Notes under the pieces: model-generated | What the model saw: only the letters and a program-made list of their open reading frames with translations | Told to the model about the DNA's origin: nothing | The model's database searches: none | Program-made: the position numbers and the translations under genes | Assembly: GCA_944350015.1 (NCBI GenBank) | Contig: CALVNW010000001.1 | Location: forward strand, 36,761-100,760 | Direction: 5' to 3' | Source of the DNA: an uncultured Clostridia bacterium | GTDB lineage: Bacteria > Bacillota > Clostridia > Christensenellales > UBA1242 | DNA length: 64,000 nucleotides | Shown here: one piece after another, positions 1-64,000 of the stretch | Numbering within the stretch: position 1 is the stretch's first letter | Layout of the letters: every line of letters begins with the position of its first letter

Positions 1-557
1 TCGGATGTGCAACATCAAGTATAAGACTATCTGAGCTTGGCTCTCAGTCGCCAACAACTGGCTATCACGTCGAGTTTGCCTCGCATAAAAGAGAGTTTTT
101 GGAGGGACTGCAGAAAATTTTAATGCACTTTGAAATTACCTCCAAACTTTCATCGCGCAAAAAAATATTTGTGCTTTATCTTAAGGATAGCGAGGCTATT
201 AAAGATTTGCTAGCTCTTGTAGGTGCCGAGCAAAGTGTGCTTGACCTGTCTGACGAGATGGCAAAGAGAGATTTACGCAATACTGTTAATAGGCAGGTCA
301 ATTGTATCAATGCCAACATCAATAAAACAATAGAGGCAAGTTTGAAACAGATACAAGCCATCAACTTTATCAACAAGAAGATTGGTCTTGACAGTCTCCC
401 TGAGGACTTGCAAGAGGTGGCGGTGCTTAGGCTTGCAAACCCGCAGGAGAGTATGGATGAACTTTTAAAACTTTCAACAATCAAACTTACCAAAAGCGGA
501 CTAAACCATAGATTTAGAAGAATATTAAAGATTGCCGACATATTAAAAGGTGGCTAA
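1..557 (+). CDS. whiA: WhiA-family regulator, C-terminal part (5' end lies outside the window)
   Basis: Frame 3 is open from base 3 to the stop at 555-557. The translation (..GYHVEFASHKREFLEGLQKIL..RNTVNRQVNCINANINKTIEASLKQI..LTKSGLNHRFRRILKIA) matches the conserved WhiA pattern (RN.VNR.VN...AN..KT..A, HR.R.I HTH tail). Confidence 0.85.
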   Translation, partial: GCATSSIRLSELGSQSPTTGYHVEFASHKREFLEGLQKILMHFEITSKLSSRKKIFVLYLKDSEAIKDLLALVGAEQSVLDLSDEMAKRDLRNTVNRQVNCINANINKTIEASLKQIQAINFINKKIGLDSLPEDLQEVAVLRLANPQESMDELLKLSTIKLTKSGLNHRFRRILKIADILKGG

Positions 558-642
558 AATTTAATAAAAACGCCAAAAAATGTAAAAAAATAGCAAAAAT
601 TTACAACTTTAATCAAAATAATTTTACTAAAAGGAGAAAAGA

Positions 643-3600
643 ATGAAAGAATTTGTACACCTACACTTGCACACTGAATTTAGCTTGCTTGACGGACTTG
701 CTAGAATAGATAAACTTGTCGACATCATTAAAGAGCGAGGCTGGAAGTCTGTAGCAATCACAGACCACGGCAATATGTATGGTGTAATAAAATTCTTTGA
801 AGCTTGCGTTTCCAATGGTATTAAACCGATAATAGGAGAGGAGTTTTATATCTGTCACGACAGGCATTCAAGGGCAAACAGAGAGGATATAGGGCATTTA
901 ATTCTTCTTGCCAAGAATAACACGGGCTATCAAAACCTTTTAAAACTTTCATCCTTTGCCTTTTTAGAGGGTATGTATTACAAGCCAAGAATAGACTACG
1001 AACTTTTAGAAAAGTACAGCGAAGGTATAATCTGTCTATCTGCCTGCCTTGCTGGACATATTCCACAATGTATTTTAAAAAGGCAGTATGACGAGGCTGA
1101 TAAGCACGCACTCTGGTATAAGCGGGTGTTTGGCGACGACTTTTATCTTGAGATACAAAATCACAACATACCAGAAGAAAAAGAAGTGCTTTTGAAACTG
1201 ACCGAAATGAGCAAAAGGCTTGATATACCTTTAGTTGCAACCAATGATGTACACTATTTATATAAAGAGGACTATGAGCTTCAAGATGTGCTTATGTGCG
1301 TTCAGCTTGGCAAGACCTATGATGACCCTGACAGAATGAAGTTTGAAACGCAAGAGTTTTATCTTAAGACTTATGAAGAGATGCAAGAGGCGCTCCCGGG
1401 CTATGAGGAGGCGCTTGACAGAACGCTAGAAATTGCAGACAAATGCAATGTTTTTATCAAAACTAAGTCGCTTAGAGAGATAGCAGAGGGTGGCAATGCA
1501 AACGTTCCTAAAGAGGACCAGCTTGGTGCCACAGAAAACTTTATTCCAAAATACATCCCAGACACAGGAGAAAGCTCCTTTGAGTTTTTGTCAAGACTTG
1601 CTTGGGAGGGGCTTGAGCGGAACTATAAAGTTATACCGCAGGAGTATAAGGACAGGCTTCAAATGGAGCTTGACACCATTCATAAACTTGGCTATGTTGA
1701 GTACTTCCTTATAGTTTGGGACTACATAAATTTTGCAAGGCAGAATGATATACCAGTTGGACCAGGAAGAGGTTCGGGCGCAGGTAGTTTAGTTGCTTAC
1801 TGCTCAGGCATTACCCAAGTCGACCCAATGAAGTATGACTTATTCTTTGATAGATTTATCAACCCAGAGCGTGTGTCAATGCCCGACTTCGACGTTGACT
1901 TTTGTATGGATAGACGTAGAGAAGTTATAGAGTATGCAAAACGCAGATACGGCTCAGACCACGTGTCAAATATCGTAACCTTTGGTAATATGCAGGCAAA
2001 AAACGCCATCAAAGACGTTGCAAGGGTGCTACGCTATCCTTATTCAGAAGTGGATAAGATAACAAAGGAGATACCTAATAAACCTGTCAAGAAACCGCCA
2101 GTGCTAAAGTATTATTTTGGACTTACAAGTAAGGACGAAGATAAAACCTATATGATACCAGAGCTTAGGGCAATGTACGACGAGGACATTGAGGTTAAGC
2201 GTGTCATTGATATGGCTGTTAAGCTTGAGGGCGTGCCGAGAAATGTTTCAATGCACGCAGCGGGTGTACTAATTGCTCCAGACCCTGTTTTTGACCACGT
2301 ACCAATGGCAAAGAGTGGCGATGACGAGATTACCCAATTTGATATGAATGAGCTTGAGCATTTAGGCCTATTAAAATTCGACTTTTTGGGGCTTAGAACT
2401 TTAACAGATATTCACGAGGCAATCAAATACATAAAAGAAAATCACGGGGTGGAGATAGACTTTACCAAGATGAGCTATGATGACCCTGCCGTGTTTGAAC
2501 TTATAAGCTCAGGCAATACTGAGGCGGTTTTCCAGCTAGAAAGCGGTGGTATGAAGAAGTTTATGATGGACCTTCAGCCAACCTCACTAGAAGACATCAT
2601 AGCAGGTATTTCGCTATACCGCCCGGGACCTATGGACTTTATTCCAAAGTTTATTAAAGGCAAGCGTGAGCCTGACAAGATTGAGTATGAAGACCCTTGC
2701 CTTATACCTATTTTAAGTACGACCTATGGTTGTATTATCTACCAAGAGCAGGTTATGAAGATATTTCAGGTTATGGCAGGCTTTAGCCTTGGTGGTGCTG
2801 ACAATGTGCGAAGAATTATGTCTAAGAAGAAACCAGAAAAGCTTCCACCAGAAAAGAAAAAGTTTATTTATGGCTGGAAAGACCCCCTTGGACAAAAGAA
2901 AGATATTCCAGGTGCATTAGCTCTTGGGCACGATGAAAAGGTGGCTGAAAAAGTTTTCGACCAAATGGCAAAATTTGCAGGTTACGCTTTCAATAAATCT
3001 CACGCTGCTGCCTATGCTTATGTTTCCTATCAGACAGGGTACTTAAAGGCTCATTATGAGGTTGAATATTTGACAGCCGTGCTAAATAATCGAATAACCA
3101 ATATTGATGCAGTAAAAAAATACACAAACTACGCAAGAAAAGAAGGCTTCAAAATTCTTCCGCCTGATATTAATAAATCGGTCACTCTATTTAAGGTAGA
3201 AGATGGAAATATTCGTTTTGGACTTGGTGCGCTAAGAAATGTAGGTACTGGACTTATAGATAAGATAGTTGAAGAGCGCTCTGCTAATGGTCCATTTAAG
3301 AGTTTTGAAGACTTTGTAAGAAGGGTAAACTCGAATACTCTTAATAAAAAATCGCTTGAAAGTTTAATTTTAAGCGGTGCATTTACTAGTTTTGGCATTT
3401 ACCGCTCTCAGCTTATGGATGTATATCCTACATATTTAGAGATGGTGGCAAACGATAGAAAGTCAAAAGCACAAGGGCAATTTTCTATGTTTGATACCTT
3501 CGAGGAAGTCACTCAAAAGGTTAACAATATAACCTTGCCTAATATTAGAGAGTATAACAAAGACGCGCTTTTAAAATATGAAAAGGCGTTCGTCGGAATT

Positions 3601-4269
3601 TACCTTTCAGGTCATCCGCTCGACGATTATCTAAAGAAGTATGACAGCTTTAATTTTACTTCAGATATGATTGCAGATATGAAGGTTGACCCATCTGAAA
3701 TGCAGAATGATGACTATGAAGAGGGCGGATATAATGGGGACTTTGAAGAGGAAGAAAAGGAGAGTCAAGTCAAAGATGGTCAGCAAGTAACTTGTGGTGG
3801 TATAATCGTGGGCGTCAAAAAGATGAACACAAAATCTGGCAATATGGCAATTCTTACGATAGAGGACATCAATGGTACCTTTGATGTAATGATATTTAAT
3901 AGGGGATATACAAAATATCGTGATTATCTTATAGAAGATAATCTTGTAACCATTAGAGGCAAACTGTCAATAAGAGATGGTAAGTCGCCAGTTGTCATTG
4001 CTGAGGCTATTATTCCTTGGGAGAAGAAGGAAGAAGAGGAGCCAAAACGTGAAAATCAGAAACTCTACCTTAGATTTAACACTCAAAATGAAGAGGTTTA
4101 CAACAATGTAAGAAAAATAACCGCAAGTTATCCTGGGCAAGCACAGGTGATAGTAAAGTGTTCGTCATCAAATAAGGCATTTTCATTTAACACTAAGGTT
4201 GATATAAACAACTATTTAAAAAATGAACTTATTGGCCTTCTTGGCGAAGAAAATGTTATAATAAAGTAG
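643..4269 (+). CDS. dnaE: DNA polymerase III alpha subunit (DnaE type)
   Basis: 1208-aa ORF with SD aaaggag upstream. It has an N-terminal PHP domain (HLHLHTEFSLLDG), polymerase core motifs (PDFDVDF, GLLKFDFLGL, FNKSHAAAYA) and a C-terminal OB-like region. Confidence 0.95.
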   Translation: MKEFVHLHLHTEFSLLDGLARIDKLVDIIKERGWKSVAITDHGNMYGVIKFFEACVSNGIKPIIGEEFYICHDRHSRANREDIGHLILLAKNNTGYQNLLKLSSFAFLEGMYYKPRIDYELLEKYSEGIICLSACLAGHIPQCILKRQYDEADKHALWYKRVFGDDFYLEIQNHNIPEEKEVLLKLTEMSKRLDIPLVATNDVHYLYKEDYELQDVLMCVQLGKTYDDPDRMKFETQEFYLKTYEEMQEALPGYEEALDRTLEIADKCNVFIKTKSLREIAEGGNANVPKEDQLGATENFIPKYIPDTGESSFEFLSRLAWEGLERNYKVIPQEYKDRLQMELDTIHKLGYVEYFLIVWDYINFARQNDIPVGPGRGSGAGSLVAYCSGITQVDPMKYDLFFDRFINPERVSMPDFDVDFCMDRRREVIEYAKRRYGSDHVSNIVTFGNMQAKNAIKDVARVLRYPYSEVDKITKEIPNKPVKKPPVLKYYFGLTSKDEDKTYMIPELRAMYDEDIEVKRVIDMAVKLEGVPRNVSMHAAGVLIAPDPVFDHVPMAKSGDDEITQFDMNELEHLGLLKFDFLGLRTLTDIHEAIKYIKENHGVEIDFTKMSYDDPAVFELISSGNTEAVFQLESGGMKKFMMDLQPTSLEDIIAGISLYRPGPMDFIPKFIKGKREPDKIEYEDPCLIPILSTTYGCIIYQEQVMKIFQVMAGFSLGGADNVRRIMSKKKPEKLPPEKKKFIYGWKDPLGQKKDIPGALALGHDEKVAEKVFDQMAKFAGYAFNKSHAAAYAYVSYQTGYLKAHYEVEYLTAVLNNRITNIDAVKKYTNYARKEGFKILPPDINKSVTLFKVEDGNIRFGLGALRNVGTGLIDKIVEERSANGPFKSFEDFVRRVNSNTLNKKSLESLILSGAFTSFGIYRSQLMDVYPTYLEMVANDRKSKAQGQFSMFDTFEEVTQKVNNITLPNIREYNKDALLKYEKAFVGIYLSGHPLDDYLKKYDSFNFTSDMIADMKVDPSEMQNDDYEEGGYNGDFEEEEKESQVKDGQQVTCGGIIVGVKKMNTKSGNMAILTIEDINGTFDVMIFNRGYTKYRDYLIEDNLVTIRGKLSIRDGKSPVVIAEAIIPWEKKEEEEPKRENQKLYLRFNTQNEEVYNNVRKITASYPGQAQVIVKCSSSNKAFSFNTKVDINNYLKNELIGLLGEENVIIK

Positions 4270-4277
4270 GAGAAAAT

Positions 4278-5186
4278 ATGAGGGTTTTAGTTTTAACAAG
4301 TGGCGGAGATGCCCCAGGAATGAATATGGCGCTTGCCACACTATATAAAAAATACAGAAAGAACTTGTTTGCCTGTCGCGCTGGATTTAGAGGACTTATC
4401 AATGGAGATATTCTTCCAATGTCTGAGTTTGACGTTTTGAAACAGGCAAGAAAGGCGGGAAGCGTAATAAAGTCGTCAAGATGCCCTGAATTTAAATCAC
4501 CAGAAGGGTTTTCTAAAGCGCTTGAAAACGCAAAAAAATATGACGTTGTAATTGTGCTTGGTGGCAATGGTTCATATAAGGGATGCTGTGAACTTGCCCA
4601 GAACGGCGTTAGAACGGTGTTTATACCTGCTACAATTGATAATGACGTGATGTGCAGTGACTATAGTTTGGGTTACCATACGGCAGTGCAAGCCTGCATA
4701 AATACTATTAAAAACGTTATGCCATCAATGGAGGCACTAAATCGAAGTTGTATTTTTGAGGTGATGGGTAGGTTCTGTCCGAGAATTGCTAAGAGCGTCA
4801 ACCGTAGCTATCAATGCGATTATCTGATAACCGATAAAAAAGATATAAAATACAAAGAAATGGCTAAGATTTTAAAGGAAAAGCACTCAAAATGGCAATC
4901 TTGCGTTGTCGTCCTTAAAGAAAATATAATCAAGCCTAATACAATCATCAGAAATTTAAACAAGCTAGAACCTGATATTGAAGTGAAGAGTGTTACTGTT
5001 GGGTATCTTCAACGCGGTAGCAAGCCAACACTTATTGAACTTGAGTATGCTCGCAAATTTGCCTCACTTGCAATAGCATATATAAAAAAATGTGATAACT
5101 CATTTGCACTTGCATACAAAGACAATGGGTTTGAAATAATATTAAGAAATGAGGATGGCAAATTTTTAAACAAAAAATTAAAATAG
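4278..5186 (+). CDS. pfkA: 6-phosphofructokinase (divergent)
   Basis: 302-aa ORF with SD aggag. Motifs are TSGGDAPGMN, PATIDND and EVMGR. The GGDGS motif is GGNGS here. The dnaE-pfkA synteny is typical of Bacillota. Confidence 0.8.
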   Translation: MRVLVLTSGGDAPGMNMALATLYKKYRKNLFACRAGFRGLINGDILPMSEFDVLKQARKAGSVIKSSRCPEFKSPEGFSKALENAKKYDVVIVLGGNGSYKGCCELAQNGVRTVFIPATIDNDVMCSDYSLGYHTAVQACINTIKNVMPSMEALNRSCIFEVMGRFCPRIAKSVNRSYQCDYLITDKKDIKYKEMAKILKEKHSKWQSCVVVLKENIIKPNTIIRNLNKLEPDIEVKSVTVGYLQRGSKPTLIELEYARKFASLAIAYIKKCDNSFALAYKDNGFEIILRNEDGKFLNKKLK

Positions 5187-5189
5187 GAC

Positions 5190-5230
5190 AAGATGTCTTT
5201 AAATAAATCTTTAAAGACATCTTTAAAATT
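5190..5230 (+). terminator. Rho-independent terminator after pfkA
   Basis: Perfect 14-bp stem aagatgtctttaaa / tttaaagacatctt (5190-5203 / 5210-5223) with a 6-nt loop, followed by a T-rich tract. Confidence 0.7.
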
Positions 5231-5477
5231 GTTTGGTTTTTATGTAAAATCATCATAAAAATAGATTTTTTGCGAATTTTTAGTAATTTTTTTATAGATA
5301 AACTTCTAATTATAAACAAAACACAAAATATTGTTATAAAAAGTAATCATTAGATTACCTGAAAAATATATAACCTGAAATAATAGGGGAGATAGGAGAA
5401 TTTTTTTATAAGGCTATTGTTCTTAATGGCTTAGCTCCACTTTGTAGTAAAAATTTTTATTATTTTGTATAAAATTC

Positions 5478-5506
5478 TTGACTTTTATTTGCTATTATGC
5501 TATGCT
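5478..5506 (+). promoter_or_regulatory. Sigma-A type promoter of the tRNA cluster
   Basis: TTGACT (5478-5483), a 17-nt spacer, then TATGCT (5501-5506), about 17 nt upstream of the first tRNA. Confidence 0.55.
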
Positions 5507-5522
5507 TTTATAGTCAACATCT

Positions 5523-5596
5523 GCAGGTGTAGTTCAGTGGTAGAACACTAGCCTTCCAAGCTGGTTGCGAGGGTCCGATTCCCTTCACCTGCTCCA
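5523..5596 (+). tRNA. tRNA-Gly(TCC)
   Basis: Acceptor stem gcaggtg/cacctgc, anticodon loop cTTCCaa, T-loop ggtccgattccc, encoded CCA end. Confidence 0.9.
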
Positions 5597-5600
5597 CTTT

Positions 5601-5677
<77 letters not shown>

Positions 5678-5684
5678 ATATTAT

Positions 5685-5761
5685 GGTGGTCTTAGTTCAG
5701 TTGGCAGAACGCCAGATTGTGGCTCTGGAGGTCAAGGGTTCGACTCCCTTAGACCACCCCA
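5685..5761 (+). tRNA. tRNA-His(GTG)
   Basis: 8-bp acceptor stem including the His-specific G-1 (ggtggtct/agaccacc), anticodon stem ccaga/tctgg with loop tTGTGgc, T-arm aagggttcgactccctt, encoded CCA. Confidence 0.9.
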
Positions 5762-5774
5762 TAATTATTTACAT

Positions 5775-5850
5775 TGGGGTGTCGCCAAGTGGTAAGGCAT
5801 TGGATTCTGACTCCAACACTGCGTAGGTTCGAGTCCTACCACCCCAGCCA
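5775..5850 (+). tRNA. tRNA-Gln(CTG)
   Basis: U1-A72 acceptor stem tggggtg/cacccca, anticodon stem ttgga/tccaa with loop tTCTGac, T-arm gtaggttcgagtcctac, encoded CCA. Confidence 0.9.
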
Positions 5851-5887
5851 TAATGTTAAGGAATGTTTACTATAATGACACAATTAT

Positions 5888-5962
5888 TGGGGTGTCGCCA
5901 AGTGGTAAGGCACAAGATTTTGATTCTTGCATTCGTAGGTTCAAATCCTGCCACCCCAGCCA
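5888..5962 (+). tRNA. tRNA-Gln(TTG)
   Basis: Same acceptor and D arm as the previous tRNA. Anticodon stem caaga/tcttg with loop tTTTGat, encoded CCA. Confidence 0.9.
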
Positions 5963-6120
5963 AAAGTTTTCGCCAAATGTGAAAACTTAAAACAATATTT
6001 TTAAATGCACTATTAATTTAGATATATGACTAAAAAATGCTTATAAAACGATTATATAAGTGAATTTTGGCGATAATATCGATAAATTAGGTTAATGCAA
6101 GTTAAAAATGATAAAATCTC

Positions 6121-6196
6121 GGTCTACTAGCTCAGTCGGTAGAGCACTTGACTTTTAATCAAGGGGTCCCGGGTTCGAATCCCGGGTAGGCCACCA
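6121..6196 (+). tRNA. tRNA-Lys(TTT), integration target of the mobile element
   Basis: Acceptor stem ggtctac/gtaggcc, anticodon stem cttga/tcaag with loop cTTTTaa, T-arm cccgggttcgaatcccggg, encoded CCA. Its 3' 45 nt are duplicated at 20274-20318. Confidence 0.92.
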
Positions 6197-6296
6197 AAAA
6201 ATTGCCCGTAAGGGCATTTTTTTGTTGCCCTGGGATTTGCTTGGACTCTGTCCAAGCGATTGCTCCGCAATCTTTAGCCCTGGGACGTCCCGGTCG
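6152..6296 (+). repeat. attL: 145-bp direct repeat (3' part of tRNA-Lys, terminator and GC-rich hairpins)
   Basis: 6152-6296 aligns base for base with 20274-20418 at a constant offset of 14122. There are only 3 mismatches (6247, 6248, 6269). The repeat begins in the anticodon loop of tRNA-Lys. Confidence 0.9.
6203..6223 (+). terminator. Rho-independent terminator after tRNA-Lys
   Basis: Stem tgccc / gggca with loop gtaa, followed by T7. An identical copy lies at 20325-20345. Confidence 0.7.
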
Positions 6297-6462
6297 AAAC
6301 TCCGCTTAGTTTACAAAAAATAAAAAAAATTTAGGAGTTTGGCCATTCGTCTTTCTTCCAAGCAAGATACTTTATATTGTGTGTTACGGTAGATATCATC
6401 ACTAAATATGCAGGTGGTGTTTTTTGTTAATAAAATTTTGCTAAAAATGTGGGGTCATTTCC

Positions 6463-7431
6463 TTAAAAAATGGGGTACAAATCGCCATATAAGTTTAATA
6501 TATCTTGCTTTGTGATGGTTGGGTCCAGGTGCGTGTAGATGTCATTTGTAACCACAATTGAGCTGTGCCCTAGATATTGCTTTCGAGCGTTATCATCGAC
6601 GCCTAAGTAGTAGAGGTTGGTAGCGAAGGTGTGCCTCAACATATGTGTAGAGCCTTTTATGCCTATTTTTTGAAAAAACTCTCTCATCTTAGCTTTGATT
6701 GTGTCGGCTTGACAGTTAAAGATTGGCTCCTGGTAGCTTAGTAATATTTGTTGATATTTGTCTGATATTTTTACCCATCTAATAGCATTGCTTGTTTTAG
6801 TTCCCTCTATTAGCACATAATTATTTTTGATATTTGATTTTTTGATGCTCTTTAGTTCGGATAACCTTGCGCCAAGCATAAGGTATGCCAAAATGTATTT
6901 AGAAACTGTATTGTTGCTTAAGTTGCTGAGGATGAGCTTTTGCTCCTCGATAGTAAAGCCAACACGTTTTTTTCGTTCCACTTTGCCTTTCACTAAAAAT
7001 TGGCTAACATCTTTTTTGACCAGGTCAAGTTCTAGAGCCTTTCTAAATATTTGCTTTAAAGTTTGGTATGCAAGCTCTTTGGTTCTTGTCTTGCCTTCAC
7101 TGTTTAGGTACTCTTGAAGTTTAGTTGTGGTTATCTCTACTAATTTGCCTTTTATATTTACAAGATGATGATTGACAATGTTGCTGTACACCTTAAAAGT
7201 ATCCTCACTTACTTCGGGTTTCTTGTATTTTTCTAGCCACAACTGCGCAAATCCAAAAAAGTTGACTATTGCGTGGCGCTCTTCAATTTTTGCATTTTTA
7301 AAAGACTGTTTAAGATTTTTAACTTTTTCATAACACTCTTTTTGCGTTTTTCCATAGACAGAATATCTCTGTCCGTTTAAACTAAGACGGCCTTCCCAGC
7401 GACCGTCTTTTCTTTTTCTAATTCCTTTCAT
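6463..7431 (-). CDS. int: Tyrosine recombinase (phage integrase family)
   Basis: ATG at 7431 preceded by ggaggagaaaaga. The N-terminus MKGIRKRKDGRWEGR is a typical arm-binding start. C-terminal catalytic residues are present (..GARLSEL.., HMLRHTFATNL, LGHSSIVVTNDIYTH). The longer ORF to 7611 starts at a TTG without an SD. Confidence 0.9.
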   Translation of the reverse strand: MKGIRKRKDGRWEGRLSLNGQRYSVYGKTQKECYEKVKNLKQSFKNAKIEERHAIVNFFGFAQLWLEKYKKPEVSEDTFKVYSNIVNHHLVNIKGKLVEITTTKLQEYLNSEGKTRTKELAYQTLKQIFRKALELDLVKKDVSQFLVKGKVERKKRVGFTIEEQKLILSNLSNNTVSKYILAYLMLGARLSELKSIKKSNIKNNYVLIEGTKTSNAIRWVKISDKYQQILLSYQEPIFNCQADTIKAKMREFFQKIGIKGSTHMLRHTFATNLYYLGVDDNARKQYLGHSSIVVTNDIYTHLDPTITKQDILNLYGDLYPIF

Positions 7432-7644
7432 CTTTTCTCCTCCTTGTTCAGGGGAAGAGAGATTTTTGCCATTAATTACTACGAAATTGTTGCGTTTAAA
7501 TTTATATATTTCTTCTTCAGCCTCGGAATAGCCGATAAGCACTAAAAGCTTTTTCCTTGCAAGCTGTGCATTATCAGCCGTGATTGTAGTAAGTGTTAAC
7601 AGCTCATCCAAAGTTTTTTATATTTTCCATTTTTAAAATTCCTT

Positions 7645-7989
7645 TTATTTAATTTTTTGTAATACTTCATCAATAGGCTTGTTTGCAAGCTTGGCTACAA
7701 AGCCTAAAGCAATTAACGTAGAATCATCATCCAAGTCTTTAATCAAATTGATAAGTTCCTTCTTTTTCTCTGACAAACTGTCAGCAAAAATTAGGTTTTT
7801 GTTTTGCCGGCCGCATAGGTAATCAAGGGATACGTCAAAGTAATCAGCGAGTGCGATTAATGTTTTAATATCAGGTTCCGCCACACCATATTCGTAACTT
7901 TGGTAAGTTGAACGAGCTATTGATAATTTGTTAGCGATATCACTTTGTTTGGCTTTATTTTCTTTTCTTAAAGTTTTTAGATTTAACAT
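7645..7989 (-). CDS. XRE/cI-type HTH repressor
   Basis: 114 aa with SD aggaggtagag. The HTH_3 pattern is QSDIANKLSIARSTYQSYEYGVAEPDIKTLIALADYFDVSLDYL. It is divergent from the rightward operon. Confidence 0.85.
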   Translation of the reverse strand: MLNLKTLRKENKAKQSDIANKLSIARSTYQSYEYGVAEPDIKTLIALADYFDVSLDYLCGRQNKNLIFADSLSEKKKELINLIKDLDDDSTLIALGFVAKLANKPIDEVLQKIK

Positions 7990-8031
7990 CTCTACCTCCT
8001 AATTTTATTTTAATATTTTTTATAAAAAAAC

Positions 8032-8106
8032 AAAAAACTTGGCAAAAATACTTGACAATGCCAAAAAATATGTGCTATATATCAAATATAAGCCAAAAAA
8101 CTTGGC
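8032..8106. promoter_or_regulatory. Divergent switch region with rightward promoter and TTGGC/GCCAA operator-like repeats
   Basis: TTGACA (8052-8057), an 18-nt spacer, then TGcTATATA (8073-8081). aaaaaacttggc occurs at 8032-8043 and 8095-8106. gccaaaaaa occurs at 8060-8068 and 8092-8100. Together these give inverted TTGGC/GCCAA pairs around the -35 and downstream of the -10. Confidence 0.6.
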
Positions 8107-8123
8107 TTAACAGGGAGGTAAAT

Positions 8124-8351
8124 ATGTCAAATTACAGAACAGTACTCGAAATTGCAGAACAAATTCCAATCAGTCGGGATGGAAGTGTTAAATTGCCGGG
8201 TGTTAAGAGGGTTTGGGAATTGCTTGATGGCATCGAGAATGTAACACTAGGGATGTATTTAAGCTATATGGTTGGATACTATGGAGAGCATAAGAGGGCA
8301 TTAAGAAGAGGCAAAATCAATATAAACATTCGCGATGTTGTTGGTGAATAA
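8124..8351 (+). CDS. Hypothetical protein in the Cro position (75 aa)
   Basis: ATG at 8124 preceded by agggagg. It is the first gene of the rightward transcript opposite the repressor. No motif recognised. Confidence 0.55.
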   Translation: MSNYRTVLEIAEQIPISRDGSVKLPGVKRVWELLDGIENVTLGMYLSYMVGYYGEHKRALRRGKININIRDVVGE

Positions 8352-8380
8352 AAAAAATCACCCCGAAGGGTGATTAAAAA
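8351..8380. terminator. Hairpin terminator between convergent genes
   Basis: Stem tcaccc / gggtga with loop cgaa, flanked by A7 on the left and ttaaaaa on the right. The T-run is strong on the minus strand. Confidence 0.65.
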
Positions 8381-8725
8381 CTACTTTTTCTTTTTGGGTT
8401 TAGATTTTGTAGTTTTTTGAGATTTGCTGGATGCTTGCCTATTTGCAATAGCAACTTGACTGTCATTCAATCCAGTTTTCTTAGTGTTGCCAGAGCCTAC
8501 ATTAACGGTGTTGTATCTTGTGGAGTTATCGACAGTTGGTTTCATAGATGTATTATAACGTTTTTGCCTATTTTCTCTAATTCCAACACTCTTTAAGTGT
8601 TTTTCTAGTTCTGCTTGTTCCTTTTTAGGACGTTTAACTTCATTTTTAATATCTTCAACTCTTTGCCTCTCAACATTCAGTTTCCCCGCATTTCTGTCTG
8701 CAATAAAGTTTTTTATAAATCCCAT
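8381..8725 (-). CDS. Hypothetical basic protein (114 aa)
   Basis: ATG at 8725 preceded by aaaggagagaaat. Lysine-rich C-terminus (..KSQKTTKSKPKKKK). No motif recognised. Confidence 0.55.
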   Translation of the reverse strand: MGFIKNFIADRNAGKLNVERQRVEDIKNEVKRPKKEQAELEKHLKSVGIRENRQKRYNTSMKPTVDNSTRYNTVNVGSGNTKKTGLNDSQVAIANRQASSKSQKTTKSKPKKKK

Positions 8726-8913
8726 ATTTCTCTCCTTTGTAAATTTTTGATAGCATAAAGTAATCGACATACTGTTTGGCTATCAAATTAGTATAACATA
8801 AAATTTGGGTTTTTTCATATTTTCGACAATATTTGCAAAATAGCCCTGATGAGTCTTTGTAAATTAAGACGAAACACTTTAAGGTGTCGGCTATACGCCA
8901 ATGGAGGTTAAAA

Positions 8914-9036
8914 ATGAATAGTATTAAAAAATACACACAATGGTGCAAGGATAACGGCTATAAACCGAGTGACGGGAAGGCTATACTTGCCTATGACATT
9001 TACAGAAACTTTAAGCCAAGAGGATTGTTAGGATGA
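8914..9036 (+). CDS. Small ORF (40 aa), hypothetical
   Basis: ATG at 8914 preceded by ggaggttaaaa. Translation MNSIKKYTQWCKDNGYKPSDGKAILAYDIYRNFKPRGLLG, followed by hairpin aagccaagag/ctcttggctt. It is below the 60-aa cutoff of the ORF track. Confidence 0.35.
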   Translation: MNSIKKYTQWCKDNGYKPSDGKAILAYDIYRNFKPRGLLG

Positions 9037-9185
9037 CAGCGTCATCTTCTCTTGGCTTTTATTGTGTGCGCTGGCGCGCTAACGGTCAAACGCAATCAGT
9101 ATTTACAAGAAATTTTGTAAACGCGATGAACGTTTACCTAAAAGCCAAGACAAAACACATTCAGCTAATTTATTTCCCGGCTTTC

Positions 9186-9213
9186 GGAAGCCAGGTGTCA
9201 AGTATTAGGAGGT
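9186..9213 (+). repeat. 28-bp leader repeat, copy 1 (ggaagccaggtgtcaagtattaggaggt)
   Basis: Identical 28-mer at 9186-9213 and 9487-9514. Each ends in the SD (aggagg) of the next gene. Confidence 0.85.
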
Positions 9214-9220
9214 AAGTGTT

Positions 9221-9481
9221 ATGACATTTAAATTTGCAAACAAAGATAAAGTTAGAAACTTGCAAGAGCAAATTTCTAAAAAGCAGATTAGCTTTATTGA
9301 ACTGCCTATAGATGTGCTTGCTGAACTGTTTCAATGTGCGATTGAAAGAATTGATGAAGATGAAAATACTGTCGAGTGTGATGAGCGAGATAGCGGAGAT
9401 TTGATATGGGATATGGAGTGTATAGTTGATGAACTATTTGACGCTCTTCAAGAAAAAGTCGATTTTGGTTTATACGAATAA
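9221..9481 (+). CDS. Hypothetical acidic protein (86 aa)
   Basis: ATG 7 nt after the repeat-borne SD. Strongly acidic (..DEDENTVECDERDSGD..). Confidence 0.6.
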   Translation: MTFKFANKDKVRNLQEQISKKQISFIELPIDVLAELFQCAIERIDEDENTVECDERDSGDLIWDMECIVDELFDALQEKVDFGLYE

Positions 9482-9486
9482 AAATT

Positions 9487-9514
9487 GGAAGCCAGGTGTC
9501 AAGTATTAGGAGGT
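9487..9514 (+). repeat. 28-bp leader repeat, copy 2
   Basis: See copy 1. It places the start of the next gene at ATG 9521 rather than at 9485. Confidence 0.85.
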
Positions 9515-9520
9515 GAAAAA

Positions 9521-9925
9521 ATGCTTTTAATAGGCAAAGAAGAGTTTATGAAAGAACTCGGAACGTCACAAGAAGAACAAGATGACTTAGTGCACTTAAC
9601 ATTTGAGACTTTTAAAAACATTAGAGTAGGAGATGTAGTTTATTTTGTTAATGACTGGAATTATTTTATAAAAGTGCCTTTCGTTGTAGATTATGCAAAA
9701 TGGTTTCCTTTAGAAGGTGAATACACAAAAAAAGGTAAACAGATTTACTACAAGCAAATATCGTTTGTTAGAGACTTTCATAAAAGATATGCAGATAGTG
9801 CTGGTCATACTTACAATAATTTATATGTCAAAAAGTCGATGTTTAATGAGTTATTAGAAAGAGGTGAAAATGGGATATTGGACAGCAGTGCCAAGCGCTA
9901 TATTAAGAACAAAAAGGTTAACTAA
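9521..9925 (+). CDS. Hypothetical protein (134 aa)
   Basis: ATG at 9521, 6 nt after the repeat-borne aggaggt. No motif recognised. Confidence 0.6.
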   Translation: MLLIGKEEFMKELGTSQEEQDDLVHLTFETFKNIRVGDVVYFVNDWNYFIKVPFVVDYAKWFPLEGEYTKKGKQIYYKQISFVRDFHKRYADSAGHTYNNLYVKKSMFNELLERGENGILDSSAKRYIKNKKVN

Positions 9926-10628
9926 TGACGAGAAGGTATTCTATTTTATCATATCAACGATTATCAATAAGCAGGAAGCTAAAAGATATTGCACTGATTC
10001 TAACTCTGAGCTTGCCAGGAAGATGAACATATCAGAGTCAACCGTTTCGCAAAGAATTTCAAAGCTCACTAAAAAACGATTTGCAAACGTTACTCCAAAT
10101 CCGCACAAAAATGAAAGGCGTATTTACTTACACGTTCCAGGACTCGAAGAGCCATTACCAACAAATGAAGAGATGGATGCAAGTATGACCAATTTAAAAG
10201 AATCTTTTAAGCAGGCAATCATATTTGGTAACGTTCCTTTTGAGGTTTTGGTTCAAAAACTGCTTGAGACAGATTATCTTGAGAACGTTCAAGACAATAA
10301 CACTCAATTTTGCTTAAGCCTAGAACAAATCGACTTTCTATCAGCTTTTCACAAACTGTGTCCTGGAAAGGCTATGGATGCTCAACTTACTTGCTATCCA
10401 AATATTGACTTGAGAAAGTTACTTAATGCCATACGCGAAAGCTCCTTCTTGCTTTTAAATGATAACCTCTCGCTTAAATGGCTACTCGAGCACGCGCAAG
10501 AGATATGCAACGGTAATTATAAAAGATATCTTGAAAACATAGAGGTAAAGCCTAACTTTCAAGAACGTAGTTATTCAAACGAGCAGCTCAACTCTTTATT
10601 CCAGGATATTGAAGGCTTAGACTTGTGA
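9870..10628 (+). CDS. HTH-domain replication initiator-like protein
   Basis: The N-terminus MGYWTAVPSAILRTKRLTNDEKVFYFIIS...NSELARKMNISESTVSQRISKLTKK follows the plasmid/phage Rep-type HTH_36 pattern (G.. .P..il.d..Ls...k.ly..l.s......c.ps...La..l..s.rtv.r.i.eL). SD agaggtg. It overlaps the upstream gene by 56 nt. Confidence 0.6.
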   Translation: MGYWTAVPSAILRTKRLTNDEKVFYFIISTIINKQEAKRYCTDSNSELARKMNISESTVSQRISKLTKKRFANVTPNPHKNERRIYLHVPGLEEPLPTNEEMDASMTNLKESFKQAIIFGNVPFEVLVQKLLETDYLENVQDNNTQFCLSLEQIDFLSAFHKLCPGKAMDAQLTCYPNIDLRKLLNAIRESSFLLLNDNLSLKWLLEHAQEICNGNYKRYLENIEVKPNFQERSYSNEQLNSLFQDIEGLDL

Positions 10629-10885
10629 AAGTACTGCAGTTATCCATCTTCAAAGATATGATAATTGATTATGAAATTTTAGAGAAAAGATATAAAGCAA
10701 GGTCAGCGGTGGTGAAATCATCGTTAAAGACACGGTAGGCGTAAAAGACATTTTTCTCACCTCCTTTTCGACCGAATTAGTTAGACGCCGGGCTAATTCA
10801 TCTACAGTGTGGAAGTCCTGTAGCCACTGACCAGATTACTTGAAAAAAGTCGCTAGTACTAGATAAAAAACAAATGGGGGGAACA

Positions 10886-11116
10886 ATGAAAGTTAAGACA
10901 ATAATAGCTACAATTTTAATTTTTATAGCAGTAGTAGCAGTTGGCTTTATGATTACTTCACTTTCGCTTGCAACTGAACACGGCAACACACTTACTGACG
11001 AGTGGAAGTCCTGGACAGCTGAGGAAACTCAAGAAGTAGAAGATGAAGAAAACTCAGAGACAGAATTAAACACAAATAACGTTGAAAACTACTCAGACAT
11101 TGAGATAGTTGCGTAG
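10886..11116 (+). CDS. Small membrane protein (76 aa): N-terminal TM helix and acidic tail
   Basis: ATG at 10886 after gggggaa. Translation MKVKTIIATILIFIAVVAVGFMITSLSLA followed by an E/D-rich tail. Confidence 0.6.
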   Translation: MKVKTIIATILIFIAVVAVGFMITSLSLATEHGNTLTDEWKSWTAEETQEVEDEENSETELNTNNVENYSDIEIVA

Positions 11117-11117
11117 T

Positions 11118-11201
11118 ATGAAAAAACTTGTTGTTTTTATAATTTTAATAGCAATTTTGTGTCCTGGACTCATCTCACTAATTATTGCTTTAATATTTTA
11201 G
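11118..11201 (+). CDS. 27-aa hydrophobic peptide (MKKLVVFIILIAILCPGLISLIIALIF)
   Basis: ATG one base after the upstream TAG (11114-11116), so translational coupling is possible. No SD. A single predicted TM helix. It is below the ORF-track cutoff. Confidence 0.35.
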   Translation: MKKLVVFIILIAILCPGLISLIIALIF

Positions 11202-11209
11202 GAGAACTT

Positions 11210-12526
11210 ATGGCAAAATCTAAAAAATTAAACAGAGGTATTTTTATTGCATCGATAGTACTATTAGTGCTATGCGTTTGTTTTGATGTCTATTACTTGT
11301 ATTTTTCGATATTTGCAGATGACAAAAGAATTTTAGATGTTTTTGAGATAGGACAGATTGAAACTATAGAAGGAGACAAGTACAACGTCATAGAAGTTAA
11401 ATATTACACTAACGATAATAATAATGGTTATGAAATGTTTGAGGTAAAGTTTACTTCTATGTTAGACAGGAATAAAGAAGAAATTTACTCTCAAGGTTTA
11501 CAGTTTTTAGCAAAAGAAGTTAGTTCTTCATTAACCTGGTGGGATTATGAAGATTTTGCTACTACATTTGAGGACTATACCTCAGCTGATACTGGAGATA
11601 CGTCACTTGCAGAAGTTTATCAAAATGGAGTTACTACATACTTAAAAAAGAAGACAGGAGCACTCTTTTGGCAAACAAAATATTATGCAAGTTATATCAC
11701 GCCTCAAATAAACGATAAATATATGGTTAGCTATAACTATGCATCTACTGATAATTTTGTTACTTCTGTCGAGTCAACTACTTATCCACTAGAAGAAAAT
11801 CCGTCAATGCTAGTAAATATTGGTGAAGATGATTATTTAATTGAGCTAAGAGGAAACAATTACATTTCAGAAGCAGAAATAGCTGATGATATGAGCTACA
11901 TAGCTTATGATGGCAGTTCTGTAACAAGGCACAGATATTATCGTGATTATAACTACTACACTATGGCTTATGAACTCTTCAATGCCATACAATCATTACC
12001 AAATGGCACACAAGAAGAAATAATAATACCGTTTAGTGATGAATGGTTTGATTATTCAAGTTATAACGAAGAAGACAGCTCATATCACGAAATTACTGAT
12101 AGGCAAGAATATGCCAAAATTACTCGTGATATAAAAAATTATTATTCAATTAAAGTGACTAAGTCAGCGGATGGAGCTCAATATTACGGTGATAGCCTGT
12201 TCGGGAAAATGTTTAATAGTACCAATTTCAGTATAAGAAACGATATAGATTCAAGTGATTATTTTTATGGTAGACCTGTTATAGATTGCAATATTGAAAA
12301 TTTTCAATTTGTTGCCATAACCGATAACTATGTAGCGCTTAAATTGAAAGAGGATTTTATAGCAAGATATCTCCCATTGAAAGATTATATTTACATAAGA
12401 ATAAATTTAACATCTCAAGATTTTTTTAGCAGAGATGTAAGATTTGCGGGCTATTGCGGTGATTGTGGGCTAGAAGATTTTAATATTATAAATTCAGCTC
12501 TATATCCGTTTGAGGAGGTAGATTGA
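11210..12526 (+). CDS. Membrane-anchored extracellular protein (438 aa), hypothetical
   Basis: ATG at 11210 after aggaga. N-terminal anchor GIFIASIVLLVLCVCFDVYYLYFSIF. The remainder is N/Y/D/S-rich. Confidence 0.7.
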   Translation: MAKSKKLNRGIFIASIVLLVLCVCFDVYYLYFSIFADDKRILDVFEIGQIETIEGDKYNVIEVKYYTNDNNNGYEMFEVKFTSMLDRNKEEIYSQGLQFLAKEVSSSLTWWDYEDFATTFEDYTSADTGDTSLAEVYQNGVTTYLKKKTGALFWQTKYYASYITPQINDKYMVSYNYASTDNFVTSVESTTYPLEENPSMLVNIGEDDYLIELRGNNYISEAEIADDMSYIAYDGSSVTRHRYYRDYNYYTMAYELFNAIQSLPNGTQEEIIIPFSDEWFDYSSYNEEDSSYHEITDRQEYAKITRDIKNYYSIKVTKSADGAQYYGDSLFGKMFNSTNFSIRNDIDSSDYFYGRPVIDCNIENFQFVAITDNYVALKLKEDFIARYLPLKDYIYIRINLTSQDFFSRDVRFAGYCGDCGLEDFNIINSALYPFEEVD

Positions 12527-14043
12527 TGATAGGTTTATTATTTGATACTTCATTTTGGTATGATGTCATTACACTTATATTTATAGTTGCGTTGATTTAT
12601 ATCTTCTGTAAATATAAACAATCAAGAATTTATGTTTACTGGATATTTTTTGTGTTGGTGGTAGCTCTTACGGGATGTTGTGTAGTTCAATTAATTGGAT
12701 ATTACACTACATCTGGCAATCAATATGGAAATATTGATAATGATAAGCCAAATGAAATCGAACAGGTAAGTGAGTTCAGTTTTAATTTAAAGAATATTGT
12801 TTTAACCCAAGAATCTGGAGATAAGTATTCGGCCAATATGACAGCCAATGTATCATTAGATTTGACGCCTAATAGTGATTATGGGTTATATGTAAACGAT
12901 ATAACTTGCAATGATATTGTTTACTCTGTTGACTACATCACGGGAAAATATACTTATAATTTTTATGATAACGCAAATAAATTATTAAAAAGTGACACTT
13001 TAACTTTAAGTTTAGCGTTTAATAAAACATATATGAGCTTGACGCTCTCTACAAGTGGTGGCGCAGAAGCTGTTAGATACTGGAATAACTACTTCAATAA
13101 AAACAACTTTGTTGTTGAAATAAAAGAGCAAGAAGAATTAAATTCAGACACTATATACGGTGAAGGTGACATATCAAACTTTAGAACAGCAAAGTTTTAT
13201 GTTAATGAACAGCTTTATAGGACCTATGTTTATGAACTTGGAGATAAAATAGTTGACCCACAATATATTGACCCTACATATCATCTAGATTACTGGACCT
13301 GCAACGGAGAACGTGTTGATTTCACTAATTTTATATGTAACGACAACTATGTCTTTGAGGCCGTGCTAATAACCAATGAGAGACATACAGTGGATATATA
13401 TTTGTCAACAGATGGGACTGCAGATGGAATAATAGACGCTGGGAATTTTTATGTAACTGATACAATGTATATTGATACGAAAGGTAACGGAACTAACCAT
13501 TTGACTATTGAAGGACAAAGTGACAAAGAAGTTATAGTTGATTTCAAAGTCGCCAGCGCTTTTGAAAATTTTGATTGGCAGGTGCAAGTAGAAACCTTAA
13601 GTGATGGGAATATACAAGTAAATAAAAGAAGTACCTATTCTACTGATTTAATGAGTACGGGATTTGCTTATGGCGGAGATATTGTAATAGAAGGACTTAC
13701 TGCAGATGCTAATATTTATGTTACTGTTAAACCTGTAGAATATAAGCTTGAAATATATTATAGCTTTCAATCAACATTTTTAGTAGATGATTTTACATTT
13801 ACATATGGAAGTACTTTCAATTTAAAAGAACATTTGACCGCTGAGCAGTTAACACTACTAACTGGCATTGAAGGGTTATATACAGTGCAAACTCATTCAG
13901 GTACAAAGTATTTTGATTCGAACTTAGAGATGTTAACAAGTTGGATTAGCCTGCCTTTAAAATGGACAGGGTATAACTATGTGTACGTGGACAATTTCAA
14001 TGAAATTACAAATACGTTTACTTTGTATGCTTTTTATGGATAA
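12526..14043 (+). CDS. Membrane protein with large extracellular domain (505 aa), hypothetical
   Basis: ATG overlaps the upstream stop (TGATG), with SD gaggagg 8 nt upstream. Two N-terminal TM helices are followed by a beta-rich N/Y/T-rich domain. Confidence 0.7.
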   Translation: MIGLLFDTSFWYDVITLIFIVALIYIFCKYKQSRIYVYWIFFVLVVALTGCCVVQLIGYYTTSGNQYGNIDNDKPNEIEQVSEFSFNLKNIVLTQESGDKYSANMTANVSLDLTPNSDYGLYVNDITCNDIVYSVDYITGKYTYNFYDNANKLLKSDTLTLSLAFNKTYMSLTLSTSGGAEAVRYWNNYFNKNNFVVEIKEQEELNSDTIYGEGDISNFRTAKFYVNEQLYRTYVYELGDKIVDPQYIDPTYHLDYWTCNGERVDFTNFICNDNYVFEAVLITNERHTVDIYLSTDGTADGIIDAGNFYVTDTMYIDTKGNGTNHLTIEGQSDKEVIVDFKVASAFENFDWQVQVETLSDGNIQVNKRSTYSTDLMSTGFAYGGDIVIEGLTADANIYVTVKPVEYKLEIYYSFQSTFLVDDFTFTYGSTFNLKEHLTAEQLTLLTGIEGLYTVQTHSGTKYFDSNLEMLTSWISLPLKWTGYNYVYVDNFNEITNTFTLYAFYG

Positions 14044-14055
14044 AAAGGAGTAAAT

Positions 14056-15495
14056 ATGAAAAAATTTAAATCAATATTAAAAGCCGTTGCTATTATTTTA
14101 GGTATTTCAATCCTACTTTTAGGCACAGCATTTGGTATTACATACGCCATTGATAAGGACCTGGCTTTGTCCTGGATAGGCATAGAGAAAGAAACTTCTG
14201 ATACAGAAGAACCAGATACTCCAGAGGAACCAGAAGAACCAGGAGAAGATGAAGAGCCAGAGAAGAAGCCTGATGAATCAGAATATGTAACAAACATAGT
14301 TGATTACGAGATTAAAGGGGATACTATTACAGCTTATACCGGCGCGGATAAGTATATAAAAATACCTACTTCATATTCTATTTCAGGAACAGAAGAAGTT
14401 AAATTATCTTTTGAAACCCAATTTGATTTAACAGACTATATAATGTTAAATCACGACACTATAAACTATCCTATTACAGTTACTGACAGTGAAAGCCAAG
14501 ATTATGAATTTTTCAGTGAATTTGAAATAATCGAAAATGAAGAGATGCTTTATCCAGTAACTTACACTACAGAAAAAACTATTTATACTGAAGGCAACGA
14601 TTATCAGATTACAAAAATTGATAGGGATATTTTGAGTGATAGCTCTGTTGAATATGTGATAGTACCAAATGGGATAACTGAAGTTGATGCATCTTTTCGT
14701 AGTTGTGACACATTAAAGGAAGTTCAACTTTCTGAAACAGTTACAAAGATAGGTAGCCAAACTTTCGTTAGCTGTGGAAACCTAGTTGCTATAAATGTAG
14801 ATGAGAATAATGAAAATTATTTAAGCGAAGATGGCGTGTTATTTAACAAAGACAAGACTAAATTAGAGTACTTCCCAGCGGGTAAAGGTGGGACCTATAC
14901 CATACCAAATACAGTTACTGAAATTCAAACTCTAGCATTTTATCAATGTGGCAAGTTAGAAAACATATATTTCGAAAGCGGTATAAACCTTGAGACCATC
15001 CCAGGTCTAGCTTTTGCGTTTTGTACTAATTTAACAAGCATTGAAATACCTGCTAGTGTCACCTATTTAGACTTTCAAGCTTTTAATAATTGTACGAGCT
15101 TAGAAACTGTAGCTTTTGAAAAAAATAGTTTGCTAGAAAGTTTTGACACGGCTGTATTTTCAGATTGTACTAACTTAAAAACAATAGATTTAGCCTTGTT
15201 GAAAAATCTTTCAAGTATAGGCAATAATGTTTTTGGAAATTGTTCTTCTCTAGAAACGATAATTTTGCCAGCAAGTGTAACAAGTATAGGATTAAATTGT
15301 TTCACGTCTATTAAGTCAATCACATTAAAATCGGCTACACCGGCTACTTTAGGTGTCCTATCACCTTTTTCATCAACAATTGAAGCGATTTACGTACCAG
15401 AAAGTGCGGTGGATACATATAAGACTGCTGACGGCTGGAGCAATTATGCAAATATTATACAAGCAATACCAGAACAAGCATTGGAGATGAAGTAG
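14056..15495 (+). CDS. Surface protein with BspA-type leucine-rich repeats
   Basis: SD aaggag. N-terminal anchor AVAIILGISILLLGTAFGI, then an acidic P/E linker (EEPDTPEEPEEPGEDEEPEKKPDESE). Repeated units follow of the type I(P).VT.I...AF..C..L..I (e.g. TVTEIQTLAFYQCGKLENIYF, IPGLAFAFCTNLTSIEIPASVTYLDFQAFNNCTSLETV), typical of the LRR_5/BspA family. Confidence 0.8.
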   Translation: MKKFKSILKAVAIILGISILLLGTAFGITYAIDKDLALSWIGIEKETSDTEEPDTPEEPEEPGEDEEPEKKPDESEYVTNIVDYEIKGDTITAYTGADKYIKIPTSYSISGTEEVKLSFETQFDLTDYIMLNHDTINYPITVTDSESQDYEFFSEFEIIENEEMLYPVTYTTEKTIYTEGNDYQITKIDRDILSDSSVEYVIVPNGITEVDASFRSCDTLKEVQLSETVTKIGSQTFVSCGNLVAINVDENNENYLSEDGVLFNKDKTKLEYFPAGKGGTYTIPNTVTEIQTLAFYQCGKLENIYFESGINLETIPGLAFAFCTNLTSIEIPASVTYLDFQAFNNCTSLETVAFEKNSLLESFDTAVFSDCTNLKTIDLALLKNLSSIGNNVFGNCSSLETIILPASVTSIGLNCFTSIKSITLKSATPATLGVLSPFSSTIEAIYVPESAVDTYKTADGWSNYANIIQAIPEQALEMK

Positions 15496-15502
15496 AAATA
15501 TA

Positions 15503-16024
15503 ATGAAAAAACTATATTTTTTAAAGAGTTTGGCTGTGATTATGTTTCTAACAGCTTTATCAATAGTTTTAGGATTTATATGCATTGAAGAAAAATTAAC
15601 AGCTCATAACCTGCCTTACAAGGCTCCATTATTTCAAAGCATAGATTATGACATAACTAGGCCATCAAATATTAGTTTTACTTCTTTAAAAGATGAAGTA
15701 GACAAACTATTTGATAGTCCTAGTTATACTCTAGAGATAAAGGACCTTGAAGGCACCGTGAAAGGCAAGTGTGAGATGTTTAAGAGAAATATAATACTTG
15801 ATAATAACTTAAGCTACGAATACTTTGCCTTTTGCCTTGCTCACGAGCTAACACATTTAACCGAGTTTTGTTATAGCGAGAGATATATCAATTTAACAGC
15901 TTTTAATAAACTTTATTCAAGCGGAAACGAATATCTAACGAATGTTGCACTATACTTTGCAGACTTAGACCTTCGAGGAGCGTTTTCGCAAGAATATAGT
16001 TTTGTGGGATACATTGAAATTTAA
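15503..16024 (+). CDS. Membrane-anchored putative Zn-metallopeptidase (HExxH)
   Basis: N-terminal TM helix (LAVIMFLTALSIVLGFICI). It has ..NIILDNNLSYEYFAFCLAHELTHL.. with an HELTH motif in the context seen in minimal gluzincin/SprT-like peptidases. Confidence 0.5.
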   Translation: MKKLYFLKSLAVIMFLTALSIVLGFICIEEKLTAHNLPYKAPLFQSIDYDITRPSNISFTSLKDEVDKLFDSPSYTLEIKDLEGTVKGKCEMFKRNIILDNNLSYEYFAFCLAHELTHLTEFCYSERYINLTAFNKLYSSGNEYLTNVALYFADLDLRGAFSQEYSFVGYIEI

Positions 16025-16071
16025 AAATATTTATTAAAAATCAATAATTAATAAAAAAGTGAGGGAAAAGT

Positions 16072-16314
16072 ATGAAAAAAGCACAAAAAACAACCAAAAC
16101 AACTAAATCAATTGAAAAATCGGGCGTAAATAGCCCTAGAACGGCCGTAAAGGCCAAGTCGACTAATAAGTCGACACCAAAGGCTAAAACCGCCCACAAG
16201 TCAAATGACAAGGGCAATTTTTCGAAAAGTCAAACTAAAAAGACTACAAACGCGAAAAAAGCCCCAGCAAGCAAGCGAAAAGTAAAAGCGATTACTCTTT
16301 ACTATGATTTGTAG
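16072..16314 (+). CDS. Lysine-rich, low-complexity basic protein (80 aa)
   Basis: SD gaggga. Roughly a quarter of residues are K (KKAQKTTKTTKS..KAKSTNKSTPKAKTAHKS..KKTTNAKKAPASKRKVK), histone-H1-like in composition. Confidence 0.6.
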   Translation: MKKAQKTTKTTKSIEKSGVNSPRTAVKAKSTNKSTPKAKTAHKSNDKGNFSKSQTKKTTNAKKAPASKRKVKAITLYYDL

Positions 16315-16323
16315 GAGAATGCA

Positions 16324-16770
16324 ATGTCCAAGACAAAGAATATTTCAAAAAAAGTTCCAAACGGCAGAACCTTACAAACTAGAGACGAGTATCTGGGTAG
16401 TGGAAAAGGTAAAAAAAACATTAAACCAGAGCATCCAAACCCAAATGACCTATATAGAAGAGTTACAGTTATTGATAGCAATATCCAAAATGAACTTGCA
16501 ATAATAAAATTAGGGACCAAAGGACGCCATTCATTAAAAAAATATTTGACCGGAAAAAGTAAATATAACGCATATATTGAAATTGAGGATAATAACGGAA
16601 ATAGGATAAAAATCGATGGAGTTAGGTTCGTTGAAAATTCTAGCAAAAGAGATATTAGCAAAGAAGATGTTACAGAAATGAAAAAATATGCACTTAAAAG
16701 CAAAGAGACATCGTCACGATTAAGAAATGATAATAAACAAATTTTACATAAATTAAAAAATAGAAAATAA
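16324..16770 (+). CDS. Basic protein (148 aa), hypothetical
   Basis: SD aggaga. K/R-rich at both ends with a central beta-like core (YRRVTVIDSNIQNELAIIKLGTKGRH). Confidence 0.6.
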   Translation: MSKTKNISKKVPNGRTLQTRDEYLGSGKGKKNIKPEHPNPNDLYRRVTVIDSNIQNELAIIKLGTKGRHSLKKYLTGKSKYNAYIEIEDNNGNRIKIDGVRFVENSSKRDISKEDVTEMKKYALKSKETSSRLRNDNKQILHKLKNRK

Positions 16771-16950
16771 AAAAAGAACTCAGTTACCCGAGTTCAACAT
16801 CCTGTAATGAGCGTCCTCATCCAGCCTCAAGGCATTTCAGCCAAGTTGACTATAAGAGCGACTTATAATCAAAAATCAATCAAGTTGATTCACTAATATT
16901 ATATCACAAAAATTTAAAAATGCAACAAAAATTTAGAAAAAAAGGTAAAA

Positions 16951-17985
16951 ATGTTATTTAAAAAGCATAAAAAAGAATTTTTAAACTACAAAGGCCGGCG
17001 TTTGCCTGTCTATGACAAAATCGAGGATATGTTTGAAGATGGTATATTTTCACCGACAGAAGTCGTAGTAATTTGGGGTAAACGTAGAACAGGAAAAAGC
17101 TCTCTTGCTGGTAAATTTATGTCAGAGTTTATGCGCCCAGACATAGCTAGACGTGACGTAGATACATCTAGAAGTATTTGTGACAAGCTCAACGAAGCCG
17201 GCTACGTCATAAGACCGCCAAGCGACCATACTGTCTTTTGTGATACCTACTTCGAAACTAAAGGCTTTATGCGAAAGAATAACTCTGCATACAAGTTTAA
17301 CGGCGTAGGTTTTGGTCTCCCAAACGAAATACATACCACTTCATTACTTTGCCCTTGTGGACGATATTTTCTTGATGAGACACAAGATTTGTTTGACTCA
17401 CACCTAGGAGCTTTACCAACCTTTATAACCAAAGCGATAGAACTTTCAGGACAGTATAAGCTATTTTTATGCTTTATAGCCCAGCGTCCAAAACGCCTTC
17501 ATATAGATATCAGAGATTTGGCTATATTTATTGAAGTTGTAGAGCTACGTAACGTATATAACAAATATAACACACTTCTTGCTACTTACTGGATATGTAA
17601 CATCATTTATGACAATGCGGTACTAGAGACCTATCTTTCAAATAAGGACCCAAATTTAATTGATAAAACTGTAGTATTTAAATACAAAGGTAATATCTTT
17701 AACTGTTATGACAGTAACTACTTTATCCCAATGTTCGTACGTGGAAAGGAAAACGAGGGGCTAGTACTCGAGAAAACCACTAGGACACAGTTTTCTGTTG
17801 AATATTTTAAAGAATACTTCAAAAACCGTGTGATTGACATTCCAGAAACTTTTAGAGGTAAAAAGCCGAAAGAAAAACCTAAAAAAGAAGAAAAGCCTAA
17901 AAAAGAAGAAAAACAAGAAGAAAAAATTAAAGAGGACAAGCTAAATAAACAGGAGAAAAATGGAAACAGAAAAGAGTCTGCGTGA
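16951..17985 (+). CDS. Zot/pI-like P-loop NTPase with K/E-rich tail
   Basis: Walker A is VVVIWGKRRTGKSSLA and Walker B is GRYFLDETQDLF. The segment ..SGQYKLFLCFIAQRPKRLHIDIRDLAIFIEVVEL follows, arranged like filamentous-phage pI/Zot (LVLDECGTWF...KLGWDIIFLVQDLSIVDKQARSALAEHVV). No TM helix. The C-terminal 50 aa are KPKKEEK repeats. Confidence 0.5.
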   Translation: MLFKKHKKEFLNYKGRRLPVYDKIEDMFEDGIFSPTEVVVIWGKRRTGKSSLAGKFMSEFMRPDIARRDVDTSRSICDKLNEAGYVIRPPSDHTVFCDTYFETKGFMRKNNSAYKFNGVGFGLPNEIHTTSLLCPCGRYFLDETQDLFDSHLGALPTFITKAIELSGQYKLFLCFIAQRPKRLHIDIRDLAIFIEVVELRNVYNKYNTLLATYWICNIIYDNAVLETYLSNKDPNLIDKTVVFKYKGNIFNCYDSNYFIPMFVRGKENEGLVLEKTTRTQFSVEYFKEYFKNRVIDIPETFRGKKPKEKPKKEEKPKKEEKQEEKIKEDKLNKQEKNGNRKESA

Positions 17986-18421
17986 ATATGAAGAACTACG
18001 CACGGTAGATGATTATGTGAATGCATATTCTACGATATCAGAGATAGCTAGCAACTTTAGCGGAGCAAGTCAAGAAGTTGAAGATTGCTTTGGAGAGATA
18101 CTTTTGACGCTTACAAAGAGTTTTAAGAAGAAGTATGAGTATATTGACAAAATGTCCAGGAAGTGGCGCCGAAAACAAGGTATATTCTCAAAATTTAGAG
18201 ACTATCTAGCCGAACGTCAAGAGAAGAAGGTTCTTGAGCAAAGGCTAGAAAACGAGCGATTGCAAGCAAAGATACGCGAGCTTATGACTCAGCCACAGAA
18301 GTCCGACCAGACAGAGAGTGTCTCTTCTCCAGCCAGCGAAGCTGTAGTGCTAAGCGAAGCTGAGCACAAACCTATCGAAGTGGTAAACGAAGATAATGAA
18401 TCTGCTGTGCTAGATTTTTGA
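17960..18421 (+). CDS. Hypothetical coiled-coil protein (153 aa)
   Basis: SD aggaga. It overlaps the previous gene by 26 nt. The central segment is heptad-like (RQEKKVLEQRLENERLQAKIRELM). Confidence 0.6.
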   Translation: METEKSLREYEELRTVDDYVNAYSTISEIASNFSGASQEVEDCFGEILLTLTKSFKKKYEYIDKMSRKWRRKQGIFSKFRDYLAERQEKKVLEQRLENERLQAKIRELMTQPQKSDQTESVSSPASEAVVLSEAEHKPIEVVNEDNESAVLDF

Positions 18422-18515
18422 AATTATCAAAAAAATTATGCAAGCAAATGAGAAAGCATAACGCCGAAAGCGAGAGCGGGCGTTTGCGACATTTGCTAAA
18501 TAATTTTGATAATTC
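18420..18515. other. 96-nt imperfect long hairpin in an intergenic region of the element
   Basis: The arms gaaattatcaaaaaaattatgcaagcaaatg (18420-18450) and catttgctaaataattttgataattc (18490-18515) pair over about 24 bp with bulges. They enclose a nested GC hairpin aacgcc..ggcgtt. An A/T-only tract follows at 18600-18690. Confidence 0.6.
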
Positions 18516-18693
18516 AAAATCACAGCAGATGATATTGGTACAGTTTATTTATAAATAAATCCACTTTATACAAAATTCGTCAGAATTTTGTGTTTGCGTA
18601 TACGCAATTTTGACATTAATTTTAATTTTTTTAAATTTTTTCAAAATTTTTTTAAAATCAATTTAAATTTTAAAAATCAAAATCGAGGAGAAA

Positions 18694-18876
18694 ATGAACA
18701 AGACGCCTAAAGAAATGGTAATAGAAATCCTTAATAAAGGACAGATAAGCCAGCAGGAACTAGCCGAGAGAATCGGAGTGTCGCCGGCGCAAATTACGCG
18801 CTGGCTTGCCTCGGCACAGCCAAAGCTTAAGCATTTCCAAAAACTTGAACAAATTTACCAGGAACTTGCTGTCTAA
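18694..18876 (+). CDS. Small HTH (XRE-like) DNA-binding protein
   Basis: SD gaggag. HTH segment ISQQELAERIGVSPAQITRWL. Confidence 0.65.
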   Translation: MNKTPKEMVIEILNKGQISQQELAERIGVSPAQITRWLASAQPKLKHFQKLEQIYQELAV

Positions 18877-18916
18877 AATGCGCTGTAATTGATTTTTGAA
18901 AAAGGAAGGTAGACCT

Positions 18917-19513
18917 ATGAAAAAAATATTAGTATTATTTGAAACATCTGGAGCCGTAAGTATTCCCTTTAGAGAGGCTGGGTTTGAAGTCACCACTATA
19001 GATATATTGCCGCACAGAGTTGATAATGAGCATCATATTCAGTACGATATACGTAATCTAAATGATTTAAATTTAGATTATAGTCAATATTCTTTTCTAA
19101 TAGCGTTCCCACCTTGCACATATTTTTCTAAAGCGGGATTACATTATTTACAGTCTCAGCCTGGCCGCAAAGAATTGCAACTGCGCGATTTAGAGATGGT
19201 CAAAAAGCTTTGGAATCTTCCAATAAAGAAAAAATGCTTCGAAAATCCTGCTGGTAGCGCTTTAAATAAACTTTGGCAAAGACACAACTGTCGTATCGAT
19301 TACTGCGAATTTGCAGACTTTAAAAAGCTTACAGATTTATGGTTAGATGGGTTACCGCCATTAATACCGGTGCAATGCAACTACAAAAAATATGGCAAAT
19401 TTATATCAAAGATGAGGTATGGCGATTATAGACGCTGTATCACACCAATTGAAGTAGGTTATGCTATGGTTAATCAATGGGGAAGTATTATAGGAGGCGA
19501 AAATGGGACTTAG
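18917..19513 (+). CDS. Miniature C5-cytosine-methyltransferase-like protein (198 aa)
   Basis: ATG at 18917 after aaggaagg. The motif-I-like segment is ILVLFETSGAVSIPFREAGFEV, the motif-IV-like segment is IAFPPCTYFSKAG (catalytic PC) and the motif-VI-like segment is CFENPAGS. No room for a normal target-recognition domain. Confidence 0.45.
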   Translation: MKKILVLFETSGAVSIPFREAGFEVTTIDILPHRVDNEHHIQYDIRNLNDLNLDYSQYSFLIAFPPCTYFSKAGLHYLQSQPGRKELQLRDLEMVKKLWNLPIKKKCFENPAGSALNKLWQRHNCRIDYCEFADFKKLTDLWLDGLPPLIPVQCNYKKYGKFISKMRYGDYRRCITPIEVGYAMVNQWGSIIGGENGT

Positions 19514-19760
19514 TGTGTGGAATCAAGTAGATAATAACAAATACTTTAGCATATCATCAGTAGATAGGGTTATTTTGAGACAAAAAGGTATAGATATCCC
19601 TTTAGCTGAGTTTAAAGAGATAGTCAGACGTGCGCCACCATTTGCGGTTATAACCACAGGTTCAGAGCTTATCACCGGGCGAACAAGACGCACCAAAATC
19701 TATCGCTATGAAGATTTTGACTATCTTAAAAACAAGATAGCAGGGGGTGATGCGATGTAA
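19503..19760 (+). CDS. Hypothetical protein (85 aa)
   Basis: SD ggaggcgaaa. Overlaps the previous gene by 11 nt. Followed by terminator hairpin aggcata..tatgcct and T7 (19826-19850). Confidence 0.55.
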   Translation: MGLSVWNQVDNNKYFSISSVDRVILRQKGIDIPLAEFKEIVRRAPPFAVITTGSELITGRTRRTKIYRYEDFDYLKNKIAGGDAM

Positions 19761-20273
19761 ATATCTAAAAAAATACACTATTTTCTCATAATTCATTAAA
19801 AATTTATATCAAAAAGGCGAATTTTGAGGCATACTCAAGGTTATGCCTTTTTTTATTTTATATATCCTTATCAAAATTCTAATAGAGGTCTATTAGAATT
19901 TTAATAGACCTAAAGAAAAGAAGCAAAAGAAATTATCCTCATATTTATATCTAAAGTATATACTTTTTATATTCTAGAGAAAAATACTAGTTTAATATAC
20001 TATATATAATATAATATATGTATTTAAAATAATGTTTGCGCAAATGCGGATTTATTTTAAAAGCGACTATCGTCGCGCTGTGAAGGTGAAAGTATCTACA
20101 GCTTAAACCTAGTCTCTCCGATTAAGCCCAGCTCATATTAAAAAAGGCGACATTTCTGTCGCCTGGCTATAAAGAAGAGTATACAAATTTAAAAAATGAT
20201 TGGGGTATAAAAAAATGGTCAAAAATCGCTCTAGCCCTTTATTTATATGGTCAATAGTAGTTGATGGGTCAGC

Positions 20274-20418
20274 CTTTTAATCAAGGGGTCCCGGGTTCGA
20301 ATCCCGGGTAGGCCACCAAAAAATTGCCCGTAAGGGCATTTTTTTGTTGCCCTGGGATTTGCTTGGACGATGTCCAAGCGATTGCTCCGCGATCTTTAGC
20401 CCTGGGACGTCCCGGTCG
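20274..20418 (+). repeat. attR: second copy of the 145-bp repeat (contains a non-functional 3' tRNA-Lys fragment)
   Basis: 142 of 145 positions identical to 6152-6296. The sequence 5' of 20274 cannot form the acceptor or D arms of a tRNA. Confidence 0.9.
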
Positions 20419-20672
20419 TAGTATTACCTAGTTTAAAAAGTGATTTGTTTTTAACTAAGTCGATATATAAGTTAGAAGTAACAACCATATAATGTTTTGT
20501 TTCTCTTTTTGATTGCAATTTTTGTTAGATAGGTTTAAATTTTAATATTATATAACTTCAAAATGAAAGGATAGTAGTCAAATACAAATTCATTAAAATA
20601 TCATATATTTTAACAAAAAAATTGAGTTTTTGTTTTAATTTTGATAAAATATATATTGAATTAGGAGGAATT

Positions 20673-21293
20673 ATGTTAAATTTTGATGTTAAGGTTTTGT
20701 ATCATAGTTCAATAAGAATAGGTGAGGATGTCTTTGTTGACCCTTTTAAGATTAAAGAAAATGCAAAAGCCAAATATATATTTATCACGCATAGCCATTA
20801 CGACCACTATTCGGTTGAAGATATAAATAAGTTAGTTTGCAAGGACACGATATTTATAGCACCAAAAGATGTTTCATTGTCACTAAAGAAGGTATATACA
20901 AACACTGTTTATGAGATGTTGCCTTTTCAAGAGCTGGAATTTAATGACATAAAAGTAAAAGCTTTTCCAAGTTACAATGTCAACAAAAATTTTCATAAAA
21001 AGGAGTACGGTTGGCTTGGCTATTTAATTGAACATAAAGGCATAAACTATTGTGTACTAGGCGACTGTGATGCCAACGACGATAACAAAAAGCTAAAGTG
21101 CGATTGCCTTTTGGTGCCAATAGGCGGAACATTTACGATGAACGGCAAAGAAGGTGCTGAGCTTACAAATATTATAAAACCTAAGCTTGTTGTTCCAACT
21201 CACTATAATGCAATAGTAGGGAACAAGACAAACGAAAGAGAATTTATAGCTAATTTGGACAAGAGCATAAATTATAGAATAGATATAGATTAA
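20673..21293 (+). CDS. MBL-fold metallo-hydrolase
   Basis: ATG at 20673 after taggagg. It has the HxHxDH motif (ITHSHYDHY) in a beta-lactamase-fold context. Confidence 0.75.
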   Translation: MLNFDVKVLYHSSIRIGEDVFVDPFKIKENAKAKYIFITHSHYDHYSVEDINKLVCKDTIFIAPKDVSLSLKKVYTNTVYEMLPFQELEFNDIKVKAFPSYNVNKNFHKKEYGWLGYLIEHKGINYCVLGDCDANDDNKKLKCDCLLVPIGGTFTMNGKEGAELTNIIKPKLVVPTHYNAIVGNKTNEREFIANLDKSINYRIDID

Positions 21294-21341
21294 ATTTAAG
21301 TTTTTATTTAGTATTAATTAATTTTATTAAAAATAAACATA

Positions 21342-21370
21342 AAACGCATTTTTTATCAAAAAAATGCGTT
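21342..21370. terminator. Terminator hairpin, copy 1 (aaacgcatttttt-atc-aaaaaaatgcgtt)
   Basis: 12-bp stem. On the minus strand a T-run follows it. It is nearly identical to 21541-21568. Confidence 0.6.
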
Positions 21371-21522
21371 CAGACTGTAGACAAACTTCGCGACCGAAAA
21401 ATTACACGTAATTTTTCTTGCTTCGTTAACTGAAAAACGCCCAAAACCAGTCATTTAGGTATACTAAACTCCTGGCTTTGAGCATTTTTCGAGCCTTGCC
21501 TCGCTTGTTTCTCTACAGTCTG
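21371..21522. other. 152-nt inverted-repeat-bounded structured insert (MITE-like element or small RNA)
   Basis: The termini cagactgtagacaaac (21371-21386) and gtttctctacagtctg (21507-21522) are 15/16 complementary. Internal hairpins lie at 21396-21417 (10-bp perfect arms) and 21432-21490 (19-bp arms). The element is flanked by two copies of the same terminator hairpin. Confidence 0.6.
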
Positions 21523-21540
21523 TTAATTTATCGACACACT

Positions 21541-21572
21541 AAACGCATTTTTTATCAAAAAATGCGTTTTTT
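21541..21572. terminator. Terminator hairpin, copy 2
   Basis: aaacgcattttttatcaaaaaatgcgtt followed by tttt on the plus strand. It lies about 95 nt downstream of the gpmI stop on the minus strand. Confidence 0.6.
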
Positions 21573-21664
21573 AAAGCAAAAAGTGGGTTTTCAAATAATA
21601 TTATGATAGTTTTATTAAAATTTAATATTTCTGATAGCTCCTTAAAAATATCTATAGTAAAAGT

Positions 21665-23167
21665 TTAAAATAGCGCCTCTTCCATAGTAGGTGGTGGAGT
21701 GATATTTAAAAGTTTTAGAACAGTTGGAGCGATGTTTGCTATAGATTTATTCTTTTTAAGACGGAATTTCTTGTATCTTTCGCTAACAAGTATAACAGGC
21801 ACTGGGTTGCAAGTGTGAGAGGTAACCTTGTTACCATCTTTATCAATCATATATTCAGCATTGCCGTGGTCTGCGGTTATGATACAATCTCCACCAGCCA
21901 TCAAGGTTGCAAGAGCAAGCGCATATGCCTGTTTTTCTACACATTTTATAGCCTCTTTTGTTGCCTCAAAGTTGCCAGTATGACCAATCATATCTGGATT
22001 AGAGTAATTTACAAGGATAAAATCATATTTTCCCGATGCAATTGCGTCAAGCGTTTCTTCAGTGATTTCGATTGCTCTCATTTTAGGGTAGTAAGAAAAA
22101 TCTTGAGTGTCGATACTATCAATCAACTTTCGCTCCTCACCTTCGTAAGGCTTTTCAATTCCGCCATTAAAGAAAAAGGTGACGTGAGCGTATTTTGTGG
22201 TCTCAGCAATATGGAATTGTTTTAAATGGTTTTGAGCAAGTATTGCCGAAAGGTTATCTTCTGTAGTCTCAGGGGGATATATCACATTGAGTTTTTTAAA
22301 CTCGGCAGAATATTCTTCCATTGGTGAAAATAACAGATTTTTAAACTTTTTCACCTCAAAATGCTTGTAATTTTTGTCTGTTAAGGCAAAGGTGAGCTCT
22401 CTTGCTCTATCAGAGCGGTAATTAAAGAAGATTACGCTGTCATTATCTTGAATAGTGCCATCCTTTTCTAAAAGCACAGGCTCTATAAATTCATCGTATA
22501 CTCCTTGTTTATAACTTTCTTCAACAGCCTTGATAGGTGAAAGGTCTTTGTAATTTTCACCAAAAACTAATGTGTTATACGCTTTTTGCAACCTTTCATA
22601 GCGCTCTTCTCTATCCATAGCGTAAACTCTGCCTGAAATAGAGGCAATTTTATAGTTTGTTTTGCTTAATTTATCTTCAAGCATATTGATATATTTGGTA
22701 GCGCTATTTGGTGGGGTGTCGCGTCCATCTAAAAAGGCGTGAATGTAAACTTTTTTAAGTTTGTGTTCTTTAGCCATATCAATTAGGGCAAATAGGTGAT
22801 TGATATGAGAATGCACACCGCCGTCAGATAATAGCCCCATAATATGAAGGGAAGAATTATTGTCTTTTGCAAAGTTGATGGCTTTTAACAATCTTTTGTT
22901 TTTAAAAAAGTTGCCATTTTTAATCTCGTCATCTATTTTCATAAGGTCTTGAAGTATGACGCGCCCAGCGCCTAAAGATAGATGTCCAACTTCGCTGTTA
23001 CCCATCTGTCCTTCAGGCAAGCCGACGGCATTACCACTAGCGCGAAGCGAGGTTGATGGATAGAGCTTTATAAGCTTGTCAAGGTTAGGTGTTCCTGCAG
23101 AGGCGATGGCATTTCCGAACTTTTCTTTTCTCAGACCAAAACCGTCAAGAATAATCAATGTAACCAT
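21665..23167 (-). CDS. gpmI: 2,3-bisphosphoglycerate-independent phosphoglycerate mutase
   Basis: 500 aa with SD aaggagaaaat. The N-terminus is LIILDGFG. It also has NSEVGHLSLGAGR, the catalytic Ser region and the C-terminal TADHGNAE motif. Confidence 0.93.
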   Translation of the reverse strand: MVTLIILDGFGLRKEKFGNAIASAGTPNLDKLIKLYPSTSLRASGNAVGLPEGQMGNSEVGHLSLGAGRVILQDLMKIDDEIKNGNFFKNKRLLKAINFAKDNNSSLHIMGLLSDGGVHSHINHLFALIDMAKEHKLKKVYIHAFLDGRDTPPNSATKYINMLEDKLSKTNYKIASISGRVYAMDREERYERLQKAYNTLVFGENYKDLSPIKAVEESYKQGVYDEFIEPVLLEKDGTIQDNDSVIFFNYRSDRARELTFALTDKNYKHFEVKKFKNLLFSPMEEYSAEFKKLNVIYPPETTEDNLSAILAQNHLKQFHIAETTKYAHVTFFFNGGIEKPYEGEERKLIDSIDTQDFSYYPKMRAIEITEETLDAIASGKYDFILVNYSNPDMIGHTGNFEATKEAIKCVEKQAYALALATLMAGGDCIITADHGNAEYMIDKDGNKVTSHTCNPVPVILVSERYKKFRLKKNKSIANIAPTVLKLLNITPPPTMEEALF

Positions 23168-23387
23168 TATATTTTCTCCTTAAAATTGTATTTTAAAAAT
23201 ATTTAATTTATTTGTCAACTTATTTTATAAATAAAAAATAATTTTCATTTTTTTGTTATTTTTTCTATTTTTTGACTTAAAAAATATTTAAAAAAATAAG
23301 CAAAAATTAATAAATTATTGTTTTTATAGCGAAAAATCAATAAAAAACAGCATTTTTTTTGATTTTTTACTAATTTTTCGTTAATTT

Positions 23388-24107
23388 TCATATTTTATCA
23401 AATAAGTTATAGCGCTCAGTATGAATTATTGCATTAAATATTTTTTCTTTGCAGTCAGGGAATTTTTCATTTAATTTTTCAAGTAATTTCTTGACATTTT
23501 CCCTTTCAGTATGTTTGTCGGCAGGGCAGTTGTTTATAAGAACTGGCAAGCTTGAACTTATATTAATTATATCTTGTTCATCACAAAAAATAAGTGGTCT
23601 TATTACAGTTATGTCAACTCTTGATAGATATGATTTTGGTTTAAAGGTGGAAAGTCTGCCTTCAAAAAAGAGTGAAAGCAAGAAGGTTTCTATTAAGTCA
23701 TCCTTGTGATGTCCTAAGGCAACTTTATTGCATCCAAGTTTCTTTGCATTGCTGTTTAGCAGTCCTCGCCTAAGATTTGCACATAGTGAGCAGGGATTTT
23801 TCTCTTTTCTTATATCAAAAACAATTTCAAATACGTTTGACGGAATGATATTTAGTGTGACATCCAAACTTTTGCAGTAGTCTGAAATGCTAGAATAGTC
23901 ATTCTTTCCGCCACTTAAATCAATGGCAATGGCAACAAGGTCAAACTTTTTATCGCAAAAACTTTGATATCTTTTAAGTGCTGTTAAAAGCGCGAGACTG
24001 TCTTTACCACCAGATATGCCAACAGCTATTACGTCGCCATCTTTTATGAGGTTGTATTGCTCGCACGCCTTGCGTAGTTTACCTAAAATTTTTTGTAAAT
24101 TTTGCAT
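23388..24107 (-). CDS. PP-loop ATPase, TtcA-like tRNA thiolase family
   Basis: PP-loop GISGGKDS, plus CSLCANLRRG and LGHHKDDLIETFLLSLFFEG, as in the TtcA/TilS-type N-type ATP pyrophosphatases. Confidence 0.75.
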   Translation of the reverse strand: MQNLQKILGKLRKACEQYNLIKDGDVIAVGISGGKDSLALLTALKRYQSFCDKKFDLVAIAIDLSGGKNDYSSISDYCKSLDVTLNIIPSNVFEIVFDIRKEKNPCSLCANLRRGLLNSNAKKLGCNKVALGHHKDDLIETFLLSLFFEGRLSTFKPKSYLSRVDITVIRPLIFCDEQDIINISSSLPVLINNCPADKHTERENVKKLLEKLNEKFPDCKEKIFNAIIHTERYNLFDKI

Positions 24108-24288
24108 AAAATCTCCTAAATTAAGAAATTCTTATAAAATTATAGCAAAAAAGCATTAAAAAACAAATAAAAAACAGATTTTTAAAATTAAAAATTATTT
24201 TGTGAATAAAAACATTTATTTTAAAAGAAACTAATTTAATTACGAAAGATAAAAGATAATTAATATATTATTAATTATTCTTTTTTAT

Positions 24289-24318
24289 TTGACAAAAAAC
24301 ACTATAAAAATGTATAAT
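24289..24318 (+). promoter_or_regulatory. Promoter of the giant gene
   Basis: TTGACA (24289-24294), an 18-nt spacer, then extended -10 TGtTATAAT (24311-24318), about 70 nt upstream of the start codon. Confidence 0.6.
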
Positions 24319-24388
24319 CTTTCTATACGAGCAAAAATAGTCGCGTGTAAAGATTATCTTTAGTCAAAAGATGATGCGAGGAGGTTTT

Positions 24389-27300
24389 ATGAAAAAGTTT
24401 TTTGTCGGGTTCTTAAGTTTGTTTTGTATGTTCGGTGCGGTTTTGCTTACGGCTTGCGGTGGCAATAATGTCGAGCTGTCTTTATCGACCGAATTTGTTT
24501 CTATTCAGCTTGTGGAAGGCTCCACTAGCGAGCAGACCGTAACTGTAACAGTGTCTGGCGTCGATGACACTAGCATTCGAGCTGACGCGAGAGGTTACGA
24601 GGATAAGATAGATGTCAGACAGGAAAGTGTGGCAAATGGCAGAACGATCATTTATATCACTGGCAAAGAGGAAACTACTGACGGCTATGCCGAGGTTCAG
24701 GTTAGAACTCTTCAAGGCAACGTGACTAAAGTGATATATGTTGATGTTTATAGCCAGGTAAGCTCTATGGAGCAGAAAGAGGAAGAGACCACAAAGAAGA
24801 ATAACTACGCCATAAGGGGAGACAGCATTGAACTTATCGAAAACAATCTTCTTACATTCTATCCTTCACAAAATAGCAGACGCACAATCACTTGGACTCT
24901 TGCCGAGGGTACAAGTGGCGCGACGATTGAAGGCAACATCTTGACAATAGACTCTTCATACAATTCCGACCTTGCCTCTATCACTTTAATTGCAACAACA
25001 GAACTTGGAGTAAGTGCAGAGGTTGAACTTCCTGTAGTAGACAAGATTGAACAGGAGCTTGCTCTCTCTTGGTCATACAGTAGAGACACACAGGGCTATG
25101 AGCTAATAAGTAGCGACAATAACACCTTTACAATCGTACCAAATATTGCGAGCGACTTAAATTATATAGGTTACGTAAAACTACAATTTAATCAAGAGCT
25201 TGACGTAAGAGGCTATGCCCTTCTTAATGGCAGTCAAACAAGTGACCTAGTTGTAGAGGCGGATGGCGAAGATAATGACGGAAACAAAATCTTCTCAATC
25301 TATTCAAATAAGGCGCTTGACAATTCAAGCGTAAACCTCAACCGCGACTTTACTGTTTACTTTGAGGTTGGTTATAGTGAATTTGATTACAGCCTTTCAA
25401 CACTAGAGACAAACCCTATTCACGTAAATGTCAGAGAAAAGGTTAACGGCATCGTAATTTCAAATGAGGATGCCGATGATATCAAGGGTACAACACAAGT
25501 TTTGTACTCGGAATACAGCAACTCATATGGTCAAGAATATTTAGTTCAAGTTACGCCAACAACGGTAATTGGTGCAACTAGCAGATATTCTATTAGTTTG
25601 AGAATAACAAACCCTAATATTCCAACGGGTGGTCTTGCAAATGGATGTCCTGTAGAGTTTTGGTATCAAGATGTAAACAACAACAATATTTGGACACAAA
25701 TTCCACTCGAATATGATTCTGCACAAGGTATTTATACAACTCGCTCAAACAATACAGTATCAGTTAGCAGAATATTTATGAAAGCCTCCTCAAGCTTGAA
25801 CACACAGAACTTTGAAGGTATTGAGATTACTTTTAGAAGCGAGGATAACCCAGAGGTTACAAACACTTTTTACGCTCAACTTGTAAAGAGTGTATCGTAT
25901 GAAGATTTCACTTTTGAGGATGCCGACTTTAGGGTAGACTCAAGCGCATCTATAACAGACGTCAATATTACAAAGACCTTCGTTCTTCAAGGTCAAACTT
26001 CAGTTGAAGGACTTTACATAGTAAACAATAGTGACAATGTTTTGATAAGTGACCCTGCCTATATCACATCAACAAGTGACTCGGTAACTTTCTCAATCAC
26101 TTTGACGCTTAGAAGGGAAAGTTATGGGATAACAAGCCTTGACAGCTATCAAATTTGTCATAGAAATGGCTTGCAAAGTGAACTTTTTGATATAGATATA
26201 TTCTTGCCACTAAAAGACGCGACGGTATTATATGACGTAAGCGATATCAGCGACTCGGTGACTGATTATAAGACAAATAATTATTTATATGACAGCGAAG
26301 GTAATGTTATAAACGGCTCATTATATGGACTTTCTAGCATTATGATTAAAAATGGTTCAACAACACCAGTGCTTTATTCTTTCAATAAATCAGGTATTTA
26401 TCAAGCGCAAGCAAACATTGATGTTTCTTACTATGACTTTGTAGAAAGTGACACGATGGACCTTGCAACCTTCAAAGCCCTTATATCATCTCAAGCTGGT
26501 ATAATGGAAATTATAAATGGCGCAAGAGCAAATACAGAAAAGTCAAGCGATATTGCCTACTTTGCTCCAGATAATAACAGTATCATAACAAAAGGTGTTG
26601 GTTTTACGTATGCCGTTGTAACCTTCACAGGCAAAGGTGCGCTAGAGGATGCCGATGCTAATGGCAATGTAACTATAATTAAGATTATTTTAATTGAAAG
26701 TTACGTGTCACCATCTCGTATGAATGTAACGCCACTGAGCGACAGTCAAGTTAACCTCTATGCTTCAGATACAGTTGCAACTAGAGATGAGGCTTTAACT
26801 AAAAAGACAATCACCATCAACTTTGCAAATTCAGGCATAACCTATAAGGATATAGAAAACTTTGAGTTTGTTTCAACTGTAAAGGATTCAAGTGGCAATC
26901 CTATAATGACAAACAAATATGAAACAGAAAACTCTGTTTCTTGGGAAAACGGCAGATATTCAATAGATAAAATCACAATAACTGACTCATTTATCCGCTT
27001 TGATATTGTGACAAATTCAAACTTTGGTTCCTTCTCTTTCTTTGACGAACTTGAAGTGCATTATCAATTGCTTTTGGATGGCGAAGATGGCGAAACCGAA
27101 GTTTTAGATGTTATTTGGACAACAATCAACATTACAATAAGAAATGCTCAGCGCGTCACAAGTCTTAATTGGGAAAATAATGACGATGATGGCATATACT
27201 TTGAAATAGGTGATAGAGACCCTTACTATATCGTTCTTTCATCCTCACCAACAACGGCGAGAAACAACAATGTTACATATTTGGTGACAGATGAAAATGG

Positions 27301-30300
27301 TACAGTGCTTGATAATGACAGTTTTATAAGCGTAGATAATGAAGTTTCTTCTTCAATGGTGGGCTTATCTCTTAGCGATGCAATAGTGCAAGGTACAAGC
27401 GGTTATGTTTATCTATTGCCAGAAGATGCAGTTTATAATCAAAGCATTATCTATAATTATATTGACACAGACGGTACAGCTAAACAGGGACAAATAAGCG
27501 TAAGAGCGCTTGGCTCTATAAGAGATAACAATCAAACTTGGTTTGACTATTTGACAGAAAATGCCTTCTTCCTATCAAATACATCTTTAACTGGCGAGGC
27601 AGAGACTGTATACTTTGCGGACATTCTTATAAAGATTAAGGTTACAGTTGCAGATGGTACAAGCTTTGAATATGCATACAGAATTTATGACGAGGCTGGC
27701 TTTAACGGCATCAATCCAGAGCTTTACTACACAGTTATGAACAGCCTTAATATATCAAGCTCACGCCTTCAAATACCTGTATTCAATGGCGGACTTCAAG
27801 GTTATGACGATAGCATCACAGTAAACTTGAATGGCAATAACTTTGCAGGCGAAATTGGGCAAACTGCAGAGATTAGAAATATTACCTTTAGCGGTGATGT
27901 TACTGGACAAGGCTTTATTGCAAATGTCAATAATGGTACTATAAATAATGTTTCGCTTGATGTAAATCAAACCTATTCAAGCACAGTTTCTTATCAAGGT
28001 ACTGGCTTTGTCGGCGGACTTGTTGGCGTAAATAATGGCACAATTATAGCCTCATCAGTCCTTGGTGCAACAATAAGTGCAAGCAATGGCACGGTAGGTG
28101 GTGTTGCTGGTCAAAACAACGGCAGAATTGAAAGTTCAAGGGTAGAATTTTACAATCTTGCAGACAAGAATGACGCTGAAGGAACATTACAAAACTCTTT
28201 CGTGGGTGGCGTTGTCGGTGGTATCGTAGGTCAGGCAAACGATGGCTCAGTTATAGAGCGTACCTATGCTTATAACTATAATATTGACACCTTTACTACA
28301 ACTAATGCTACAGTGCTACTTGGTACAACTGTAGGAGCAATCGTAGGACAACTTGTTGGCGAGTCTACTATTTACTACTCATTTGCAGTAATTGATGGTA
28401 TATCAAACTATGCAGGCACCTTTGGTCAAGGCCCAACTTTAGGTAGCACTAGCATAGATTCAGACTTCTATTGGAGCTATTATTCAAATGGCGAATATAT
28501 AAGTCAGTTCTCTAATCAAAATAGTGCAAACCTTATAGCATCTGGAGAAAACTTCCACAGCTATGTAAATAACGGATATAGGCATTTTAGAGATTTATAT
28601 CAAGATGAAAAGGTTACAGACGTAACTTCAAATCAAATTCAAACGACTAAAGATGGCGACCTATACAAATCACTTGCAGTAGACAGCACAAAGGCAATTT
28701 TGTTTATCTATCAAATAGAGGAAAGCGTAGGAGACCTTTCGTCAAGTGAACAAAATGATTTAAACGAACTTAACACCATAAACCTTTCGCAGATAGTAGG
28801 TAGTCAAGGCTCAGACAATTTAATCATTACATCTTCCGACACTTCAATTATAAAAATAATTGGAAATTCTATTAGTATGCTTAAGAGTGGTGATGTAACT
28901 CTTACAATTTCATCAAAACACGATGTAAGCAATCAAAAGAATATTGCTATAAAGGTTATGCCTGCAATGTCGCAGATGATTATCTCATATACCGACAATT
29001 CAGGATACACCTACAACATTGAAGAAGGTTCTGTAACCCATCTTCAAAAAACAAAGTCAAGAGATTTCACCTTTGGCTATGAGGTTACAGGCGTATACCT
29101 TGGCTCTCAAGCAAATAGATACACTCTTGCACAAAACAATATCAACTTAACTTTAGATATTACTGTAAGCGGTGAGGGTAATGCGGTAAGCTATGAAAAG
29201 ATTAGTAATTCCATCTATAAGATTACTGCAAACAAAGATAGCGTTTCGTCACAATTAACCTTTAACCCTGTTGTAGTGACAGATGATAGCCAGCAAGCAT
29301 ATCAAGATGCAATCAACAGCGAGTTTTCAAAGTCATTCACAGTAAATCCAGTTGACGGAGTTATATCCTTCTATTATTCTGGCGAAAGCATACCACTAAC
29401 GCCATCTACAAATGGTGCGGTAAGAGTTGAAGTGCAAACCACAGCTCAAGGTGACAGAGAGAACTTAAGACCAGAAATCTCTTACAACAACGATGCTCTT
29501 ATTAGAACAAGAATAGACAAGCTTTCAAGTGGCGATGTGACAATCTATCGCTATACTCTTGCGAGCGACTATTCACAAGACCCAGACAATTACATTTTAT
29601 CGGCAACGGTAACACTCGTTGATGAAAGTTACAACTCATCGACAGGCATTTATAGTTTCATATTTGAGGTATCCTTCTCTGTATTTACAGGCTATCGTAT
29701 GCAGATTGACAGAGATATGACCTTTAATGTTTCATTTGTCAGTGACAGCGAAAGTGATAGCCTTGACACAACAGGTTCATTGACCCTGACGCTAACCAAA
29801 CAAAACTTTACAAGCGTTGATATGACCAACTTTAAAGTAGAAAGGTCAGTATGGGAACTTGTTAATGGTAGTTATACAACAACTCATACAAGAGGCGCTC
29901 AAGTTGGTGTTGTTTCACCAGGTAGCAGTTCAATTATGCAGATTACAGCAAACCCATCGTTTGCCCACTATGACTATATGGAACTTTCTTATAGCGGTTC
30001 AACTGTTTCTAGCGCTGTGAATTTTGAATTGTTATCTTCTATTGACGGGAAAAAATTCGTAAGAAACACAAGAGCTGATGTAGAGGCAAGGGCGAACACA
30101 ATTAGATTTACTCCATCCGATACTTCACTTGAAAAGGCAAATGGCATAATTTACTTTAGGGTGGCAGTAAACTCAACAGTCAATGTTGACACTATTTTAC
30201 AGTTCACCGCTTCCTTCTATGAAAGCGAAGGCAATTTGATTACCAGCGCTCACTACTACTTGACAATAAGCTATCTTGCAGAGCCAACAGTTACTATTGA

Positions 30301-33300
30301 CGGCTTGTCAACTGCATATCTTGCAGTAGGCTCATCGGTCGAAGTAGTTGTTCAAGTTCAAGAGGACCAAGTTGTTGATAGCCTCGTGCTTGACGGCGAC
30401 ACCTTGCAAGGAATTACTATATCATCGCTTAGCGAACCTACTATAGACCCTGTAACTCGCATCAAATCATATACAGCAACTCTTAATGCAACAGTAAATG
30501 CAAGCGTTGGCGCTCCAAACAATAGCTTTACCGTGCTTGCAAGGGTTTCTAGAACGCTCAATGGTGTGCAAGAGCAGAGAACCGCGCTTGCCAGCGTCAT
30601 TCTTGTAGACTTTAAACTTGACCAGTCAAGCATAAAAATTCAAGATGCAAACAATGGACAGTTGCAAGTTTGGGCTGGAGTAAGTAAGCAGTTTGATGTA
30701 GAATATGGGCTTTTGCCAGAAACTTACAACTATGACCAAAATGATGAAACAAGCGTAGAGCGGGTTCAAGAGTTACTGCAGGCAAGAGCAGACTTTTCAA
30801 TCAAACAATACTATGTTTCTACAAAGACTGTAGATGGCTTTACAAGTATTCAGTATGCAATCAACTATGATATTGCAAATAACACTCCGATACCTCTGTC
30901 AAAGAGATTATTCTATGTGGTTGATGGCAGTGAAATACCAGTTACCGACGCTTATGCAAGTACAGCTGGTGCAAGATTTAATTTTATAGATAATGATGAT
31001 GGCTCACAAGATGCAATGATTATAGGAGCAAGACTTGGCGAAAGCGTACAATTTAAACTTGAAACCTACATAGCTCTTGGTGACGGCAGTGAGCCTACAA
31101 CCTACAGCACATACTTTACTGTGACTGTGGAGGCATACTCAGACCCAGACATCCCTCTTACAATATCAAGTGCCTCTGAATTTGAGAACTTAAATCCAAG
31201 CGGATACTCTGAAATCACTCAAAACGATTATATACTAGCAAATGACATCGTTCTTGAAAACCACCAAGCTTTCAACACTTCGCTTATAAGGAGTCTTGAT
31301 GGTAATGGTTATACAATCTATATCAAGAGCTTTGCAACAACAACTTCGTCAAGCACGCTCAATATATCACTCTTTAATGAGGTGCTTGAGAGTACTACCT
31401 TAAAGAATGTGAGAGTTAATATCTATAATGGTGGACAATTGACGCTAGACCTTGCTCAGCTTGCAAATAATGTGCAGATAAACATAGCAGGTCTTGCCAT
31501 TACAAACTCTGGTACTATTACAAATAGTGAGGTGGTATCCTTCTATACCCAACAGTCAGCGATAGGAACGGTAGCAAATGTTAATGTACCAGCAACCACA
31601 AGACACAGCAATCCTTCTGGCTTTAATATTAAATTTATTAGAGGTAGCGGTACAACAGAAAATCAATATGTCAATCCAAACTCAACTTGGATACCTTCTG
31701 TTGCAGGCTTTGTACTTAATAATAGTGGAAGCATCACAAATTCAAGGGTAGGTGGTGATAGTATTACCATTCTTGGCGCCGAGAGACTTGCAACTGACGC
31801 TCAAGGCAATAGCTATAACTCTGGTTACACCTATGCATCAGAACTTGAACTTGGCACTTTCTATATAATAGGTCAAGGTGATATGGCAGGCTTTGTGCTT
31901 TCAAACACAGGCTCAATTGCCTCAAGTTTTGTAAAACAACTGGATATGGAAAATCAATCAAATACTACAAGTTATGACACCTCTGGATTTGTCAATTCGA
32001 ATAGTGGAAGTGTCATAACAAGCTATGTTGAAGGTGTAAAAAATCCAGAGAGTTACGAGGATAACCCTGATTATTCGAAATACGCATATGAAGGCTCGTC
32101 ATTAAAGTCTAATCTTGGTATTATTGCTGGTTTTGTTAACAACAATACAGGCAATATTAAAGATAGTTATTCAAATATCTTGATTTCAAATTCATCAATA
32201 GAATCAAGGGTATATCTTGCATCAGGTTTTGTCTATGAAAACTCTGGAACAATAGAAACTTGTTACTCGGCATCACAGATACAAAACTCTAGGTCAAACC
32301 AGATGAACTTCTCGGGTATAACTGCGGACGGTGAACCTCTTGCTTATGGCAACTATATCAATTGCTACTTCTTCAATAAGCTTTACTATGGCAGTGAGGA
32401 CAACTCAGACAACACAACTGAATCGCTCTATGCGACTGGTGCTGTGCTTATTCCAAATCCAGAACTTTCAACCTATTTCTATGGTTTTGCAATAGCAAAT
32501 GGAACAACTGACGGCATTTGGTCAATCAACGAAGAGGATGGAATTAAATTAATAGAGCCAAATATCAGGTCATATTCTCATAGATATATTCAATATATAG
32601 ATGAAGGCTCTGATTATACAGGTACAACAGCGCAAAATGATATAGGTGAGTACATTCTTCCTTATGCAACCCTTCAATTCACAGACTCGAGCAGAGAGAT
32701 AAACACAGCTCTTGGTTCGGCTAACAATCCTATTCTTATTGCTGATGCTCAAGATTTCATTGAGGTTACTGGAACTTCAACTTCAGTTAATATAAACAAA
32801 TATTTCAGCGACTACTCAATTTGGGGTACATATAGACTTGTAAGTGATATAGACCTTTCGTCAATAAGCGAATCTATAAGCTTGCCGTCAGTAACTAAGG
32901 CATTCTCAGGCACTCTCTATGGCAATGGCTTTACAATATCAAATCTTTCAATCGCCTCAGAGAGAAGCGGTGTCGCATACGGACTGTTCGCCTCAATGGA
33001 AAAGCGCAACGCTTCAAGCTCTTCGCCACTTATCAGTAACCTCATTCTAGAGGTCGACCAAGTTATGGCGGGCGACGTGTCTATGGTCGGCTCTATTGCG
33101 GGTTATATAAAAGACTCAATTATTGTAAGCGTAGAAATTATATTTAATGAAGATGCGACTGTAACTGGTCTTAACTTTGTAGGTGGTCTTACTGGACTTT
33201 CTTTTGGAGATAGCACGATTAAAAATATCGTAGTAACAAATCCAAATGTTGTGGCTGATAGATTTAATATAGATAGTAACGAAGAATATTTGACAGCATC

Positions 33301-36300
33301 TTCACTTGTAACTATGAGGAATAACATAAGCAATAACCTAAGCATATCGACGTCGATAGGCTCCACCCTTATGACCCAAATGCAAAGGTATTCTTATGCT
33401 GGTTCAGTAGTTGGTTTTGCTGACCACTTCGTATCATCTTTAAGGGGCTTTAATGTAGCTCAAGCTTCAGATTACTCAATAAACAACATTAGAGTTAGTG
33501 GTATTGTTTATGTTCAAGGTCAAGTTGCAGGCGGTGCAATCGGCTTGACAGGCTATCAAACTCACGTAAGAGACGCTGGAGTTGACATAACAGCCTCAAT
33601 GACCTCAAATCAATCACACATCATAGCTACAAAATACTTTGCAGGCGGTGTAATAGGACAGTCCTTTGGCGGACTTAGCAGAATTTACTCGCAATATGAC
33701 TCTTCTACTCAAGATTTAATAGAAAATAACTATACGGCTATCTTTAATGGGAATGAATCAGCAGAGAGAGGGGCAACAGATATATTCTATCTTGAAAATA
33801 ATGTATATGGTTATTCTCAGATGTATATAGGTGGACTTGTAGGTTATGTCGGAAGTGGAAAGATTGAAGTTTCTTATTCTAAACTTAATGTTGTAAGCTT
33901 AAGCGCGTCTTTTGCTGGCGGAATTGTTGGCGCACTTGATTTGACTGAAGTGTCTACATATCAGGCGGAGAGCGAACTTCTTTCTGGAAACGATGGTGTT
34001 TACACTAAATACTTTATTAATGAAGTTTATGCCTCTGGTGATGTTAGGGCAAAACAGGATGGTGACCCAAGTGTAATGACCGCAGGTGGTATCATAGGTG
34101 TATCTTATGGTCTTGGCAATAGCATTACATTGCTTGCTGTAAATGCAGTAAACCAAATTTTAAATTACGATTATGCAACTGATTCATATATTGAAGTTTA
34201 TGATGGTTTGAATATCTCGTATACAATAAAAACCAATCTTATTTTAGGTGCAGTATATAAGGATAAGGACTCTACAGAGCAAATCGTCTTGGTGGACGAC
34301 ATATCTGACGATGGTCATTATGAAAATTACTTCAATTTTATTAGACCGTCTGGCACAATGGGTGGTTCTGCACCAGAAGCCGAAGGTGACCTTCCGTCTG
34401 TTGCATATTATGAGTACTATGGATATAATGGAAATAAGACTTACTTAAATATCATAGGCAATATTACAGGTCAGGTAGGTAATGAGGATAATACCTTATA
34501 TAATAATGACTATGTATATGCAATTAGCGCTCCTTCAAACTATAGTAGCGCCTCAGTTGGACATCAATCAACTCAACAAGCATTCTTAAACTCTGGCGTT
34601 TGGGTGATATCAAACTGGGTACATCCTGGTGATGACTTGCTCCCAACAATCAGATATCAAAGGACATCAAGTTATATCTATCTCGATGACTACACCGAAA
34701 GCGTTGAGTATGTTTTTCAGTTGATGCAATCAGCTAATAGTGACTACACGATAGTAGTAAGAGGAAGAACAAGTCCTGATATTGAAGACTCATATTCAGA
34801 TATTAATCTTGAAGATTATAGAGATGTAGTTGACGTAGACTTAATGATTAGAGGCTTCCAAGGCTCATTAATTGGTAGCAATGAATATATTACAACTGAC
34901 GGTGAAGGCGGACGCAACCATAGAGTAAAAATTATTTCAAGCCAAAGTTTCATAGCGTCAACTGGCGCTGGCTTCTACTTAAATAACGTAGTAGTTGAAT
35001 ATGTGGATAATGGTGGCATTAAACTCACAACAAACACCCAAAATACAGCAGGTTTGTTCTCTATGAGCGCTTTAAATGAGGCGACGATTATATCTCTTGA
35101 TATGACCGTTTCTTCTCCAATAACGGTAACAAACAGCCCTCAAGTAAGCAGTAACGAATTGATTTTTGGATTACTTGCTCCAAGCATTGAAAGCTCTTCA
35201 ATGTCAAATGTAGATATTAAGGCTGAAGGCTTTAGCTCTACCGACTCGTTGGTGACATTAGACATTAATAAGAATAATACCAACAATAACACTGAAATTA
35301 TAACCGCGGGTATAATTGCAGGCCAGGCGATGCAGTCAAGCACATTCTCTATACTACAGCTTGATGGTATCAATATTGTTACAGATTCAAATTATTTAAC
35401 TATTGATGGTAATAATAAAGACTATTCAGCAATATACACTGGTGGCTATTTTGGCAAGATTGAAAGAACGGAAGAAGCACTTGAGGTGAGAATGAATATC
35501 TCAAGTATTACTCGTGATAGTTTGACAACCGATGGAAACCCTCAATTAAATGTTGTGGATGTTGGCAATGTTACAGAAGCCTATGTTGGAGGTTATGTTG
35601 GTTATAATAATGGCTTGAACTATCTTGGTACTTTCCAAGATGGCAACTTCCAAACTAATATTGATATAGTAATATCTTCAAACTCTTCAAGTGTTTTTGA
35701 AAATCTCTATACGGGCTTGCTTTTCGGTGCAATTGGTAGCAGTTCGGCTTTAGATAATGTAAACTTATACAACTCAAATTTCGAGGGTGGCTTATTCTTA
35801 TCGGACACAGTTACTATAGAAAATGTGTATGCAGGTGGATTTGCAGGTGAAATTAACAGTGTTATGTCAATTGGCAATATCACTTCTATAAACTATCAAG
35901 TTGCTGATATTGACATCCTTGAAGATAGCGCTGTAGATAACCTATCTAAAGATAGCTTTGACAGTAGTAGTTATAATGCTTACACGGTAAATATGGATGG
36001 AAACGCCTATGTAGGAGGAATAGTAGGTAAAATTAATACAAGATTTACCTTTACTGGAGGCTCTTCGGCGTTTACAAAAATAAACGAAAATGGTGAGGCA
36101 ATAAGACTTACTGGCTCTGGTAACCTTTACGTAGGTTCAGTCATAGGTTATGTAAATTCTACCGTTGCAAATACAAATGACCTTTCAGTCAACATTTATA
36201 ACAACATAGTCTCTAACGCTAGTTTTGTTGTTGTTCAAGATGATAATCCTGCAACTGTTGGAATTGGCGGTATAATAGGCTATATTAGTGGTGGCGATAC

Positions 36301-39300
36301 GGCGGGCGACAATGATAACAACTCAAGAGTTGCTATCGGCAGTTCAAACGCATCAATAAATTATATTGGTGCAACCTTCTTAAGTGCCGAAACGATTAAC
36401 TTTGGCGGAATTGTCGGCAATGTTGCTTTTGACAGTCCTAATGATATTGTAACTTTAACAAACACAGCTTATGGCGGTGCTCTTAAGGTGTTTGGCGAAA
36501 AGAGTAATGGCGGAGAAGTTGTGTTTGGTGGTTCGATAGGAAATGCTAGCGGAACTGCCAATGTGACGACTGGATATAACTTAAATCTTGTAAACAACTA
36601 TAACTATGGTGATGTGTTTGTAGAATATGACACGAACGCAAGTCTTAAAGAGCTTGGTTCTTACACCTTTGGTGGTTTGACAGGTATGATAGAAAGCTCT
36701 TATAGATTGTCTGCAAACAATAACTATTCACTTGTTTCAAGTCATAATACAAGATATGAAGAAGGAATGAATTCAATAGCAGGCGGTGATGTCAAGACCA
36801 TAACAAATAATGCTCTTTTTGGTAGTGGCGTAACGCCAGAGAATTCAAGCCTTTTAGACAACTACTATACTTATGCAGTTTCATTATGTCACGATGAACT
36901 TGGTACAGATATTGGTTATACCGTAAATTATCCAAGCGATGGTGCGGGATATAATGGTTCAACAACAAGCAAGAGTAGCCTTGGTGGCGGAACAGCATTA
37001 AATATGATATCCGCTTTCAATAGTAGTACTATACAAATATATGTAGGAGAAGGCTTGACAGAGGGACATAAGTTAAACCCAATTGTGATTAACAGCACAG
37101 AGACTGTTTTGGATGCAACTTACAAGCTTAATGGTATGACTTACTTCTACTTTGATGCAAACGCCACTCTTTCTACTAATCTAACTGCGCAGGTGCCAAA
37201 GGCATACAATGATAAGGGCGAAGTTATAAGCACGTCAACTGTTTCAGAGCTTGAAAACATAGCAATTATAGGCAATTCGCGCGAGATTAGTTACTATCTC
37301 GACAAAACTGTCGACAACCCACGTGCTATGATAGAAACTTTATCAGGGTTCTCATATGTATCTGGTCTTGTTGTAAATTCAGATGTTAATATTGATAGTA
37401 TAGAGGGTGACACCTCAAATTTTGCGGGACTTGCAAACTCAATGTATGACAATGCCATGGTTTATGCCGTACAAATTAAGGGTACAATAAATGTAGGCGA
37501 CTCAAGCGCACTTAATGTTGGCGGAATTGTTGCCAATATGTACTCAGGAAAGATACTCGATAGTTCTACAGCAGTTGATATAACCTATCGCGGTGGTAGA
37601 AGCGGTAATGTTTATGGTATAGCAGGCGTTCAGAATAATGGTAGCGTACAGAATAAACTTATCATAAATAGCTATTCAACAGGAAGTATAGATTCATATA
37701 TCTCTGCTAACATCTATGCTATTACAGATATAATAAGTTACACCAAACTTATTAACACATATACCATAGCAAAACTCAACCAAAATGACTATACAATATC
37801 AGGCAACCCAACAGGAGTGGTATCGATTTTTGGTCTTGGGGGGAATAGTGGAATCCCAGCCTCTGCAGTTATTAGCAATTCATACTATGACTATAACAGT
37901 GTCAATTATGATGTTACTGAAGAGGAACTTGTAGGTAATAGCAATTACGATTTGCGACGTCTAACAGATACTTTTGTTGGCGTTGATGGCTCAGCTCCAG
38001 AAATATTTGACTCTATGGACTATGATAAGGGTACGCTTGAGTTCAACTACGGCTATCCTACACATAAATATGGCTTTATGAAACTCTCGTCATTTGCAAC
38101 TATTGCAAATGAGGATACAAACGAAGGCACTACGTACGATGATTATGTGATTGAAAGAGAGTATCAACGCTTGCCAAATAACACCTCATTTGCAAGTTAT
38201 GAGAATAAAGATAATCTATATTTCTTGATTACAAGCGCAGGATATCTAGCACGAATAAGTGAACTAAATATAAAATATCAAACTATAGGAAGTGCTGGCG
38301 ATGACGGTACTGACGATGACGGTACTGGTGATGACGGTACTGGAGAGAGCGGAAGCACTGGTAGTGCCTATGACATAAGGCGCTTTGTACTTATGTATGA
38401 TATCGACATAGAGCAAACTCAATATAAGGAAGGTCAATGGATTAGCATTGCCTTTGGTACAAAAACAGTTACAAACGGAAATGATAACGTGACCGTTCAA
38501 GATGCTCTTATCGACTTTGACGGACAAGAACATACAATCAAGGGACTTAAAACCTCACTATTTGATTCAATTCAAGGGGTTGATGCAAATAATCGAACAA
38601 ATATTATGAACCTACGCTTGACAGAACTTAAATTAAAAGGCGGTGGCGCTCTTGCTCAGAAGATTGGAAATACAAATGTTTCAAATATGACTATATCTGG
38701 CTTTGTAGATACTAAAGAAAGTACTATGGAAGTTCTTCTTCTACATGCTTTCTTAGGCGGTCTAACTAATTGGGCGTATACTTCTACAATATCTACTATT
38801 ACAAACTTAATAAAGATAGATGTAGAAAACAGTGTTGATGATACTGCTGACGCTGTTGCAGTTGGAGGAATAGTTGGTCTTGTAGCGGACACCAAATTTA
38901 ATTACTGTTCAAACTATGGGCCAATCAATGTCGCAATAAACGAAGATAAGAAGGTTTATCGATACTGTGTTGGGGGATTGGCTGGAGCGACTTTTAGTGG
39001 AACTGAAATTAATTACAGTTATAACGCAACTTCAGTAATGGCAGGCTATGCAACCTCAACTAGCCTTTCAACAGTAGTAGGAGAGTATTATGTTGGCGGA
39101 CTTGTTGGGTATAGTGATGGTATTGATATCACAGGCAGTTACAACTCTGGAACCATCAAGTCAGGCAACAAATCTAATGGAGCGACAAGTGGCACTAGCA
39201 CAAAGGGCGTTTCGTATGGTGGTGGAATAATAGCCTATGCATCAAGTGCTAACATAACCGAGTGTTACAACGAAGGCACTGTCGAATCCCTCGGCACCAG

Positions 39301-42300
39301 TCCAGAGACTAAATTTGTTTGGAAATATGAGTATCGGCAGGATATTATTCTTAAGCGAAAACTTAAGCTTGTATTATATCAAACAAGCCAAAGGAATGTT
39401 TGGGCTTATGCAATGGGATATTTAAAGGAAGGTACGATAAATAATTGTTCGGCTAACAACCCAAATCAAGAGACCATTTATATGAATGGAACAATGCTTG
39501 GGTTAAAAAATGGCAATCCGATAGAACTGCAGTCTTGGGAATGGGAAGATATCTCAGCGAAGATTGATATTACAACTATAAACAATAAAATTTATACAGG
39601 TGGTGCTACTTGGTCAGATTGGCAAGGTTGGTTGATATTTAAATCTTTATATCAGAATCTCTACGCCATTAAAATAAATATTAACACTTACATAGATATC
39701 CCAGAGGTTCAAGATACTGCAAATGGTGATGATGCTAATATCTATGTAAATGCTTATAACAGTTTTGGTTTGCCAAGCAGTTTTGTTGTGCCTATTCAAA
39801 TATCAACGAATATAAAATTTTCAGATCATGAAGCTAAAAGTTATGATGGTATAATTGAAGGTGGGTTGCAAAACGGTAAGCCACCAGATGTCCCTTCATC
39901 AGGTAGTTCTGAGTGGAAATATAAAGCAGAACATAGGGTATCAAATAAAGAATATTCTGCATTTGATTATTCAACTTCATATGATAATTATATCTCAGCC
40001 TATAGTGATAGTTATATTGGAATGGTTGGCGCAACCAGTGTTAGCGGAGGCGGATTGAATGGAGAAGAGATAAAATACAATACAAGAAGTGCCGAAAGTG
40101 CCGATATTACAAATTTAAGTACTACAATAGCAGGGCAGAGTTATTATCAAGCAAACGCCAATAATATTAATGCAATATTTAATGCAGGAACATATCAATA
40201 TGAAGTAGAGGCACCTTTGAATGGCATACCTTATGTTAATAATACTAAATATTATAGTATATCTAACTTAAGATGCTCAGGAGTTTCTAGTTCAGGCATA
40301 TCAGCAAGCGTAACAAAAGTTACAGAAGATAATGTGTATTTTACTGTCTTCAGCAATGAAAAATTGAGCGGGAATATAACTTATTCTATTAATTTTAATT
40401 ATAATACTCAACTTTCATTTAATTTAACAGATTTAAAATATTACTACATTGACAATTATTCGTTCGGAATATTTGTCAACGGAATTAATAGTATTAACGC
40501 AATTCCTGAGTATTCTATTATAGCGCCTAACGGGGAAAAATACAACAATGTAGCTATAGGTTATTGCGTCGGCGATTCAGAAGACTCATCACAAAATATT
40601 CCTGTGCTTAATATAAACGAACTCGGACAAGAAGAATGTGAAGAAAAGTATCTGTTCTTCGCAGTTGAAAATGGAATGCTAGTTTATATTCCTAATGCGG
40701 AACTTTATATAGATGATGAGCTTAGGTACAACGTAAACAAAGAAGAGTTTGAAAATGGCAATTTTGAGGACAACTTTGAAGAAAACTTAAATAAGATTGT
40801 CGAAGAACGTTTTGCAGGTCAAAGTTACGTATTTTCAACAATGTCGAGCGAAGAAAGAGAAAAAGAAATAGGGAAGTATTTTGGCAATGTTTACGGAGAA
40901 GCAAGTGGCAATATCATAATATCGGACAGCAAAGAGGGCACCGTTGATTTAGTTTATGGTATTGATGTAGGTGCTTGGTACAATTCTTCACCAGAAACTT
41001 CAGATAATGTTGTTGCTAGTTATGCTAGTTACATAAATGTAAATGTCTCAAATAAAGCTACGTCAGGGACATCTTATACCGTGCTGTTTAATGGAAAAGA
41101 AGTTGCACAGTACACAGGTAGTGTTTTTAGTTGGGATGGGAAACCGATAGGCGGTTATATAGACGGTTATAGCTATTCCATTAATGTGTCAAACAGTGGA
41201 ATTTCTCTAAAAATGAATGGTATAAACTTAGATTTGGACGGAACTAACAATTTACGCAAAAAAGTTGAAGGCTTGTTTACCGTTCAAGAAGGTTCGGCTT
41301 CAAATTACATCGAGATCAAATCGGATTATGATGAGGTAGTAGAAACCAAAACATTCACATTTAAATTTACTCTAAAAGACTTATCTTCAGACACCATAGT
41401 TTGCAATTTGTCTGACAAAGCATTATTGAGTTATGATAAAGATGGTGGAGGCTGGGGAATATCGAGTAATTTCAAGCAAGTTACAATAAGCGGGCACACC
41501 TTTGATGTAAGCTTAGATGGATATAAACTGACTTTTACTATAACAGATAGCTCAAACGGGAATTACACAAACACTTTAAGGAGTTATATGGGAGATCTTG
41601 AAGCTAGAACAAACGGCTCTAATGGTGTAAAGATAAATGATTCCTTTGCAAACATTGTAGGGGGAGAGGTATCATCAAGTTTTAGTGGTGTGAGCGGAAC
41701 ATTAACTATGAAATACTCGGTTGATAAGTGGTATGAGGTTGATTTAGAGCAGTACTCTTACCTTGAATCTAATAGGACCACTGGAGAGATTAACTTTAAA
41801 GGCGATGACTATGCAAGTTACGGACTCGGAGGTGGTATTACGTTAAATGGAGTTACTGTTTATGTAGGAAAAATTAACGATATTAAATTTGTTCAAAAAT
41901 ATCAAAAGAACATAACAGAGTATAAGATAGTTATTAATGATGGCATAGGAGAATTCGCAAGTATTGCATATGAGTTCAAAATAGGCGACTATATATTCTC
42001 TGAGGGTGTAACAAATGGAGGTTCTACTAGCGGTGCGTTTGAAGCTACAAATGATGATGGCGTCTCTGCAGACAGGATAGGCGAAGGAATAGTGAATTTT
42101 AAAGCTAGTATATGCCCAGCCTATAAGTTACAACCAGATGATACTAAGACAATTAACATTGTTCTTGAGAGAACAAATTCACCTACTACAGACCCCGAAT
42201 ACTTTATTGCTAGTGGCACACTAAATGATGATAATACCAGCATTCAAAGTAATCTTATAAAATACTATACTAAAAATTCAAACATACTCGTTTCATTGCA

Positions 42301-44224
42301 AGTATTTGATGATGGTAGCTTTACTATTTATGATAGCAATGGGAATGCTATATTAATGTATACTAGTAAAAAAATTACATCTGACGAAGGTTCAATAGAT
42401 TCAGGCTATTATGCTTTTTATGATAGCAACGGAGAGCTAAATGAAAATGGTTTAATAAATATAAATTCTAGTTCAAATCCATTAATCTATACATCAACAA
42501 GAGGGCAGTCAATAAGGTTAGCGCAGATGCTACCTTCTGCTAATGGGTATAAACCTTATATTACAGATACCGATATATTGGGCGTTACAAATAATGGTTA
42601 TATATATATAAGAGGTGATTACCCTCTAGTCGACGAATTAAATGGAATAACATCTACGATTACAGCTTATGATTATCAGTGGACAAGTAGCCAAAAATTA
42701 CCAGAGATGGAAGGTACTTCAAGTACTTTGGATATACTGTATTCACAGAAAGATAATTTTGATTTTAGTTTTACTGAAGATGGGGAAGTCGTTTATTTAG
42801 AAGAAGGTAAAAATTATAACTTAACTGAGAATAACGCAGGTTACGCAATTTTTGACTTGCTTTTAAATGATGATGATTCTAGTGTTGGGTATCTCAACGT
42901 TAAGATAACTGGTTCGGGTACGAAGTCTGGTAGCTCAGCTGTAAACGCCAATGTGACAGCCCTTCAAGCACAATCAATAATACTATTTTCTGATATTTCC
43001 TTTAACAACATAGGAGGAGGATTTGTAATAAGCAGTGGAATAGATATTATAGGTAATGACTATTATATCTCTTATTTCGGAACATCTTTGTTTAAGGAAT
43101 TTAGAGGTGGAGGGTCACTTATAAAAGATGTGAAACTTCTTGCGGAAAGCGGAGAAGATGCTCTAATATTCACGGGAGATAGCTATAATGTTGCACTTAA
43201 TAATATAGAGCTTTATGGCGCAAAGGTAGAGCATACTGGAACAGGCGGTGCAATAATCAATTATACTGCTGGAAGTTTTAATTATAGCGGAACAGCAAAC
43301 ATTATATCCTTCGCTAGTATTAATGGTAAGTTAAACAATATTGGAAGGAAAAATGTAGGAGCTGAAGATGACGATTTGTCCGATACTGTTAATGACTTAA
43401 CTCTCTTTAATTGCGCTTTATCTGTCAATATTACAAACTATGGTTTTATCTCGGCATCTAACGGAAGGGATGGAACTAATGGTCGCAATGCGGGCTCTAC
43501 TGATTACCAATTAGCTGGTGGCGAGGGAAGCGGTGGAGAAAACGGGTTTAACATTATACTTACCGAATCTAATAATGCCTCCACCTCATCAATAACAAAT
43601 AAAGGTATTATGAAAGCTGGAAACGGCGGAAATGGCGGTGCTGGCGGTAGCAGTGGTCGAGGAAAAGATGAGCCTTTTAAAACAGAAAACATCTCTTATG
43701 GTACTACCAGAAGAGAAACCTATAGTGGAGGTACTGTAGGTAAAGCTGGTGACGGAGGCAGTGCTGGTACTATTATGATAAACAGCGAAAGCTTATATAA
43801 AGGAGCGAACAACTTAAAATCTTATAATGGCATTTCAGGCCTTTCAGGGGCAAGGGGAAGATATGGTGTTGGTGGCATAAGAGTTGTAGATAATGAATAT
43901 GTATTTGTGAGAGCACTTTGTGCGAATCGCGCAAACGTTGCGGCGAATTTGCCGTTTAACGAGTATTATGCAGAAAAGGAAAGTTACAACAACCAATTCA
44001 AAAATATCTTGAATGGTGGTTCAGAAAAACCTTGGCGTTTTGATGGTGAAAATGATAAAGCATACAATCTAGCGGATTTATGTGACAAGATTTTAAATTT
44101 ATCGGCAGAAGGCTATGATGATTCAGAAACCAAATACCCAACTGAAGAAGATGGAGCTCGATGGGATGGCTCTAACTATGCTGCCTTATTAGAGGAGGCT
44201 AATCCCACCGAGGGACAAAATTAA
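24389..44224 (+). CDS. Giant surface lipoprotein (about 6,611 aa) with many GLUG-type beta-helix repeats
   Basis: One uninterrupted 19.8-kb ORF. ATG at 24389 follows gaggagg. The lipoprotein signal is MKKFFVGFLSLFCMFGAVLLTAC. The N-terminus is Ig-like and beta-rich. There are dozens of G(F/Y)(V/I)GG(L/I)VG..NG.I..S-type units (e.g. GFVGGLVGVNNGTIIASSV, GTVGGVAGQNNGRIESSRV, AGFVLNNSGSITNSRV, YIGGLVGYVGSGKIEVSYS), typical of the GLUG motif. Confidence 0.9.
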   Translation: MKKFFVGFLSLFCMFGAVLLTACGGNNVELSLSTEFVSIQLVEGSTSEQTVTVTVSGVDDTSIRADARGYEDKIDVRQESVANGRTIIYITGKEETTDGYAEVQVRTLQGNVTKVIYVDVYSQVSSMEQKEEETTKKNNYAIRGDSIELIENNLLTFYPSQNSRRTITWTLAEGTSGATIEGNILTIDSSYNSDLASITLIATTELGVSAEVELPVVDKIEQELALSWSYSRDTQGYELISSDNNTFTIVPNIASDLNYIGYVKLQFNQELDVRGYALLNGSQTSDLVVEADGEDNDGNKIFSIYSNKALDNSSVNLNRDFTVYFEVGYSEFDYSLSTLETNPIHVNVREKVNGIVISNEDADDIKGTTQVLYSEYSNSYGQEYLVQVTPTTVIGATSRYSISLRITNPNIPTGGLANGCPVEFWYQDVNNNNIWTQIPLEYDSAQGIYTTRSNNTVSVSRIFMKASSSLNTQNFEGIEITFRSEDNPEVTNTFYAQLVKSVSYEDFTFEDADFRVDSSASITDVNITKTFVLQGQTSVEGLYIVNNSDNVLISDPAYITSTSDSVTFSITLTLRRESYGITSLDSYQICHRNGLQSELFDIDIFLPLKDATVLYDVSDISDSVTDYKTNNYLYDSEGNVINGSLYGLSSIMIKNGSTTPVLYSFNKSGIYQAQANIDVSYYDFVESDTMDLATFKALISSQAGIMEIINGARANTEKSSDIAYFAPDNNSIITKGVGFTYAVVTFTGKGALEDADANGNVTIIKIILIESYVSPSRMNVTPLSDSQVNLYASDTVATRDEALTKKTITINFANSGITYKDIENFEFVSTVKDSSGNPIMTNKYETENSVSWENGRYSIDKITITDSFIRFDIVTNSNFGSFSFFDELEVHYQLLLDGEDGETEVLDVIWTTINITIRNAQRVTSLNWENNDDDGIYFEIGDRDPYYIVLSSSPTTARNNNVTYLVTDENGTVLDNDSFISVDNEVSSSMVGLSLSDAIVQGTSGYVYLLPEDAVYNQSIIYNYIDTDGTAKQGQISVRALGSIRDNNQTWFDYLTENAFFLSNTSLTGEAETVYFADILIKIKVTVADGTSFEYAYRIYDEAGFNGINPELYYTVMNSLNISSSRLQIPVFNGGLQGYDDSITVNLNGNNFAGEIGQTAEIRNITFSGDVTGQGFIANVNNGTINNVSLDVNQTYSSTVSYQGTGFVGGLVGVNNGTIIASSVLGATISASNGTVGGVAGQNNGRIESSRVEFYNLADKNDAEGTLQNSFVGGVVGGIVGQANDGSVIERTYAYNYNIDTFTTTNATVLLGTTVGAIVGQLVGESTIYYSFAVIDGISNYAGTFGQGPTLGSTSIDSDFYWSYYSNGEYISQFSNQNSANLIASGENFHSYVNNGYRHFRDLYQDEKVTDVTSNQIQTTKDGDLYKSLAVDSTKAILFIYQIEESVGDLSSSEQNDLNELNTINLSQIVGSQGSDNLIITSSDTSIIKIIGNSISMLKSGDVTLTISSKHDVSNQKNIAIKVMPAMSQMIISYTDNSGYTYNIEEGSVTHLQKTKSRDFTFGYEVTGVYLGSQANRYTLAQNNINLTLDITVSGEGNAVSYEKISNSIYKITANKDSVSSQLTFNPVVVTDDSQQAYQDAINSEFSKSFTVNPVDGVISFYYSGESIPLTPSTNGAVRVEVQTTAQGDRENLRPEISYNNDALIRTRIDKLSSGDVTIYRYTLASDYSQDPDNYILSATVTLVDESYNSSTGIYSFIFEVSFSVFTGYRMQIDRDMTFNVSFVSDSESDSLDTTGSLTLTLTKQNFTSVDMTNFKVERSVWELVNGSYTTTHTRGAQVGVVSPGSSSIMQITANPSFAHYDYMELSYSGSTVSSAVNFELLSSIDGKKFVRNTRADVEARANTIRFTPSDTSLEKANGIIYFRVAVNSTVNVDTILQFTASFYESEGNLITSAHYYLTISYLAEPTVTIDGLSTAYLAVGSSVEVVVQVQEDQVVDSLVLDGDTLQGITISSLSEPTIDPVTRIKSYTATLNATVNASVGAPNNSFTVLARVSRTLNGVQEQRTALASVILVDFKLDQSSIKIQDANNGQLQVWAGVSKQFDVEYGLLPETYNYDQNDETSVERVQELLQARADFSIKQYYVSTKTVDGFTSIQYAINYDIANNTPIPLSKRLFYVVDGSEIPVTDAYASTAGARFNFIDNDDGSQDAMIIGARLGESVQFKLETYIALGDGSEPTTYSTYFTVTVEAYSDPDIPLTISSASEFENLNPSGYSEITQNDYILANDIVLENHQAFNTSLIRSLDGNGYTIYIKSFATTTSSSTLNISLFNEVLESTTLKNVRVNIYNGGQLTLDLAQLANNVQINIAGLAITNSGTITNSEVVSFYTQQSAIGTVANVNVPATTRHSNPSGFNIKFIRGSGTTENQYVNPNSTWIPSVAGFVLNNSGSITNSRVGGDSITILGAERLATDAQGNSYNSGYTYASELELGTFYIIGQGDMAGFVLSNTGSIASSFVKQLDMENQSNTTSYDTSGFVNSNSGSVITSYVEGVKNPESYEDNPDYSKYAYEGSSLKSNLGIIAGFVNNNTGNIKDSYSNILISNSSIESRVYLASGFVYENSGTIETCYSASQIQNSRSNQMNFSGITADGEPLAYGNYINCYFFNKLYYGSEDNSDNTTESLYATGAVLIPNPELSTYFYGFAIANGTTDGIWSINEEDGIKLIEPNIRSYSHRYIQYIDEGSDYTGTTAQNDIGEYILPYATLQFTDSSREINTALGSANNPILIADAQDFIEVTGTSTSVNINKYFSDYSIWGTYRLVSDIDLSSISESISLPSVTKAFSGTLYGNGFTISNLSIASERSGVAYGLFASMEKRNASSSSPLISNLILEVDQVMAGDVSMVGSIAGYIKDSIIVSVEIIFNEDATVTGLNFVGGLTGLSFGDSTIKNIVVTNPNVVADRFNIDSNEEYLTASSLVTMRNNISNNLSISTSIGSTLMTQMQRYSYAGSVVGFADHFVSSLRGFNVAQASDYSINNIRVSGIVYVQGQVAGGAIGLTGYQTHVRDAGVDITASMTSNQSHIIATKYFAGGVIGQSFGGLSRIYSQYDSSTQDLIENNYTAIFNGNESAERGATDIFYLENNVYGYSQMYIGGLVGYVGSGKIEVSYSKLNVVSLSASFAGGIVGALDLTEVSTYQAESELLSGNDGVYTKYFINEVYASGDVRAKQDGDPSVMTAGGIIGVSYGLGNSITLLAVNAVNQILNYDYATDSYIEVYDGLNISYTIKTNLILGAVYKDKDSTEQIVLVDDISDDGHYENYFNFIRPSGTMGGSAPEAEGDLPSVAYYEYYGYNGNKTYLNIIGNITGQVGNEDNTLYNNDYVYAISAPSNYSSASVGHQSTQQAFLNSGVWVISNWVHPGDDLLPTIRYQRTSSYIYLDDYTESVEYVFQLMQSANSDYTIVVRGRTSPDIEDSYSDINLEDYRDVVDVDLMIRGFQGSLIGSNEYITTDGEGGRNHRVKIISSQSFIASTGAGFYLNNVVVEYVDNGGIKLTTNTQNTAGLFSMSALNEATIISLDMTVSSPITVTNSPQVSSNELIFGLLAPSIESSSMSNVDIKAEGFSSTDSLVTLDINKNNTNNNTEIITAGIIAGQAMQSSTFSILQLDGINIVTDSNYLTIDGNNKDYSAIYTGGYFGKIERTEEALEVRMNISSITRDSLTTDGNPQLNVVDVGNVTEAYVGGYVGYNNGLNYLGTFQDGNFQTNIDIVISSNSSSVFENLYTGLLFGAIGSSSALDNVNLYNSNFEGGLFLSDTVTIENVYAGGFAGEINSVMSIGNITSINYQVADIDILEDSAVDNLSKDSFDSSSYNAYTVNMDGNAYVGGIVGKINTRFTFTGGSSAFTKINENGEAIRLTGSGNLYVGSVIGYVNSTVANTNDLSVNIYNNIVSNASFVVVQDDNPATVGIGGIIGYISGGDTAGDNDNNSRVAIGSSNASINYIGATFLSAETINFGGIVGNVAFDSPNDIVTLTNTAYGGALKVFGEKSNGGEVVFGGSIGNASGTANVTTGYNLNLVNNYNYGDVFVEYDTNASLKELGSYTFGGLTGMIESSYRLSANNNYSLVSSHNTRYEEGMNSIAGGDVKTITNNALFGSGVTPENSSLLDNYYTYAVSLCHDELGTDIGYTVNYPSDGAGYNGSTTSKSSLGGGTALNMISAFNSSTIQIYVGEGLTEGHKLNPIVINSTETVLDATYKLNGMTYFYFDANATLSTNLTAQVPKAYNDKGEVISTSTVSELENIAIIGNSREISYYLDKTVDNPRAMIETLSGFSYVSGLVVNSDVNIDSIEGDTSNFAGLANSMYDNAMVYAVQIKGTINVGDSSALNVGGIVANMYSGKILDSSTAVDITYRGGRSGNVYGIAGVQNNGSVQNKLIINSYSTGSIDSYISANIYAITDIISYTKLINTYTIAKLNQNDYTISGNPTGVVSIFGLGGNSGIPASAVISNSYYDYNSVNYDVTEEELVGNSNYDLRRLTDTFVGVDGSAPEIFDSMDYDKGTLEFNYGYPTHKYGFMKLSSFATIANEDTNEGTTYDDYVIEREYQRLPNNTSFASYENKDNLYFLITSAGYLARISELNIKYQTIGSAGDDGTDDDGTGDDGTGESGSTGSAYDIRRFVLMYDIDIEQTQYKEGQWISIAFGTKTVTNGNDNVTVQDALIDFDGQEHTIKGLKTSLFDSIQGVDANNRTNIMNLRLTELKLKGGGALAQKIGNTNVSNMTISGFVDTKESTMEVLLLHAFLGGLTNWAYTSTISTITNLIKIDVENSVDDTADAVAVGGIVGLVADTKFNYCSNYGPINVAINEDKKVYRYCVGGLAGATFSGTEINYSYNATSVMAGYATSTSLSTVVGEYYVGGLVGYSDGIDITGSYNSGTIKSGNKSNGATSGTSTKGVSYGGGIIAYASSANITECYNEGTVESLGTSPETKFVWKYEYRQDIILKRKLKLVLYQTSQRNVWAYAMGYLKEGTINNCSANNPNQETIYMNGTMLGLKNGNPIELQSWEWEDISAKIDITTINNKIYTGGATWSDWQGWLIFKSLYQNLYAIKININTYIDIPEVQDTANGDDANIYVNAYNSFGLPSSFVVPIQISTNIKFSDHEAKSYDGIIEGGLQNGKPPDVPSSGSSEWKYKAEHRVSNKEYSAFDYSTSYDNYISAYSDSYIGMVGATSVSGGGLNGEEIKYNTRSAESADITNLSTTIAGQSYYQANANNINAIFNAGTYQYEVEAPLNGIPYVNNTKYYSISNLRCSGVSSSGISASVTKVTEDNVYFTVFSNEKLSGNITYSINFNYNTQLSFNLTDLKYYYIDNYSFGIFVNGINSINAIPEYSIIAPNGEKYNNVAIGYCVGDSEDSSQNIPVLNINELGQEECEEKYLFFAVENGMLVYIPNAELYIDDELRYNVNKEEFENGNFEDNFEENLNKIVEERFAGQSYVFSTMSSEEREKEIGKYFGNVYGEASGNIIISDSKEGTVDLVYGIDVGAWYNSSPETSDNVVASYASYINVNVSNKATSGTSYTVLFNGKEVAQYTGSVFSWDGKPIGGYIDGYSYSINVSNSGISLKMNGINLDLDGTNNLRKKVEGLFTVQEGSASNYIEIKSDYDEVVETKTFTFKFTLKDLSSDTIVCNLSDKALLSYDKDGGGWGISSNFKQVTISGHTFDVSLDGYKLTFTITDSSNGNYTNTLRSYMGDLEARTNGSNGVKINDSFANIVGGEVSSSFSGVSGTLTMKYSVDKWYEVDLEQYSYLESNRTTGEINFKGDDYASYGLGGGITLNGVTVYVGKINDIKFVQKYQKNITEYKIVINDGIGEFASIAYEFKIGDYIFSEGVTNGGSTSGAFEATNDDGVSADRIGEGIVNFKASICPAYKLQPDDTKTINIVLERTNSPTTDPEYFIASGTLNDDNTSIQSNLIKYYTKNSNILVSLQVFDDGSFTIYDSNGNAILMYTSKKITSDEGSIDSGYYAFYDSNGELNENGLININSSSNPLIYTSTRGQSIRLAQMLPSANGYKPYITDTDILGVTNNGYIYIRGDYPLVDELNGITSTITAYDYQWTSSQKLPEMEGTSSTLDILYSQKDNFDFSFTEDGEVVYLEEGKNYNLTENNAGYAIFDLLLNDDDSSVGYLNVKITGSGTKSGSSAVNANVTALQAQSIILFSDISFNNIGGGFVISSGIDIIGNDYYISYFGTSLFKEFRGGGSLIKDVKLLAESGEDALIFTGDSYNVALNNIELYGAKVEHTGTGGAIINYTAGSFNYSGTANIISFASINGKLNNIGRKNVGAEDDDLSDTVNDLTLFNCALSVNITNYGFISASNGRDGTNGRNAGSTDYQLAGGEGSGGENGFNIILTESNNASTSSITNKGIMKAGNGGNGGAGGSSGRGKDEPFKTENISYGTTRRETYSGGTVGKAGDGGSAGTIMINSESLYKGANNLKSYNGISGLSGARGRYGVGGIRVVDNEYVFVRALCANRANVAANLPFNEYYAEKESYNNQFKNILNGGSEKPWRFDGENDKAYNLADLCDKILNLSAEGYDDSETKYPTEEDGARWDGSNYAALLEEANPTEGQN

Positions 44225-44246
44225 TTTATAACAAAAGGAGAAAATT

Positions 44247-45008
44247 ATGAAAGATAGTGATAAAGATGAAAAGGGCAAGTGTATCCACGACGGACATAGA
44301 AAAAGGTTGACTGAAACAGTCAACCGTGTCGGTCTGGATGGTTTAAGTAACATTCAAGTCCTTGAGTATATCCTTTTCTTCATATTTCCGCGAGGGGATG
44401 TAAATCCTCTCGCCCACCGTCTCCTTGACCGCTTTGAGAATGTTCATACCGTGCTTGAAGCTTCTGTTGAAGATTTGATGGAAGTAAAAGGAATTGGTGA
44501 AATGGCAGGGCAAAAAATCCACTCGCTACTTGAAGTTTTCTACTATTACACAGCCGAAAAATTAAATTATCAACCACTCAAAACCCTTGGTGATTTTCTT
44601 GATTATGTTGAGCAACTTTTGCGTTACCGCGCCGAAGAGGAGCTCCACGTTTTTGGTGTCAATATTTCTGGCGAGGTTGAACAGGGTAGATGCCTTGCAA
44701 AGGGCAATAATACACTTGTTGGAGTTAATATGCGTGATATCGCATTGTACGTTTCAACCGCAAAAGTAAAAAAGGCGTATTTAGTGCATAATCATCCAGG
44801 AGGCTCAAGTACACCATCTGAACAAGACAAGATGTCATATGACAGAATGAAAGGCATTTTCACTTTCACAGGGTGCAGACTCGCCGACTCTTTTGTTATA
44901 GGTAAAGATGGTATTTATAGTATGGAGCGCAAATCTATCATTCGCGTATTTAGTGAAGGTTTAGAATATTTGCAATCATTACTCCTAGAAGACTCGCAAG
45001 AAGGGTAA
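44247..45008 (+). CDS. radC: RadC-like JAB-domain protein
   Basis: SD aaaggag, 23 nt after the giant ORF stop. The HhH region is DLMEVKGIGEMAGQKI and the JAMM motif is LVHNHPGGSSTPSEQD. Confidence 0.88.
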   Translation: MKDSDKDEKGKCIHDGHRKRLTETVNRVGLDGLSNIQVLEYILFFIFPRGDVNPLAHRLLDRFENVHTVLEASVEDLMEVKGIGEMAGQKIHSLLEVFYYYTAEKLNYQPLKTLGDFLDYVEQLLRYRAEEELHVFGVNISGEVEQGRCLAKGNNTLVGVNMRDIALYVSTAKVKKAYLVHNHPGGSSTPSEQDKMSYDRMKGIFTFTGCRLADSFVIGKDGIYSMERKSIIRVFSEGLEYLQSLLLEDSQEG

Positions 45009-45321
45009 CAAAAAAGTTGACAACAATAAAAATCCAAAGACGAGAAGGTTTTTCTTCTCGTTTTTTGTTGTCATCTTGCTCAAGTAATTCATTACCAAAA
45101 GGAAGCACGCAAAGGCAGTATACGCCATCATCGTCATATTTTATAGAGATATACTCTTGCCTTTCAAGATAAATCAGTATATTTTCAAGCCCTTCAACAT
45201 CAATCTTGTATTTACTAGGCATTGCAGAAATTATGTCCTTTGACTCTATGATATTATAGGAGCCATAAGGGCATTCTTTTATCAAAATTTTCAAGACAAG
45301 TTTTGACTTTATGTCAAGCAT
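44950..45321 (-). CDS. Membrane-tethered winged-helix-like protein, paralog A (123 aa)
   Basis: The start at ATG 45321 is chosen by alignment to paralog B (MLDIKSKLVLKILIKEC vs MPDSKEKLVLKYLCKVC). Shared segments are ..YISIKYDDDGVYCLCV.. vs ..YIDFVVSDSKNGYFYCVKL... The C-terminal TM helix is LWIFIVVNFFVTLLASLLGVMIANIL. Its 3' end overlaps radC by 59 nt. Confidence 0.6.
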   Translation of the reverse strand: MLDIKSKLVLKILIKECPYGSYNIIESKDIISAMPSKYKIDVEGLENILIYLERQEYISIKYDDDGVYCLCVLPFGNELLEQDDNKKREEKPSRLWIFIVVNFFVTLLASLLGVMIANILNLH

Positions 45322-45558
45322 ATAGATAGTTTTTGCAATAAGCAAATATTTATGCCTTTTAATCATCCACATTGTCAGTTTTTGCGGAGAGATACAGGGT
45401 AGTAGCACCAAACTTAGGTCGGACCATTGTCGTTTATTGTATCTATATTTTTACTATTATTTGGTCCGCCCAAGCATTAAAATATCCCTCTTTTTTGGGA
45501 CACAGATAGCATCCCCGCATTTTTTGTGATAGAAATTAAACGAAGTATGTCAATTTGC

Positions 45559-45586
45559 TTGACAAAAAATGCGGGGGGGGTAAAAT
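45559..45586 (+). promoter_or_regulatory. Promoter with a G8 homopolymer in the spacer
   Basis: TTGACA (45559-45564), a 16-nt spacer aaaaatgcgggggggg (G8 at 45573-45580), then TAAAAT (45581-45586), 52 nt upstream of ATG 45638. Confidence 0.6.
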
Positions 45587-45621
45587 AGGGTATCCAAAAT
45601 AAATTTTGGATACCCTATTTT
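45582..45621. repeat. 40-bp perfect palindrome overlapping the -10 box
   Basis: aaaatagggtatccaaaat (45582-45600), aa, then attttggataccctatttt (45603-45621). The arms are 19-bp perfect inverted repeats. Confidence 0.9.
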
Positions 45622-45637
45622 TGTAAAGGAGGTATTT

Positions 45638-46153
45638 ATGAAAAGTTTAAAGTTTAAATTGTTTTCTAGCCTATCAATGTTTGTGATAGCACTATCAATG
45701 CTTATAATCGGTGTATGGGCAGTTGGCGAGACGCAGACGATTACGATGAACGGTAGTGTCAACTTTGAGATTGCAGATAAAAGCCTATATGTTCAAGATG
45801 TGCGTATGCAAGAGGATAACAACTCCGTGCCATACAGCCTAAAAGACCAAGGCAGGTTTATGCCAGGTTTTATCAACGGCAATTTTGATATGGATTTAGG
45901 TGATTTTACAAATAGTTACGGCTCTTTCGCATTGTATTTTGACATAATCAATACAATGGATGAAACAACAAGTGAAACGTTTGCCTACACCGTGGACCAG
46001 CCAACGGCGCCAAGCGGAACAACCGTCGATGTGTCCATTTTAGGAACAGACGGCGCAATCTTAGAGCAAATACCACAAGGCACAGTTAAGCCATCAGAGA
46101 TTTCCGATAGCACTCTCGTTACTGCAACAGTCACTATTATTAAAAAAAGATAG
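45638..46153 (+). CDS. Secreted beta-rich protein (171 aa) with a possible TasA/camelysin-like signal region
   Basis: SD aaaggagg. The signal/anchor is FSSLSMFVIALSMLIIGVWAVGETQTITMNGSVNFEI, which resembles SipW-type signal peptides (..GTWA.F..). The resemblance is weak. Confidence 0.65.
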   Translation: MKSLKFKLFSSLSMFVIALSMLIIGVWAVGETQTITMNGSVNFEIADKSLYVQDVRMQEDNNSVPYSLKDQGRFMPGFINGNFDMDLGDFTNSYGSFALYFDIINTMDETTSETFAYTVDQPTAPSGTTVDVSILGTDGAILEQIPQGTVKPSEISDSTLVTATVTIIKKR

Positions 46154-46239
46154 GCTTTATATGGTTATGGCAAAGTCTATTTTTTTGTTGTAATATTTTT
46201 GTCTATTTGAGAGAAAATATCTTAGGGAAATTGTATTTT

Positions 46240-46602
46240 ATGCCAGACAGTAAAGAAAAGTTAGTTTTAAAATATCTTTGCAAGGTATGTTCGGGAAAGA
46301 AAACCTACCTTATTTCTCCGCACGACATAGCAAAAGCGACTTGTGGTAAAATGGTGCTGTCTGTCAATGAAATAGACGAGATTATGACAAGCCTGTCACT
46401 ACAAAATTATATTGACTTTGTAGTTTCAGACAGTAAAAATGGCTATTTTTATTGTGTAAAATTAAAGAAAAAGGGACAGACATATTTGGCAGATGCAAAA
46501 CGTCAAAAAAAGGCTATGTTAATGCTGGTACTTCGAAGTATTTTCTTAGCTACAGTCAGCTTTGTATTTGGTCTTATTTTAAAGGCAATTTTTAAAAGCT
46601 AA
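46240..46602 (+). CDS. Membrane-tethered winged-helix-like protein, paralog B (120 aa)
   Basis: See paralog A. The C-terminal TM helix is MLMLVLRSIFLATVSFVFGLILKAIF. Start uncertain (ATG 46240 or TTG 46207). Confidence 0.6.
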   Translation: MPDSKEKLVLKYLCKVCSGKKTYLISPHDIAKATCGKMVLSVNEIDEIMTSLSLQNYIDFVVSDSKNGYFYCVKLKKKGQTYLADAKRQKKAMLMLVLRSIFLATVSFVFGLILKAIFKS

Positions 46603-46930
46603 GTTAAAAATCAATATTTTAAAATCAAATTAATTATTTGTTTAATTAATAAATAAAAAATAATATAAAAATTAGAAAAAATAGCTTCAATAATTAAACT
46701 ATTTTTTGCATTTAATTTTAAATAAATTATTATTTATTTTATTTAATTTTTAAATAAATTTTTAATTTTCATATTTTATTTTTAAATAAATCAACGGGAA
46801 TTAAATTTTTATTTTAAAATGATTTAAATATGTTGAATTTATTTAAAATATATTCAAATCAAAAATATATCATTAAAACATTTTTAATTTAGTTGTTTTT
46901 TGATATATAATTGTAAAGAAGGATGGTTCT

Positions 46931-48901
46931 ATGGAATTTAAGTTAGAGTCAAAATATAGCCCAGCAGGCGACCAGCCACAAGCAATTGATAAACTTGTGG
47001 AGGGTTTTCAAGATGGTTTAAAGGAACAGGTGCTTTTAGGTGTTACTGGCAGTGGCAAAACTTTTACTATGGCAAACCTTATACAAAAGATGAAAAAGCC
47101 TACACTTGTTATTGCGCACAACAAGACGCTTGCGGCACAGCTATGCAATGAGTTTAGAGAGTTTTTCCCGCACAACCGTGTTGAGTATTTTGTATCATAC
47201 TATGATTATTATCAGCCTGAAGCCTATATTGTTTCAACTGACACCTATATTGAAAAGGATATGTCCATAAATGACGAGATTGACAAGCTTCGCTCCTCTG
47301 CAACCTCGTCCATACTCGAGCGAGACGATGTAATCATAGTTGCATCGGTATCTTGCATCTATGGCTTAGGCAATCCAAACGAGTACTACAATCTTCATAT
47401 GACGCTACGGGAAGGCGACCTTGTCGACAGAGACGAAGTAATTTCGCTATTGATAGATATTCAGTATACGCGTAGTGACATTGATTTTAAACGTTCGACC
47501 TTTAGAGTCAAGGGTGACACTCTTGATATTTTCCCGTCCAGCCAATCAGAACTTGCAATTAAGATTAGATTTTTTGGTGATGAGATTGAAAAGATATATG
47601 ATTTTGAGCCAGTTTCAGGCAATCTTATAAACGAGCTTAAGCAGGTTTCAATTTACCCAGCAACGCATTATGCTGTTGGTCATAGCAGAATGGAGCAGGC
47701 GCTTGAACAGATTGAGAGAGATAGAGAGCTTGCAGTTGAAAATTTTACAAAGCAGGGCAAACTTATAGAGGCTGAAAGGATAGGTCAGCGCGTTTCGTAT
47801 GACATTGAAATGATGCGAGAGGTTGGCTATTGCAGTGGCATAGAAAATTATTCACGCTATTTTGATGGTAGGGCACCAGGCGAGCCACCATATACTCTTA
47901 TAGATTATTTTCCAAAAGACTTTTTAACTATCATTGATGAAAGTCATATGACCTTGCCACAGATTAGAGCAATGTACAATGGTGACAAGGCAAGGAAACA
48001 GTCGCTTGTAGAATACGGGTTTCGCCTTGAAGCGGCAAAAGACAATAGACCACTTACCTTCAACGAGTTTGAAAGTAAGATTGGGCAGGTGATGTATGTG
48101 TCGGCAACACCAGCGCAGTATGAGCTTTCGCGTGCAGGACAGGTTGTTGAACAGGTGATAAGGCCGACTGGTCTGCTTGACCCGCTTATTGAGGTTAAGC
48201 CAATTAAAAATCAGATTGAAGATTTGATGCTTGAGATAAAAAAGGTGATTTCACACAATGCAAGAGTGCTTGTAACCACTCTTACCAAAAAGATGGCAGA
48301 GAGCTTGACAAGTTTCTTGCAAGAGCACAACTTCAAAACCAAATATATGCACTCAGAGATTGACACGATGGAGCGTGTTGAGATAGTAAATGGCTTGCGT
48401 TCAGGCGAGTTTGATGTGCTTGTTGGAATAAACCTTTTAAGAGAGGGGCTTGATATGCCAGAGGTCGAGCTTGTTGCAATACTCGACGCTGACAAAGAGG
48501 GCTTTTTGCGTAGCGAGGGGGCTTTGATACAGACAATAGGCAGGGCGGCACGAAATGCAAATGGGCGAGTTGTGATGTATGCGGACACTATGACCGACTC
48601 AATGAAGAGAGCTATAGAGACTACAAACAAGCGTAGAGCTCTTCAAGAAAAATTTAATAAAGAGCATAATATAACGCCAAAAACTATTATAAAAGAGATT
48701 AAAAACACGCTAGAGATATCTAAGAAGGTTAGCGACGGCAAACTCAAGAAAGAGGAGATACCTGCTGAAATCGAGAAGTTGACGGCTATGATGAAGGTCG
48801 CCTCTGGTGCACTTGACTTTGAAAGGGCGATAGAGCTACGAAACCAAATACAAAAGCTCCGCAAACAGCTTGATAGTTTTAATAAGAAAAAAGGAAATTA
48901 A
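46931..48901 (+). CDS. uvrB: Excinuclease ABC subunit B
   Basis: 656 aa. It has Walker [11 protein letters not shown], helicase motifs ([12 protein letters not shown]) and the C-terminal UVR domain (AEIEKL...[15 protein letters not shown]). Confidence 0.95.
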
Positions 48902-48939
48902 AAAAAATTACGATAATTTTATTAAAAAACTTAAATTTT

Positions 48940-48980
48940 GTAGCATATTTTCATTTAAAATGATGATATGCTACTTTTTA
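48940..48980 (+). terminator. Terminator after uvrB
   Basis: Stem gtagcatat / atatgctac (48940-48948 / 48966-48974) followed by ttttta. Confidence 0.6.
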
Positions 48981-49047
48981 TGCAGATTATAACTAACTTA
49001 TTTATAAGCTAGGCGTTTAAAATGTGCTTGTAAAATATTAATTTCTA

Positions 49048-49076
49048 TTGTTAGTTTAACTTAAAAGTGGTATAAT
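49048..49076 (+). promoter_or_regulatory. uvrA promoter placed for a leaderless transcript
   Basis: TTGTTA (49048-49053), a 17-nt spacer, then TGgTATAAT (49068-49076). Only 6 nt (aaccat) separate the -10 from ATG 49083, and there is no SD. Confidence 0.55.
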
Positions 49077-49082
49077 AACCAT

Positions 49083-51917
49083 ATGAAAGATACGATTATT
49101 ATAAAAGGTGCGAGAGAAAATAACTTAAAGGATATCTCACTTGAAATTCCAAAAAATAAATTGATTGTTTTTACAGGTGTCAGTGGGTCGGGCAAGTCCA
49201 GCCTTGCTTTTGGCACCATTTTTGCCGAGGGACAGAGGCGCTATATTGAGAGTTTGTCGTCATATGCTCGTCAATTTTTAGGACAAGCACAGAAGCCAGA
49301 CGTAGAGTCTATAGAAGGCTTGAGTCCCGCAATTTCAATAGACCAAAAGACAACAAACCACAATCCGCGTTCTACTGTTGGTACAGTGACAGAAATCTAT
49401 GATTATCTTAGATTACTTTTTGCACGTGTTGGAGTGCCTTATTGCCCACATTGTAAAAAGCCGATTTCTCAGCAGACTGTTGACCAGATTGTAGATGCAG
49501 TGCTAGGGTACAAACCAGGTAGCAAACTCACCATACTTGCACCAATTGTACGAGGTCAAAAGGGAAGTTTTGCAAAACAATTTGAAAGTTTGAAAAAATC
49601 GGGCTATACTCGTGTTCAGGTCGATGGAAGTATATATTTGCTTGATGAGGAGATAACCCTTGATAAAAACATCAAGCACAACATTCGCGTGGTAGTAGAC
49701 AGACTTGTGCTAAAGGATGGCATAAACTCCAGATTGACAGACAGCATAGAAACGGCAGTCAAACTCGCAGAGGGGCTTGTAATAGTTGAAACCGATGACG
49801 GCGAGCAACTTTTCAGCACAAATTATTCTTGCCCATACTGCGGATGGACACTTGAGGAAATCACGCCAAGACTATTTTCTTTTAATGCGCCATATGGTGC
49901 TTGTCCAACTTGCTCAGGACTTGGTGTTTACTCTGACGTGTCAGAGGATATTATACTAAAAGACGGGCATCTTTCTGTCAATCAAGGTGCATTTAATGCG
50001 ACTGGCTGGCGAATGGATAGCGGTGGTTTAGCCGAAAGATATATTAGAGCGCTAGCTAAAAAATATGATATAGACCTTGATTGTCCAGTTGAAAAATTGC
50101 CTCGTAAACATATAGAATTATTACTATATGGCAATGATGGCGAAAAACTAGATTTATACGAAAATGAGTCAAGGAATAAGACTTTTGAGCATTTTAATGG
50201 CAAAAAGGCATTGGCATTTGAGGGTATAATCAATAATTTAAAGAGGCGACTTGCAGAAAGTAAGAGCGACTTTGTAAGGTTTGAGATAGGCAAATTTGTA
50301 AGAGAAATAACCTGTCCTACTTGTAAGGGCAAAAGACTTAATGAAAGTGCATTGTCGGTTAAAATAAAGGGCAAAAACATAGCAGAAATATGTGATATGT
50401 CGGTTGGTGAGCTTGTACACTATTTTGATGACTTAAATCTATCAAAAGAAAAAGCCGAGATTGCGAAGAGCATTTTAAAAGAGATAAAGGCAAGGCTAAA
50501 CTTTCTCTCTGACGTAGGACTTGAGTATTTGACGCTGTCCCGTTCTGCCGAGACCTTGTCGGGCGGAGAGGCGCAACGTATTCGCCTTGCAACTCAGATA
50601 GGTAGCGGACTTTCTGGCGTGCTTTACATCCTTGACGAGCCATCAATTGGGCTTCATCAACGCGACAATGATAGGCTCATCGCCACACTTAAAAACTTGC
50701 GTGACCTTGGCAACACCTTGATTGTTGTAGAGCACGATGAAGATACAATCAGGTCTGCCGATTGGATAGTTGACGTTGGACCTTATGCTGGCGTGCACGG
50801 CGGAGAGATTGTTGGTAACGGAAAATATGAAGATATAATAAAATCTCCAAATTCGGTTACAGCAAGGTTTTTAACAGGACAAGAAAAGATTGAAGTGCCT
50901 CTATCACGCCGAGTGCCAAGCAATTTTCTTAAGGTCAGAGGTGCTAAAGAGAACAACTTAAAGAGTTTGAATGTTGATATACCACTTGGTGTATTCACTT
51001 GTATCACGGGTGTGTCGGGTAGCGGTAAATCTTCACTACTAAATGAGGTGGTCTATCCATATCTGTCTAACACCCTCAATAATAGCAGACTTGAGCTTGG
51101 TAAATTTGATAAGATTGAAAATGTCGAGCTTCTTGATAAGGTTATAGATATTGACCAGTCGCCTATTGGCAGAACTCCGCGTTCAAACCCTGCAACTTAT
51201 GTTGGAATGTTCTCGTATATTAGAGATTTATTTGCAAGCACTCCGGACGCCAAGGCGAAGGGCTATGGACCGGGAAGATTTTCCTTCAATGTTAAAGGCG
51301 GACGATGTGATGCCTGCGAAGGTGCTGGCGTGAAAGAGATTGAAATGTATTTCTTGCCAGATATCATAGTGCCTTGCGAAGTATGTAAAGGGCATAGATA
51401 CAATAGAGAAACGCTAGAAGTGAGATATAAAGGTAAAAGCATCTCAGATGTACTTGATATGACGGTTGAAGAGGCACTAAAATTTTTCGAGAATATCCCT
51501 TCAATAAAGAATAAGGTGCAGGCGCTTCACGATGTTGGACTTGACTATATTAAACTTGGTCAGCCTGCCACAACGCTGTCAGGCGGTGAAGCGCAACGTG
51601 TCAAACTTGCAGCTGAGCTTTCTAAAAAATCTACAGGTAAAACAATATACCTTTTAGACGAACCGACAACAGGGCTTCATATGTATGATATCAAAAAGCT
51701 CATCGCAATTCTTAATAGACTGGTAGAGGCTGGCAACACGGTTGTAGTCATAGAGCATAATCTTGACGTTATTAAGTCGGCAGACTATATAATAGATTTA
51801 GGTCCAGAAGGTGGCTCGGGTGGCGGTAAAATTGTCGCTCAAGGCACACCAGAAGAGGTTGCTAAAGTAGAAAAATCATATACTGGCAAATACCTCAAAA
51901 AGATGTTGAATAATTAA
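49083..51917 (+). CDS. uvrA: Excinuclease ABC subunit A
   Basis: 944 aa. The N-terminus is [37 protein letters not shown]. There are two ABC modules ([24 protein letters not shown]) and zinc-finger cysteines ([19 protein letters not shown]). Confidence 0.96.
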
Positions 51918-52072
51918 AATTACCTGTAAATTTACGAAAAATATGACTTTTTTATGAAAAAATATCAAATTAATTGATTATTTTGATTAATTTGATTGTG
52001 AAAAGTAATATTGTTATATTTTATTAAACTTTTTCTTTACACCACCATAAATATCATAAAACCTATTTTAAC

Positions 52073-52109
52073 AAAAAAGATTGCCTTAAAAATAAAGCAA
52101 TCTTTTTTG
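52073..52109. terminator. Bidirectional terminator between uvrA and the convergent 635-aa gene
   Basis: Stem aagattgc / gcaatctt with an A-run on the left and T6 on the right. Confidence 0.65.
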
Positions 52110-52119
52110 TTTGAATATA

Positions 52120-54027
52120 TTAACTATTTTCTATTTCAACATCTGTAGTCTGCTCAGTGGTTTGTTGGTTTTGTTCAGAAACAGGAAGATATTCAAGTAT
52201 TTTCATTTTATTAAGAGGACTATCTGGGTCATTTTTAAATCGGTCAATATCTACCATAGTCAAACGTCTAGAATTATCGAAGCCCTTTACAAATTGAAAG
52301 TAAGCGTTATATTGCTCAAGCCTTTCAGCATTCTTTGCGTCTTGTTCTTCTGACAAAAATATATCACTTCTATCATTGTCATTGAGTTCCAACTCTTGAC
52401 CTTTTTTGATGGCGGTTACCATCTTGCTTGATAAAAATTCCATATCTGAGTGCATAACTTTAACGTCGTCAATCATCTCTCTAATATGAGAAGGTGAGGT
52501 GTAAACTTCGCAAAGCCTATCGTATTCTTCTCGCTGTTTCTTTGTAAGTTTGCTCGTTGCGGTTATCTTTTCGCTTAAAGCAATCATCTTATTCAAATCT
52601 TTAATAAGAGCTTTTATAAGTGCCTTTGTAATATTTTGATAGAACCCTATATTCCTTTGAGTATTGTCAGGTGTGGATGGCGTAGTGAGAATAGGTGGTT
52701 TTCCAGCTGATTTACCTTTTTTGCTCTTATCTTTGTTTTTATCTTCACTCTTTTTTACTTTCTCTGGCATCACTGGTTGCTCAGTTGTTTGTTGCTCTGG
52801 TTGTTCAGTTGTTTGTTGCTTTGGTTGAGCTTGCTTGCCTTGACTTGTATCGCTGAGTGCTTTTCCACGCTCCTTTCTATAGATATTATTTGCAACATTG
52901 AAAGCATTTTTAACAATCTGTTCAAGGTCAGTGTGATTTTCATTCATAATTTCAATAATGTCACTGACAGGGTTAGCAAGACTTACACCGATGAAATCAT
53001 ATGGGTCTTGAACATTTTCAGCATCAAACAAAAGCATAAATGCGATGGCTGTTTGCAAGAAGTTGTCTTTATCTTGAATTGATTTTTCTGTGCCGTTTAG
53101 CGCGTTTACCTCGTCATTAATTCTCAAAAGTGCTTTTTGAATGTATTTTGAGTTGTGACTTGCACCATTCGCACCATATAAATAACAATTTTTAACAATA
53201 TCTGTTATTTTTGTTTGCTCATTAACGGCTGGCTCATTATCATTGCCGTTAATTAAATATCTTTGAGCGCCGAACGCATCGATAAAGAGGAGAGAATTGT
53301 CGCTATCAACTTCATTTACATTTGTATTGAAATAAACTTCATTAGCAAGCTTTGTTTTGATGATGTTTGCAATACTTAACAATCTGAAGTAGTCAAGAGC
53401 CTTAAGATTTCTCTTGCCAAAATAGCCTAGCACCCTATCTTGCAATTCTTGCTGAGTTTTAAATTCGCTAGTATGTGAAAGGTCAGCATAGACAAAAGGT
53501 TTGCAAGACGCTTCAATGTCAACGAGTTTAAGCATATCATTTTGTGATGTTGCTTCCATTTTGGCTTGAGAAAGCGCACATAAAAGTTGTACGGTGAAAT
53601 TTTCATTAGGCATCTTAGTTTTAACATCATTTAGCGCTTTAATAAAAAGTTCGTTGCCATACTTTTGTTTGAAATCGCCTTTGTCATCATTTATTGCGTC
53701 GATGAAGCTTTCAATAGTAGTACTCTTTTTGTGAGCCTTTTGAAATTCCTTGTCCCCAAAACCGTCACTTAGCGCCCTTGCATCAGCAAGCATAGCTTTG
53801 CGAGTTTGAGCGTTATCATAGCCCTCTTGTTCATTAAGGTCTTTTAAGAAAGCTAGTTTTGGACTTCTTTTTACGTTAAGCATAAAAAGAGAGGTAAGGC
53901 AATTAGGTTGAACAAGTCTTGGATTAAATCTATAAGATGTTTCAATATTGCTCATAATCGTTCTGTCAATTTCTTTGCCTTTATTTGACAATAACTCTTT
54001 AATCATAGCTTTAATTAATTTAGACAT
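52120..54027 (-). CDS. Hypothetical cytoplasmic protein (635 aa) with QQTTEQP repeats
   Basis: SD ggagggatatt. No signal peptide or TM helix. A central low-complexity linker (KQQTTEQPEQQTTEQP..KKSEDKNKDKSKKGKS) is encoded by a 2 x 24-nt tandem repeat near 52785-52832. No family recognised. Confidence 0.7.
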   Translation of the reverse strand: MSKLIKAMIKELLSNKGKEIDRTIMSNIETSYRFNPRLVQPNCLTSLFMLNVKRSPKLAFLKDLNEQEGYDNAQTRKAMLADARALSDGFGDKEFQKAHKKSTTIESFIDAINDDKGDFKQKYGNELFIKALNDVKTKMPNENFTVQLLCALSQAKMEATSQNDMLKLVDIEASCKPFVYADLSHTSEFKTQQELQDRVLGYFGKRNLKALDYFRLLSIANIIKTKLANEVYFNTNVNEVDSDNSLLFIDAFGAQRYLINGNDNEPAVNEQTKITDIVKNCYLYGANGASHNSKYIQKALLRINDEVNALNGTEKSIQDKDNFLQTAIAFMLLFDAENVQDPYDFIGVSLANPVSDIIEIMNENHTDLEQIVKNAFNVANNIYRKERGKALSDTSQGKQAQPKQQTTEQPEQQTTEQPVMPEKVKKSEDKNKDKSKKGKSAGKPPILTTPSTPDNTQRNIGFYQNITKALIKALIKDLNKMIALSEKITATSKLTKKQREEYDRLCEVYTSPSHIREMIDDVKVMHSDMEFLSSKMVTAIKKGQELELNDNDRSDIFLSEEQDAKNAERLEQYNAYFQFVKGFDNSRRLTMVDIDRFKNDPDSPLNKMKILEYLPVSEQNQQTTEQTTDVEIENS

Positions 54028-54356
54028 AATATCCCTCCATACTAAAATCTATCTTAGTTATCTATATTCTATCACAAAAATAAGTGATTTTCAATACCTT
54101 ATTGTAAAAAATATTAAAAATCGCGCACTTTATTATCTATTTTGACGTCTTTTTAGTATGATTATCGTTAATATATACAAAAAAGAGGGGGAGTCCCTCC
54201 GCTATTCAAAGCTATTGCTTTGATGTTAAGCTGATGAAAGTTGTTTGTAACTTGGCAATGTTTGTATATAAATCAAAGTTTATTAAGAGTATTGCTTGTA
54301 CAAGCAATTTTGCTTATAAAGATGATGTTTTTTATGCTTTTAAAGCACCAAAACAG

Positions 54357-55139
54357 CTATTTTAACCTAAAAAATGAGCCGATACTAGTTGTTGCAACGT
54401 CAATTCTGACATCTTCGCCTTCTTTTATACCGTCACGTTCAATCGTTTGTGTTATATAGTTAAAGGCGAGAGCAGGGGTGTTATTTTCTTTACTTAAGTG
54501 AGATAAAACTATCTGTCTTGTGCCACTTGCAACAAGTTTCTCTATAGCCTCGGCGCTATTGCTATTTGAAAGGTGTCCGTTTGGACCATCAATTCTGCGT
54601 TTTAGAGAAAGCGGATATTTTGTCCCTCTAAAGAGCATATCTCTATCGTAGTTTGCCTCTAAATATACAAGCTGGCTTTTTGAGATTGAGTCTATAATCT
54701 TGTCGGTCATATGTCCAAGGTCGGTTACCACACTAATTTTTCTGTCATTTTGGCTAAAACTGAAGCCGTAGCACTTGACATCGTGAGGCACTTCTACTGG
54801 GGTAATCAAAATATCTTTAAAATCAAATCTGCCATCAAATATTTTTCTGCATTTGACTGAAACCCTCTTTAATTTATCGTCAAGCCCGCTCCATACATCT
54901 TGGTGGGCATAAACAGGCACATCAAATTTTGATGAGAATAAATCTATACCTTTTATATGGTCGGAGTGTTCGTGAGATACAATTATACCATCAATCTCGC
55001 TAGGTTTAACGCCTATCACATCAAGCCTTTTAACGGTTTCTTGACACGACAAACCATCGTCTAACAAAAGCTTAACATTGTCAGACTGAATAAAGGTCAA
55101 ATTCCCGTCACTTCCAGAAGATAGATTTATAATTCTCAT
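54357..55139 (-). CDS. MBL-fold metallo-hydrolase, YycJ/WalJ-like
   Basis: MRIINLSSGSDGNLTFIQ...VSHEHSDHIKG...HLSKENN is collinear with Bacillus YycJ (FSVLASGSTGN...THEHSDHIKG...HLS.DNN). ATG at 55139 is chosen over the TTG at 55169, which lies inside the promoter. Confidence 0.8.
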   Translation of the reverse strand: MRIINLSSGSDGNLTFIQSDNVKLLLDDGLSCQETVKRLDVIGVKPSEIDGIIVSHEHSDHIKGIDLFSSKFDVPVYAHQDVWSGLDDKLKRVSVKCRKIFDGRFDFKDILITPVEVPHDVKCYGFSFSQNDRKISVVTDLGHMTDKIIDSISKSQLVYLEANYDRDMLFRGTKYPLSLKRRIDGPNGHLSNSNSAEAIEKLVASGTRQIVLSHLSKENNTPALAFNYITQTIERDGIKEGEDVRIDVATTSIGSFFRLK

Positions 55140-55230
55140 AGCGAAAGTATTATATAACAAATTTCGCAAATTTGCAAGTAATTATAAATTTGTTAGTTTA
55201 GAAAAGACCTCTTTTTGACTTTAACTTAAA

Positions 55231-55833
55231 TTAAATCTCACTTTTAACAAAAAAACTTGCATCGTGGTGACATAGAGGGCAAATAAAATCTTCTGGCAAT
55301 GGGTCGTTTTCGTAGACATATCCGCAAATAGAGCAAATATATACTACTTTCTTATTTGTTATAGTGGTTTTAGGTTTGATGTTTTCTTGATAGTATGAAT
55401 ATGTGATGGAAGGGGTGTCATTTAAAGCAACTTCCACTGTGACATCGGCTAAAAATTCATAATGGGTGCCTAGGTCTCGAACATCAACGACCTCTGCCGA
55501 AAGATATGAGTTCACTCCCTTTGTGATGTATGGCAAGCCGTTCTCGGCAAACTTATAATCTGAAAAGTCTTCAAATTTATCAGTATTTTCTCCGCTTGCA
55601 AAGCCAAATCTCTTAATTAAATCAAAGGTTGTATCTTCATTTAAAATTGAAACGTTAAATTTTTTAGTTTTTAAAATTTGCTTTGCTGTAAAGTTGTTTT
55701 TGTTGACTGCCACCATAATTCTATTTGGAGATGAAGTCACTTGAGATAGAGCATTTATTACGCAACCATTTAATTTATCTGTTTTTGCTGTTAATATGTA
55801 TAAGCCATAAGAAATATTAAACATTACATTCAT
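55231..55833 (-). CDS. Flavin reductase domain fused to C-terminal rubredoxin
   Basis: ATG at 55833 after aaaggagaataaa. The N-terminal flavin-reductase-like fold is ISYGLYILTAKTDKLNGCVINA. The C-terminal rubredoxin has CSICGYVY....CPLCHH. Confidence 0.75.
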   Translation of the reverse strand: MNVMFNISYGLYILTAKTDKLNGCVINALSQVTSSPNRIMVAVNKNNFTAKQILKTKKFNVSILNEDTTFDLIKRFGFASGENTDKFEDFSDYKFAENGLPYITKGVNSYLSAEVVDVRDLGTHYEFLADVTVEVALNDTPSITYSYYQENIKPKTTITNKKVVYICSICGYVYENDPLPEDFICPLCHHDASFFVKSEI

Positions 55834-56308
55834 TTTATTCTCCTTTGTAGCAATTTTAACATAATTTAATTTTAAGGTCAAACAATTTATAAAATGAAAT
55901 TAATTTGATAAAAATTCATTAAAAAATAGGTTATTTTTTAAAATTCAATCAAAATTATCAAAAATAAATAATATAAAAACTAATTTTTAAATGCTAAAAA
56001 TATCATCAACAAAAGAGGGCGAAATCTCTCGCTCTATATGGATTTGCCCGCTTTCTATCTCGCCACTACATTCAATTGCAAGTGAAGTGGCAAGCCAAAT
56101 CAGCAGTGCAAATATGATTAGGCAAACGGCAAAGATGATATTATTTTTCATAAAATAAATTTTATCATTTTAATTTTGACAAACAAAATATATTTTTTTT
56201 ATATTTTGTTATATTTTTGTATATTTTGTTGTATTACAAGTAGCTAAATATAGAAACACTTATTTATAAGCAAAAATTAAAGATAAAGACTGCATTCTTT
56301 TTGTTTTG

Positions 56309-56337
56309 TTGACTTAAATTGCAAATTGTGGTATATT
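56309..56337 (+). promoter_or_regulatory. metG promoter
   Basis: TTGACT (56309-56314), a 17-nt spacer, then TATATT (56332-56337). The leader is short and carries SD ggagg. Confidence 0.55.
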
Positions 56338-56362
56338 ACTTTGTAATAATGGAGGCATTTTA

Positions 56363-57943
56363 ATGAAAGAGAAATTTTATATCACAACACCAATTTATTA
56401 TCCAAGCAACAAATTGACAATAGGTAATGCCTATACCAATATAATTTGCGATGCAATTGCTAGATGGAATAGAGCACAAGGTAAAGATGTTTTTTATCTT
56501 ACTGGAACCGATGAACACGGGCAAAAAATCAGCCAGTCAGCTCAAGCGGTAGGGAAGAGCGAAAAAGAATACCTTGACAAGATGATTGAGGACACCAAGA
56601 GTTTATGGGAACTTCTTGATATAAGTTATGATAAGTTTATAAGAACGACCGACCCATATCACGAAAAAGCCGTGCAAAAGATTTTCACAGACCTATATAA
56701 TAAAGGATATATCTATAAGGGTAGTTATAAAGGTTGGTACTGCACACCTTGCGAGTCTTTTTGGACAGAGAGTCAGCTTAAAGATGGCAAGTGTCCAGAC
56801 TGCGGGAGAGAGGTTAAGTTTCAAGAGGAAGAGGCATACTTTTTTAAACTTTCACAGTTTGGCGACAAATTGTTGAAATTATATGAGACTCACCCTGAAT
56901 TTTTGCAACCAAAGTCAAGAGTTAACGAGATGGTAAACAACTTTATTAAGCCAGGGCTTAGCGACCTTTGTGTTTCAAGAACATCTGTAAAGTGGGGGGT
57001 GCCTGTTGAGTTTGACCCAAAACATACCATCTACGTATGGATTGACGCTCTACCAAACTACATAACCGCGCTCGGCTATGGCAGTGAGGATGACAGCCTA
57101 TTTAAAAAGTTTTGGCCAGCAGACGTTCATATGATAGGAAAAGAGATTGTAAGATTTCACTCTATCATCTGGCCTGCCATCTTGATGGCGCTTGGACTTG
57201 AGCTTCCAAAAACAGTGTTTGGTCACGGCTGGCTACTCTTTGGCGGAGATAAACTTTCTAAGAGCAAAGAGACAGGCTCCTCTGAATGTGTTGACCCAAG
57301 AGTACTAGTTCCTGCATATTCTGCTGACGCTGTAAGATATTATCTATATCGCGAAATACCTTTTGGAAGTGATGGGAATTATTCAACTGAATCATTTTTG
57401 ACACGCTTTAATGCAGATTTATCAAATAATTATGGCAATTTAGTGTCAAGAACCTTTAGTATGGTTAAAAAATATTTTAACTCTGCAATTCCACATCTCT
57501 ATGAGCTTACCGAAGATGACAAGAACTTAAAGGCTACTGTAGATAATGAAGTTAAAAATGCTTTTGACCATATGGCAAAATATGATGTTACGCGTGCGAC
57601 AACTTCAATTTTCAATATTTTCACTGAGGCGAACACATATATTCAAAAGGTTCAGCCTTGGGCTGTAGCTAAAGAGGGTGATAGCGAAAGACTTTGCACA
57701 ATTTTAAGGGTTTTGCTTGAGACAATAAGGATAGGTAGTCTGCTTTTTGAACCTTTTGCACCAAACGCACCTAAGAAAGTTTTGACCGCTCTTGGCGTAG
57801 AAAGTGGAAAGTTTGCAAACCTTGATAATTTTGACGGACTAGAAGAAGGAAGAATTTTAGAAAGTGTCGACATCCTTTTCCCTCGTCTTGACATTAAGGC
57901 AGAACTTGAAAAGCTTGCATTAATCAATAAAAATAAACAATAA
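56363..57943 (+). CDS. metG: Methionine--tRNA ligase (short form)
   Basis: 526 aa. It has the class-I HIGH-type region (PIYYPSNKLTIGNAYT), a zinc knuckle (CTPCESF...CPDCG) and KMSKS as KLSKS. Confidence 0.93.
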   Translation: MKEKFYITTPIYYPSNKLTIGNAYTNIICDAIARWNRAQGKDVFYLTGTDEHGQKISQSAQAVGKSEKEYLDKMIEDTKSLWELLDISYDKFIRTTDPYHEKAVQKIFTDLYNKGYIYKGSYKGWYCTPCESFWTESQLKDGKCPDCGREVKFQEEEAYFFKLSQFGDKLLKLYETHPEFLQPKSRVNEMVNNFIKPGLSDLCVSRTSVKWGVPVEFDPKHTIYVWIDALPNYITALGYGSEDDSLFKKFWPADVHMIGKEIVRFHSIIWPAILMALGLELPKTVFGHGWLLFGGDKLSKSKETGSSECVDPRVLVPAYSADAVRYYLYREIPFGSDGNYSTESFLTRFNADLSNNYGNLVSRTFSMVKKYFNSAIPHLYELTEDDKNLKATVDNEVKNAFDHMAKYDVTRATTSIFNIFTEANTYIQKVQPWAVAKEGDSERLCTILRVLLETIRIGSLLFEPFAPNAPKKVLTALGVESGKFANLDNFDGLEEGRILESVDILFPRLDIKAELEKLALINKNKQ

Positions 57944-58028
57944 ATTGGTTGAAAATAAATAAAAAACTTAAAAAAATAATAAAAACTTGCAAATTTGTTA
58001 AAAATATTAAAGATAAAAGGAGATAATT

Positions 58029-60563
58029 ATGAGCGCTTCAACAGTAGGCTGGCTAGTATCGATATTTTTCATATTTGTACTTATAATATGCTTTTTTGTA
58101 GGCTTTTGGCGAGGCTTGCGAAGGTCAACAGCAAACCTTGTATTTTCTGTGATAGGCGCGCTAGTTGCATTTTTTGTGACGCCGTCAATTGCAGGAGCAG
58201 TGCTTGGCATTCGGGTAAACTTGGATGGTGAAAACCTAACGCTGAGCGATTATATAATAAATTCCTTGACAGAAAATGAGGATATATCTGTTATAATGGA
58301 CAGAAATCCAAATTTAGCAACCTTGATCGAAGGTTTGCCTAATGCCCTTGTAAGTACTGTCATATTTTTGCTTGTGACGCTTGCAATTGAACTTGTCATC
58401 TATATCATATATAGAATAGTTGCTTGCTTTACCTTCAAAACACCGCTAGGCGCTAGCAAACATAGAGTTTGGGGTGGCGCTGTAGGACTTGCAAAAGGTT
58501 TCATTTTGACTCTTTTTGCCTTTATGCCACTTGCTGGACTTATTGGCACTTATGATACTTTGAAAAATTCGCAAGCAAACTATCTTCTTCCAACGGCGCA
58601 GATTGAAAGTAATGCCTCATTACTTGACAAGGTGCCAGAGGAGATTGACGAGATTATGACTGGACTTCAAGATAATGCTCTTGTTTGGATGTGTGGGGTG
58701 TTCGGCTTAGATAACGCCACGTTTGACTACCTTTCAAAGGTTGATGTTGAAGGCGAAAATGTCTATATCAGACAAGAGGTTGTAAACATCTATCCTCTTG
58801 CAAACTTTAGTTACCAACTTGCAAATAGCGAGAATGTAAGTATTGATTTTGTTGACATAAATTATGACGAGTTTGAAAAGGTGCTTGATAAGTTCGTTGA
58901 GGGCGGACTTTACAAGAGTATATTTGTCAATTTTGCAAGTGACCTAGTTTTAAATTATCAAGAGTATCCTTTTATAGGCGAAAGTCAAGATTTAGGAGAA
59001 TACGAGGACATAATAAAAGAAATTCAAGCAACGCTTGCCGAGTATAGTCAAAGTAGCGCTATGCTTGAAAGATACTTTACAAATGATATAAAAAATATTT
59101 TTAACACTGTAAAAGTTCTAGGCTCAAACGGAACACTTGATGAAGCTATTAGCAAGACCGATGCAGAGAGTGTGATAAATGTTTTATTTACAGAAGATAA
59201 AATTGCAGACACCGAACTTGCCTTAAATTACCTACTTGATATGAACTCTGTCCGTGACGCTATAGTGCCACTTGCTAATATGGCAGTAGAGCAGATATCA
59301 ACTGATTTAGACCAAGTTGGCGCAGATAGTAGCACTTGGGGAGAGCAAGATTGGGATGACCTCGCCTCGTCTATTATAAACATAGCTAATGACTACATAG
59401 AACTTAGCGACATAATAGATATTGAAGAGGTTGTAGAGACCCCAGAAATTCTTGTTCAAGATACTAGCTATGATATAGCAAAAATTACGTCACTTCTTGG
59501 CAACTTGGTCGATGAGGCAAGAGGGGTAAAACTTCTTCAAACTTTAGATGGCACATCAATCCTTGATAGCTTCTTATCAGAGAACGGTATTGCTCTTCCA
59601 GACGAAAATGTAAAATATATTGACGGCTCTGGTCTTGTTCAAGAAACTAGCATAACAAATTACAGTCAACTTCTTGAATTTGTAACGCCAGCTCTTGTAA
59701 CAATACAAGAAAATGACCTTTATAGTATTTTAAATGACACAGCTGATGCAACAGTGCTTATGACAAGTCTTGCAGATATACTATCACAAGAGGGCAAGGA
59801 GGACATCTTGCTTGATATAGTACTACCTCTTTCTCAAGTAGAGCCAACCAAGACCTTTGTTGTTGAAGATTTAATAAAGACAATAGATAACAACTTTGTA
59901 AACTTTGCAAGCCTTAACAGTTTTGAAGATTGGCAAAGCGACCTTACCTATGTTTCCGAACTTTTAATCACTATGAATAGCAATTTGATTGGCGATACAA
60001 CTTACCTAGAATATGCAATTAATGGTGACCTTGATAGCATTCTTAGCGATGTCACGGATAGCGAACTTGAAAGCATTCTTCTTCCTGTTCTCTACGCAAA
60101 ATCAACACAAGGCCTACGAGATGATATCTTTGCTGTTCTTACCGATGTTGCCGACAGCTTGACTTCTTCGTTAAACACCATTGATTTGACAAATGTTACT
60201 TTGGTGGAAGGCTCAAGCGAGGACCAAGCACAAGAGATTTGCGATATATTTGCAAGTTTCTTATCTATCAACGATGAGTTTAGCTCTGGTATGAGTTTGC
60301 GCGATCTAAATAAAGACAATCTTGCATCCTTCTTTACAAGTGTTCAAGAAAACGCATACAGAACGACATTATTTGGCAAGACCGAAGAAGGCGTGTTTAA
60401 TGGCGTGTTTGTAAATCTTGTTAACAGCTTAAAGAGCGCATATCAAAGCGAGATAGAGCAGTCTACCACTCTTCAAGAGATGTTAAGCGAAGATAATTAT
60501 CCAAATATTGACTTTGTTCAAGTATTTGAGCTTCTTTCAAGTTTAGAGGAAAGTATAGGCTAA
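58029..60563 (+). CDS. CvpA-domain membrane protein with a long acidic C-terminal extension (844 aa)
   Basis: SD aaaggag. The N-terminal multi-TM region has the CvpA-like signature (ICFFVGFWRGLRRSTANLVFSVIGALVAFFV). About 650 aa of D/E/L-rich, helix-rich sequence follow. The stop lies 1 nt before rsmH. Confidence 0.65.
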   Translation: MSASTVGWLVSIFFIFVLIICFFVGFWRGLRRSTANLVFSVIGALVAFFVTPSIAGAVLGIRVNLDGENLTLSDYIINSLTENEDISVIMDRNPNLATLIEGLPNALVSTVIFLLVTLAIELVIYIIYRIVACFTFKTPLGASKHRVWGGAVGLAKGFILTLFAFMPLAGLIGTYDTLKNSQANYLLPTAQIESNASLLDKVPEEIDEIMTGLQDNALVWMCGVFGLDNATFDYLSKVDVEGENVYIRQEVVNIYPLANFSYQLANSENVSIDFVDINYDEFEKVLDKFVEGGLYKSIFVNFASDLVLNYQEYPFIGESQDLGEYEDIIKEIQATLAEYSQSSAMLERYFTNDIKNIFNTVKVLGSNGTLDEAISKTDAESVINVLFTEDKIADTELALNYLLDMNSVRDAIVPLANMAVEQISTDLDQVGADSSTWGEQDWDDLASSIINIANDYIELSDIIDIEEVVETPEILVQDTSYDIAKITSLLGNLVDEARGVKLLQTLDGTSILDSFLSENGIALPDENVKYIDGSGLVQETSITNYSQLLEFVTPALVTIQENDLYSILNDTADATVLMTSLADILSQEGKEDILLDIVLPLSQVEPTKTFVVEDLIKTIDNNFVNFASLNSFEDWQSDLTYVSELLITMNSNLIGDTTYLEYAINGDLDSILSDVTDSELESILLPVLYAKSTQGLRDDIFAVLTDVADSLTSSLNTIDLTNVTLVEGSSEDQAQEICDIFASFLSINDEFSSGMSLRDLNKDNLASFFTSVQENAYRTTLFGKTEEGVFNGVFVNLVNSLKSAYQSEIEQSTTLQEMLSEDNYPNIDFVQVFELLSSLEESIG

Positions 60564-60564
60564 T

Positions 60565-61500
60565 ATGGAAGAATTTAAACATATACCCGTGCTATTAAAT
60601 GAAGTGATAGACGGGCTAAAGATAAAAAAAGATGGCATCTATATTGACTGTACAATAGGTGGCGGTGGACACTCCGAGCAAATTCTCAAAAGGCTGTCAA
60701 GCAAAGGGCATCTTTATGGCATTGATAAGGATGAAGATGCTCTGCTTGCTTGCAAGGAGAGGCTTAAGGGCTATAAAAATCTTATATTAATTCATTCAGA
60801 TTATAAGGATGCTCACGAGATATTGCTTGAAAAGGGCGTAGAGAGCTTTGACGGGCTTTTGATAGACCTTGGCGTAAGCTCCTATCAACTTGACACAGCA
60901 GGGCGAGGGTTTAGTTTCTTGCGAGAAGGTCATCTTGATATGCGAATGGACAAAAGCCAAGGGATAGATGCCTACTTTGTTGTCAACAATTATCCAAGAG
61001 AAAAATTGCTTGAGATATTATATAAATATGGCGAAGAGGCAAACGCCAAGAGAATTGTTGACAATATCATAAAACAAAGAGAAATAAAACCAATAGAGAC
61101 CACCATAGAACTTAAAGATATAATAGAAGCAAGTTTTCCTAAAAAGGTCATATATGGCAAGGGCGGAGTTTCAAAAAAGACCTTTCAGGCGATAAGAATA
61201 GAGGTCAATGGTGAGCTTATCGGACTTGAAGAGGCGATAGAGAAATATATAAAGATGTTAAAACCGGGCGGAAGAATGGCAATAATCACCTTTCATAGTT
61301 TAGAGGATAGGATTGTAAAAAATGTCTTTAAGCGTGAGGCGACCGATTGCATCTGCCCACCTAAAACACCAGTTTGCATATGCGGGCATAAAAAGACGAT
61401 AAATCTTGTCAATAAAAAGCCAATCACTGCAAGTGAGAGTGAGCTTAGCTTGAATCCACGCTCAAGTAGCGCTAAACTTAGAATTATAGAAAAGCTTTAA
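60565..61500 (+). CDS. rsmH: 16S rRNA (cytosine1402-N4)-methyltransferase
   Basis: 311 aa. Motifs are HIPVLLNEVIDGL, DCTIGGGGHSE, DLGVSSYQLD and FHSLEDRIVK. Confidence 0.95.
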   Translation: MEEFKHIPVLLNEVIDGLKIKKDGIYIDCTIGGGGHSEQILKRLSSKGHLYGIDKDEDALLACKERLKGYKNLILIHSDYKDAHEILLEKGVESFDGLLIDLGVSSYQLDTAGRGFSFLREGHLDMRMDKSQGIDAYFVVNNYPREKLLEILYKYGEEANAKRIVDNIIKQREIKPIETTIELKDIIEASFPKKVIYGKGGVSKKTFQAIRIEVNGELIGLEEAIEKYIKMLKPGGRMAIITFHSLEDRIVKNVFKREATDCICPPKTPVCICGHKKTINLVNKKPITASESELSLNPRSSSAKLRIIEKL

Positions 61501-61539
61501 CCTGTTAAGGTAATATAAAGGGAAGGGGGTAAATATAAT

Positions 61540-62190
61540 ATGAAAGAGAAGACTTTGCTTGCTGAAATAGATGAAGAGCAAAAAAAGAAGATTGAAGAAA
61601 GTTTTTTAGAGCATAAAAACAAAAATATAAGCAAAGAAAGCCCTAAAAAGCAATTCCAAGAGATAAAAAAGTCTAAAGAATACACAATCAACCCTTTTTC
61701 ATCCTCGGCATTTAAGGATAGCCAAGTTGAGACAAAACCTCAGCCAGTACAAGAGGAGCTGTCAGCAAAAAGTTCTTCAGTTATTGAAAGTCCAAATTAT
61801 GATCTTATAGAAACCCTATCTCCAGAACAGAGAGAGAAGATATTTAAGATTGAAGAAGAGAAGGAAGAGGTGAAGGCTAAACCCAAAACAAACAAATTTA
61901 AAATAATAATGTTTTCAATACTTTTTGCCATATTTGGAGTTTGGGGGATAGTCAATATTGCAACTCTTGACAACATTTCCTCTCAAATAAGCGATATATC
62001 TTATGAATACAATATGAATTTGCTTCAATACCTTAACAATCTTCACAACCTTGACATTACAAATTCAGAGAATATGCAAAACTTATTTGAGACCATACCA
62101 AAAGAGGACTTGCCTGCCACTTCGATAGGTGAGCAGTCCAATTGGTTTGACCGCTTCTGTAATTTCATATCAGGACTATTTGGAGGATAG
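61540..62190 (+). CDS. FtsL-position bitopic membrane protein (216 aa)
   Basis: It sits between rsmH and the PBP gene, as ftsL does in dcw clusters. It has a long K/E-rich N-terminus, a single TM helix (IIMFSILFAIFGVWGIVNIA) and a short extracellular tail. Confidence 0.55.
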   Translation: MKEKTLLAEIDEEQKKKIEESFLEHKNKNISKESPKKQFQEIKKSKEYTINPFSSSAFKDSQVETKPQPVQEELSAKSSSVIESPNYDLIETLSPEQREKIFKIEEEKEEVKAKPKTNKFKIIMFSILFAIFGVWGIVNIATLDNISSQISDISYEYNMNLLQYLNNLHNLDITNSENMQNLFETIPKEDLPATSIGEQSNWFDRFCNFISGLFGG

Positions 62191-62192
62191 TC

Positions 62193-64000
62193 TTGCAAAA
62201 ATCATTTACATTATTTTCATTAAAGAAAAGGATATTAGCAGTGCTTCTGGTAATATCCTTTATTTTTTGTTCGCTAGTTGTACGACTATTTGTTATACAG
62301 ATTATAAATGGTGGCTCACTGCAACTTCGCGCCACTGACCAGTGGACAAGGGACCTTTCTATCATCGCGCCAAGAGGCACAATCTATGATAGGACTGGCT
62401 CGTCACTTGCCGTAAGCTATACAACCTATAATGTATACGTCAGAGCAAGAGAGGTCACATCTCCCTCAAAGGTTGCCTCCGTGCTTTCAAGCGAACTTGA
62501 GCTTGATTTTTCATCGGTATACGAAAAAATAACCAACAGAAAGGTCAGTGAAGTGCTAATTAAGATGCAAGTTGACGGCGAGCAAGCCGAGAACATCTAC
62601 AATCATAGACTAGATGGCGTCTACCTTGCCGAAAATAGTGATAGATACTATCCAAACGGCAACCTTATGACGCAGGTTTTAGGCTTTATAAGCATTGATA
62701 ATGTAGGACAGACCGGTATCGAGGCATATTACAATGACTACCTTAAGGGCAAGGACGGCTATAGCTATGTCCAAAGTGACCTGCAAGGCAAGGAAATTGG
62801 CGGAAGCCTTCGCTACTATATTCCAGCTGAGGTTGGAAGTGATTTGGTTTTGACGCTAGATAGTAAAATGCAACTTATTTTAGAGCAGGCGCTTGAACAG
62901 ATTATGACCGAACAAAAGGCCAAAGCAACCGCAGGTATGATTATGAATGCAAAGACTGGCGAAATCTTGGCGCTTTCAAACAAGCCAAGCTTTGACCTTA
63001 ATGATGTTCCGCGTGATGACTTGACAGCGCTCTTTGACAACAGCAAAGTCAAGATTGTAACAGATGTTTACGAACCAGGTTCAACCTTCAAGATTTTAAC
63101 AGTAGCGGGAGCGCTTGAAGAAGGCTTAACCTCGCTTGATGACACCTTTTATTGCCCTGGATATCGAATTATTGACGGCGAGAGGATAAAATGCTGGAAA
63201 ACTATCGGGCACGGACAACAAACACTGGTTGAGGCATTTTCAAATTCTTGCAACTGCTGTTTTATGGATTTGGCACTCAGACTTGGCGTAGATAAATTCT
63301 ATGAGTATATGCAAAAGTTTGGACTTGGTAGTAAAACTGGAGTTGACATAGCAGGCGAAGGAAGCGGAATCTTGATGGCAAAATCACAGGTAAGGACTGT
63401 TGACCTTGCACGTATTGGCTTTGGTCACGCGGTCGCGCTTACTCCTATGCAACTTTTGTCGGCAGTTGCTTCAATTGTCAATGGCGGAACCTACAATGTG
63501 CCAAGAGTGCTTGGCGAGGTCATAGCAAGCAGTGGCGAGAGAACAGAGGTACAAGGTAAAGTCAAAGAAAAGGGTATAATAAGCGCGCAGACCTCAGCAC
63601 AAGTAAACCTTTTACTTGAGAAGGCTGAGAACAAAACAGGAAATTACACCTTTGTTGAAGGGTATAATGTCGGAGGCAAAACAGGTACAGCGCAAAAGTA
63701 TAGCGAAAGTGGTGGCATCGCGCAAGGCAAGTATATCTCAAGTTTTATAGGCACCTATCCAGCTGACGACCCGCAGTATTTGGTCTTTATTATGGTGGAT
63801 GAGCCAAGCGCTGGCGCCTATTATGGTAGCATTGTTGCCGCGCCTTATGGGAAAATTGTATTTTCTAATCTATTTGAATACCTTGGCGAGAAAAAACAAG
63901 ACGAAAGTGTGACTATAAATTATGTTGAGATGCCTAGCCTTGTTGGAGATAGCCTTGCAGACGCAGGTTCAAAACTTAAAGCGCTAAACTTATGCTATGA
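62193..64000 (+). CDS. Class B penicillin-binding protein (FtsI/PBP2B-type), 3' end outside the window
   Basis: TTG at 62193 lies 4 nt after ggagga, and the frame stays open to the window end. N-terminal TM helix, dimerisation domain (RGTIYDRTGSSLA), then transpeptidase motifs STFK (EPGSTFKIL), SNS (FSNSCN) and KTGT (GGKTGTAQ). Confidence 0.88.
   Translation, partial: MQKSFTLFSLKKRILAVLLVISFIFCSLVVRLFVIQIINGGSLQLRATDQWTRDLSIIAPRGTIYDRTGSSLAVSYTTYNVYVRAREVTSPSKVASVLSSELELDFSSVYEKITNRKVSEVLIKMQVDGEQAENIYNHRLDGVYLAENSDRYYPNGNLMTQVLGFISIDNVGQTGIEAYYNDYLKGKDGYSYVQSDLQGKEIGGSLRYYIPAEVGSDLVLTLDSKMQLILEQALEQIMTEQKAKATAGMIMNAKTGEILALSNKPSFDLNDVPRDDLTALFDNSKVKIVTDVYEPGSTFKILTVAGALEEGLTSLDDTFYCPGYRIIDGERIKCWKTIGHGQQTLVEAFSNSCNCCFMDLALRLGVDKFYEYMQKFGLGSKTGVDIAGEGSGILMAKSQVRTVDLARIGFGHAVALTPMQLLSAVASIVNGGTYNVPRVLGEVIASSGERTEVQGKVKEKGIISAQTSAQVNLLLEKAENKTGNYTFVEGYNVGGKTGTAQKYSESGGIAQGKYISSFIGTYPADDPQYLVFIMVDEPSAGAYYGSIVAAPYGKIVFSNLFEYLGEKKQDESVTINYVEMPSLVGDSLADAGSKLKALNLCY

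Follow-up and report, generated by a model that had tools for sequence, protein, structure and literature searches.

The 14-kb element described here is, on balance, probably a temperate, tail-less and capsid-less virus-like prophage of an uncultured gut Clostridia bacterium, belonging to a Firmicutes group with a Zot/pI-type ATPase ("inovirus-like", Tubulavirales-type). It lies within a 64,000-nucleotide stretch of contig CALVNW010000001.1 (the window, to which all coordinates refer). Its neighbors are housekeeping genes of the chromosome: DnaE and PfkA to one side, an MBL hydrolase and iPGM to the other. The ORFs of the original prediction are all present in the window. That prediction described a bounded element in tRNA-Lys, with a repeat starting in the anticodon loop and the integrase next to attL, and ARAGORN, repeat alignment and Pfam and PHROG matches bear this out. 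They also agree with the proposed left-end lysogeny module, which comprises the integrase, an XRE repressor and operator-like repeats in the divergent region. The features of the ends and the lysogeny region are as follows.

6121–6196, plus strand: tRNA-Lys(ttt), the integration target (ARAGORN; Rfam tRNA, 73 bits)
6152–6306: attL copy of the repeat; its first ~51 nt (6152–6202) are the attP identity segment (core)
6203–6363: extra attL segment, in which the tRNA-Lys terminator and the sequence beyond it recur in a host-like copy
6463–7611, minus strand: tyrosine integrase adjoining attL (Pfam Phage_integrase 6.9e-14; phrog_1 2.9e-47)
7645–7989, minus strand: XRE/cI-type repressor, 114 aa (HTH_3 1.5e-13; phrog_8 7.8e-21)
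8031–8109: operator-like sites of the divergent control region (13-nt repeat and palindrome)
8052–8351, plus strand: 99-aa protein at the Cro position, with 51% conservation among sister elements
8381–8770, minus strand: lysine-rich 129-aa protein with its own terminator at 8375–8356
20274–20428: attR copy of the repeat, made up of the host's own original tRNA-Lys 3' half with its terminator and the sequence beyond

The tRNA-Lys gene is the last in a cluster of six tRNAs (ARAGORN). The repeat begins at 6152, inside the anticodon loop if the anticodon is placed at tRNA position 34, and from there on the 3' half of tRNA-Lys at attL is supplied by the element. The direct repeat extends over 166 nt at 93% identity (6152–6317 versus 20274–20439) and is near-perfect, with 3 mismatches, across ~155 nt (6152–6306 and 20274–20428). 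The repeat first reported as 145 bp is therefore real but slightly longer, and its attP core is only ~51 nt, the tRNA 3' half into which the tyrosine integrase places the element. Translation of the integrase probably begins at the internal Met in MKGIRK, near 7431; the coordinates 6463–7611 are those of the ORF as listed. In the divergent region, the 13-nt repeat CAAAAAACTTGGC occurs twice, at 8031 and 8094, and the palindrome TAAGCCAAGTTTTTTGGCTTA occupies 8089–8109.

Joined-end (attP) junctions in independent data provide evidence of excision, as the original prediction had sought. In contig L024 (SRR14630072; 95–98% identical), window position 20324 is joined to 6364 in the order P arm, 51-nt tRNA core, P' arm; this is an attP junction. 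The attP of this 98%-identical contig lacks window segment 6203–6363 and keeps only 6152–6202. In two assemblies of a sister element (L002, coverage 113, and L003), the right end connects to the integrase across an attP region in which repeated AAAGTTCGTCAAA motifs accompany a tRNA 3' fragment in reverse complement. Their coordinates imply terminal overlaps of 77 and 55 nt and a circle of 14,077 bp from each, so the sister element, assembled twice, looks like a 14,077-bp circle. The attP-joined copies match what is expected of a circular 13.7–14.1-kb form, although the permuted contigs could represent tandem prophage arrays instead of free circles.

The remaining features, all on the plus strand, are the following.

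9186–9514, plus strand: gene cassette p86 (9221–9481) with perfect 28-nt direct repeats on both sides; missing from relative L024
9864–10628, plus strand: winged-helix putative replication initiator/organizer, 254 aa, DnaD_N/HTH_36-like; family core
10886–11116, plus strand: 76-aa single-TM protein with acidic C-terminus, conserved in position; candidate coat or membrane protein
11118–11201, plus strand: 27-aa all-hydrophobic mini-ORF with same-position counterparts in several relatives
11210–12526, plus strand: m455, 438 aa, N-terminal membrane anchor, no known domain; family core
12523–14043, plus strand: m506, two N-terminal TM helices and an all-beta multi-domain ectodomain; family core
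14056–15495, plus strand: membrane-anchored BspA-type leucine-rich-repeat (LRR) protein (Pfam LRR_5 5e-38); variable accessory gene
15503–16024, plus strand: N-anchored protein of 173 aa; HExxH motif, metallopeptidase-like matches weak; variable
16072–16770, plus strand: two basic proteins, K80 and b148; variable
16951–17985, plus strand: stand-alone Zot/pI-superfamily P-loop ATPase, 344 aa, no TMD, K/E-rich tail; family marker
17960–18421, plus strand: p153, conserved partner gene directly 3' of the ATPase (synteny)
18420–18516, plus strand: conserved ~95-nt imperfect hairpin 3' of the ATPase module (DNA fold z -4.7)
18694–18876, plus strand: 60-aa XRE-type HTH protein (HTH_3 1.7e-9); core
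18896–19513, plus strand: short DNA methyltransferase-like protein (phrog_757 1.1e-35); accessory
19503–19760, plus strand: p85, conserved; the final gene ahead of attR, with a terminator behind it (19826–19849)

The sole NTPase of the element is the 344-aa protein at 16951–17985, which we place in the Zot/pI superfamily indirectly, through its family profile and structure model. ATPases of this type characterize filamentous phages, where they act in assembly. The profile matches Zot (PDB 2r2a) at 1.1e-15, with the next ATPase type at 1e-4, and recovers M13 pI (hmmsearch 6e-6; hhalign 93.7% probability) and B5 ORF8 (hhalign 81%). Pfam Zot is matched by 53 of the 71 wider-family members. The AlphaFold2 (AF2) model (pLDDT 84.8) has 2r2a as its best PDB fold match (6.6e-8), and its top named matches in BFVD are annotated "Zonular occludens toxin [Inoviridae sp.]". 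These results uphold the initial description of a Zot/pI-like P-loop protein, and checks against TerL, VirB4 and TraG assign it to none of them. Membership is transitive, since the window protein itself has no Pfam Zot match and only a weak PHROG Zot match (1.6e-3). No TMD is found in any of the 34 close members, and two of the 71 in the wider family are borderline; the family thus lacks one of the features that Roux et al. include among their criteria for genuine pI. In phage databases the ATPase has a single match, the "Zot" of Bajarodino virus 12, whose 9.8-kb circular genome is catalogued under Inoviridae and was deposited as a complete viral genome from faeces.

Bajarodino virus 12 also has an analogous hairpin 3' of its Zot module. 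Covariance-model matches to the hairpin of the window lie at the equal position in 10 relatives, and the fold z ranges from -4.7 to -7.4 in seven. The signal is strand-specific (108 versus 21 bits); 95.7% of cells are paired, compared with 37–46% in slid controls, and 25 of 30 pairs show compensatory (double) changes. No Rfam family matches it. Most copies carry a loop motif near GAAAGCGA-AGC. Beyond the hairpin, up to 18693, lie two short palindromes, both conserved, and an AT-rich tract. Candidate roles for the hairpin are packaging signal and single-strand origin.

Among the 20 ORFs, searches of Pfam, PHROG and NCBIfam returned no terminase, portal, capsid, tail, tape measure, holin or endolysin and no relaxase, VirB4 or VirD4, in agreement with the predicted absence of capsid, tail, lysis and conjugation genes. 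The predicted gene order also holds, with small TM proteins followed by large membrane-anchored proteins and then the ATPase. The name "replication initiator" stands only in part: an N-terminal winged helix is present (phrog_19658 1.6e-9; phrog_186 3.6e-7; DnaD_N and HTH_36 below Pfam cut-offs), but it is the sole basis of the name, and no HUH motif family was detected in this 254-aa protein. No HUH or Rep_trans rolling-circle initiator or ssDNA-binding protein was recognized in the element, and neither the 76-aa single-TM protein nor the other small proteins match a known coat family. The low-confidence AF2 model of m506 (pLDDT 62.7) resembles surface adhesins of Gram-positive bacteria and pilin-like proteins only weakly and locally. 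Matches of the 11210–15495 ORFs to tailed-phage or T4SS parts had been named as grounds for abandoning the original prediction; for m506, the structure matches include no such component, a weak test given the model. The BspA-type LRR protein is a candidate receptor-binding or surface protein. K80 (K+R, 23 of 80 residues) and b148 (36 of 148) are candidate DNA-binding or condensing proteins. Two products have Pfam matches below the cut-offs, the HExxH protein with DUF6782 (1.6e-3) and the methyltransferase-like protein with DNA_methylase (2.5e-3).

We envisage that, upon de-repression, the circle would replicate from an origin organized by the winged-helix protein, while the membrane proteins would enter the cytoplasmic membrane. 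The soluble Zot-type ATPase could then power genome assembly and extrusion (or budding) through a membrane patch without lysis. The hairpin at 18420–18516 may be a strand-specific signal, either for packaging or as a single-strand origin. Adsorption may be the role of the LRR and beta-rich ectodomain proteins, and the lysine-rich proteins may offset DNA charge. The particle would be either a filament with ssDNA or another membrane-derived form with dsDNA.

The evidence does not establish a strict ssDNA inovirus. Features that speak against a classical inovirus are the ATPase without a TMD, the absence of any recognized rolling-circle (HUH) Rep or coat homology, the 14-kb genome and the methyltransferase-like gene. 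The element also lacks the third-codon T excess (T3 0.36 versus A3 0.35) that is strong in M13 and B5; its composition resembles that of the dsDNA plasmavirus L2. A 14-kb genome is larger than those of most inoviruses, the presence of a DNA methyltransferase-like gene accords with a dsDNA lifestyle, and wHTH/DnaD-like initiators are typical of dsDNA replicons. A possible but unlikely reading is a membrane-vesicle or pleomorphic budding dsDNA virus, functionally like L2, pleolipoviruses or the proposed Dehalococcoides IME1 lineage. Lysine-rich proteins would condense a dsDNA circle, and the stand-alone Zot-type ATPase would pack it into a bud displaying the N-anchored spike-like proteins. The absence of a recognized rolling-circle Rep, the wHTH/DnaD-like initiator, the methyltransferase-like gene, three very basic proteins, the missing T3 bias and the L2-like composition favor this reading, as does the solubility of the ATPase, whose second-best fold matches are packaging ATPases of membrane-containing viruses (STIV2 B204, A32-like). 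Precedent exists in IME1, where pI-like ATPases belong to larger elements that are putatively dsDNA (bioRxiv 10.64898/2026.09.15.751708). Yet matches to packaging ATPases are many orders of magnitude weaker than the Zot matches, and the long strand-specific hairpin better fits an ssDNA signal. The Clostridia host is presumably walled, and we know of little precedent for enveloped particles budding through a cell wall. The plasmavirus alternative of the original prediction likewise lacks homology support: profiles of six element proteins found nothing significant in L2, and L2 ORF3 reached only 21% hhalign probability.

We consider it rather doubtful that the element is a non-autonomous, excisable integrative island, from a family of satellites or defective remnants with helper-dependent transfer or none, and with conserved membrane and LRR proteins that would alter the surface of the host. 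No coat protein is recognizable, the LRR/BspA and adhesin-like proteins look like common surface proteins of Gram-positive bacteria, every long host contig carries the element at the same site with no empty attB found, and viral collections hold only one IMG/VR contig and one GenBank phage record of the family. Against this, the Zot-family ATPase keeps its conserved neighbors, core synteny extends across related contigs from several projects down to ~45% ATPase identity, and the integrases of relatives use different tRNA targets, which together argue for selection on a complete transmissible module. In addition, an attP-permuted sister-element contig of complete-circle size has 113x assembly coverage, and the related Bajarodino virus 12 was deposited as a complete circular viral genome. 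A small conjugative or mobilizable element, with the P-loop protein as DNA-transfer ATPase, is very improbable: the integrase, repressor, initiator-like protein, membrane proteins and single ATPase superficially resemble minimal Firmicutes transfer modules, but Pfam, PHROGs and NCBIfam give no relaxase, VirB4, VirD4/TcpA, VirB6 or cell-wall hydrolase matches, the ATPase is Zot-like and only ~300 aa, and none of 72,556 plasmids matched.

For the preferred reading, a temperate Zot/pI-ATPase prophage, the family core comprises the repressor, the initiator-like winged-helix protein, a small protein with a single TM (a tiny hydrophobic mini-ORF often lies behind it), a pair of large membrane proteins with N-terminal anchors, the stand-alone Zot-family ATPase, p153, the long covarying hairpin, the HTH protein and p85. 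All 17 loci from genome collections are in Clostridia, Eubacteriales or Firmicutes gut assemblies. Circular genomes with a stand-alone Zot, from gut Clostridiales and targeted by Clostridiales CRISPR, have been described (PMC8530359), as have secreted Enterocloster inoviruses (PMC10061712). Given these precedents, the claim that such a virus type would be poorly described for a low-GC host with a cell wall is an overstatement; most likely, the element represents a kind of non-lytic phage that has already been reported, though little described, in gut Firmicutes.

The left end of the element lies within the last of six tRNA genes called by ARAGORN at 5523-6196, tRNA-Lys(ttt) at 6121-6196. A direct repeat (6152-6317 and 20274-20439; 93% identity over 166 nt) brackets the element, and in pairwise alignment this repeat is near-perfect from 6152 to approximately 6306, with three mismatches, and begins inside the tRNA-Lys anticodon loop. 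Two leftward genes at the left end and a divergent control region, which contains a palindrome and a repeated 13-mer and is operator-like in appearance, are accompanied by a long rightward gene array that extends up to a terminator at 19826-19849. The tRNA calls, the repeat alignment and the ORF calls together bear out the original prediction of a bounded element in tRNA-Lys, including its repeats and the ORFs listed for it.

Features of the element (window positions)
6152-6306: attL direct repeat
6463-7611, minus strand: tyrosine integrase, adjoining attL
7645-7989, minus strand: XRE repressor
10886-11116: 76-aa single-TM ORF, positionally conserved in relatives
11118-11201: 27-aa hydrophobic ORF, positionally conserved in relatives
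11210-12526: m455, large N-anchored membrane protein
12523-14043: m506, large N-anchored membrane protein
16072-16770: K80 and b148, basic proteins
16951-17985: 344-aa P-loop ATPase
17960-18421: p153, gene following the ATPase
18694-18876: HTH60, 60-aa XRE-type HTH protein
19503-19760: p85, last gene
20274-20428: attR direct repeat

Housekeeping genes flank the element on both sides (DnaE and PfkA upstream, an MBL-fold hydrolase and iPGM downstream), and it is therefore chromosomal. The identical site is occupied by the same prophage in ENA scaffolds of 64 and 350 kb. Approximately 4 kb downstream of the element, one uninterrupted 6617-aa ORF occupies 24371-44224 on the plus strand; it is S/G/N/T-rich, carries a signal peptide of the lipoprotein type (…LLTAC) and a single hydrophobic segment near the N-terminus, and matched Pfam in neither half. 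Judged from these features, it appears to encode a giant orphan surface protein.

A joined-ends (attP) form was found in three independent assemblies. The closest is a 13,057-nt Logan contig from SRR14630072 (L024), which is 95-98% identical to the window element and has a circularly permuted gene order. Here, window position 20324 is joined directly onto 6364, giving a P arm, a 51-nt core that corresponds to the 3' half of tRNA-Lys, and a P' arm beside the integrase. The other two assemblies, a 14,154-nt contig at 113x coverage and a 14,132-nt scaffold from another project, represent a sister element whose ATPase is 85% and integrase 35% identical to those in the window; in both (L002 and L003), the right end is connected to the integrase via an attP region. 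In L002 this region (4430-4802) holds a reverse-complemented tRNA 3' fragment, which appears Tyr-like by its anticodon loop, together with five occurrences of AAAGTTCGTCAAA, located on both sides of the fragment, that are probable arm-type integrase sites. Judged from the coordinates of each record up to its last 1.8-2.3 kb, the sister contigs would overlap themselves by 77 and 55 nt, and each would close to a 14,077-bp circle. These junctions show excision to a circle, with tandem arrays a less likely source. The arrangement corresponds to the att sites recognized by Roux et al. (2019), namely a direct repeat in a tRNA gene or beside an integrase, or a circular contig. No empty attB was detected in two exact-pattern scans of JGI metagenomes, nor among contigs with the flanking MBL-hydrolase gene, each of which carries the prophage or breaks near the repeat.

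The repeat in the window measures 155 nt rather than 51 nt because attL carries an extra host-like segment at 6203-6363. This 161-nt segment duplicates, with slight divergence, the terminator and downstream region of the host tRNA-Lys gene, and it is missing from the attP of L024. It may have been left by imprecise excision from a previous host, or by recombination involving the target region.

Taken alone, the 344-aa ATPase did not match Pfam Zot and gave only a weak match to a PHROG annotated as Zot-like toxin (1.6e-3). A tblastn search of all phage records returned one record only, the "Zonula occludens toxin" of Bajarodino virus 12 (9e-8). We collected 54 homologues at 44-95% identity, and a profile search of 1.84 billion representatives retrieved 278 clusters (50% identity), most of them of 260-300 aa. 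Pfam Zot (PF05707) matches 53 of the 71 members of this wider family (best 3e-12). Searches of PDB sequences yielded matches only with the wider-family profile, to the Neisseria Zot N-domain (2r2a, 1.1e-15), KaiC (1e-4) and STIV B204 (4e-4), and none with the single ATPase sequence or the close-family profile. The wider-family profile also detected M13 pI (hmmsearch 6e-6; hhalign 93.7%, aligned across the Walker B and sensor region) and ORF8 of Propionibacterium phage B5 (2e-4; hhalign 81%).

Structure modeling agreed with these searches. The AlphaFold model of the ATPase (pLDDT 84.8) has 2r2a as its best PDB match by Foldseek, followed by the B204 packaging ATPase and RecA/KaiC, and its best named BFVD matches are "Zonular occludens toxin [Inoviridae sp.]" proteins. 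Roux et al. (2019) also ask that a pI-like protein show no significant similarity to another ATPase type; here STIV B204, KaiC and RecA, all from related P-loop clades, give matches that are significant though weaker (1e-4 to 1e-3, versus 1e-15 for Zot), and packaging ATPases of the B204/A32 type match far more poorly than Zot. By transitive homology through the family profile and the fold match, the Zot/pI-like character originally predicted for this protein holds, and the support for placing the modeled ATPase in the Zot/pI family is indirect but strong.

The ATPase family differs in one respect from the proteins that Roux et al. (2019) accept as genuine pI, which must have one or two N- or C-terminal TMDs (PMC6813254). 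Using a Kyte-Doolittle scan (19-residue window, threshold 1.6), we found no TMD in any of 34 close members, and the two borderline segments among 71 wider members fall at the P-loop strand. A stand-alone Zot domain is carried by all of the Firmicutes-targeted gut inovirus-like genomes of Sugimoto et al. (PMC8530359). Beyond the set of 50,697 phages, PLSDB plasmids gave no match to the ATPase; IMG/VR contained one relative by the close-family profile and none by the Bajarodino-type profile. The ATPase family, with its 278 clusters from metagenomes, is essentially without named members or entries in phage reference sets.

We scanned 20 ORFs of the element against Pfam and PHROGs, and 10 against NCBIfam. 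These scans found no terminase, portal, capsid, tail, tape-measure, holin, endolysin, relaxase, VirB4 or coupling protein, and a megablast search with the entire element as query returned no match among 50,697 phage genomes. A Caudoviricetes prophage was rejected on the lack of a terminase large subunit, portal, HK97-fold capsid and tail genes in the 20 ORFs (Pfam, PHROGs) and of any phage megablast match.

A tblastn comparison of all element proteins with 23 loci defined a syntenic core comprising the integrase, repressor, winged-helix (wHTH) protein, small TM protein, m455, m506, ATPase, p153, HTH60 and p85. The leucine-rich repeat (LRR), HExxH, K80, b148, methyltransferase-like, p86 and p146 genes are variable. 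All 17 loci from genome collections belong to gut assemblies of uncultured Clostridia, Eubacteriales or Firmicutes. In relatives, the gene upstream of m455 encodes a single-TM protein of 65-115 aa with an often basic N-terminus and a usually acidic C-terminus, followed in several cases by an all-hydrophobic mini-ORF of 20-30 aa. Short (30-90 aa) single-TMD proteins nearby are among the traits used by Roux et al. (PMC6813254) and occur here as a feature match only. These small TM proteins resemble inoviral coat proteins, by analogy of size and position only. None of the small or large membrane proteins matched a Pfam or PHROG coat family, and a PHROG scan of the small TM and basic proteins at E<=1 found no credible coat, holin or SSB family.

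A single N-terminal TM anchor was detected in m455, which has no relatives in Pfam or PDB. Two N-terminal TM helices precede an all-beta ectodomain in the low-confidence model of m506 (pLDDT 62.7), for which Foldseek reported weak local likeness to Gram-positive adhesins and pilins (TM 0.12-0.14 on this low-confidence model) and no tailed-phage or T4SS matches. Neither protein found a counterpart in 50,697 phages by tblastn, and their N-terminal anchors are atypical for capsomers. A membrane-containing icosahedral tail-less virus (Tectiviridae/Corticoviridae-like) would be expected to have a jelly-roll major capsid protein together with an A32/P9-type packaging ATPase, a type that the ATPase of the element resembles far less than Zot. 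Among the other products are a 479-aa BspA-type LRR protein (5e-38), a methyltransferase-like protein (phrog_757, 1e-35) and three very basic proteins.

The gene originally predicted to be a replication initiator does encode a winged helix (phrog_19658, 1.6e-9; DnaD_N and HTH_36 below cut-off), and further support for an initiator role was not found. Profiles of this Rep candidate, p85 and m455 gave generic wHTH matches or nothing against PDB and Pfam, and NCBIfam added none. No HUH endonuclease was detected by Pfam, PHROG, NCBIfam and PDB profile searches, which remote homologues could escape. Two further characteristics used by Roux et al. (PMC6813254) are a rolling-circle (HUH or Rep_trans) initiator with an ssDNA-binding protein, for which the element has only the DnaD_N/HTH_36-like wHTH protein, and homology to known major or minor coat proteins, for which no match was found.

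Several smaller observations concern individual genes. A perfect 28-nt direct repeat (9186-9213 and 9487-9514), each copy of which ends with an AGGAGGT ribosome-binding site, brackets an acidic 86-aa gene at 9221-9481. Contig L024, which is 98% identical, lacks exactly this 273-nt cassette, which suggests gain or loss of the gene via recombination between the repeats. An antisense ORF at 16302-16703 was rejected as a gene, as it overlaps the sense-strand K80 and b148 genes, which have homologues in relatives. An impression from reading the sequences that p153 resembles the 229-aa protein of Bajarodino virus 12 was dismissed when comparison showed no similarity.

Directly 3' of the p153 stop codon, an imperfect hairpin of approximately 95 nt occupies 18420-18516. 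Its DNA-fold z-score is -4.7, and the equivalent region in six relatives scores -4.9 to -7.4 despite differing arm sequences. A covariance model built from six copies recovers the hairpin at the same position in five loci (L006, L011, L012, L013 and L024) and weakly in two more (L016 and L017), and it is strongly strand-specific (108 vs 21 bits). In an alignment of 11 sequences, 95.7% of cells are paired and both partners vary in 25 of the 30 pairs, compared with 37-46% paired and 5-8 such pairs in slid-partner controls; these pairing and covariation numbers are somewhat inflated because the alignment is model-fitted. No T-run follows the hairpin and no Rfam family matched it. In Ff phages, the packaging signal is a long imperfect hairpin of the intergenic region that directly follows the morphogenesis genes. 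By analogy of position, the hairpin of the element recalls this signal; a single-strand origin, an RNA element or a protein-binding cruciform are possible alternatives.

Other structured sequences lie nearby or in an analogous location. In Bajarodino virus 12, a GC-rich, near-perfect hairpin of approximately 103 nt (~1536-1638, z -7.3) is found downstream of the Zot and 229-aa genes, in an analogous position and with unrelated sequence. Downstream of the long hairpin in the window, the region 18560-18693 contains two short palindromes, ACAAAATTCGTCAGAATTTTGT and TTGCGTATACGCAA, whose hairpins keep their pairing in a 7-sequence fold alignment, the first with compensatory changes. An almost pure A/T tract of approximately 70 nt follows, just upstream of the HTH60 gene. 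This region may be an operator, a promoter or origin-like.

Third-codon composition provides a further, weak indicator of genome type. M13 shows a strong bias (T3 0.50 vs A3 0.19), whereas the values for the element (T3 0.36, A3 0.35) lie near those of host genes and of the dsDNA plasmavirus L2. Bajarodino virus 12 likewise lacks T3 bias, and phage B5 shows a T3 excess. The missing bias is weak evidence, as a mostly lysogenic life could erase it. The indirect hints regarding a circular ssDNA genome in a flexible filament released without lysis conflict, with the strand-specific, covarying hairpin in favor and the missing T3 bias against. As evidence against a textbook inovirus we count the TMD-less ATPase, the lack of a rolling-circle replication (RCR) Rep or coat homologue, the 14-kb size, the methyltransferase-like gene, the three very basic proteins and the lack of T3 excess.

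Ff phages (M13/fd) share with the element a homologous ATPase core and a similar order of small hydrophobic proteins, large membrane protein and ATPase. However, M13 has a TMD and a periplasmic domain in pI, the secretin pIV, HUH Rep pII, ssDNA-binding pV and a T3 of 0.50, and no counterpart to any of these was found in the element. M13 is, moreover, non-integrating and 6.4 kb.

Plasmavirus L2 resembles the element in being circular, integrating and ~12 kb, in its envelope/membrane proteins and P-loop ORF3, and in base composition. No significant homology was found, however, and the L2 host is a wall-less Mollicute, whereas relatives of the element occur in genomes labeled uncultured Clostridia, Eubacteriales or Firmicutes. 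Membership was rejected after element profiles A2, A3 and A5-A9 were compared with all L2 ORFs (best, ORF3 at E 0.15, hhalign 21%). Overall, the original prediction is borne out in part: its plasmavirus half finds no support from homology, and its inovirus-like half stands in the broad sense. The L2 ORF3 (2278-3216) has a Walker A motif, PGGGKS, and aligns over 134 columns with the profile of the Zot family, its motifs in matching order, with hhalign at only 21%; the alignment hints that L2 may also use a distant Zot-like NTPase but does not amount to evidence.

Further counterparts come from the gut and from other integrated elements. Roux et al. 2019 (PMC6813254) found pI-like elements with integrases in tRNA genes to be pervasive, with families sharing little beyond pI. 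Sugimoto et al. 2021 (PMC8530359) described gut "Clade-1" Zot-encoding circular genomes of 5.6-9.4 kb, targeted by Clostridiales CRISPR, absent from viral databases, missed by standard virus callers including VirSorter, and recognized by their Rep genes and by HMMs for the Inoviridae major coat protein; in one member, a tyrosine recombinase and a match to a tRNA locus are present. The element shares with Clade-1 the human or animal gut, Firmicutes/Clostridiales hosts, low GC and a stand-alone Zot without the fused C-terminal part of the M13 type. It differs, by description only, in its 14-kb size, lack of a detectable coat homologue, wHTH initiator, three 440-505-aa membrane proteins, basic proteins and methyltransferase-like gene.

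Burckhardt et al. 2023 (PMC10061712) detected inovirus prophages of the gut Clostridia Enterocloster and Hungatella via a pI-like gene, and showed experimentally that DNase-protected DNA is secreted along with 6-10-nm filaments. Compared by description, these prophages resemble the element in host group, direct-repeat flanks and pI-like gene. Most are 6.5-8.5 kb (one is predicted at 16 kb), and HHpred gave 60-80% of their ORFs inovirus functions, whereas in the element only the ATPase is recognizable. The novelty originally claimed was overstated, given that inovirus-like elements of gut Clostridia were already published (PMC8530359, PMC10061712), and the element fits as a larger, atypical relative within the published pI/Zot-element landscape.

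Bajarodino virus 12 (PQ006185.1), a 9.8-kb circular genome from rodent feces filed as Inoviridae by annotation only, was the only GenBank phage record matched by the ATPase (tblastn 9e-8; family profile 2.8e-82). Like the element it is circular and has large N-anchored proteins, and its integrase and repressor genes run on the opposite strand. Its Zot is TMD-less and 266 aa long, a lysine-rich tail lies upstream of this Zot, and a hairpin of ~100 nt follows the Zot module. In contrast, the virus is smaller and higher in GC, and similarity is detectable in ATPase, integrase and repressor only. A literature search on the name "bajarodino" found nothing. Nesbo et al. 2026, in a preprint (10.64898/2026.09.15.751708), described Dehalococcoides IME1, an integrated or episomal element without tailed-phage hallmarks that they argued represents non-lytic budding or filamentous viruses, possibly dsDNA. 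By description, IME1 shares with our element a pI-like ATPase beside several TM/signal-peptide proteins, a tyrosine recombinase and a lambda-like repressor; unlike our element, it is 21-28 kb, confined to Chloroflexota, and has a primase-helicase and a serine resolvase.

With moderate confidence, we interpret the element as an excision-competent, non-lytic, Zot-ATPase-dependent virus-like prophage of gut Clostridia. A dsDNA budding form seems unlikely. Still more doubtful is a non-autonomous island or satellite. A PICI-like satellite would have an integrase, a repressor and a replication module along with helper-hijacking genes, and would lack a morphogenesis module; in the element, integrase and repressor are present, no helper was identified, and the conserved module of membrane proteins and Zot ATPase argues for morphogenesis of the element's own. 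A conjugative element is highly improbable, since no relaxase, VirB4 or coupling protein was found in the Pfam, PHROG and NCBIfam scans, the ATPase has no plasmid match, and the fold search with m506 returned no T4SS component.

Within the reading as a Zot-ATPase-dependent prophage, we speculate, at rather long odds, that the element and its relatives could stand outside the classical ssDNA Tubulavirales, as a distinct lineage of viruses that leave Gram-positive gut bacteria without lysing them. Such viruses would rely on a Zot-type ATPase in soluble form, on membrane proteins that are N-anchored and spike-like, and on lysine-rich proteins that condense DNA, and would export a non-RCR, possibly dsDNA genome of 10-14 kb through a walled envelope. 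They would be bacterial equivalents of the viruses, budding or extruding, that have been proposed for Dehalococcoides IME1, and the hairpin would represent a packaging signal of a new type.

The most useful new points are the covarying hairpin and the near-absence of the family from reference collections. Little is known of the filamentous and other non-lytic phages that infect gut Firmicutes, which standard virus callers miss, and this family is conserved and widely distributed across human, mouse, rabbit and rodent gut assemblies. A stand-alone Zot ATPase marker, a defined att system, an attP junction in independent assemblies and a conserved structured DNA/RNA signal provide handles (attP PCR, hairpin probes and ATPase HMMs) for finding, inducing and tracking such phages. 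The atypical traits of the element (double size, no RCR Rep, TMD-less ATPase and basic proteins) make it a good test case for the boundary of what is called an inovirus, and bear on a possible role of Zot-type ATPases in bacterial viruses that bud or have dsDNA.

Follow-up and report, generated by a model that had tools for sequence, protein, structure and literature searches.

A 6,611-residue predicted lipoprotein with GLUG modules, a conserved base and a divergent distal region in uncultured Clostridia

Within the 64,000-nucleotide stretch of DNA from an uncultured Clostridia bacterium that we analysed (hereafter the window), a stop-free frame on the forward strand extends from 24371 to 44224. 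Its coding part (24389-44224, ~19.8 kb; 6,611 codons plus TAA) makes up 31% of the window and, as originally predicted for a single uninterrupted frame of ~6,600 residues, holds no in-frame stop, whereas the two alternative frames hold 496 and 728, which excludes a chance origin. Since the gene contains 33 TGG and no TGA codons, there is no need to invoke an alternative genetic code. A Shine-Dalgarno element read from the sequence, GAGGAGG (24378..24384, + strand), lies 4 nt 5′ of the ATG at 24389, and ATGs further upstream are absent from orthologues; we therefore take ATG 24389 to be the real start. Upstream, a sigma-70-type promoter (TTGACA, an 18-nt spacer and TATAAT; 24289..24318, + strand) matches at 12 of 12 positions, such that expression signals first described as a near-consensus promoter and a strong Shine-Dalgarno include a perfect promoter. 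The TTGACA...TATAAT pair was also seen 5′ of the orthologues in loci L005, L006 and L008, and GAGGAGG is kept in L005 and L008.

At least three metagenome assemblies yielded a gene call for this same 6,611-aa product, and over a compared span of 4.3 kb the independent assemblies were identical in sequence. Other Clostridia MAGs and metagenome contigs contained seven further full-length, intact orthologues (6,395–6,646 aa; 38–80% identity), each from another species-level lineage. That ~20 kb have been kept open at near-constant length in at least eight such lineages indicates that the gene must be important to the cell. The evidence as a whole derives from short-read metagenome assemblies, which leaves some room for an artefact of assembly or a pseudogene in decay. 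However, the eight lineages that keep the frame open come from several studies, the gene lacks internal DNA repeats longer than 50 nt, making repeat collapse unlikely, and dN/dS is well under 1 along the full length (0.04–0.14 over aa 1–4500; 0.17–0.32 beyond aa 4500). Self-BLAST and window-HMM scans showed no more than weak similarity between the GLUG blocks described below, ruling out recent internal duplication and assembly collapse. The artefact or pseudogene reading, for which a comparison with other assemblies had been proposed as the check, thus has next to no chance of being right and is effectively refuted. On the basis of substitution patterns, purifying selection was shown along the whole length of the gene. 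Together, these results confirm that the gene is real and intact and encodes a 6,611-residue predicted lipoprotein.

Directly downstream lies a radC-family (JAB domain) gene (44247..45008, + strand) with its own Shine-Dalgarno (AAAGGAG), whose product matches Pfam RadC (E 7.5e-18). The gap to the giant gene stop is 22 nt, not the 23 nt originally given, and because no terminator was detected in it, radC is probably co-transcribed with the giant gene. A PP-loop gene adjoins the giant gene upstream in every locus that has upstream flank, and radC follows in 6 of the 7 other full-length loci, being absent in L007. We conclude that radC is a neighbour and not a functional part of the giant protein system. 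The candidate phase-variable locus proposed to follow radC found no support: it showed none of the homopolymer or short-repeat tracts that usually mark phase variation. The window also carries a PBP transpeptidase gene and mraW, which indicate a cell wall and rule out a wall-less Mollicute surface protein. A prophage tail fibre was likewise rejected, given that the flanks are housekeeping genes in conserved synteny and PHROGs returned no match. The host genome is apparently low-GC and of gut type.

The product begins with a lipoprotein signal peptide, MKKFFVGFLSLFCMFGAVLLTAC (24389..24457, + strand), which ends in the lipobox L-T-A-C with the lipidated Cys predicted at residue 23. Bacterial lipoproteins are recognised by a positive n-region, a hydrophobic h-region and a lipobox [LVI][ASTVI][GAS]C within the first 15–35 residues, and here these correspond to MKK, FFVGFLSLFCMFGAVL and L-T-A-C23. 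The originally described LLTAC lipobox (MKK...LLTAC, followed by G) is conserved among orthologues: MKKF...L[TS]AC is found in all eight full-length orthologues, and the L[TS]AC lipobox also in one truncated copy. The predicted mature protein (6,589 aa, ~714 kDa, pI 4.3) is acidic, with a high content of Ser, Thr, Asn and Gly. In agreement with the proposed lack of a cell-wall sorting motif, neither LPxT[GAN] nor NPxTG occurs anywhere in the protein, no hydrophobic segment was found besides the signal peptide, and the C-terminus is acidic and hydrophilic, unlike a sortase anchor (LPxTG, hydrophobic segment, positive tail). We infer from these features that the protein is lipidated, surface-exposed and extended in shape.

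The very strong expression signals (consensus promoter, Shine-Dalgarno), the acidic, Ser/Thr/Asn/Gly-rich composition and the tight conservation of length across species could also describe a structural coat or S-layer-like sheath component, forming a lattice around the cell instead of binding partners. Yet a text search of the giant protein found no SLH motif, and ten overlapping segments gave no Pfam match at E up to 5 to SLH, CWB2 or other wall-binding domains. A 714-kDa single chain is also, to our knowledge, far above known S-layer subunits in size, and the divergent tip described below better fits an exposed interaction surface. We therefore regard a coat as quite unlikely.

Following the lipidated Cys, a conserved membrane-proximal region (aa 24–1130; 24458..27778, + strand) shares 95% identity with the L005 orthologue and 45% with that of L007, and contains no known domain in Pfam, NCBIfam, PDB or PHROGs. 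The Ig-like modules originally placed at the N-terminus went undetected: no Big or Ig-like Pfam family was found in aa 1–1130 of 5 orthologues or in aa 1131–2240, and PDB sequence profile searches for Ig-like domains gave nothing relevant. A word-indexed search with the N-terminal 1,130 aa found no homologues among 8,000 word-sharing candidates, and one with a C-terminal profile found no match among the 8,000 scored; both are weak evidence of absence, as just 8,000 candidates were scored and full-length giants are probably missing from the database. Between the first two GLUG modules lies a conserved non-repeat spacer (aa ~1341–2278; 28409..31222, + strand), again with no known domain. PDB sequence and profile searches were empty or spurious across the protein, the sole matches being GFP and the designed propeller Tako8, and NCBIfam and PHROGs gave no matches. 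All told, no match to Pfam, NCBIfam, PHROGs or PDB was obtained for ~70% of the protein, and these ~4,500 residues without a recognisable domain would be material for a new fold or family.

GLUG units, which are tandem repeats of ~26–40 aa built on a GG[LIV][VA]G core and grouped into domains, were found in blocks along the protein, all on the + strand. Module 1 (aa ~1131–1340; 27779..28408) has 3–5 units and is sub-threshold for Pfam Glug (E 0.023 here, 3.6e-4 in one orthologue, E ≤ 1 in 4 of 5 orthologues). Module 2 (aa ~2279–2660; 31223..32368) is a GLUG-variant beta-helix module in which a head, DYILxxDIxL...SLDGNGYTI, precedes six AGFVxNNxGxIxxS units. A further beta-helix module, module 3 (aa ~2810–3260; 32816..34168), consists of the head YRLVSDIDL...FSGTLYGNGFTISNL and six GGxxG units. 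Module(s) 4 (aa ~3470–4400; 34796..37588) comprise 8–10 looser units, and module 5 (aa ~4690–4970; 38456..39298) is the only block above the Pfam gathering score of 20.5 bits (PF07581, 30.5 bits over 3 stretches in aa 4656–5375; 26.2 and 20.8 bits in longer segments), the other blocks reaching 15.5, 12.4 and 13.3 bits.

Clusters of GLUG-like units lie at 27.9–28.4, 31.5–32.3 (the AGFVxNNxGxI variant), 33.2–34.2, 35.3–36.7 plus 37.5, and 38.6–39.3 kb, with a weaker GLUG-like head at ~43.0 kb. In total, 24 units scored at least 5 bits, whereas 20 shuffles gave none; orthologues left out of the training of the repeat model carry units at homologous positions as well. The proposed six GLUG blocks with non-repeat spacers therefore stand as clusters of units, the one at ~43.0 kb being weaker, although Pfam itself passes only the block at 38.6–39.3 kb. 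The literature on GLUG is negligible.

An AlphaFold model of aa 2201–3400 (pTM 0.71) contained two beta-helices with pLDDT 70–96 over the helices; module 2, residues 79–460 of this segment, displayed a short-strand triplet pattern at pLDDT mostly 70–96. The GLUG modules are accordingly predicted, on this model, to adopt a right-handed beta-helix. Foldseek returned the S. pneumoniae IgA1 protease ZmpA (PDB 6xjb and 6xja; probability 1.0, E 5e-3) as the best PDB match and hence the closest solved structure, followed by pectate-lyase-type helices, Ag43 and tailspikes; TM-scores were low because the model holds several domains. The N-terminal domain of ZmpA shares with the giant protein the GLUG signature GG[LIV][VA]G..n.G.I.n. 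and a DIDL...F.G.L.GNG.TI head before the repeats. Unlike ZmpA, the giant protein has no M26 peptidase domain, HExxH, G5 domain or LPxTG, has six modules instead of one, carries a lipid anchor and is 3–4 times longer. With no HExxH and no peptidase family match in Pfam, it does not belong to the M26 IgA1 metalloproteases (ZmpA-D).

Beta-helices also serve as the scaffold of polysaccharide lyases and hydrolases, and later Foldseek matches included the fucoidan lyase FdlA, chondroitinase B, pectate lyases, pectin methylesterases and phage depolymerases. One or more modules could on these grounds be pectate-lyase-fold polysaccharide lyases or glycoside hydrolases, making the protein a surface-tethered multi-enzyme that degrades host or dietary glycans. 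We consider this unlikely, as the enzyme-type matches were weak (E 0.1–10, TM <0.3) and reflect the generic fold, and no lyase, hydrolase or Beta_helix family was matched in Pfam. The repeats, moreover, are GLUG-type, and the only solved example found, the beta-helix of the S. pneumoniae IgA1 protease, is a non-catalytic gating and binding domain (PMC7695701).

Beyond the last strong GLUG block, a divergent distal region (aa 4971–6611; 39299..44221, + strand) shares 30–65% identity with L005 and <35% with other orthologues, compared with ~95% to L005, the nearest orthologue, over the membrane-proximal half. It holds nearly all of the long indels (a 26-aa gap at aa 4628–4653 falls shortly before it), shows raised dN/dS and dS, and contains the last GLUG-like head (aa ~6220) and a conserved Gly-rich stretch (aa ~6340–6500). 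Among 1.84 billion representative proteins, only 8 relatives were found. The C-terminal AlphaFold model was poor (pLDDT 41), and its Foldseek matches (teneurin, DDB1, OspA) were dismissed as noise. This pairing of a conserved base with a divergent distal third, as it appears from the orthologue comparisons, is a new observation of this work.

Divergence peaks at the very C-terminus, where the last 110 aa are 27–31% identical to L005 while radC next door is 98% identical, a pattern that might suggest a contact-dependent polymorphic toxin whose long stalk delivers a variable C-terminal effector. However, no toxin, LXG, Rhs or pre-toxin domains were found, and the giant gene is followed 22 nt on by radC and not by a small immunity-like gene. 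The tail is also homologous among orthologues, which have in common the motif T.YPT..W.G..Y and the Gly-rich block and have thus diverged rather than been swapped, and an N-terminal lipid anchor offers no known delivery route. The contact-dependent effector put forward earlier is therefore very improbable. Overall, the original prediction was partly supported: the gene, lipoprotein signal, GLUG blocks and radC stood, but no support was found for the Ig-like modules or for phase variation, and an effector is unlikely.

Of the functions first suggested, an adhesin or surface fibre offers the best reading, with a binding role that we infer from the architecture; no ligand-binding domain was recognised in the giant protein. 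In our assessment, a reasonably probable account is that of a lipid-anchored giant surface fibre or adhesin whose base is conserved and whose tip varies. Under it, the protein would be Sec-exported from a walled, uncultured Clostridia cell, and cleavage by signal peptidase II would leave its N-terminal Cys tethered to the cytoplasmic membrane on its outer side. The ~3,300–4,600 conserved residues at the N-terminus may form a stalk, in which beta-rich spacer domains alternate with right-handed beta-helix (GLUG) modules, that carries the protein through and past the peptidoglycan. The divergent C-terminal ~2,000 residues would then be an exposed tip that touches partners outside the cell (for example host mucus or glycans, other cells, phages or food particles), and the whole would act as an adhesin or surface fibre.

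Giant Gram-positive surface adhesins include S. aureus Ebh and LPxTG-anchored Mub/SraP-type proteins. The protein described here is, like them, very large, secreted, beta-rich, modular and from a Firmicute, and it is presumably also surface-extended, a class implicated in adhesion. It differs in being anchored by an N-terminal lipobox and not by a C-terminal sortase signal or transmembrane segment, in modules too diverged for self-BLAST where giant adhesins have near-identical tandem repeats, and in the absence of their usual domains (Listeria-Bacteroides repeat, Big, FIVAR, dockerin, LRR). The same general likeness extends to proteins of 10,000–30,000 aa encoded by gut Clostridia (bioRxiv 10.1101/2023.11.21.568195), such that the rarity originally claimed for proteins of this size holds in general but has known exceptions in gut Clostridia. 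Gram-negative beta-helical adhesins (Ag43, pertactin, FHA, EtpA) have in common with it a beta-helix scaffold used as stalk or binding face, and Ag43 was among the Foldseek matches; they show no sequence similarity to it, however, and depend on type V secretion through a beta-barrel or a TpsB partner, in bacteria with a different envelope. In the viral structure library, the best matches were predicted structures (BFVD) of Phaeovirus EsV-1-160 and FirrV-1-A51 (E 2e-12 and 3e-7), uncharacterised eukaryotic-virus proteins that align to almost the whole 1,200-aa model, yet at 13–15% identity, and we saw no evidence in this structural match of shared function or recent transfer. No concept is overturned, since adhesin-like proteins of giant size and beta-helices of the GLUG type were already known, and the giant protein is a large, uncharacterised member of a familiar general class.

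The giant protein is probably a major surface structure. As such it is a candidate for attachment to host mucus, particles or partners, and phages and host immunity are likely to target it; the pattern of conserved base and variable tip offers a practical basis for typing strains and for deciding which fragments to express. Compared with the genes flanking the giant gene on either side, its distal third has 3–8 times the synonymous divergence, which, along with the clustering of long indels, would fit older or imported alleles. We tentatively suggest, as a possible though doubtful extension of the fibre reading, that the protein is a lipid-anchored fibre of fixed length with a recombining tip, in which the membrane-proximal two-thirds evolve with the genome and the distal third represents much older or imported alleles. 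If so, exchange or balancing selection would be driven by hosts, phages or competitors, and the protein would rank among the largest bacterial lipoproteins so far predicted and, in this uncultured gut Clostridia clade, would act as a major surface determinant specific to the strain.

The giant gene lies within one stop-free frame of the window (24371..44224, plus strand), in which two further ATGs precede the originally predicted start. Because GAGGAGG (24378-24384) sits four bases 5' of ATG 24389, and because the orthologues lack the upstream ATGs and have MKKF in common, we assigned the start to ATG 24389, giving a gene of 6,611 codons plus TAA (24389..44224). It contains no in-frame stops, versus 496 and 728 in the other two frames of the same stretch, which excludes a chance frame, and it uses the standard genetic code (33 TGG codons, no TGA). 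The single uninterrupted ORF, near-consensus promoter and strong SD of the original prediction were thus borne out, the promoter (24289-24318, plus strand) being a perfect TTGACA-18 nt-TATAAT that is conserved in orthologues. The JAB-domain gene radC (Pfam RadC, E 7.5e-18) does follow directly, starting 22 nt past the stop and not the 23 nt first given, and no terminator was detected between the two.

An assembly artefact or pseudogene had been considered for a frame of this length. The gene lacks DNA repeats >50 nt, its tandem repeats are all trivial, and self-BLAST of the protein returned no internal match, so repeat collapse is of no concern. An exact look-up of the RadC protein led to 15 contigs, with at least three separate assemblies calling the same 6,611-aa product upstream; over the 4.3 kb compared, their DNA matches the window exactly. 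A scan of species-representative genomes identified four MAGs labelled 'uncultured Clostridia bacterium' whose orthologues (identity to the query segment 91, 66, 62 and 48%) are each one intact frame of 6,395-6,629 aa, and a metagenome scan contributed three further full-length genes (6,558, 6,626 and 6,646 aa) plus another that is truncated by a contig end. The full-length members (n = 8) are 38-80% identical overall and differ in length by no more than 4%. A PP-loop (TilS-like) gene adjoins the 5' side at every locus having an upstream flank; where that flank is long enough, iPGM and an MBL-fold hydrolase gene lie further out. Of the seven other full-length loci, six have radC 3' of the giant gene; the radC-less locus, L007, carries a copy of the window's 44950-45411 gene immediately 3' of the giant gene. 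Nei-Gojobori dN/dS against the nearest orthologue (L005) was 0.04-0.14 for aa 1-4500 and 0.17-0.32 beyond, with similar values for another orthologue pair (L006/L008), and purifying selection acts along the entire length. With the frame intact in independent assemblies and seven other full-length orthologues, under purifying selection and free of long internal repeats, the gene is neither artefact nor pseudogene, a reading to which we assign negligible probability. All relatives are unnamed or 'hypothetical protein' entries from Clostridia MAGs or metagenomes, and the C-terminal 1,200 aa found only eight among 1.84 billion representative proteins, all resembling fragments of the same family, which is restricted to a narrow clade of uncultured, low-GC (28-37%) bacteria.

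A new observation here is a divergence gradient along the protein. Over aa 1-3300 the protein is about 95% identical to L005, over aa 4600-6611 only 30-65%, a shape seen in every other pair compared, and all indels ≥25 aa fall inside aa 4628-6445 (window 24389-44221 vs L005 3401-23287). Over aa 1-1200, dS (0.25-0.4) is on par with genes on both flanks (iPGM 0.19, PP-loop 0.35, MBL 0.28, radC 0.36); over aa 3300-6611 it reaches 0.8-2.8. Synonymous divergence climbs 3-8 fold between the 5' and 3' parts of the gene, with both flanks at low background. When, as a guard against misalignment, only four-fold degenerate sites of identical residues with identical neighbours were counted, the difference fraction still rose from 0.13-0.22 to 0.37-0.50. 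The gradient is consistent with an exposed tip shaped by recombination or balancing selection, and suggests that alleles in the distal half were imported or are under balancing selection. Within the strain, the other assemblies compared (about 4.3 kb around radC) matched exactly or had two base differences; L010 and L011, the one further pair from a shared lineage, are all but identical across 4,674 aa.

The N-terminal sequence, MKKFFVGFLSLFCMFGAVLLTAC|GG, is a textbook lipoprotein signal whose Cys is residue 23, and MKKF...L[TS]AC is present in 8/8 full-length members, upholding the predicted lipobox. The predicted mature protein (6,589 aa, 714 kDa, pI 4.3) is enriched in Ser, Gly, Asn and Thr. 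As predicted, no cell-wall sorting motif was found: the protein has no LPxTG-like motif and no hydrophobic stretch beyond the signal peptide. Among Pfam families only the GLUG motif matched, exceeding the gathering score solely in the 38.6-39.3 kb block (30.5 bits, three stretches), and NCBIfam, PHROGs and PDB sequence searches returned no match. A repeat HMM built from obvious GG[LIV][VA]G units detected 24 units at ≥5 bits vs 0 in 20 shuffles, and also found units at homologous positions of orthologues outside the training set. On the plus strand these units lie at 27.9-28.4, 31.5-32.3 (an AGFVxNNxGxI variant), 33.2-34.2, 35.3-36.7 plus 37.5, and 38.6-39.3 kb, and a final, weak GLUG-like head is found near 43.0 kb; in four modules the units clearly follow a head of the 'DI.L ... 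G.L.GNG.TI' type. The units fall in the six blocks proposed, of which Pfam passes one and the last is weak. The proposed Ig-like N-terminal modules are unsupported, since neither Ig-like families (five orthologues) nor PDB profile matches were found in the N-terminal 1,130 aa or the spacers.

An AlphaFold2 model of aa 2201-3400 (window 30989-34588; nine homologous fragments in the alignment) showed two beta-helices (pTM 0.71, pLDDT mostly 70-96), and at the level of repeat modules the protein belongs to the GLUG beta-helix class. The best solved matches were S. pneumoniae IgA1-protease structures (6xjb, 6xja; probability 1.0), in which the matched N-terminal beta-helix gates substrate and helps bind it (PMC7695701). 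As HExxH is absent from the giant protein, a Zmp-type protease was rejected. Pectate-lyase-fold enzymes, Ag43 and phage tailspikes followed with weak E-values; that the protein is a set of surface-tethered enzymes degrading glycans, with beta-helices as their scaffold, is a rather unlikely reading. In a viral structure library the best matches were uncharacterised brown-alga phaeovirus proteins (EsV-1-160, E 2e-12; FirrV-1-A51, E 3e-7), far better than any phage tailspike and an unexpected structural relative.

We moderately favor a surface fibre or adhesin, retaining the earlier guess. Export would be by Sec, followed by lipidation and cleavage at Cys23; tethered to the membrane, the protein would span the wall with a conserved stalk made up of beta-helix modules and spacer domains, and its variable distal region would contact external partners. 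Since mraW and a gene for a PBP transpeptidase occur in the window, the organism is evidently walled and not a Mollicute. An S-layer-like coat we consider unlikely. A contact-dependent toxin, also raised originally, is highly improbable, as neither a toxin domain nor an immunity gene is present and the orthologues have homologous tails. The protein may be likened to Gram-positive giant adhesins, but it lacks the LPxTG motif that anchors them, and their usual domains are absent too. Proteins this size had been called rare; gut Clostridia proteins of 10,000-30,000 aa, read as adhesins, are already reported (bioRxiv 10.1101/2023.11.21.568195), so size alone is not exceptional. What stands out is a 0.7-MDa chain with a predicted N-terminal lipid anchor, some 4,500 residues with no recognisable family, and a conserved base with a variable tip of excess synonymous divergence.

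Past radC, two paralogous small proteins with C-terminal membrane segments (44950-45411, minus; 46207-46602, plus, 84% conserved in orthologue locus L012) surround a 171-aa secreted protein (45638-46153), none with a Pfam family. A near-consensus promoter (45559-45586) stands just before a perfect 19-nt inverted repeat, AAAATAGGGTATCCAAAAT / ATTTTGGATACCCTATTTT (45582-45621, 2-nt spacer), a candidate operator site, with the secreted-protein gene further on. The AT-rich intergenic region 5' of uvrB (46575-46830) has three to four imperfect ~32-nt repeats and many imperfect inverted repeats; no phase-variation-type homopolymer or short-unit tract was seen there, which speaks against the phase-variable locus once proposed past radC. 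Elsewhere, a six-gene tRNA cluster (Gly, Arg, His, Gln, Gln, Lys; 5523-6196) has a tyrosine integrase gene (6463-7611, minus) directly after it, then an HTH repressor-like gene (7645-7989), several family-less ORFs and a gene for a BspA-type leucine-rich-repeat protein (14056-15495). This arrangement, within 6463-20000, probably represents a mobile element that integrated beside tRNA-Lys. Three sizeable ORFs (635, 455 and 506 aa; 52120-54027, minus strand, and 11159-14043) had no significant Pfam match. In an 844-aa protein (58029-60563), an N-terminal CvpA (colicin V production) membrane domain is the sole recognised part, the remaining roughly 650 aa giving no match; its gene lies just 5' of mraW/rsmH and the cell-division cluster.

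Follow-up and report, generated by a model that had tools for sequence, protein, structure and literature searches.

A multi-copy promoter cassette with a variable poly-G spacer is probably a slippage-type phase-variable promoter in uncultured gut Clostridia

Promoter switches that work by slippage are textbook knowledge for Neisseria, Haemophilus, Bordetella, Treponema and the mycoplasmas. In Mycoplasma hyorhinis, the vlp family of surface-lipoprotein genes has a conserved promoter region in which a poly(A) tract lies between the -35 and -10 elements. Promoter phase variation is also found at porA (poly-G spacer) and opc (poly-C) of Neisseria meningitidis and at fim (poly-C) of Bordetella pertussis. 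The promoters of Treponema pallidum tpr subfamily II and tprL carry poly-G tracts, and these promoters are active with about 8 G or fewer and weaker with longer tracts. Promoters can also be inverted, as in E. coli fimS, the Bacteroides PS loci and C. difficile cwpV and flgB, and plastid DNA undergoes minute hairpin-loop inversions. Published accounts cover simple-repeat phase variation (PMC5084427, PMC1891110), the T. pallidum tpr poly-G promoters (PMC7864442), the invertons of gut Clostridia (PMC11892184, PMC11602134) and template-switch mutations, a source of perfect stems and of inverted hairpin loops (PMC8794818). Our search of the literature on homopolymeric-tract and slipped-strand phase variation found no report from Clostridia. 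Here we describe a locus at which a promoter of the slippage type is the probable interpretation, in this case in gut commensal Clostridia.

The locus lies in a 64-kb stretch of DNA from an uncultured Clostridia bacterium, which is called the window below. Its genes, promoter elements and cassette are as follows.

44950-45372, minus strand: "paralog A", a divergent gene called on related contigs as 140 aa, whose product has a transmembrane helix at its C terminus
45471-45625, plus strand: promoter cassette, a conserved multi-copy module supported by nhmmer profile and word depth
45559-45564, plus strand: -35 hexamer TTGACA, with TTG from a 34-bp core and ACA from the right arm of an inverted repeat
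45565-45580, plus strand: spacer aaaaatgcGGGGGGGG, 16 nt
45573-45580, plus strand: G8 tract, the 3' half of the spacer, a hypermutable simple repeat
45581-45586, plus strand: -10 hexamer TAAAAT
45628-45632, plus strand: Shine-Dalgarno motif GGAGG at 5 nt from the ATG
45638-46153, plus strand: gene for a 171-aa protein of a small uncharacterized family, with an N-terminal signal anchor
46240-46602, plus strand: "paralog B", 120 aa, downstream

The promoter read at this locus in the preliminary description, a TTGACA and a TAAAAT separated by a 16-nt spacer that contains G8, is indeed present. In the form TTGACA-aaaaatgcG8-TAAAAT it matches the promoter consensus at 11 of 12 positions and is the top-scoring promoter-like site in 44800-46800, and an ATG with its ribosome-binding site (RBS) follows 52 nt downstream. 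By the usual distance from the -10 element, transcription is predicted to start at about 45592-45594. These features support the placement of the G tract within the spacer of a putative consensus sigma-A-type promoter for a signal-anchored protein. Judged from its sequence, this protein is secreted or surface-exposed, with a surface location as the presumed one. It matches no Pfam or NCBIfam family, and its AlphaFold model (pLDDT 75) has no PDB match at Foldseek E <=0.001; some members of its family carry C-terminal BspA-type LRR or DUF6273 extensions. Transcripts of homologues occur in chicken-gut metatranscriptomes, and some contigs from such metatranscriptomes include the -35 region, which read-through or DNA carry-over could explain.

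The G8 tract had been singled out as the longest G/C homopolymer of the window, and no other G/C run in the 64 kb exceeds 6; the next longest are three of G6 (at 10876, 37838 and 56994), and C runs of >=6 are absent from the window. A first-order Markov model gives about 0.16 expected G or C runs of >=8 per 64 kb, and a length of 8 was reached in 4 of 60 simulations. By itself, the tract is only mildly unusual, and the strength of the case lies in comparative data. Loci retrieved by protein similarity, 300 kb in total, contain 17 G/C runs of >=7, and all 17 lie in a TTGACA-N5-9-Gn context, a count that corresponds to fewer than 17 independent sites, as several of the loci are the same contigs fetched repeatedly.

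The promoter is part of a cassette of about 125-150 bp with the consensus AAGCATTAAAAT..GGGACACAGATAGC..CCGCATTTTTTGT-core-ACAAAAAATGC-Gn-TAAAAT-AGGG-palindrome. With an nhmmer profile of 10 copies, matches were obtained at 45471-45654 of the window, which has one copy, and at more than 20 other loci. In eight chicken-gut metagenome runs, the flanks have a Logan word depth of about 4-70, compared with 320-7,600 at 45538-45585, such that the cassette core is 60-150x deeper than its flanks. In the IMG/VR viral collection the single match was L046, which is a Negativicutes-like contig, and the cassette core had no match; the high depth of the core is therefore not explained by phage in IMG/VR. 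The -35/Gn/-10 architecture is common to the more than 20 cassettes, with spacers mostly of 16-17 nt, and wherever an open reading frame follows within the available sequence the promoter faces it at a distance of 51-330 nt. The downstream genes encode family proteins of 171-536 aa, a lipoprotein and others. Some cassettes (L050, L057 and L076) are separated by about 290 nt from downstream genes with a proximal promoter of their own, others (L059 and L064) are followed by no family gene, and decayed copies are represented by L007, with G5 and a 12-nt spacer, and L059, with a truncated -10. The same design, including an identical 18-mer, is found upstream of YadA-type adhesins in Negativicutes-like bacteria. 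Two properties go beyond the preliminary description: as read from these comparisons, the element is multi-copy, and an allele exists from which 125 bp with the promoter are deleted.

Other dispersed hairpin repeats accompany the cassettes in a locally mosaic structure. A riboswitch or known small RNA was considered and rejected, since Rfam gave nothing relevant for 44000-47500 at E up to 1 or for five related loci at E up to 0.1; the matches were a chance one to a snoRNA, a tRNA at another place and a plastid cis-regulatory element below threshold.

Comparison of the locus across assemblies revealed G6 (L048, at a coverage of 2.7x, and L060), G7 (L071), G8 (the window and L001-3) and G9 (L023) alleles, where lengths from low-coverage assemblies may be wrong; G6 comes from two independent assemblies and G8 from at least four samples. 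The G7 allele and the window align over 2,824 bp with 0 mismatches and a single 1-nt gap. Other cassettes, in other taxa as well, behave in the same way. L057 (G8) and L058 (G9), contigs recovered from two and three samples, respectively, differ over 14,531 bp by three mismatches and by the tract as the sole indel, while the tract is the sole difference between L031 (G13) and L046 (G8) in 6,109 bp with 0 mismatches. A further pair has G8 (L021) and G7 (L042), and L076 has G7. By these comparisons, otherwise identical contigs vary in tract length by far more than the background indel rate would give. Some cassettes contain interrupted tracts (G6AG, G5AG3, G8AG), as expected of stabilized variants. 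Within single samples, k=31 unitigs with G7 and G9 accompany those with G8, the source copy being ambiguous for a multi-copy cassette. Across cassette copies, G8 accounts for about 86-99% of the depth in the eight runs, as would fit either a single state favored by selection or slippage at a modest rate.

Collectively, these data bear out the earlier proposal that gain or loss of a G shifts the spacer, which spans 14-17 nt for the G6-G9 alleles of this locus, and G8 is not invariant across strains. The analogy drawn with Mycoplasma and Neisseria is also apt, because a conserved promoter cassette is reused before many genes. We therefore favor, as the likely reading, a portable, multi-copy promoter cassette of the sigma-A type in which poly-G slippage alters promoter strength. 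What counts against it is the predominance of G8, the metatranscriptome contigs that include the -35 region, the cassettes that stand before genes with another, proximal promoter or before no family gene, and the possible length errors of low-coverage assemblies. Its copies would be placed before genes for secreted and surface proteins of an uncultured chicken-gut Clostridia lineage, with the -35 and -10 elements separated by AAAAATGC and the poly-G tract. Slipped-strand mispairing would then change the spacer by 1 nt per G, to give 17 nt with G9, 16 nt with G8, 15 nt with G7 and 14 nt with G6. Tract length would be expected to alter the strength of the promoter of the 171-aa gene heritably and reversibly, and such switching may be frequent and reversible within a clone.

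Upstream of the tract lies an inverted repeat, which bears on a different reading of the switch.

45513-45527, unstranded: left arm of the inverted repeat, ccccgcattttttgt (equal to CCCCGCATTTTTTGT), the exact reverse complement of 45562-45576
45528-45561, unstranded: 34-bp core between the arms, homologous to the segment inverted in L052
45562-45576, unstranded: right arm of the inverted repeat, ACAAAAAATGCGGGG, overlapping -35, spacer and the first four G of the tract

The repeat is exact, as the preliminary description held, with 15-bp arms 34 nt apart. Pairing extends to 25-nt arms with 84% complementarity, and 60 simulations produced neither a 15-nt inverted repeat that was exact and lay within 60 nt nor a palindrome of >=17 nt. 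A role that the preliminary description did not give it is suggested by a paralogous cassette. In L052, the core is the exact reverse complement of that in L050 and L051, which have the forward orientation, between GCATTTTTTGT and ACAAAAAATGC, and the sequences are otherwise identical over 11.2 kb. It is this comparison that places the junction of core and arm inside the -35, and the inverted repeat accordingly bounds a core that carries the TTG of this element. A flip of the core would turn TTGACA into ATCACA.

On another reading, the core itself might be the main switch and flip at appreciable frequency, with the 13-15-bp arms serving as recombination sites or template-switch substrates and the G tract secondary. 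The flip would move the TTG off the rightward promoter, turning it OFF, and towards a leftward TTGACA-16-TATCTG. We consider this reading unlikely, although several observations fit it. The arms are kept at 10-15 nt in most cassettes. In the distant species represented by L009 they are CGACTTTTTGTC and GACAAAAAGTCG, with three to four compensatory changes, and the -35 straddles the core/arm junction in both this species and that of the window; L003, for its part, has an uncompensated T>C in the left arm. The inversion is unlikely to be an assembly artefact, as no assembler k-mer is as short as the 13-nt repeat and k-mers across the junction must derive from reads, although its site is at the end of a low-coverage contig. 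Gut Clostridia also have invertons with trans-acting tyrosine recombinases (PMC11892184).

Against the core as main switch, L052 is the sole inverted allele, in a paralogous cassette, and its inversion site lies 17-76 nt from the contig end at a coverage of 5.4x. At the window locus no inverted allele was present in about nine independent assemblies, and six Logan runs with flank depths of 300-1,400, searched with stretches of the window and of L044, contained no inverted-junction contigs or unitigs and no loose ends, a search that low inverted fractions could escape, as Logan contigs drop rare variants. No cassette has a recombinase gene within 10 kb, and the window contains a single one, for a phage-type integrase (6463-7611), 38 kb away; a trans-acting enzyme could be encoded elsewhere in the genome. 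The leftward -10, TATCTG, does not end in the invariant T. The core is also far shorter than described invertible promoters, and we know of none near as short as 34 bp. Finally, inversion of a loop can be a sporadic template-switch mutation (PMC8794818).

The -10 element is overlapped by a palindrome.

45582-45600 and 45603-45621, unstranded: perfect 19+19 palindrome with a 2-nt center, holding 5 of the 6 bases of the -10

The palindrome at 45582-45621 is perfect and overlaps the -10, as originally noted, but its interpretation as an operator fared less well, since the inner arms differ between cassettes. As RNA, it folds with -23.4 kcal/mol (z = -5.9) on the plus strand, where T5 follows, and with -23.9 kcal/mol on the minus strand, where TATTTTA follows. 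The inner 8-10 bp of each arm are completely different from cassette to cassette (for example GTATCC, GCTGTC, AGCTGTC, GTTAGC and GGTGTC), and pairing is perfect or near-perfect in most intact ones. For this reason, the palindrome is best read as a structural hairpin rather than a shared operator. The outer arm tracks the -10 hexamer, and the U tracts are weaker in L007, L057 and L029. A terminator consensus scan did not list the palindrome because the stem absorbs the T run. Most likely, the hairpin, which starts inside the -10, would act as an insulating, bidirectional terminator-like stem against read-through, and its inner part could fold into a stem at the 5' end of the mRNA made from the cassette.

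The operator interpretation formed part of a broader scheme in which a dimeric repressor, possibly paralogs A and B, would bind the 40-bp palindrome and the upstream repeat with its minus-strand TTGACA would mark a divergent promoter pair. The position over the -10 is classical for an operator, the outer half-sites (A/C)TAG(G/A)G...C(C/T)CTA(T/G) recur in most cassettes, and paralogs A and B bracket the hypervariable cassette site in all alleles. We nevertheless regard such a regulated switch as very unlikely. Inner arms that differ completely between cassettes, yet stay complementary within most intact ones, point to structure rather than to a shared protein-binding sequence, and the palindrome of L060 has two uncompensated changes. 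Typical operators are much shorter than a 38-bp perfect palindrome. Paralogs A and B match no DNA-binding family, with no Pfam match for paralog A. As to the divergent promoter, the minus-strand TTGACA exists (tgtcaa at 45548-45553), but no acceptable -10 lies at 16-18 nt from it (TATCAC/ATCACA), the promoter scan did not list it, and we rejected this promoter.

Inversion, slippage and hairpin can also be combined with the favored poly-G reading. The result would be a two-layer stochastic switch of a kind undescribed so far. One layer would be a 34-bp micro-inverton that moves only the TTG of the -35, with either a recombinase acting in trans or programmed template switching at the 13-15-bp arms as the cause of the flip; the other would be the poly-G tract, and a hairpin that covaries with the -10 would insulate the unit. 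This combination seems doubtful to us. If it were true, 34 bp would be by far the smallest invertible promoter segment, and dozens of surface-protein genes would each have several independent ON/OFF/level states.

Alleles without the promoter provide a further comparison.

45493-45617, unstranded: 125-bp segment absent from promoter-less alleles
45483-45498 and 45610-45623: imperfect direct repeats flanking the deletion, ATATCCCTCTTTTTTG and ATACCCTATTTTTG, respectively

The deletion allele is present in four assemblies (L004, L047, L063 and L072) and one Logan contig (X7). Its indel ends are imperfect direct repeats of 14-16 bp without terminal inverted repeats, and the left end of the cassette, AAGCATTAAAATA, is still present in the "empty" alleles. 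These features identify an internal deletion, and a MITE or insertion element as the origin of the 125-bp indel was rejected. In L063 and L072, which represent one lineage, the gene for the 171-aa protein is frameshifted, with an additional stop at codon 2 in L063, while none of the eight promoter-bearing contigs translated has a disrupted gene. Gene decay is confined to one promoter-less lineage, which lends indirect support to the presumed effect of tract length on transcription.

These alleles also bear on the view that the cassette is a neutral, REP- or MITE-like dispersed element with an incidental resemblance to a promoter, in which G tract, inversion and deletions would be plain instability and expression would be unaffected. 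The very high copy number, the company of other dispersed hairpin repeats in a mosaic structure and the gene-distant or decayed copies, such as L007 and L059, are in keeping with it. We find it quite improbable all the same. The -35 and -10 are near consensus with spacers clustered at 16-17 nt, and the cassettes are consistently oriented towards a downstream gene with an RBS. In addition, the retained left end indicates internal deletion rather than insertion with target duplication, and decay of the gene occurs only where the promoter is missing.

If the tract controls expression, as in the slippage reading that we favor, commensals would run a large contingency-locus system. Such systems are missed by metagenome annotation and collapsed by assemblies. 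The cassette is also a natural test bed for the effect of spacer length on a sigma-A promoter in Firmicutes, for whether very short segments bounded by inverted repeats can switch and for the effect of a hairpin that overlaps the -10.

Comparison with the known systems reveals both shared and distinct features. As in described invertons, inverted repeats flank a promoter-bearing segment, both orientations were seen in natural DNA, in the single case of a paralogous cassette (L050 versus L052), and surface-protein genes lie downstream. However, invertons span about 150-1000 bp, whereas the core here is 34 bp with just three bases of the -35, and no mixed orientation was seen within samples in the six Logan runs. 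An exactly inverted loop with short perfect arms on both sides, and perfect palindromes in which the two arms change together, recall the template-switch and plastid cases, but those footprints have no proposed regulatory role, whereas the inverted loop here carries part of a -35. The T. pallidum tpr genes likewise have a variable poly-G tract upstream of members of a paralogous surface-protein family. Their tract, in contrast, lies upstream of the start site, not clearly in a -35/-10 spacer, and has no associated inverted repeat or palindrome. With porA, opc and fim, the cassette shares a tract of 8-14 G or C that lies between the -35 and -10 or close to them, 1-nt changes that tune a spacer of about 16-18 nt, and surface-protein genes as targets. 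Those are single-copy promoters of Gram-negative pathogens, whereas here the cassette is multi-copy, the host is an uncultured gut commensal and the evidence is wholly comparative. The M. hyorhinis vlp system differs in that the tract here is poly-G in AT-rich Clostridia, also serves unrelated genes, including one for a lipoprotein, and is accompanied by an inverted repeat that bounds part of the -35 and by a palindrome over the -10, with switching deduced from sequence. As in vlp, a homopolymer occupies the promoter spacer, a conserved cassette stands before many genes for surface or secreted proteins and tract length varies in otherwise identical sequences.

The cassette lies in chromosomal DNA of an uncultured Clostridia bacterium that occurs in chicken-gut metagenomes, in the following setting (positions within the window).

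Upstream: 6617-aa ORF (24371-44224), then radC
44950-45372, minus strand: paralog A, small divergent gene with a C-terminal membrane helix
45513-45527 and 45562-45576: exact 15-nt inverted repeat, arms 34 nt apart
45548-45553: tgtcaa
45559-45564, plus strand: −35 hexamer TTGACA
Between TTGACA and TAAAAT: 16-nt spacer aaaaatgcGGGGGGGG, including G8 at 45573-45580
45581-45586: −10 hexamer TAAAAT
45582-45600 and 45603-45621: perfect palindrome, arms 19+19
Between paralogs A and B (45638-46153, plus strand): gene for the 171-aa signal-anchored protein
46240-46602, plus strand: paralog B, small gene paralogous to paralog A
Downstream: uvrB, uvrA

The promoter, G8, inverted repeat, tgtcaa and palindrome reported in the preliminary description are all present, whereas its divergent promoter pair is unsupported. 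The promoter matches consensus at 11/12 positions and tops all sites in 44800-46800. As had been claimed, G8 is the longest G/C homopolymer, and indeed the sole G/C run >6 within the window. By itself it is just mildly unusual, since a first-order Markov model predicts ~0.16 G/C runs ≥8 in 64 kb, and such a length was attained in 4 of 60 simulations. Not one of the 60 simulations produced a palindrome ≥17 nt or, within 60 nt, an exact inverted repeat of 15 nt.

Among 5.8 billion proteins the 171-aa protein has 25 matches, which make up a small, uncharacterised family with five paralogues in one MAG; the protein has no Pfam family, NCBIfam family or structural match. The single 6617-aa ORF carries a lipoprotein-like signal at its N terminus and numerous repeats, and probably encodes a giant surface protein. 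It is directly followed by radC (plus strand), whose 3′ end converges on that of paralog A with a 59-nt overlap (44950-45008). Farther away, a phage-type tyrosine integrase gene (6463-7611, minus strand), small genes and a wHTH/DnaD-like gene occupy a lower-GC stretch (6463-10628) that is probably an integrated mobile element; no link between this region and the cassette was found. Between the end of uvrA (51917) and a convergent gene (52120-54027), two exactly complementary 15-nt arms enclose a 12-nt loop (52070-52111), probably forming a bidirectional terminator.

Four tract lengths are found at the window locus when orthologous contigs from other samples are compared.

G6: L048 and L060 (two assemblers)
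G7: L071
G8: the window, L001-L003
G9: L023

The missing G in L071 is its sole difference from the window across 2,824 bp. Other cassettes, some of them in other taxa, behave likewise: L057 (G8) and L058 (G9) differ by 3 mismatches across 14,531 bp, with the tract as sole indel; L031 (G13) and L046 (G8) show 0 mismatches across 6,109 bp; L021 (G8) and L042 (G7) form a further pair; and a G7 tract is present in L076, of the L050/L057-type locus. Among loci retrieved by protein similarity, 300 kb in all, 17/17 G/C runs ≥7 sit in a TTGACA-N5-9-Gn context, representing fewer than 17 independent sites because several loci are the same contigs fetched repeatedly. Within single samples, G7 unitigs reach ~0.5-14% of core depth and G9 unitigs ≤1%, values summed over a multi-copy cassette and thus not assignable to one locus. 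These allele comparisons strengthen the proposal of G-tract phase variation. They indicate that the tract is hypermutable at the window locus, and we infer that it may switch reversibly at high frequency within a clone.

The 18-mer TTGACAAAAAATGCGGGG, followed by G7-G15 and a −10, is also present in unrelated gut bacteria with a GC content of 44-48% (L021/L042, L031/L046, L037, L026/L027/L041, L033), which share the spacer prefix AAAAATGC with the cassette. Behind it lie genes for SLH-domain ESPR/YadA trimeric autotransporter adhesins (Negativicutes-like) and for a surface protein of 796 aa. Paired contigs differ in tract length alone, or have it as their sole indel.

The window contains a single cassette copy. 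When Logan contigs from eight chicken-gut metagenomes were aligned to 45250-45950, word depth climbed about 60-150-fold, from ~4-70 in the flanks to 320-7,600 at 45538-45585, and the core was joined on both sides by many different sequences. Scanning metagenomes for TTGACAAAAAATGCGGGG and retrieving contigs via family proteins gave >20 copies of a conserved ~125-150 bp module with the consensus ..AAGCATTAAAAT..GGGACACAGATAGCRTNCCGCATTTTTTGTGATARAAATTAAACGAAGTAYGTCAATTTGC-TTGACAAAAAATGC-Gn-TAAAAT-AGGG..palindrome. Wherever the contig includes a downstream ORF, the module is directed at it from 51-330 nt away; these ORFs encode family proteins (171-536 aa), a 459-aa lipoprotein and others. Most spacers are 16-17 nt, and some tracts are interrupted (G6AG, G5AG3, G8AG) and look like stabilised versions. 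In L050 (9860-9990), L057 and L076 (150-200), cassettes lie ~290 nt upstream of 280-295-aa family genes, with a second consensus promoter that lacks a G tract (TTGACAAAGGGTAAATTAAAGGTTAAAAT) in between, so that a constitutive and a variable promoter may serve each of these genes.

Short hairpin units, dispersed or tandem, occur at 45396-45480, upstream in L006-L009, and in L059 (560-1000) and L078 (2150-2340). They have covarying stems and conserved loops CTTAG/CTTAC/CTGAC (e.g., GCAAACTTAGTTTGC, CCAACCTTAGGTTGG, CGAGCCTTACGCTCGG), and are followed by conserved CATTGTCGTTTAGTGTATCTG..CTTGGTCCG. Many family genes have such units upstream, and in Logan contigs the units come directly after GCATTTTTTG. 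They have no Rfam match; candidate identities are REP/BIME-like mini-elements and a structured RNA array.

Four assemblies (L004, L047, L063, L072) and the Logan contig X7 lack 45493-45617, with imperfect direct repeats ATATCCCTCTTTTTTG and ATACCCTATTTTTG at the breakpoints. Because these alleles retain the cassette's left end, the loss is an internal deletion and an empty insertion site is ruled out. In the promoter-less L063 and L072 the 171-aa gene carries the same frameshift, with an additional stop at codon 2 in L063, and the gene is intact in 8/8 promoter-bearing contigs translated; indirectly, this suggests that the deleted segment drives it. Between paralogs A and B (45373-46239), some strains (L059, L062, L064-L068) have a different gene or none, the contents across strains being the 171-aa gene, a gene >366 aa, or a cassette alone, its tract G7 and its −10 truncated. 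This variation in gene content marks the interval as a hypervariable cassette position.

The palindrome had been proposed as an operator. Its inner stems differ between cassettes, and intact ones remain perfect or near-perfect palindromes.

L029: AGGGCTGTCAAAA.ATA.TTTTGACAGCCCT
L054: AGAGCTGTCA.AAA.TGACAGCTCT
L059: GGGGTGTCAAAA.ATA.TTTTGACACCCC
Logan: AGGTTAGCAAAAAT.AA.ATTTTTGCTAACCT

The outer arm tracks the −10 (TAAAAT/ATTTT; TAGAAT/ATTCT in L007; TAAACT/AGTTTA in L029 and L054). L060 has two uncompensated changes, L022 an arm of only 6 bp, and L032 none. Varying stems with kept pairing, and an outer arm that follows the −10, argue against a shared operator; the pattern would fit either a selected hairpin or template-switching homogenisation. 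For transcription arriving from upstream, the complete stem (−23.4 kcal/mol) and the T5 behind it resemble a bidirectional intrinsic terminator, which would shield the gene from read-through. A transcript from the predicted start (~45592-45594) would retain only an 8-bp 5′ stem with no U tract directly behind (overall fold −10 kcal/mol), and the palindrome may act on the cassette's own transcript as this 5′-end stem.

The inverted repeat, present as claimed, gains a possible role in inversion from L052, which is identical to L050/L051 over 11.2 kb save the 34-bp core, an exact reverse complement bounded by GCATTTTTTGT and ACAAAAAATGC. The forward core ends in ..GCTTG, and its TTG|ACA junction forms the −35; the inverted junction, ..TTATC|ACA, places ATCACA there instead. 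Arms are 10-15 nt in most cassettes, and in a distant species (contig L009) the arms CGACTTTTTGTC/GACAAAAAGTCG carry 3-4 compensatory differences around a 30-nt core, with G9. Gut Clostridia are known to carry invertons (PMC11892184). We regard the inversion as genuine natural variation and doubt that it constitutes a second switch. Frequent programmed inversion of the core is improbable: the one inverted example lies 17-76 nt from the end of a contig covered at 5.4x; ~9 independent assemblies of the window locus include none; no inverted junctions occur in six runs with depths of 300-1,400; and no cassette has a recombinase gene nearby. We know of no inverton with a 34-bp core. Moreover, replication template switching can give loop inversion between short arms (PMC8794818).

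The interpretation given in the preliminary description is partly supported. The cassette has the sequence-level defining features of a simple-repeat phase-variable promoter and is probably a new member of that class. Its closest analogue is Mycoplasma hyorhinis vlp, in which the genes of a surface-protein family each have a copy of a conserved promoter cassette whose spacer contains a homopolymer; the promoters of Bordetella fim, of Neisseria porA and opc, and of Treponema tpr with its poly-G tracts are likewise close. For promoters of this class, both the lineage and the scale of the multi-copy cassette are new, neither having been described before.
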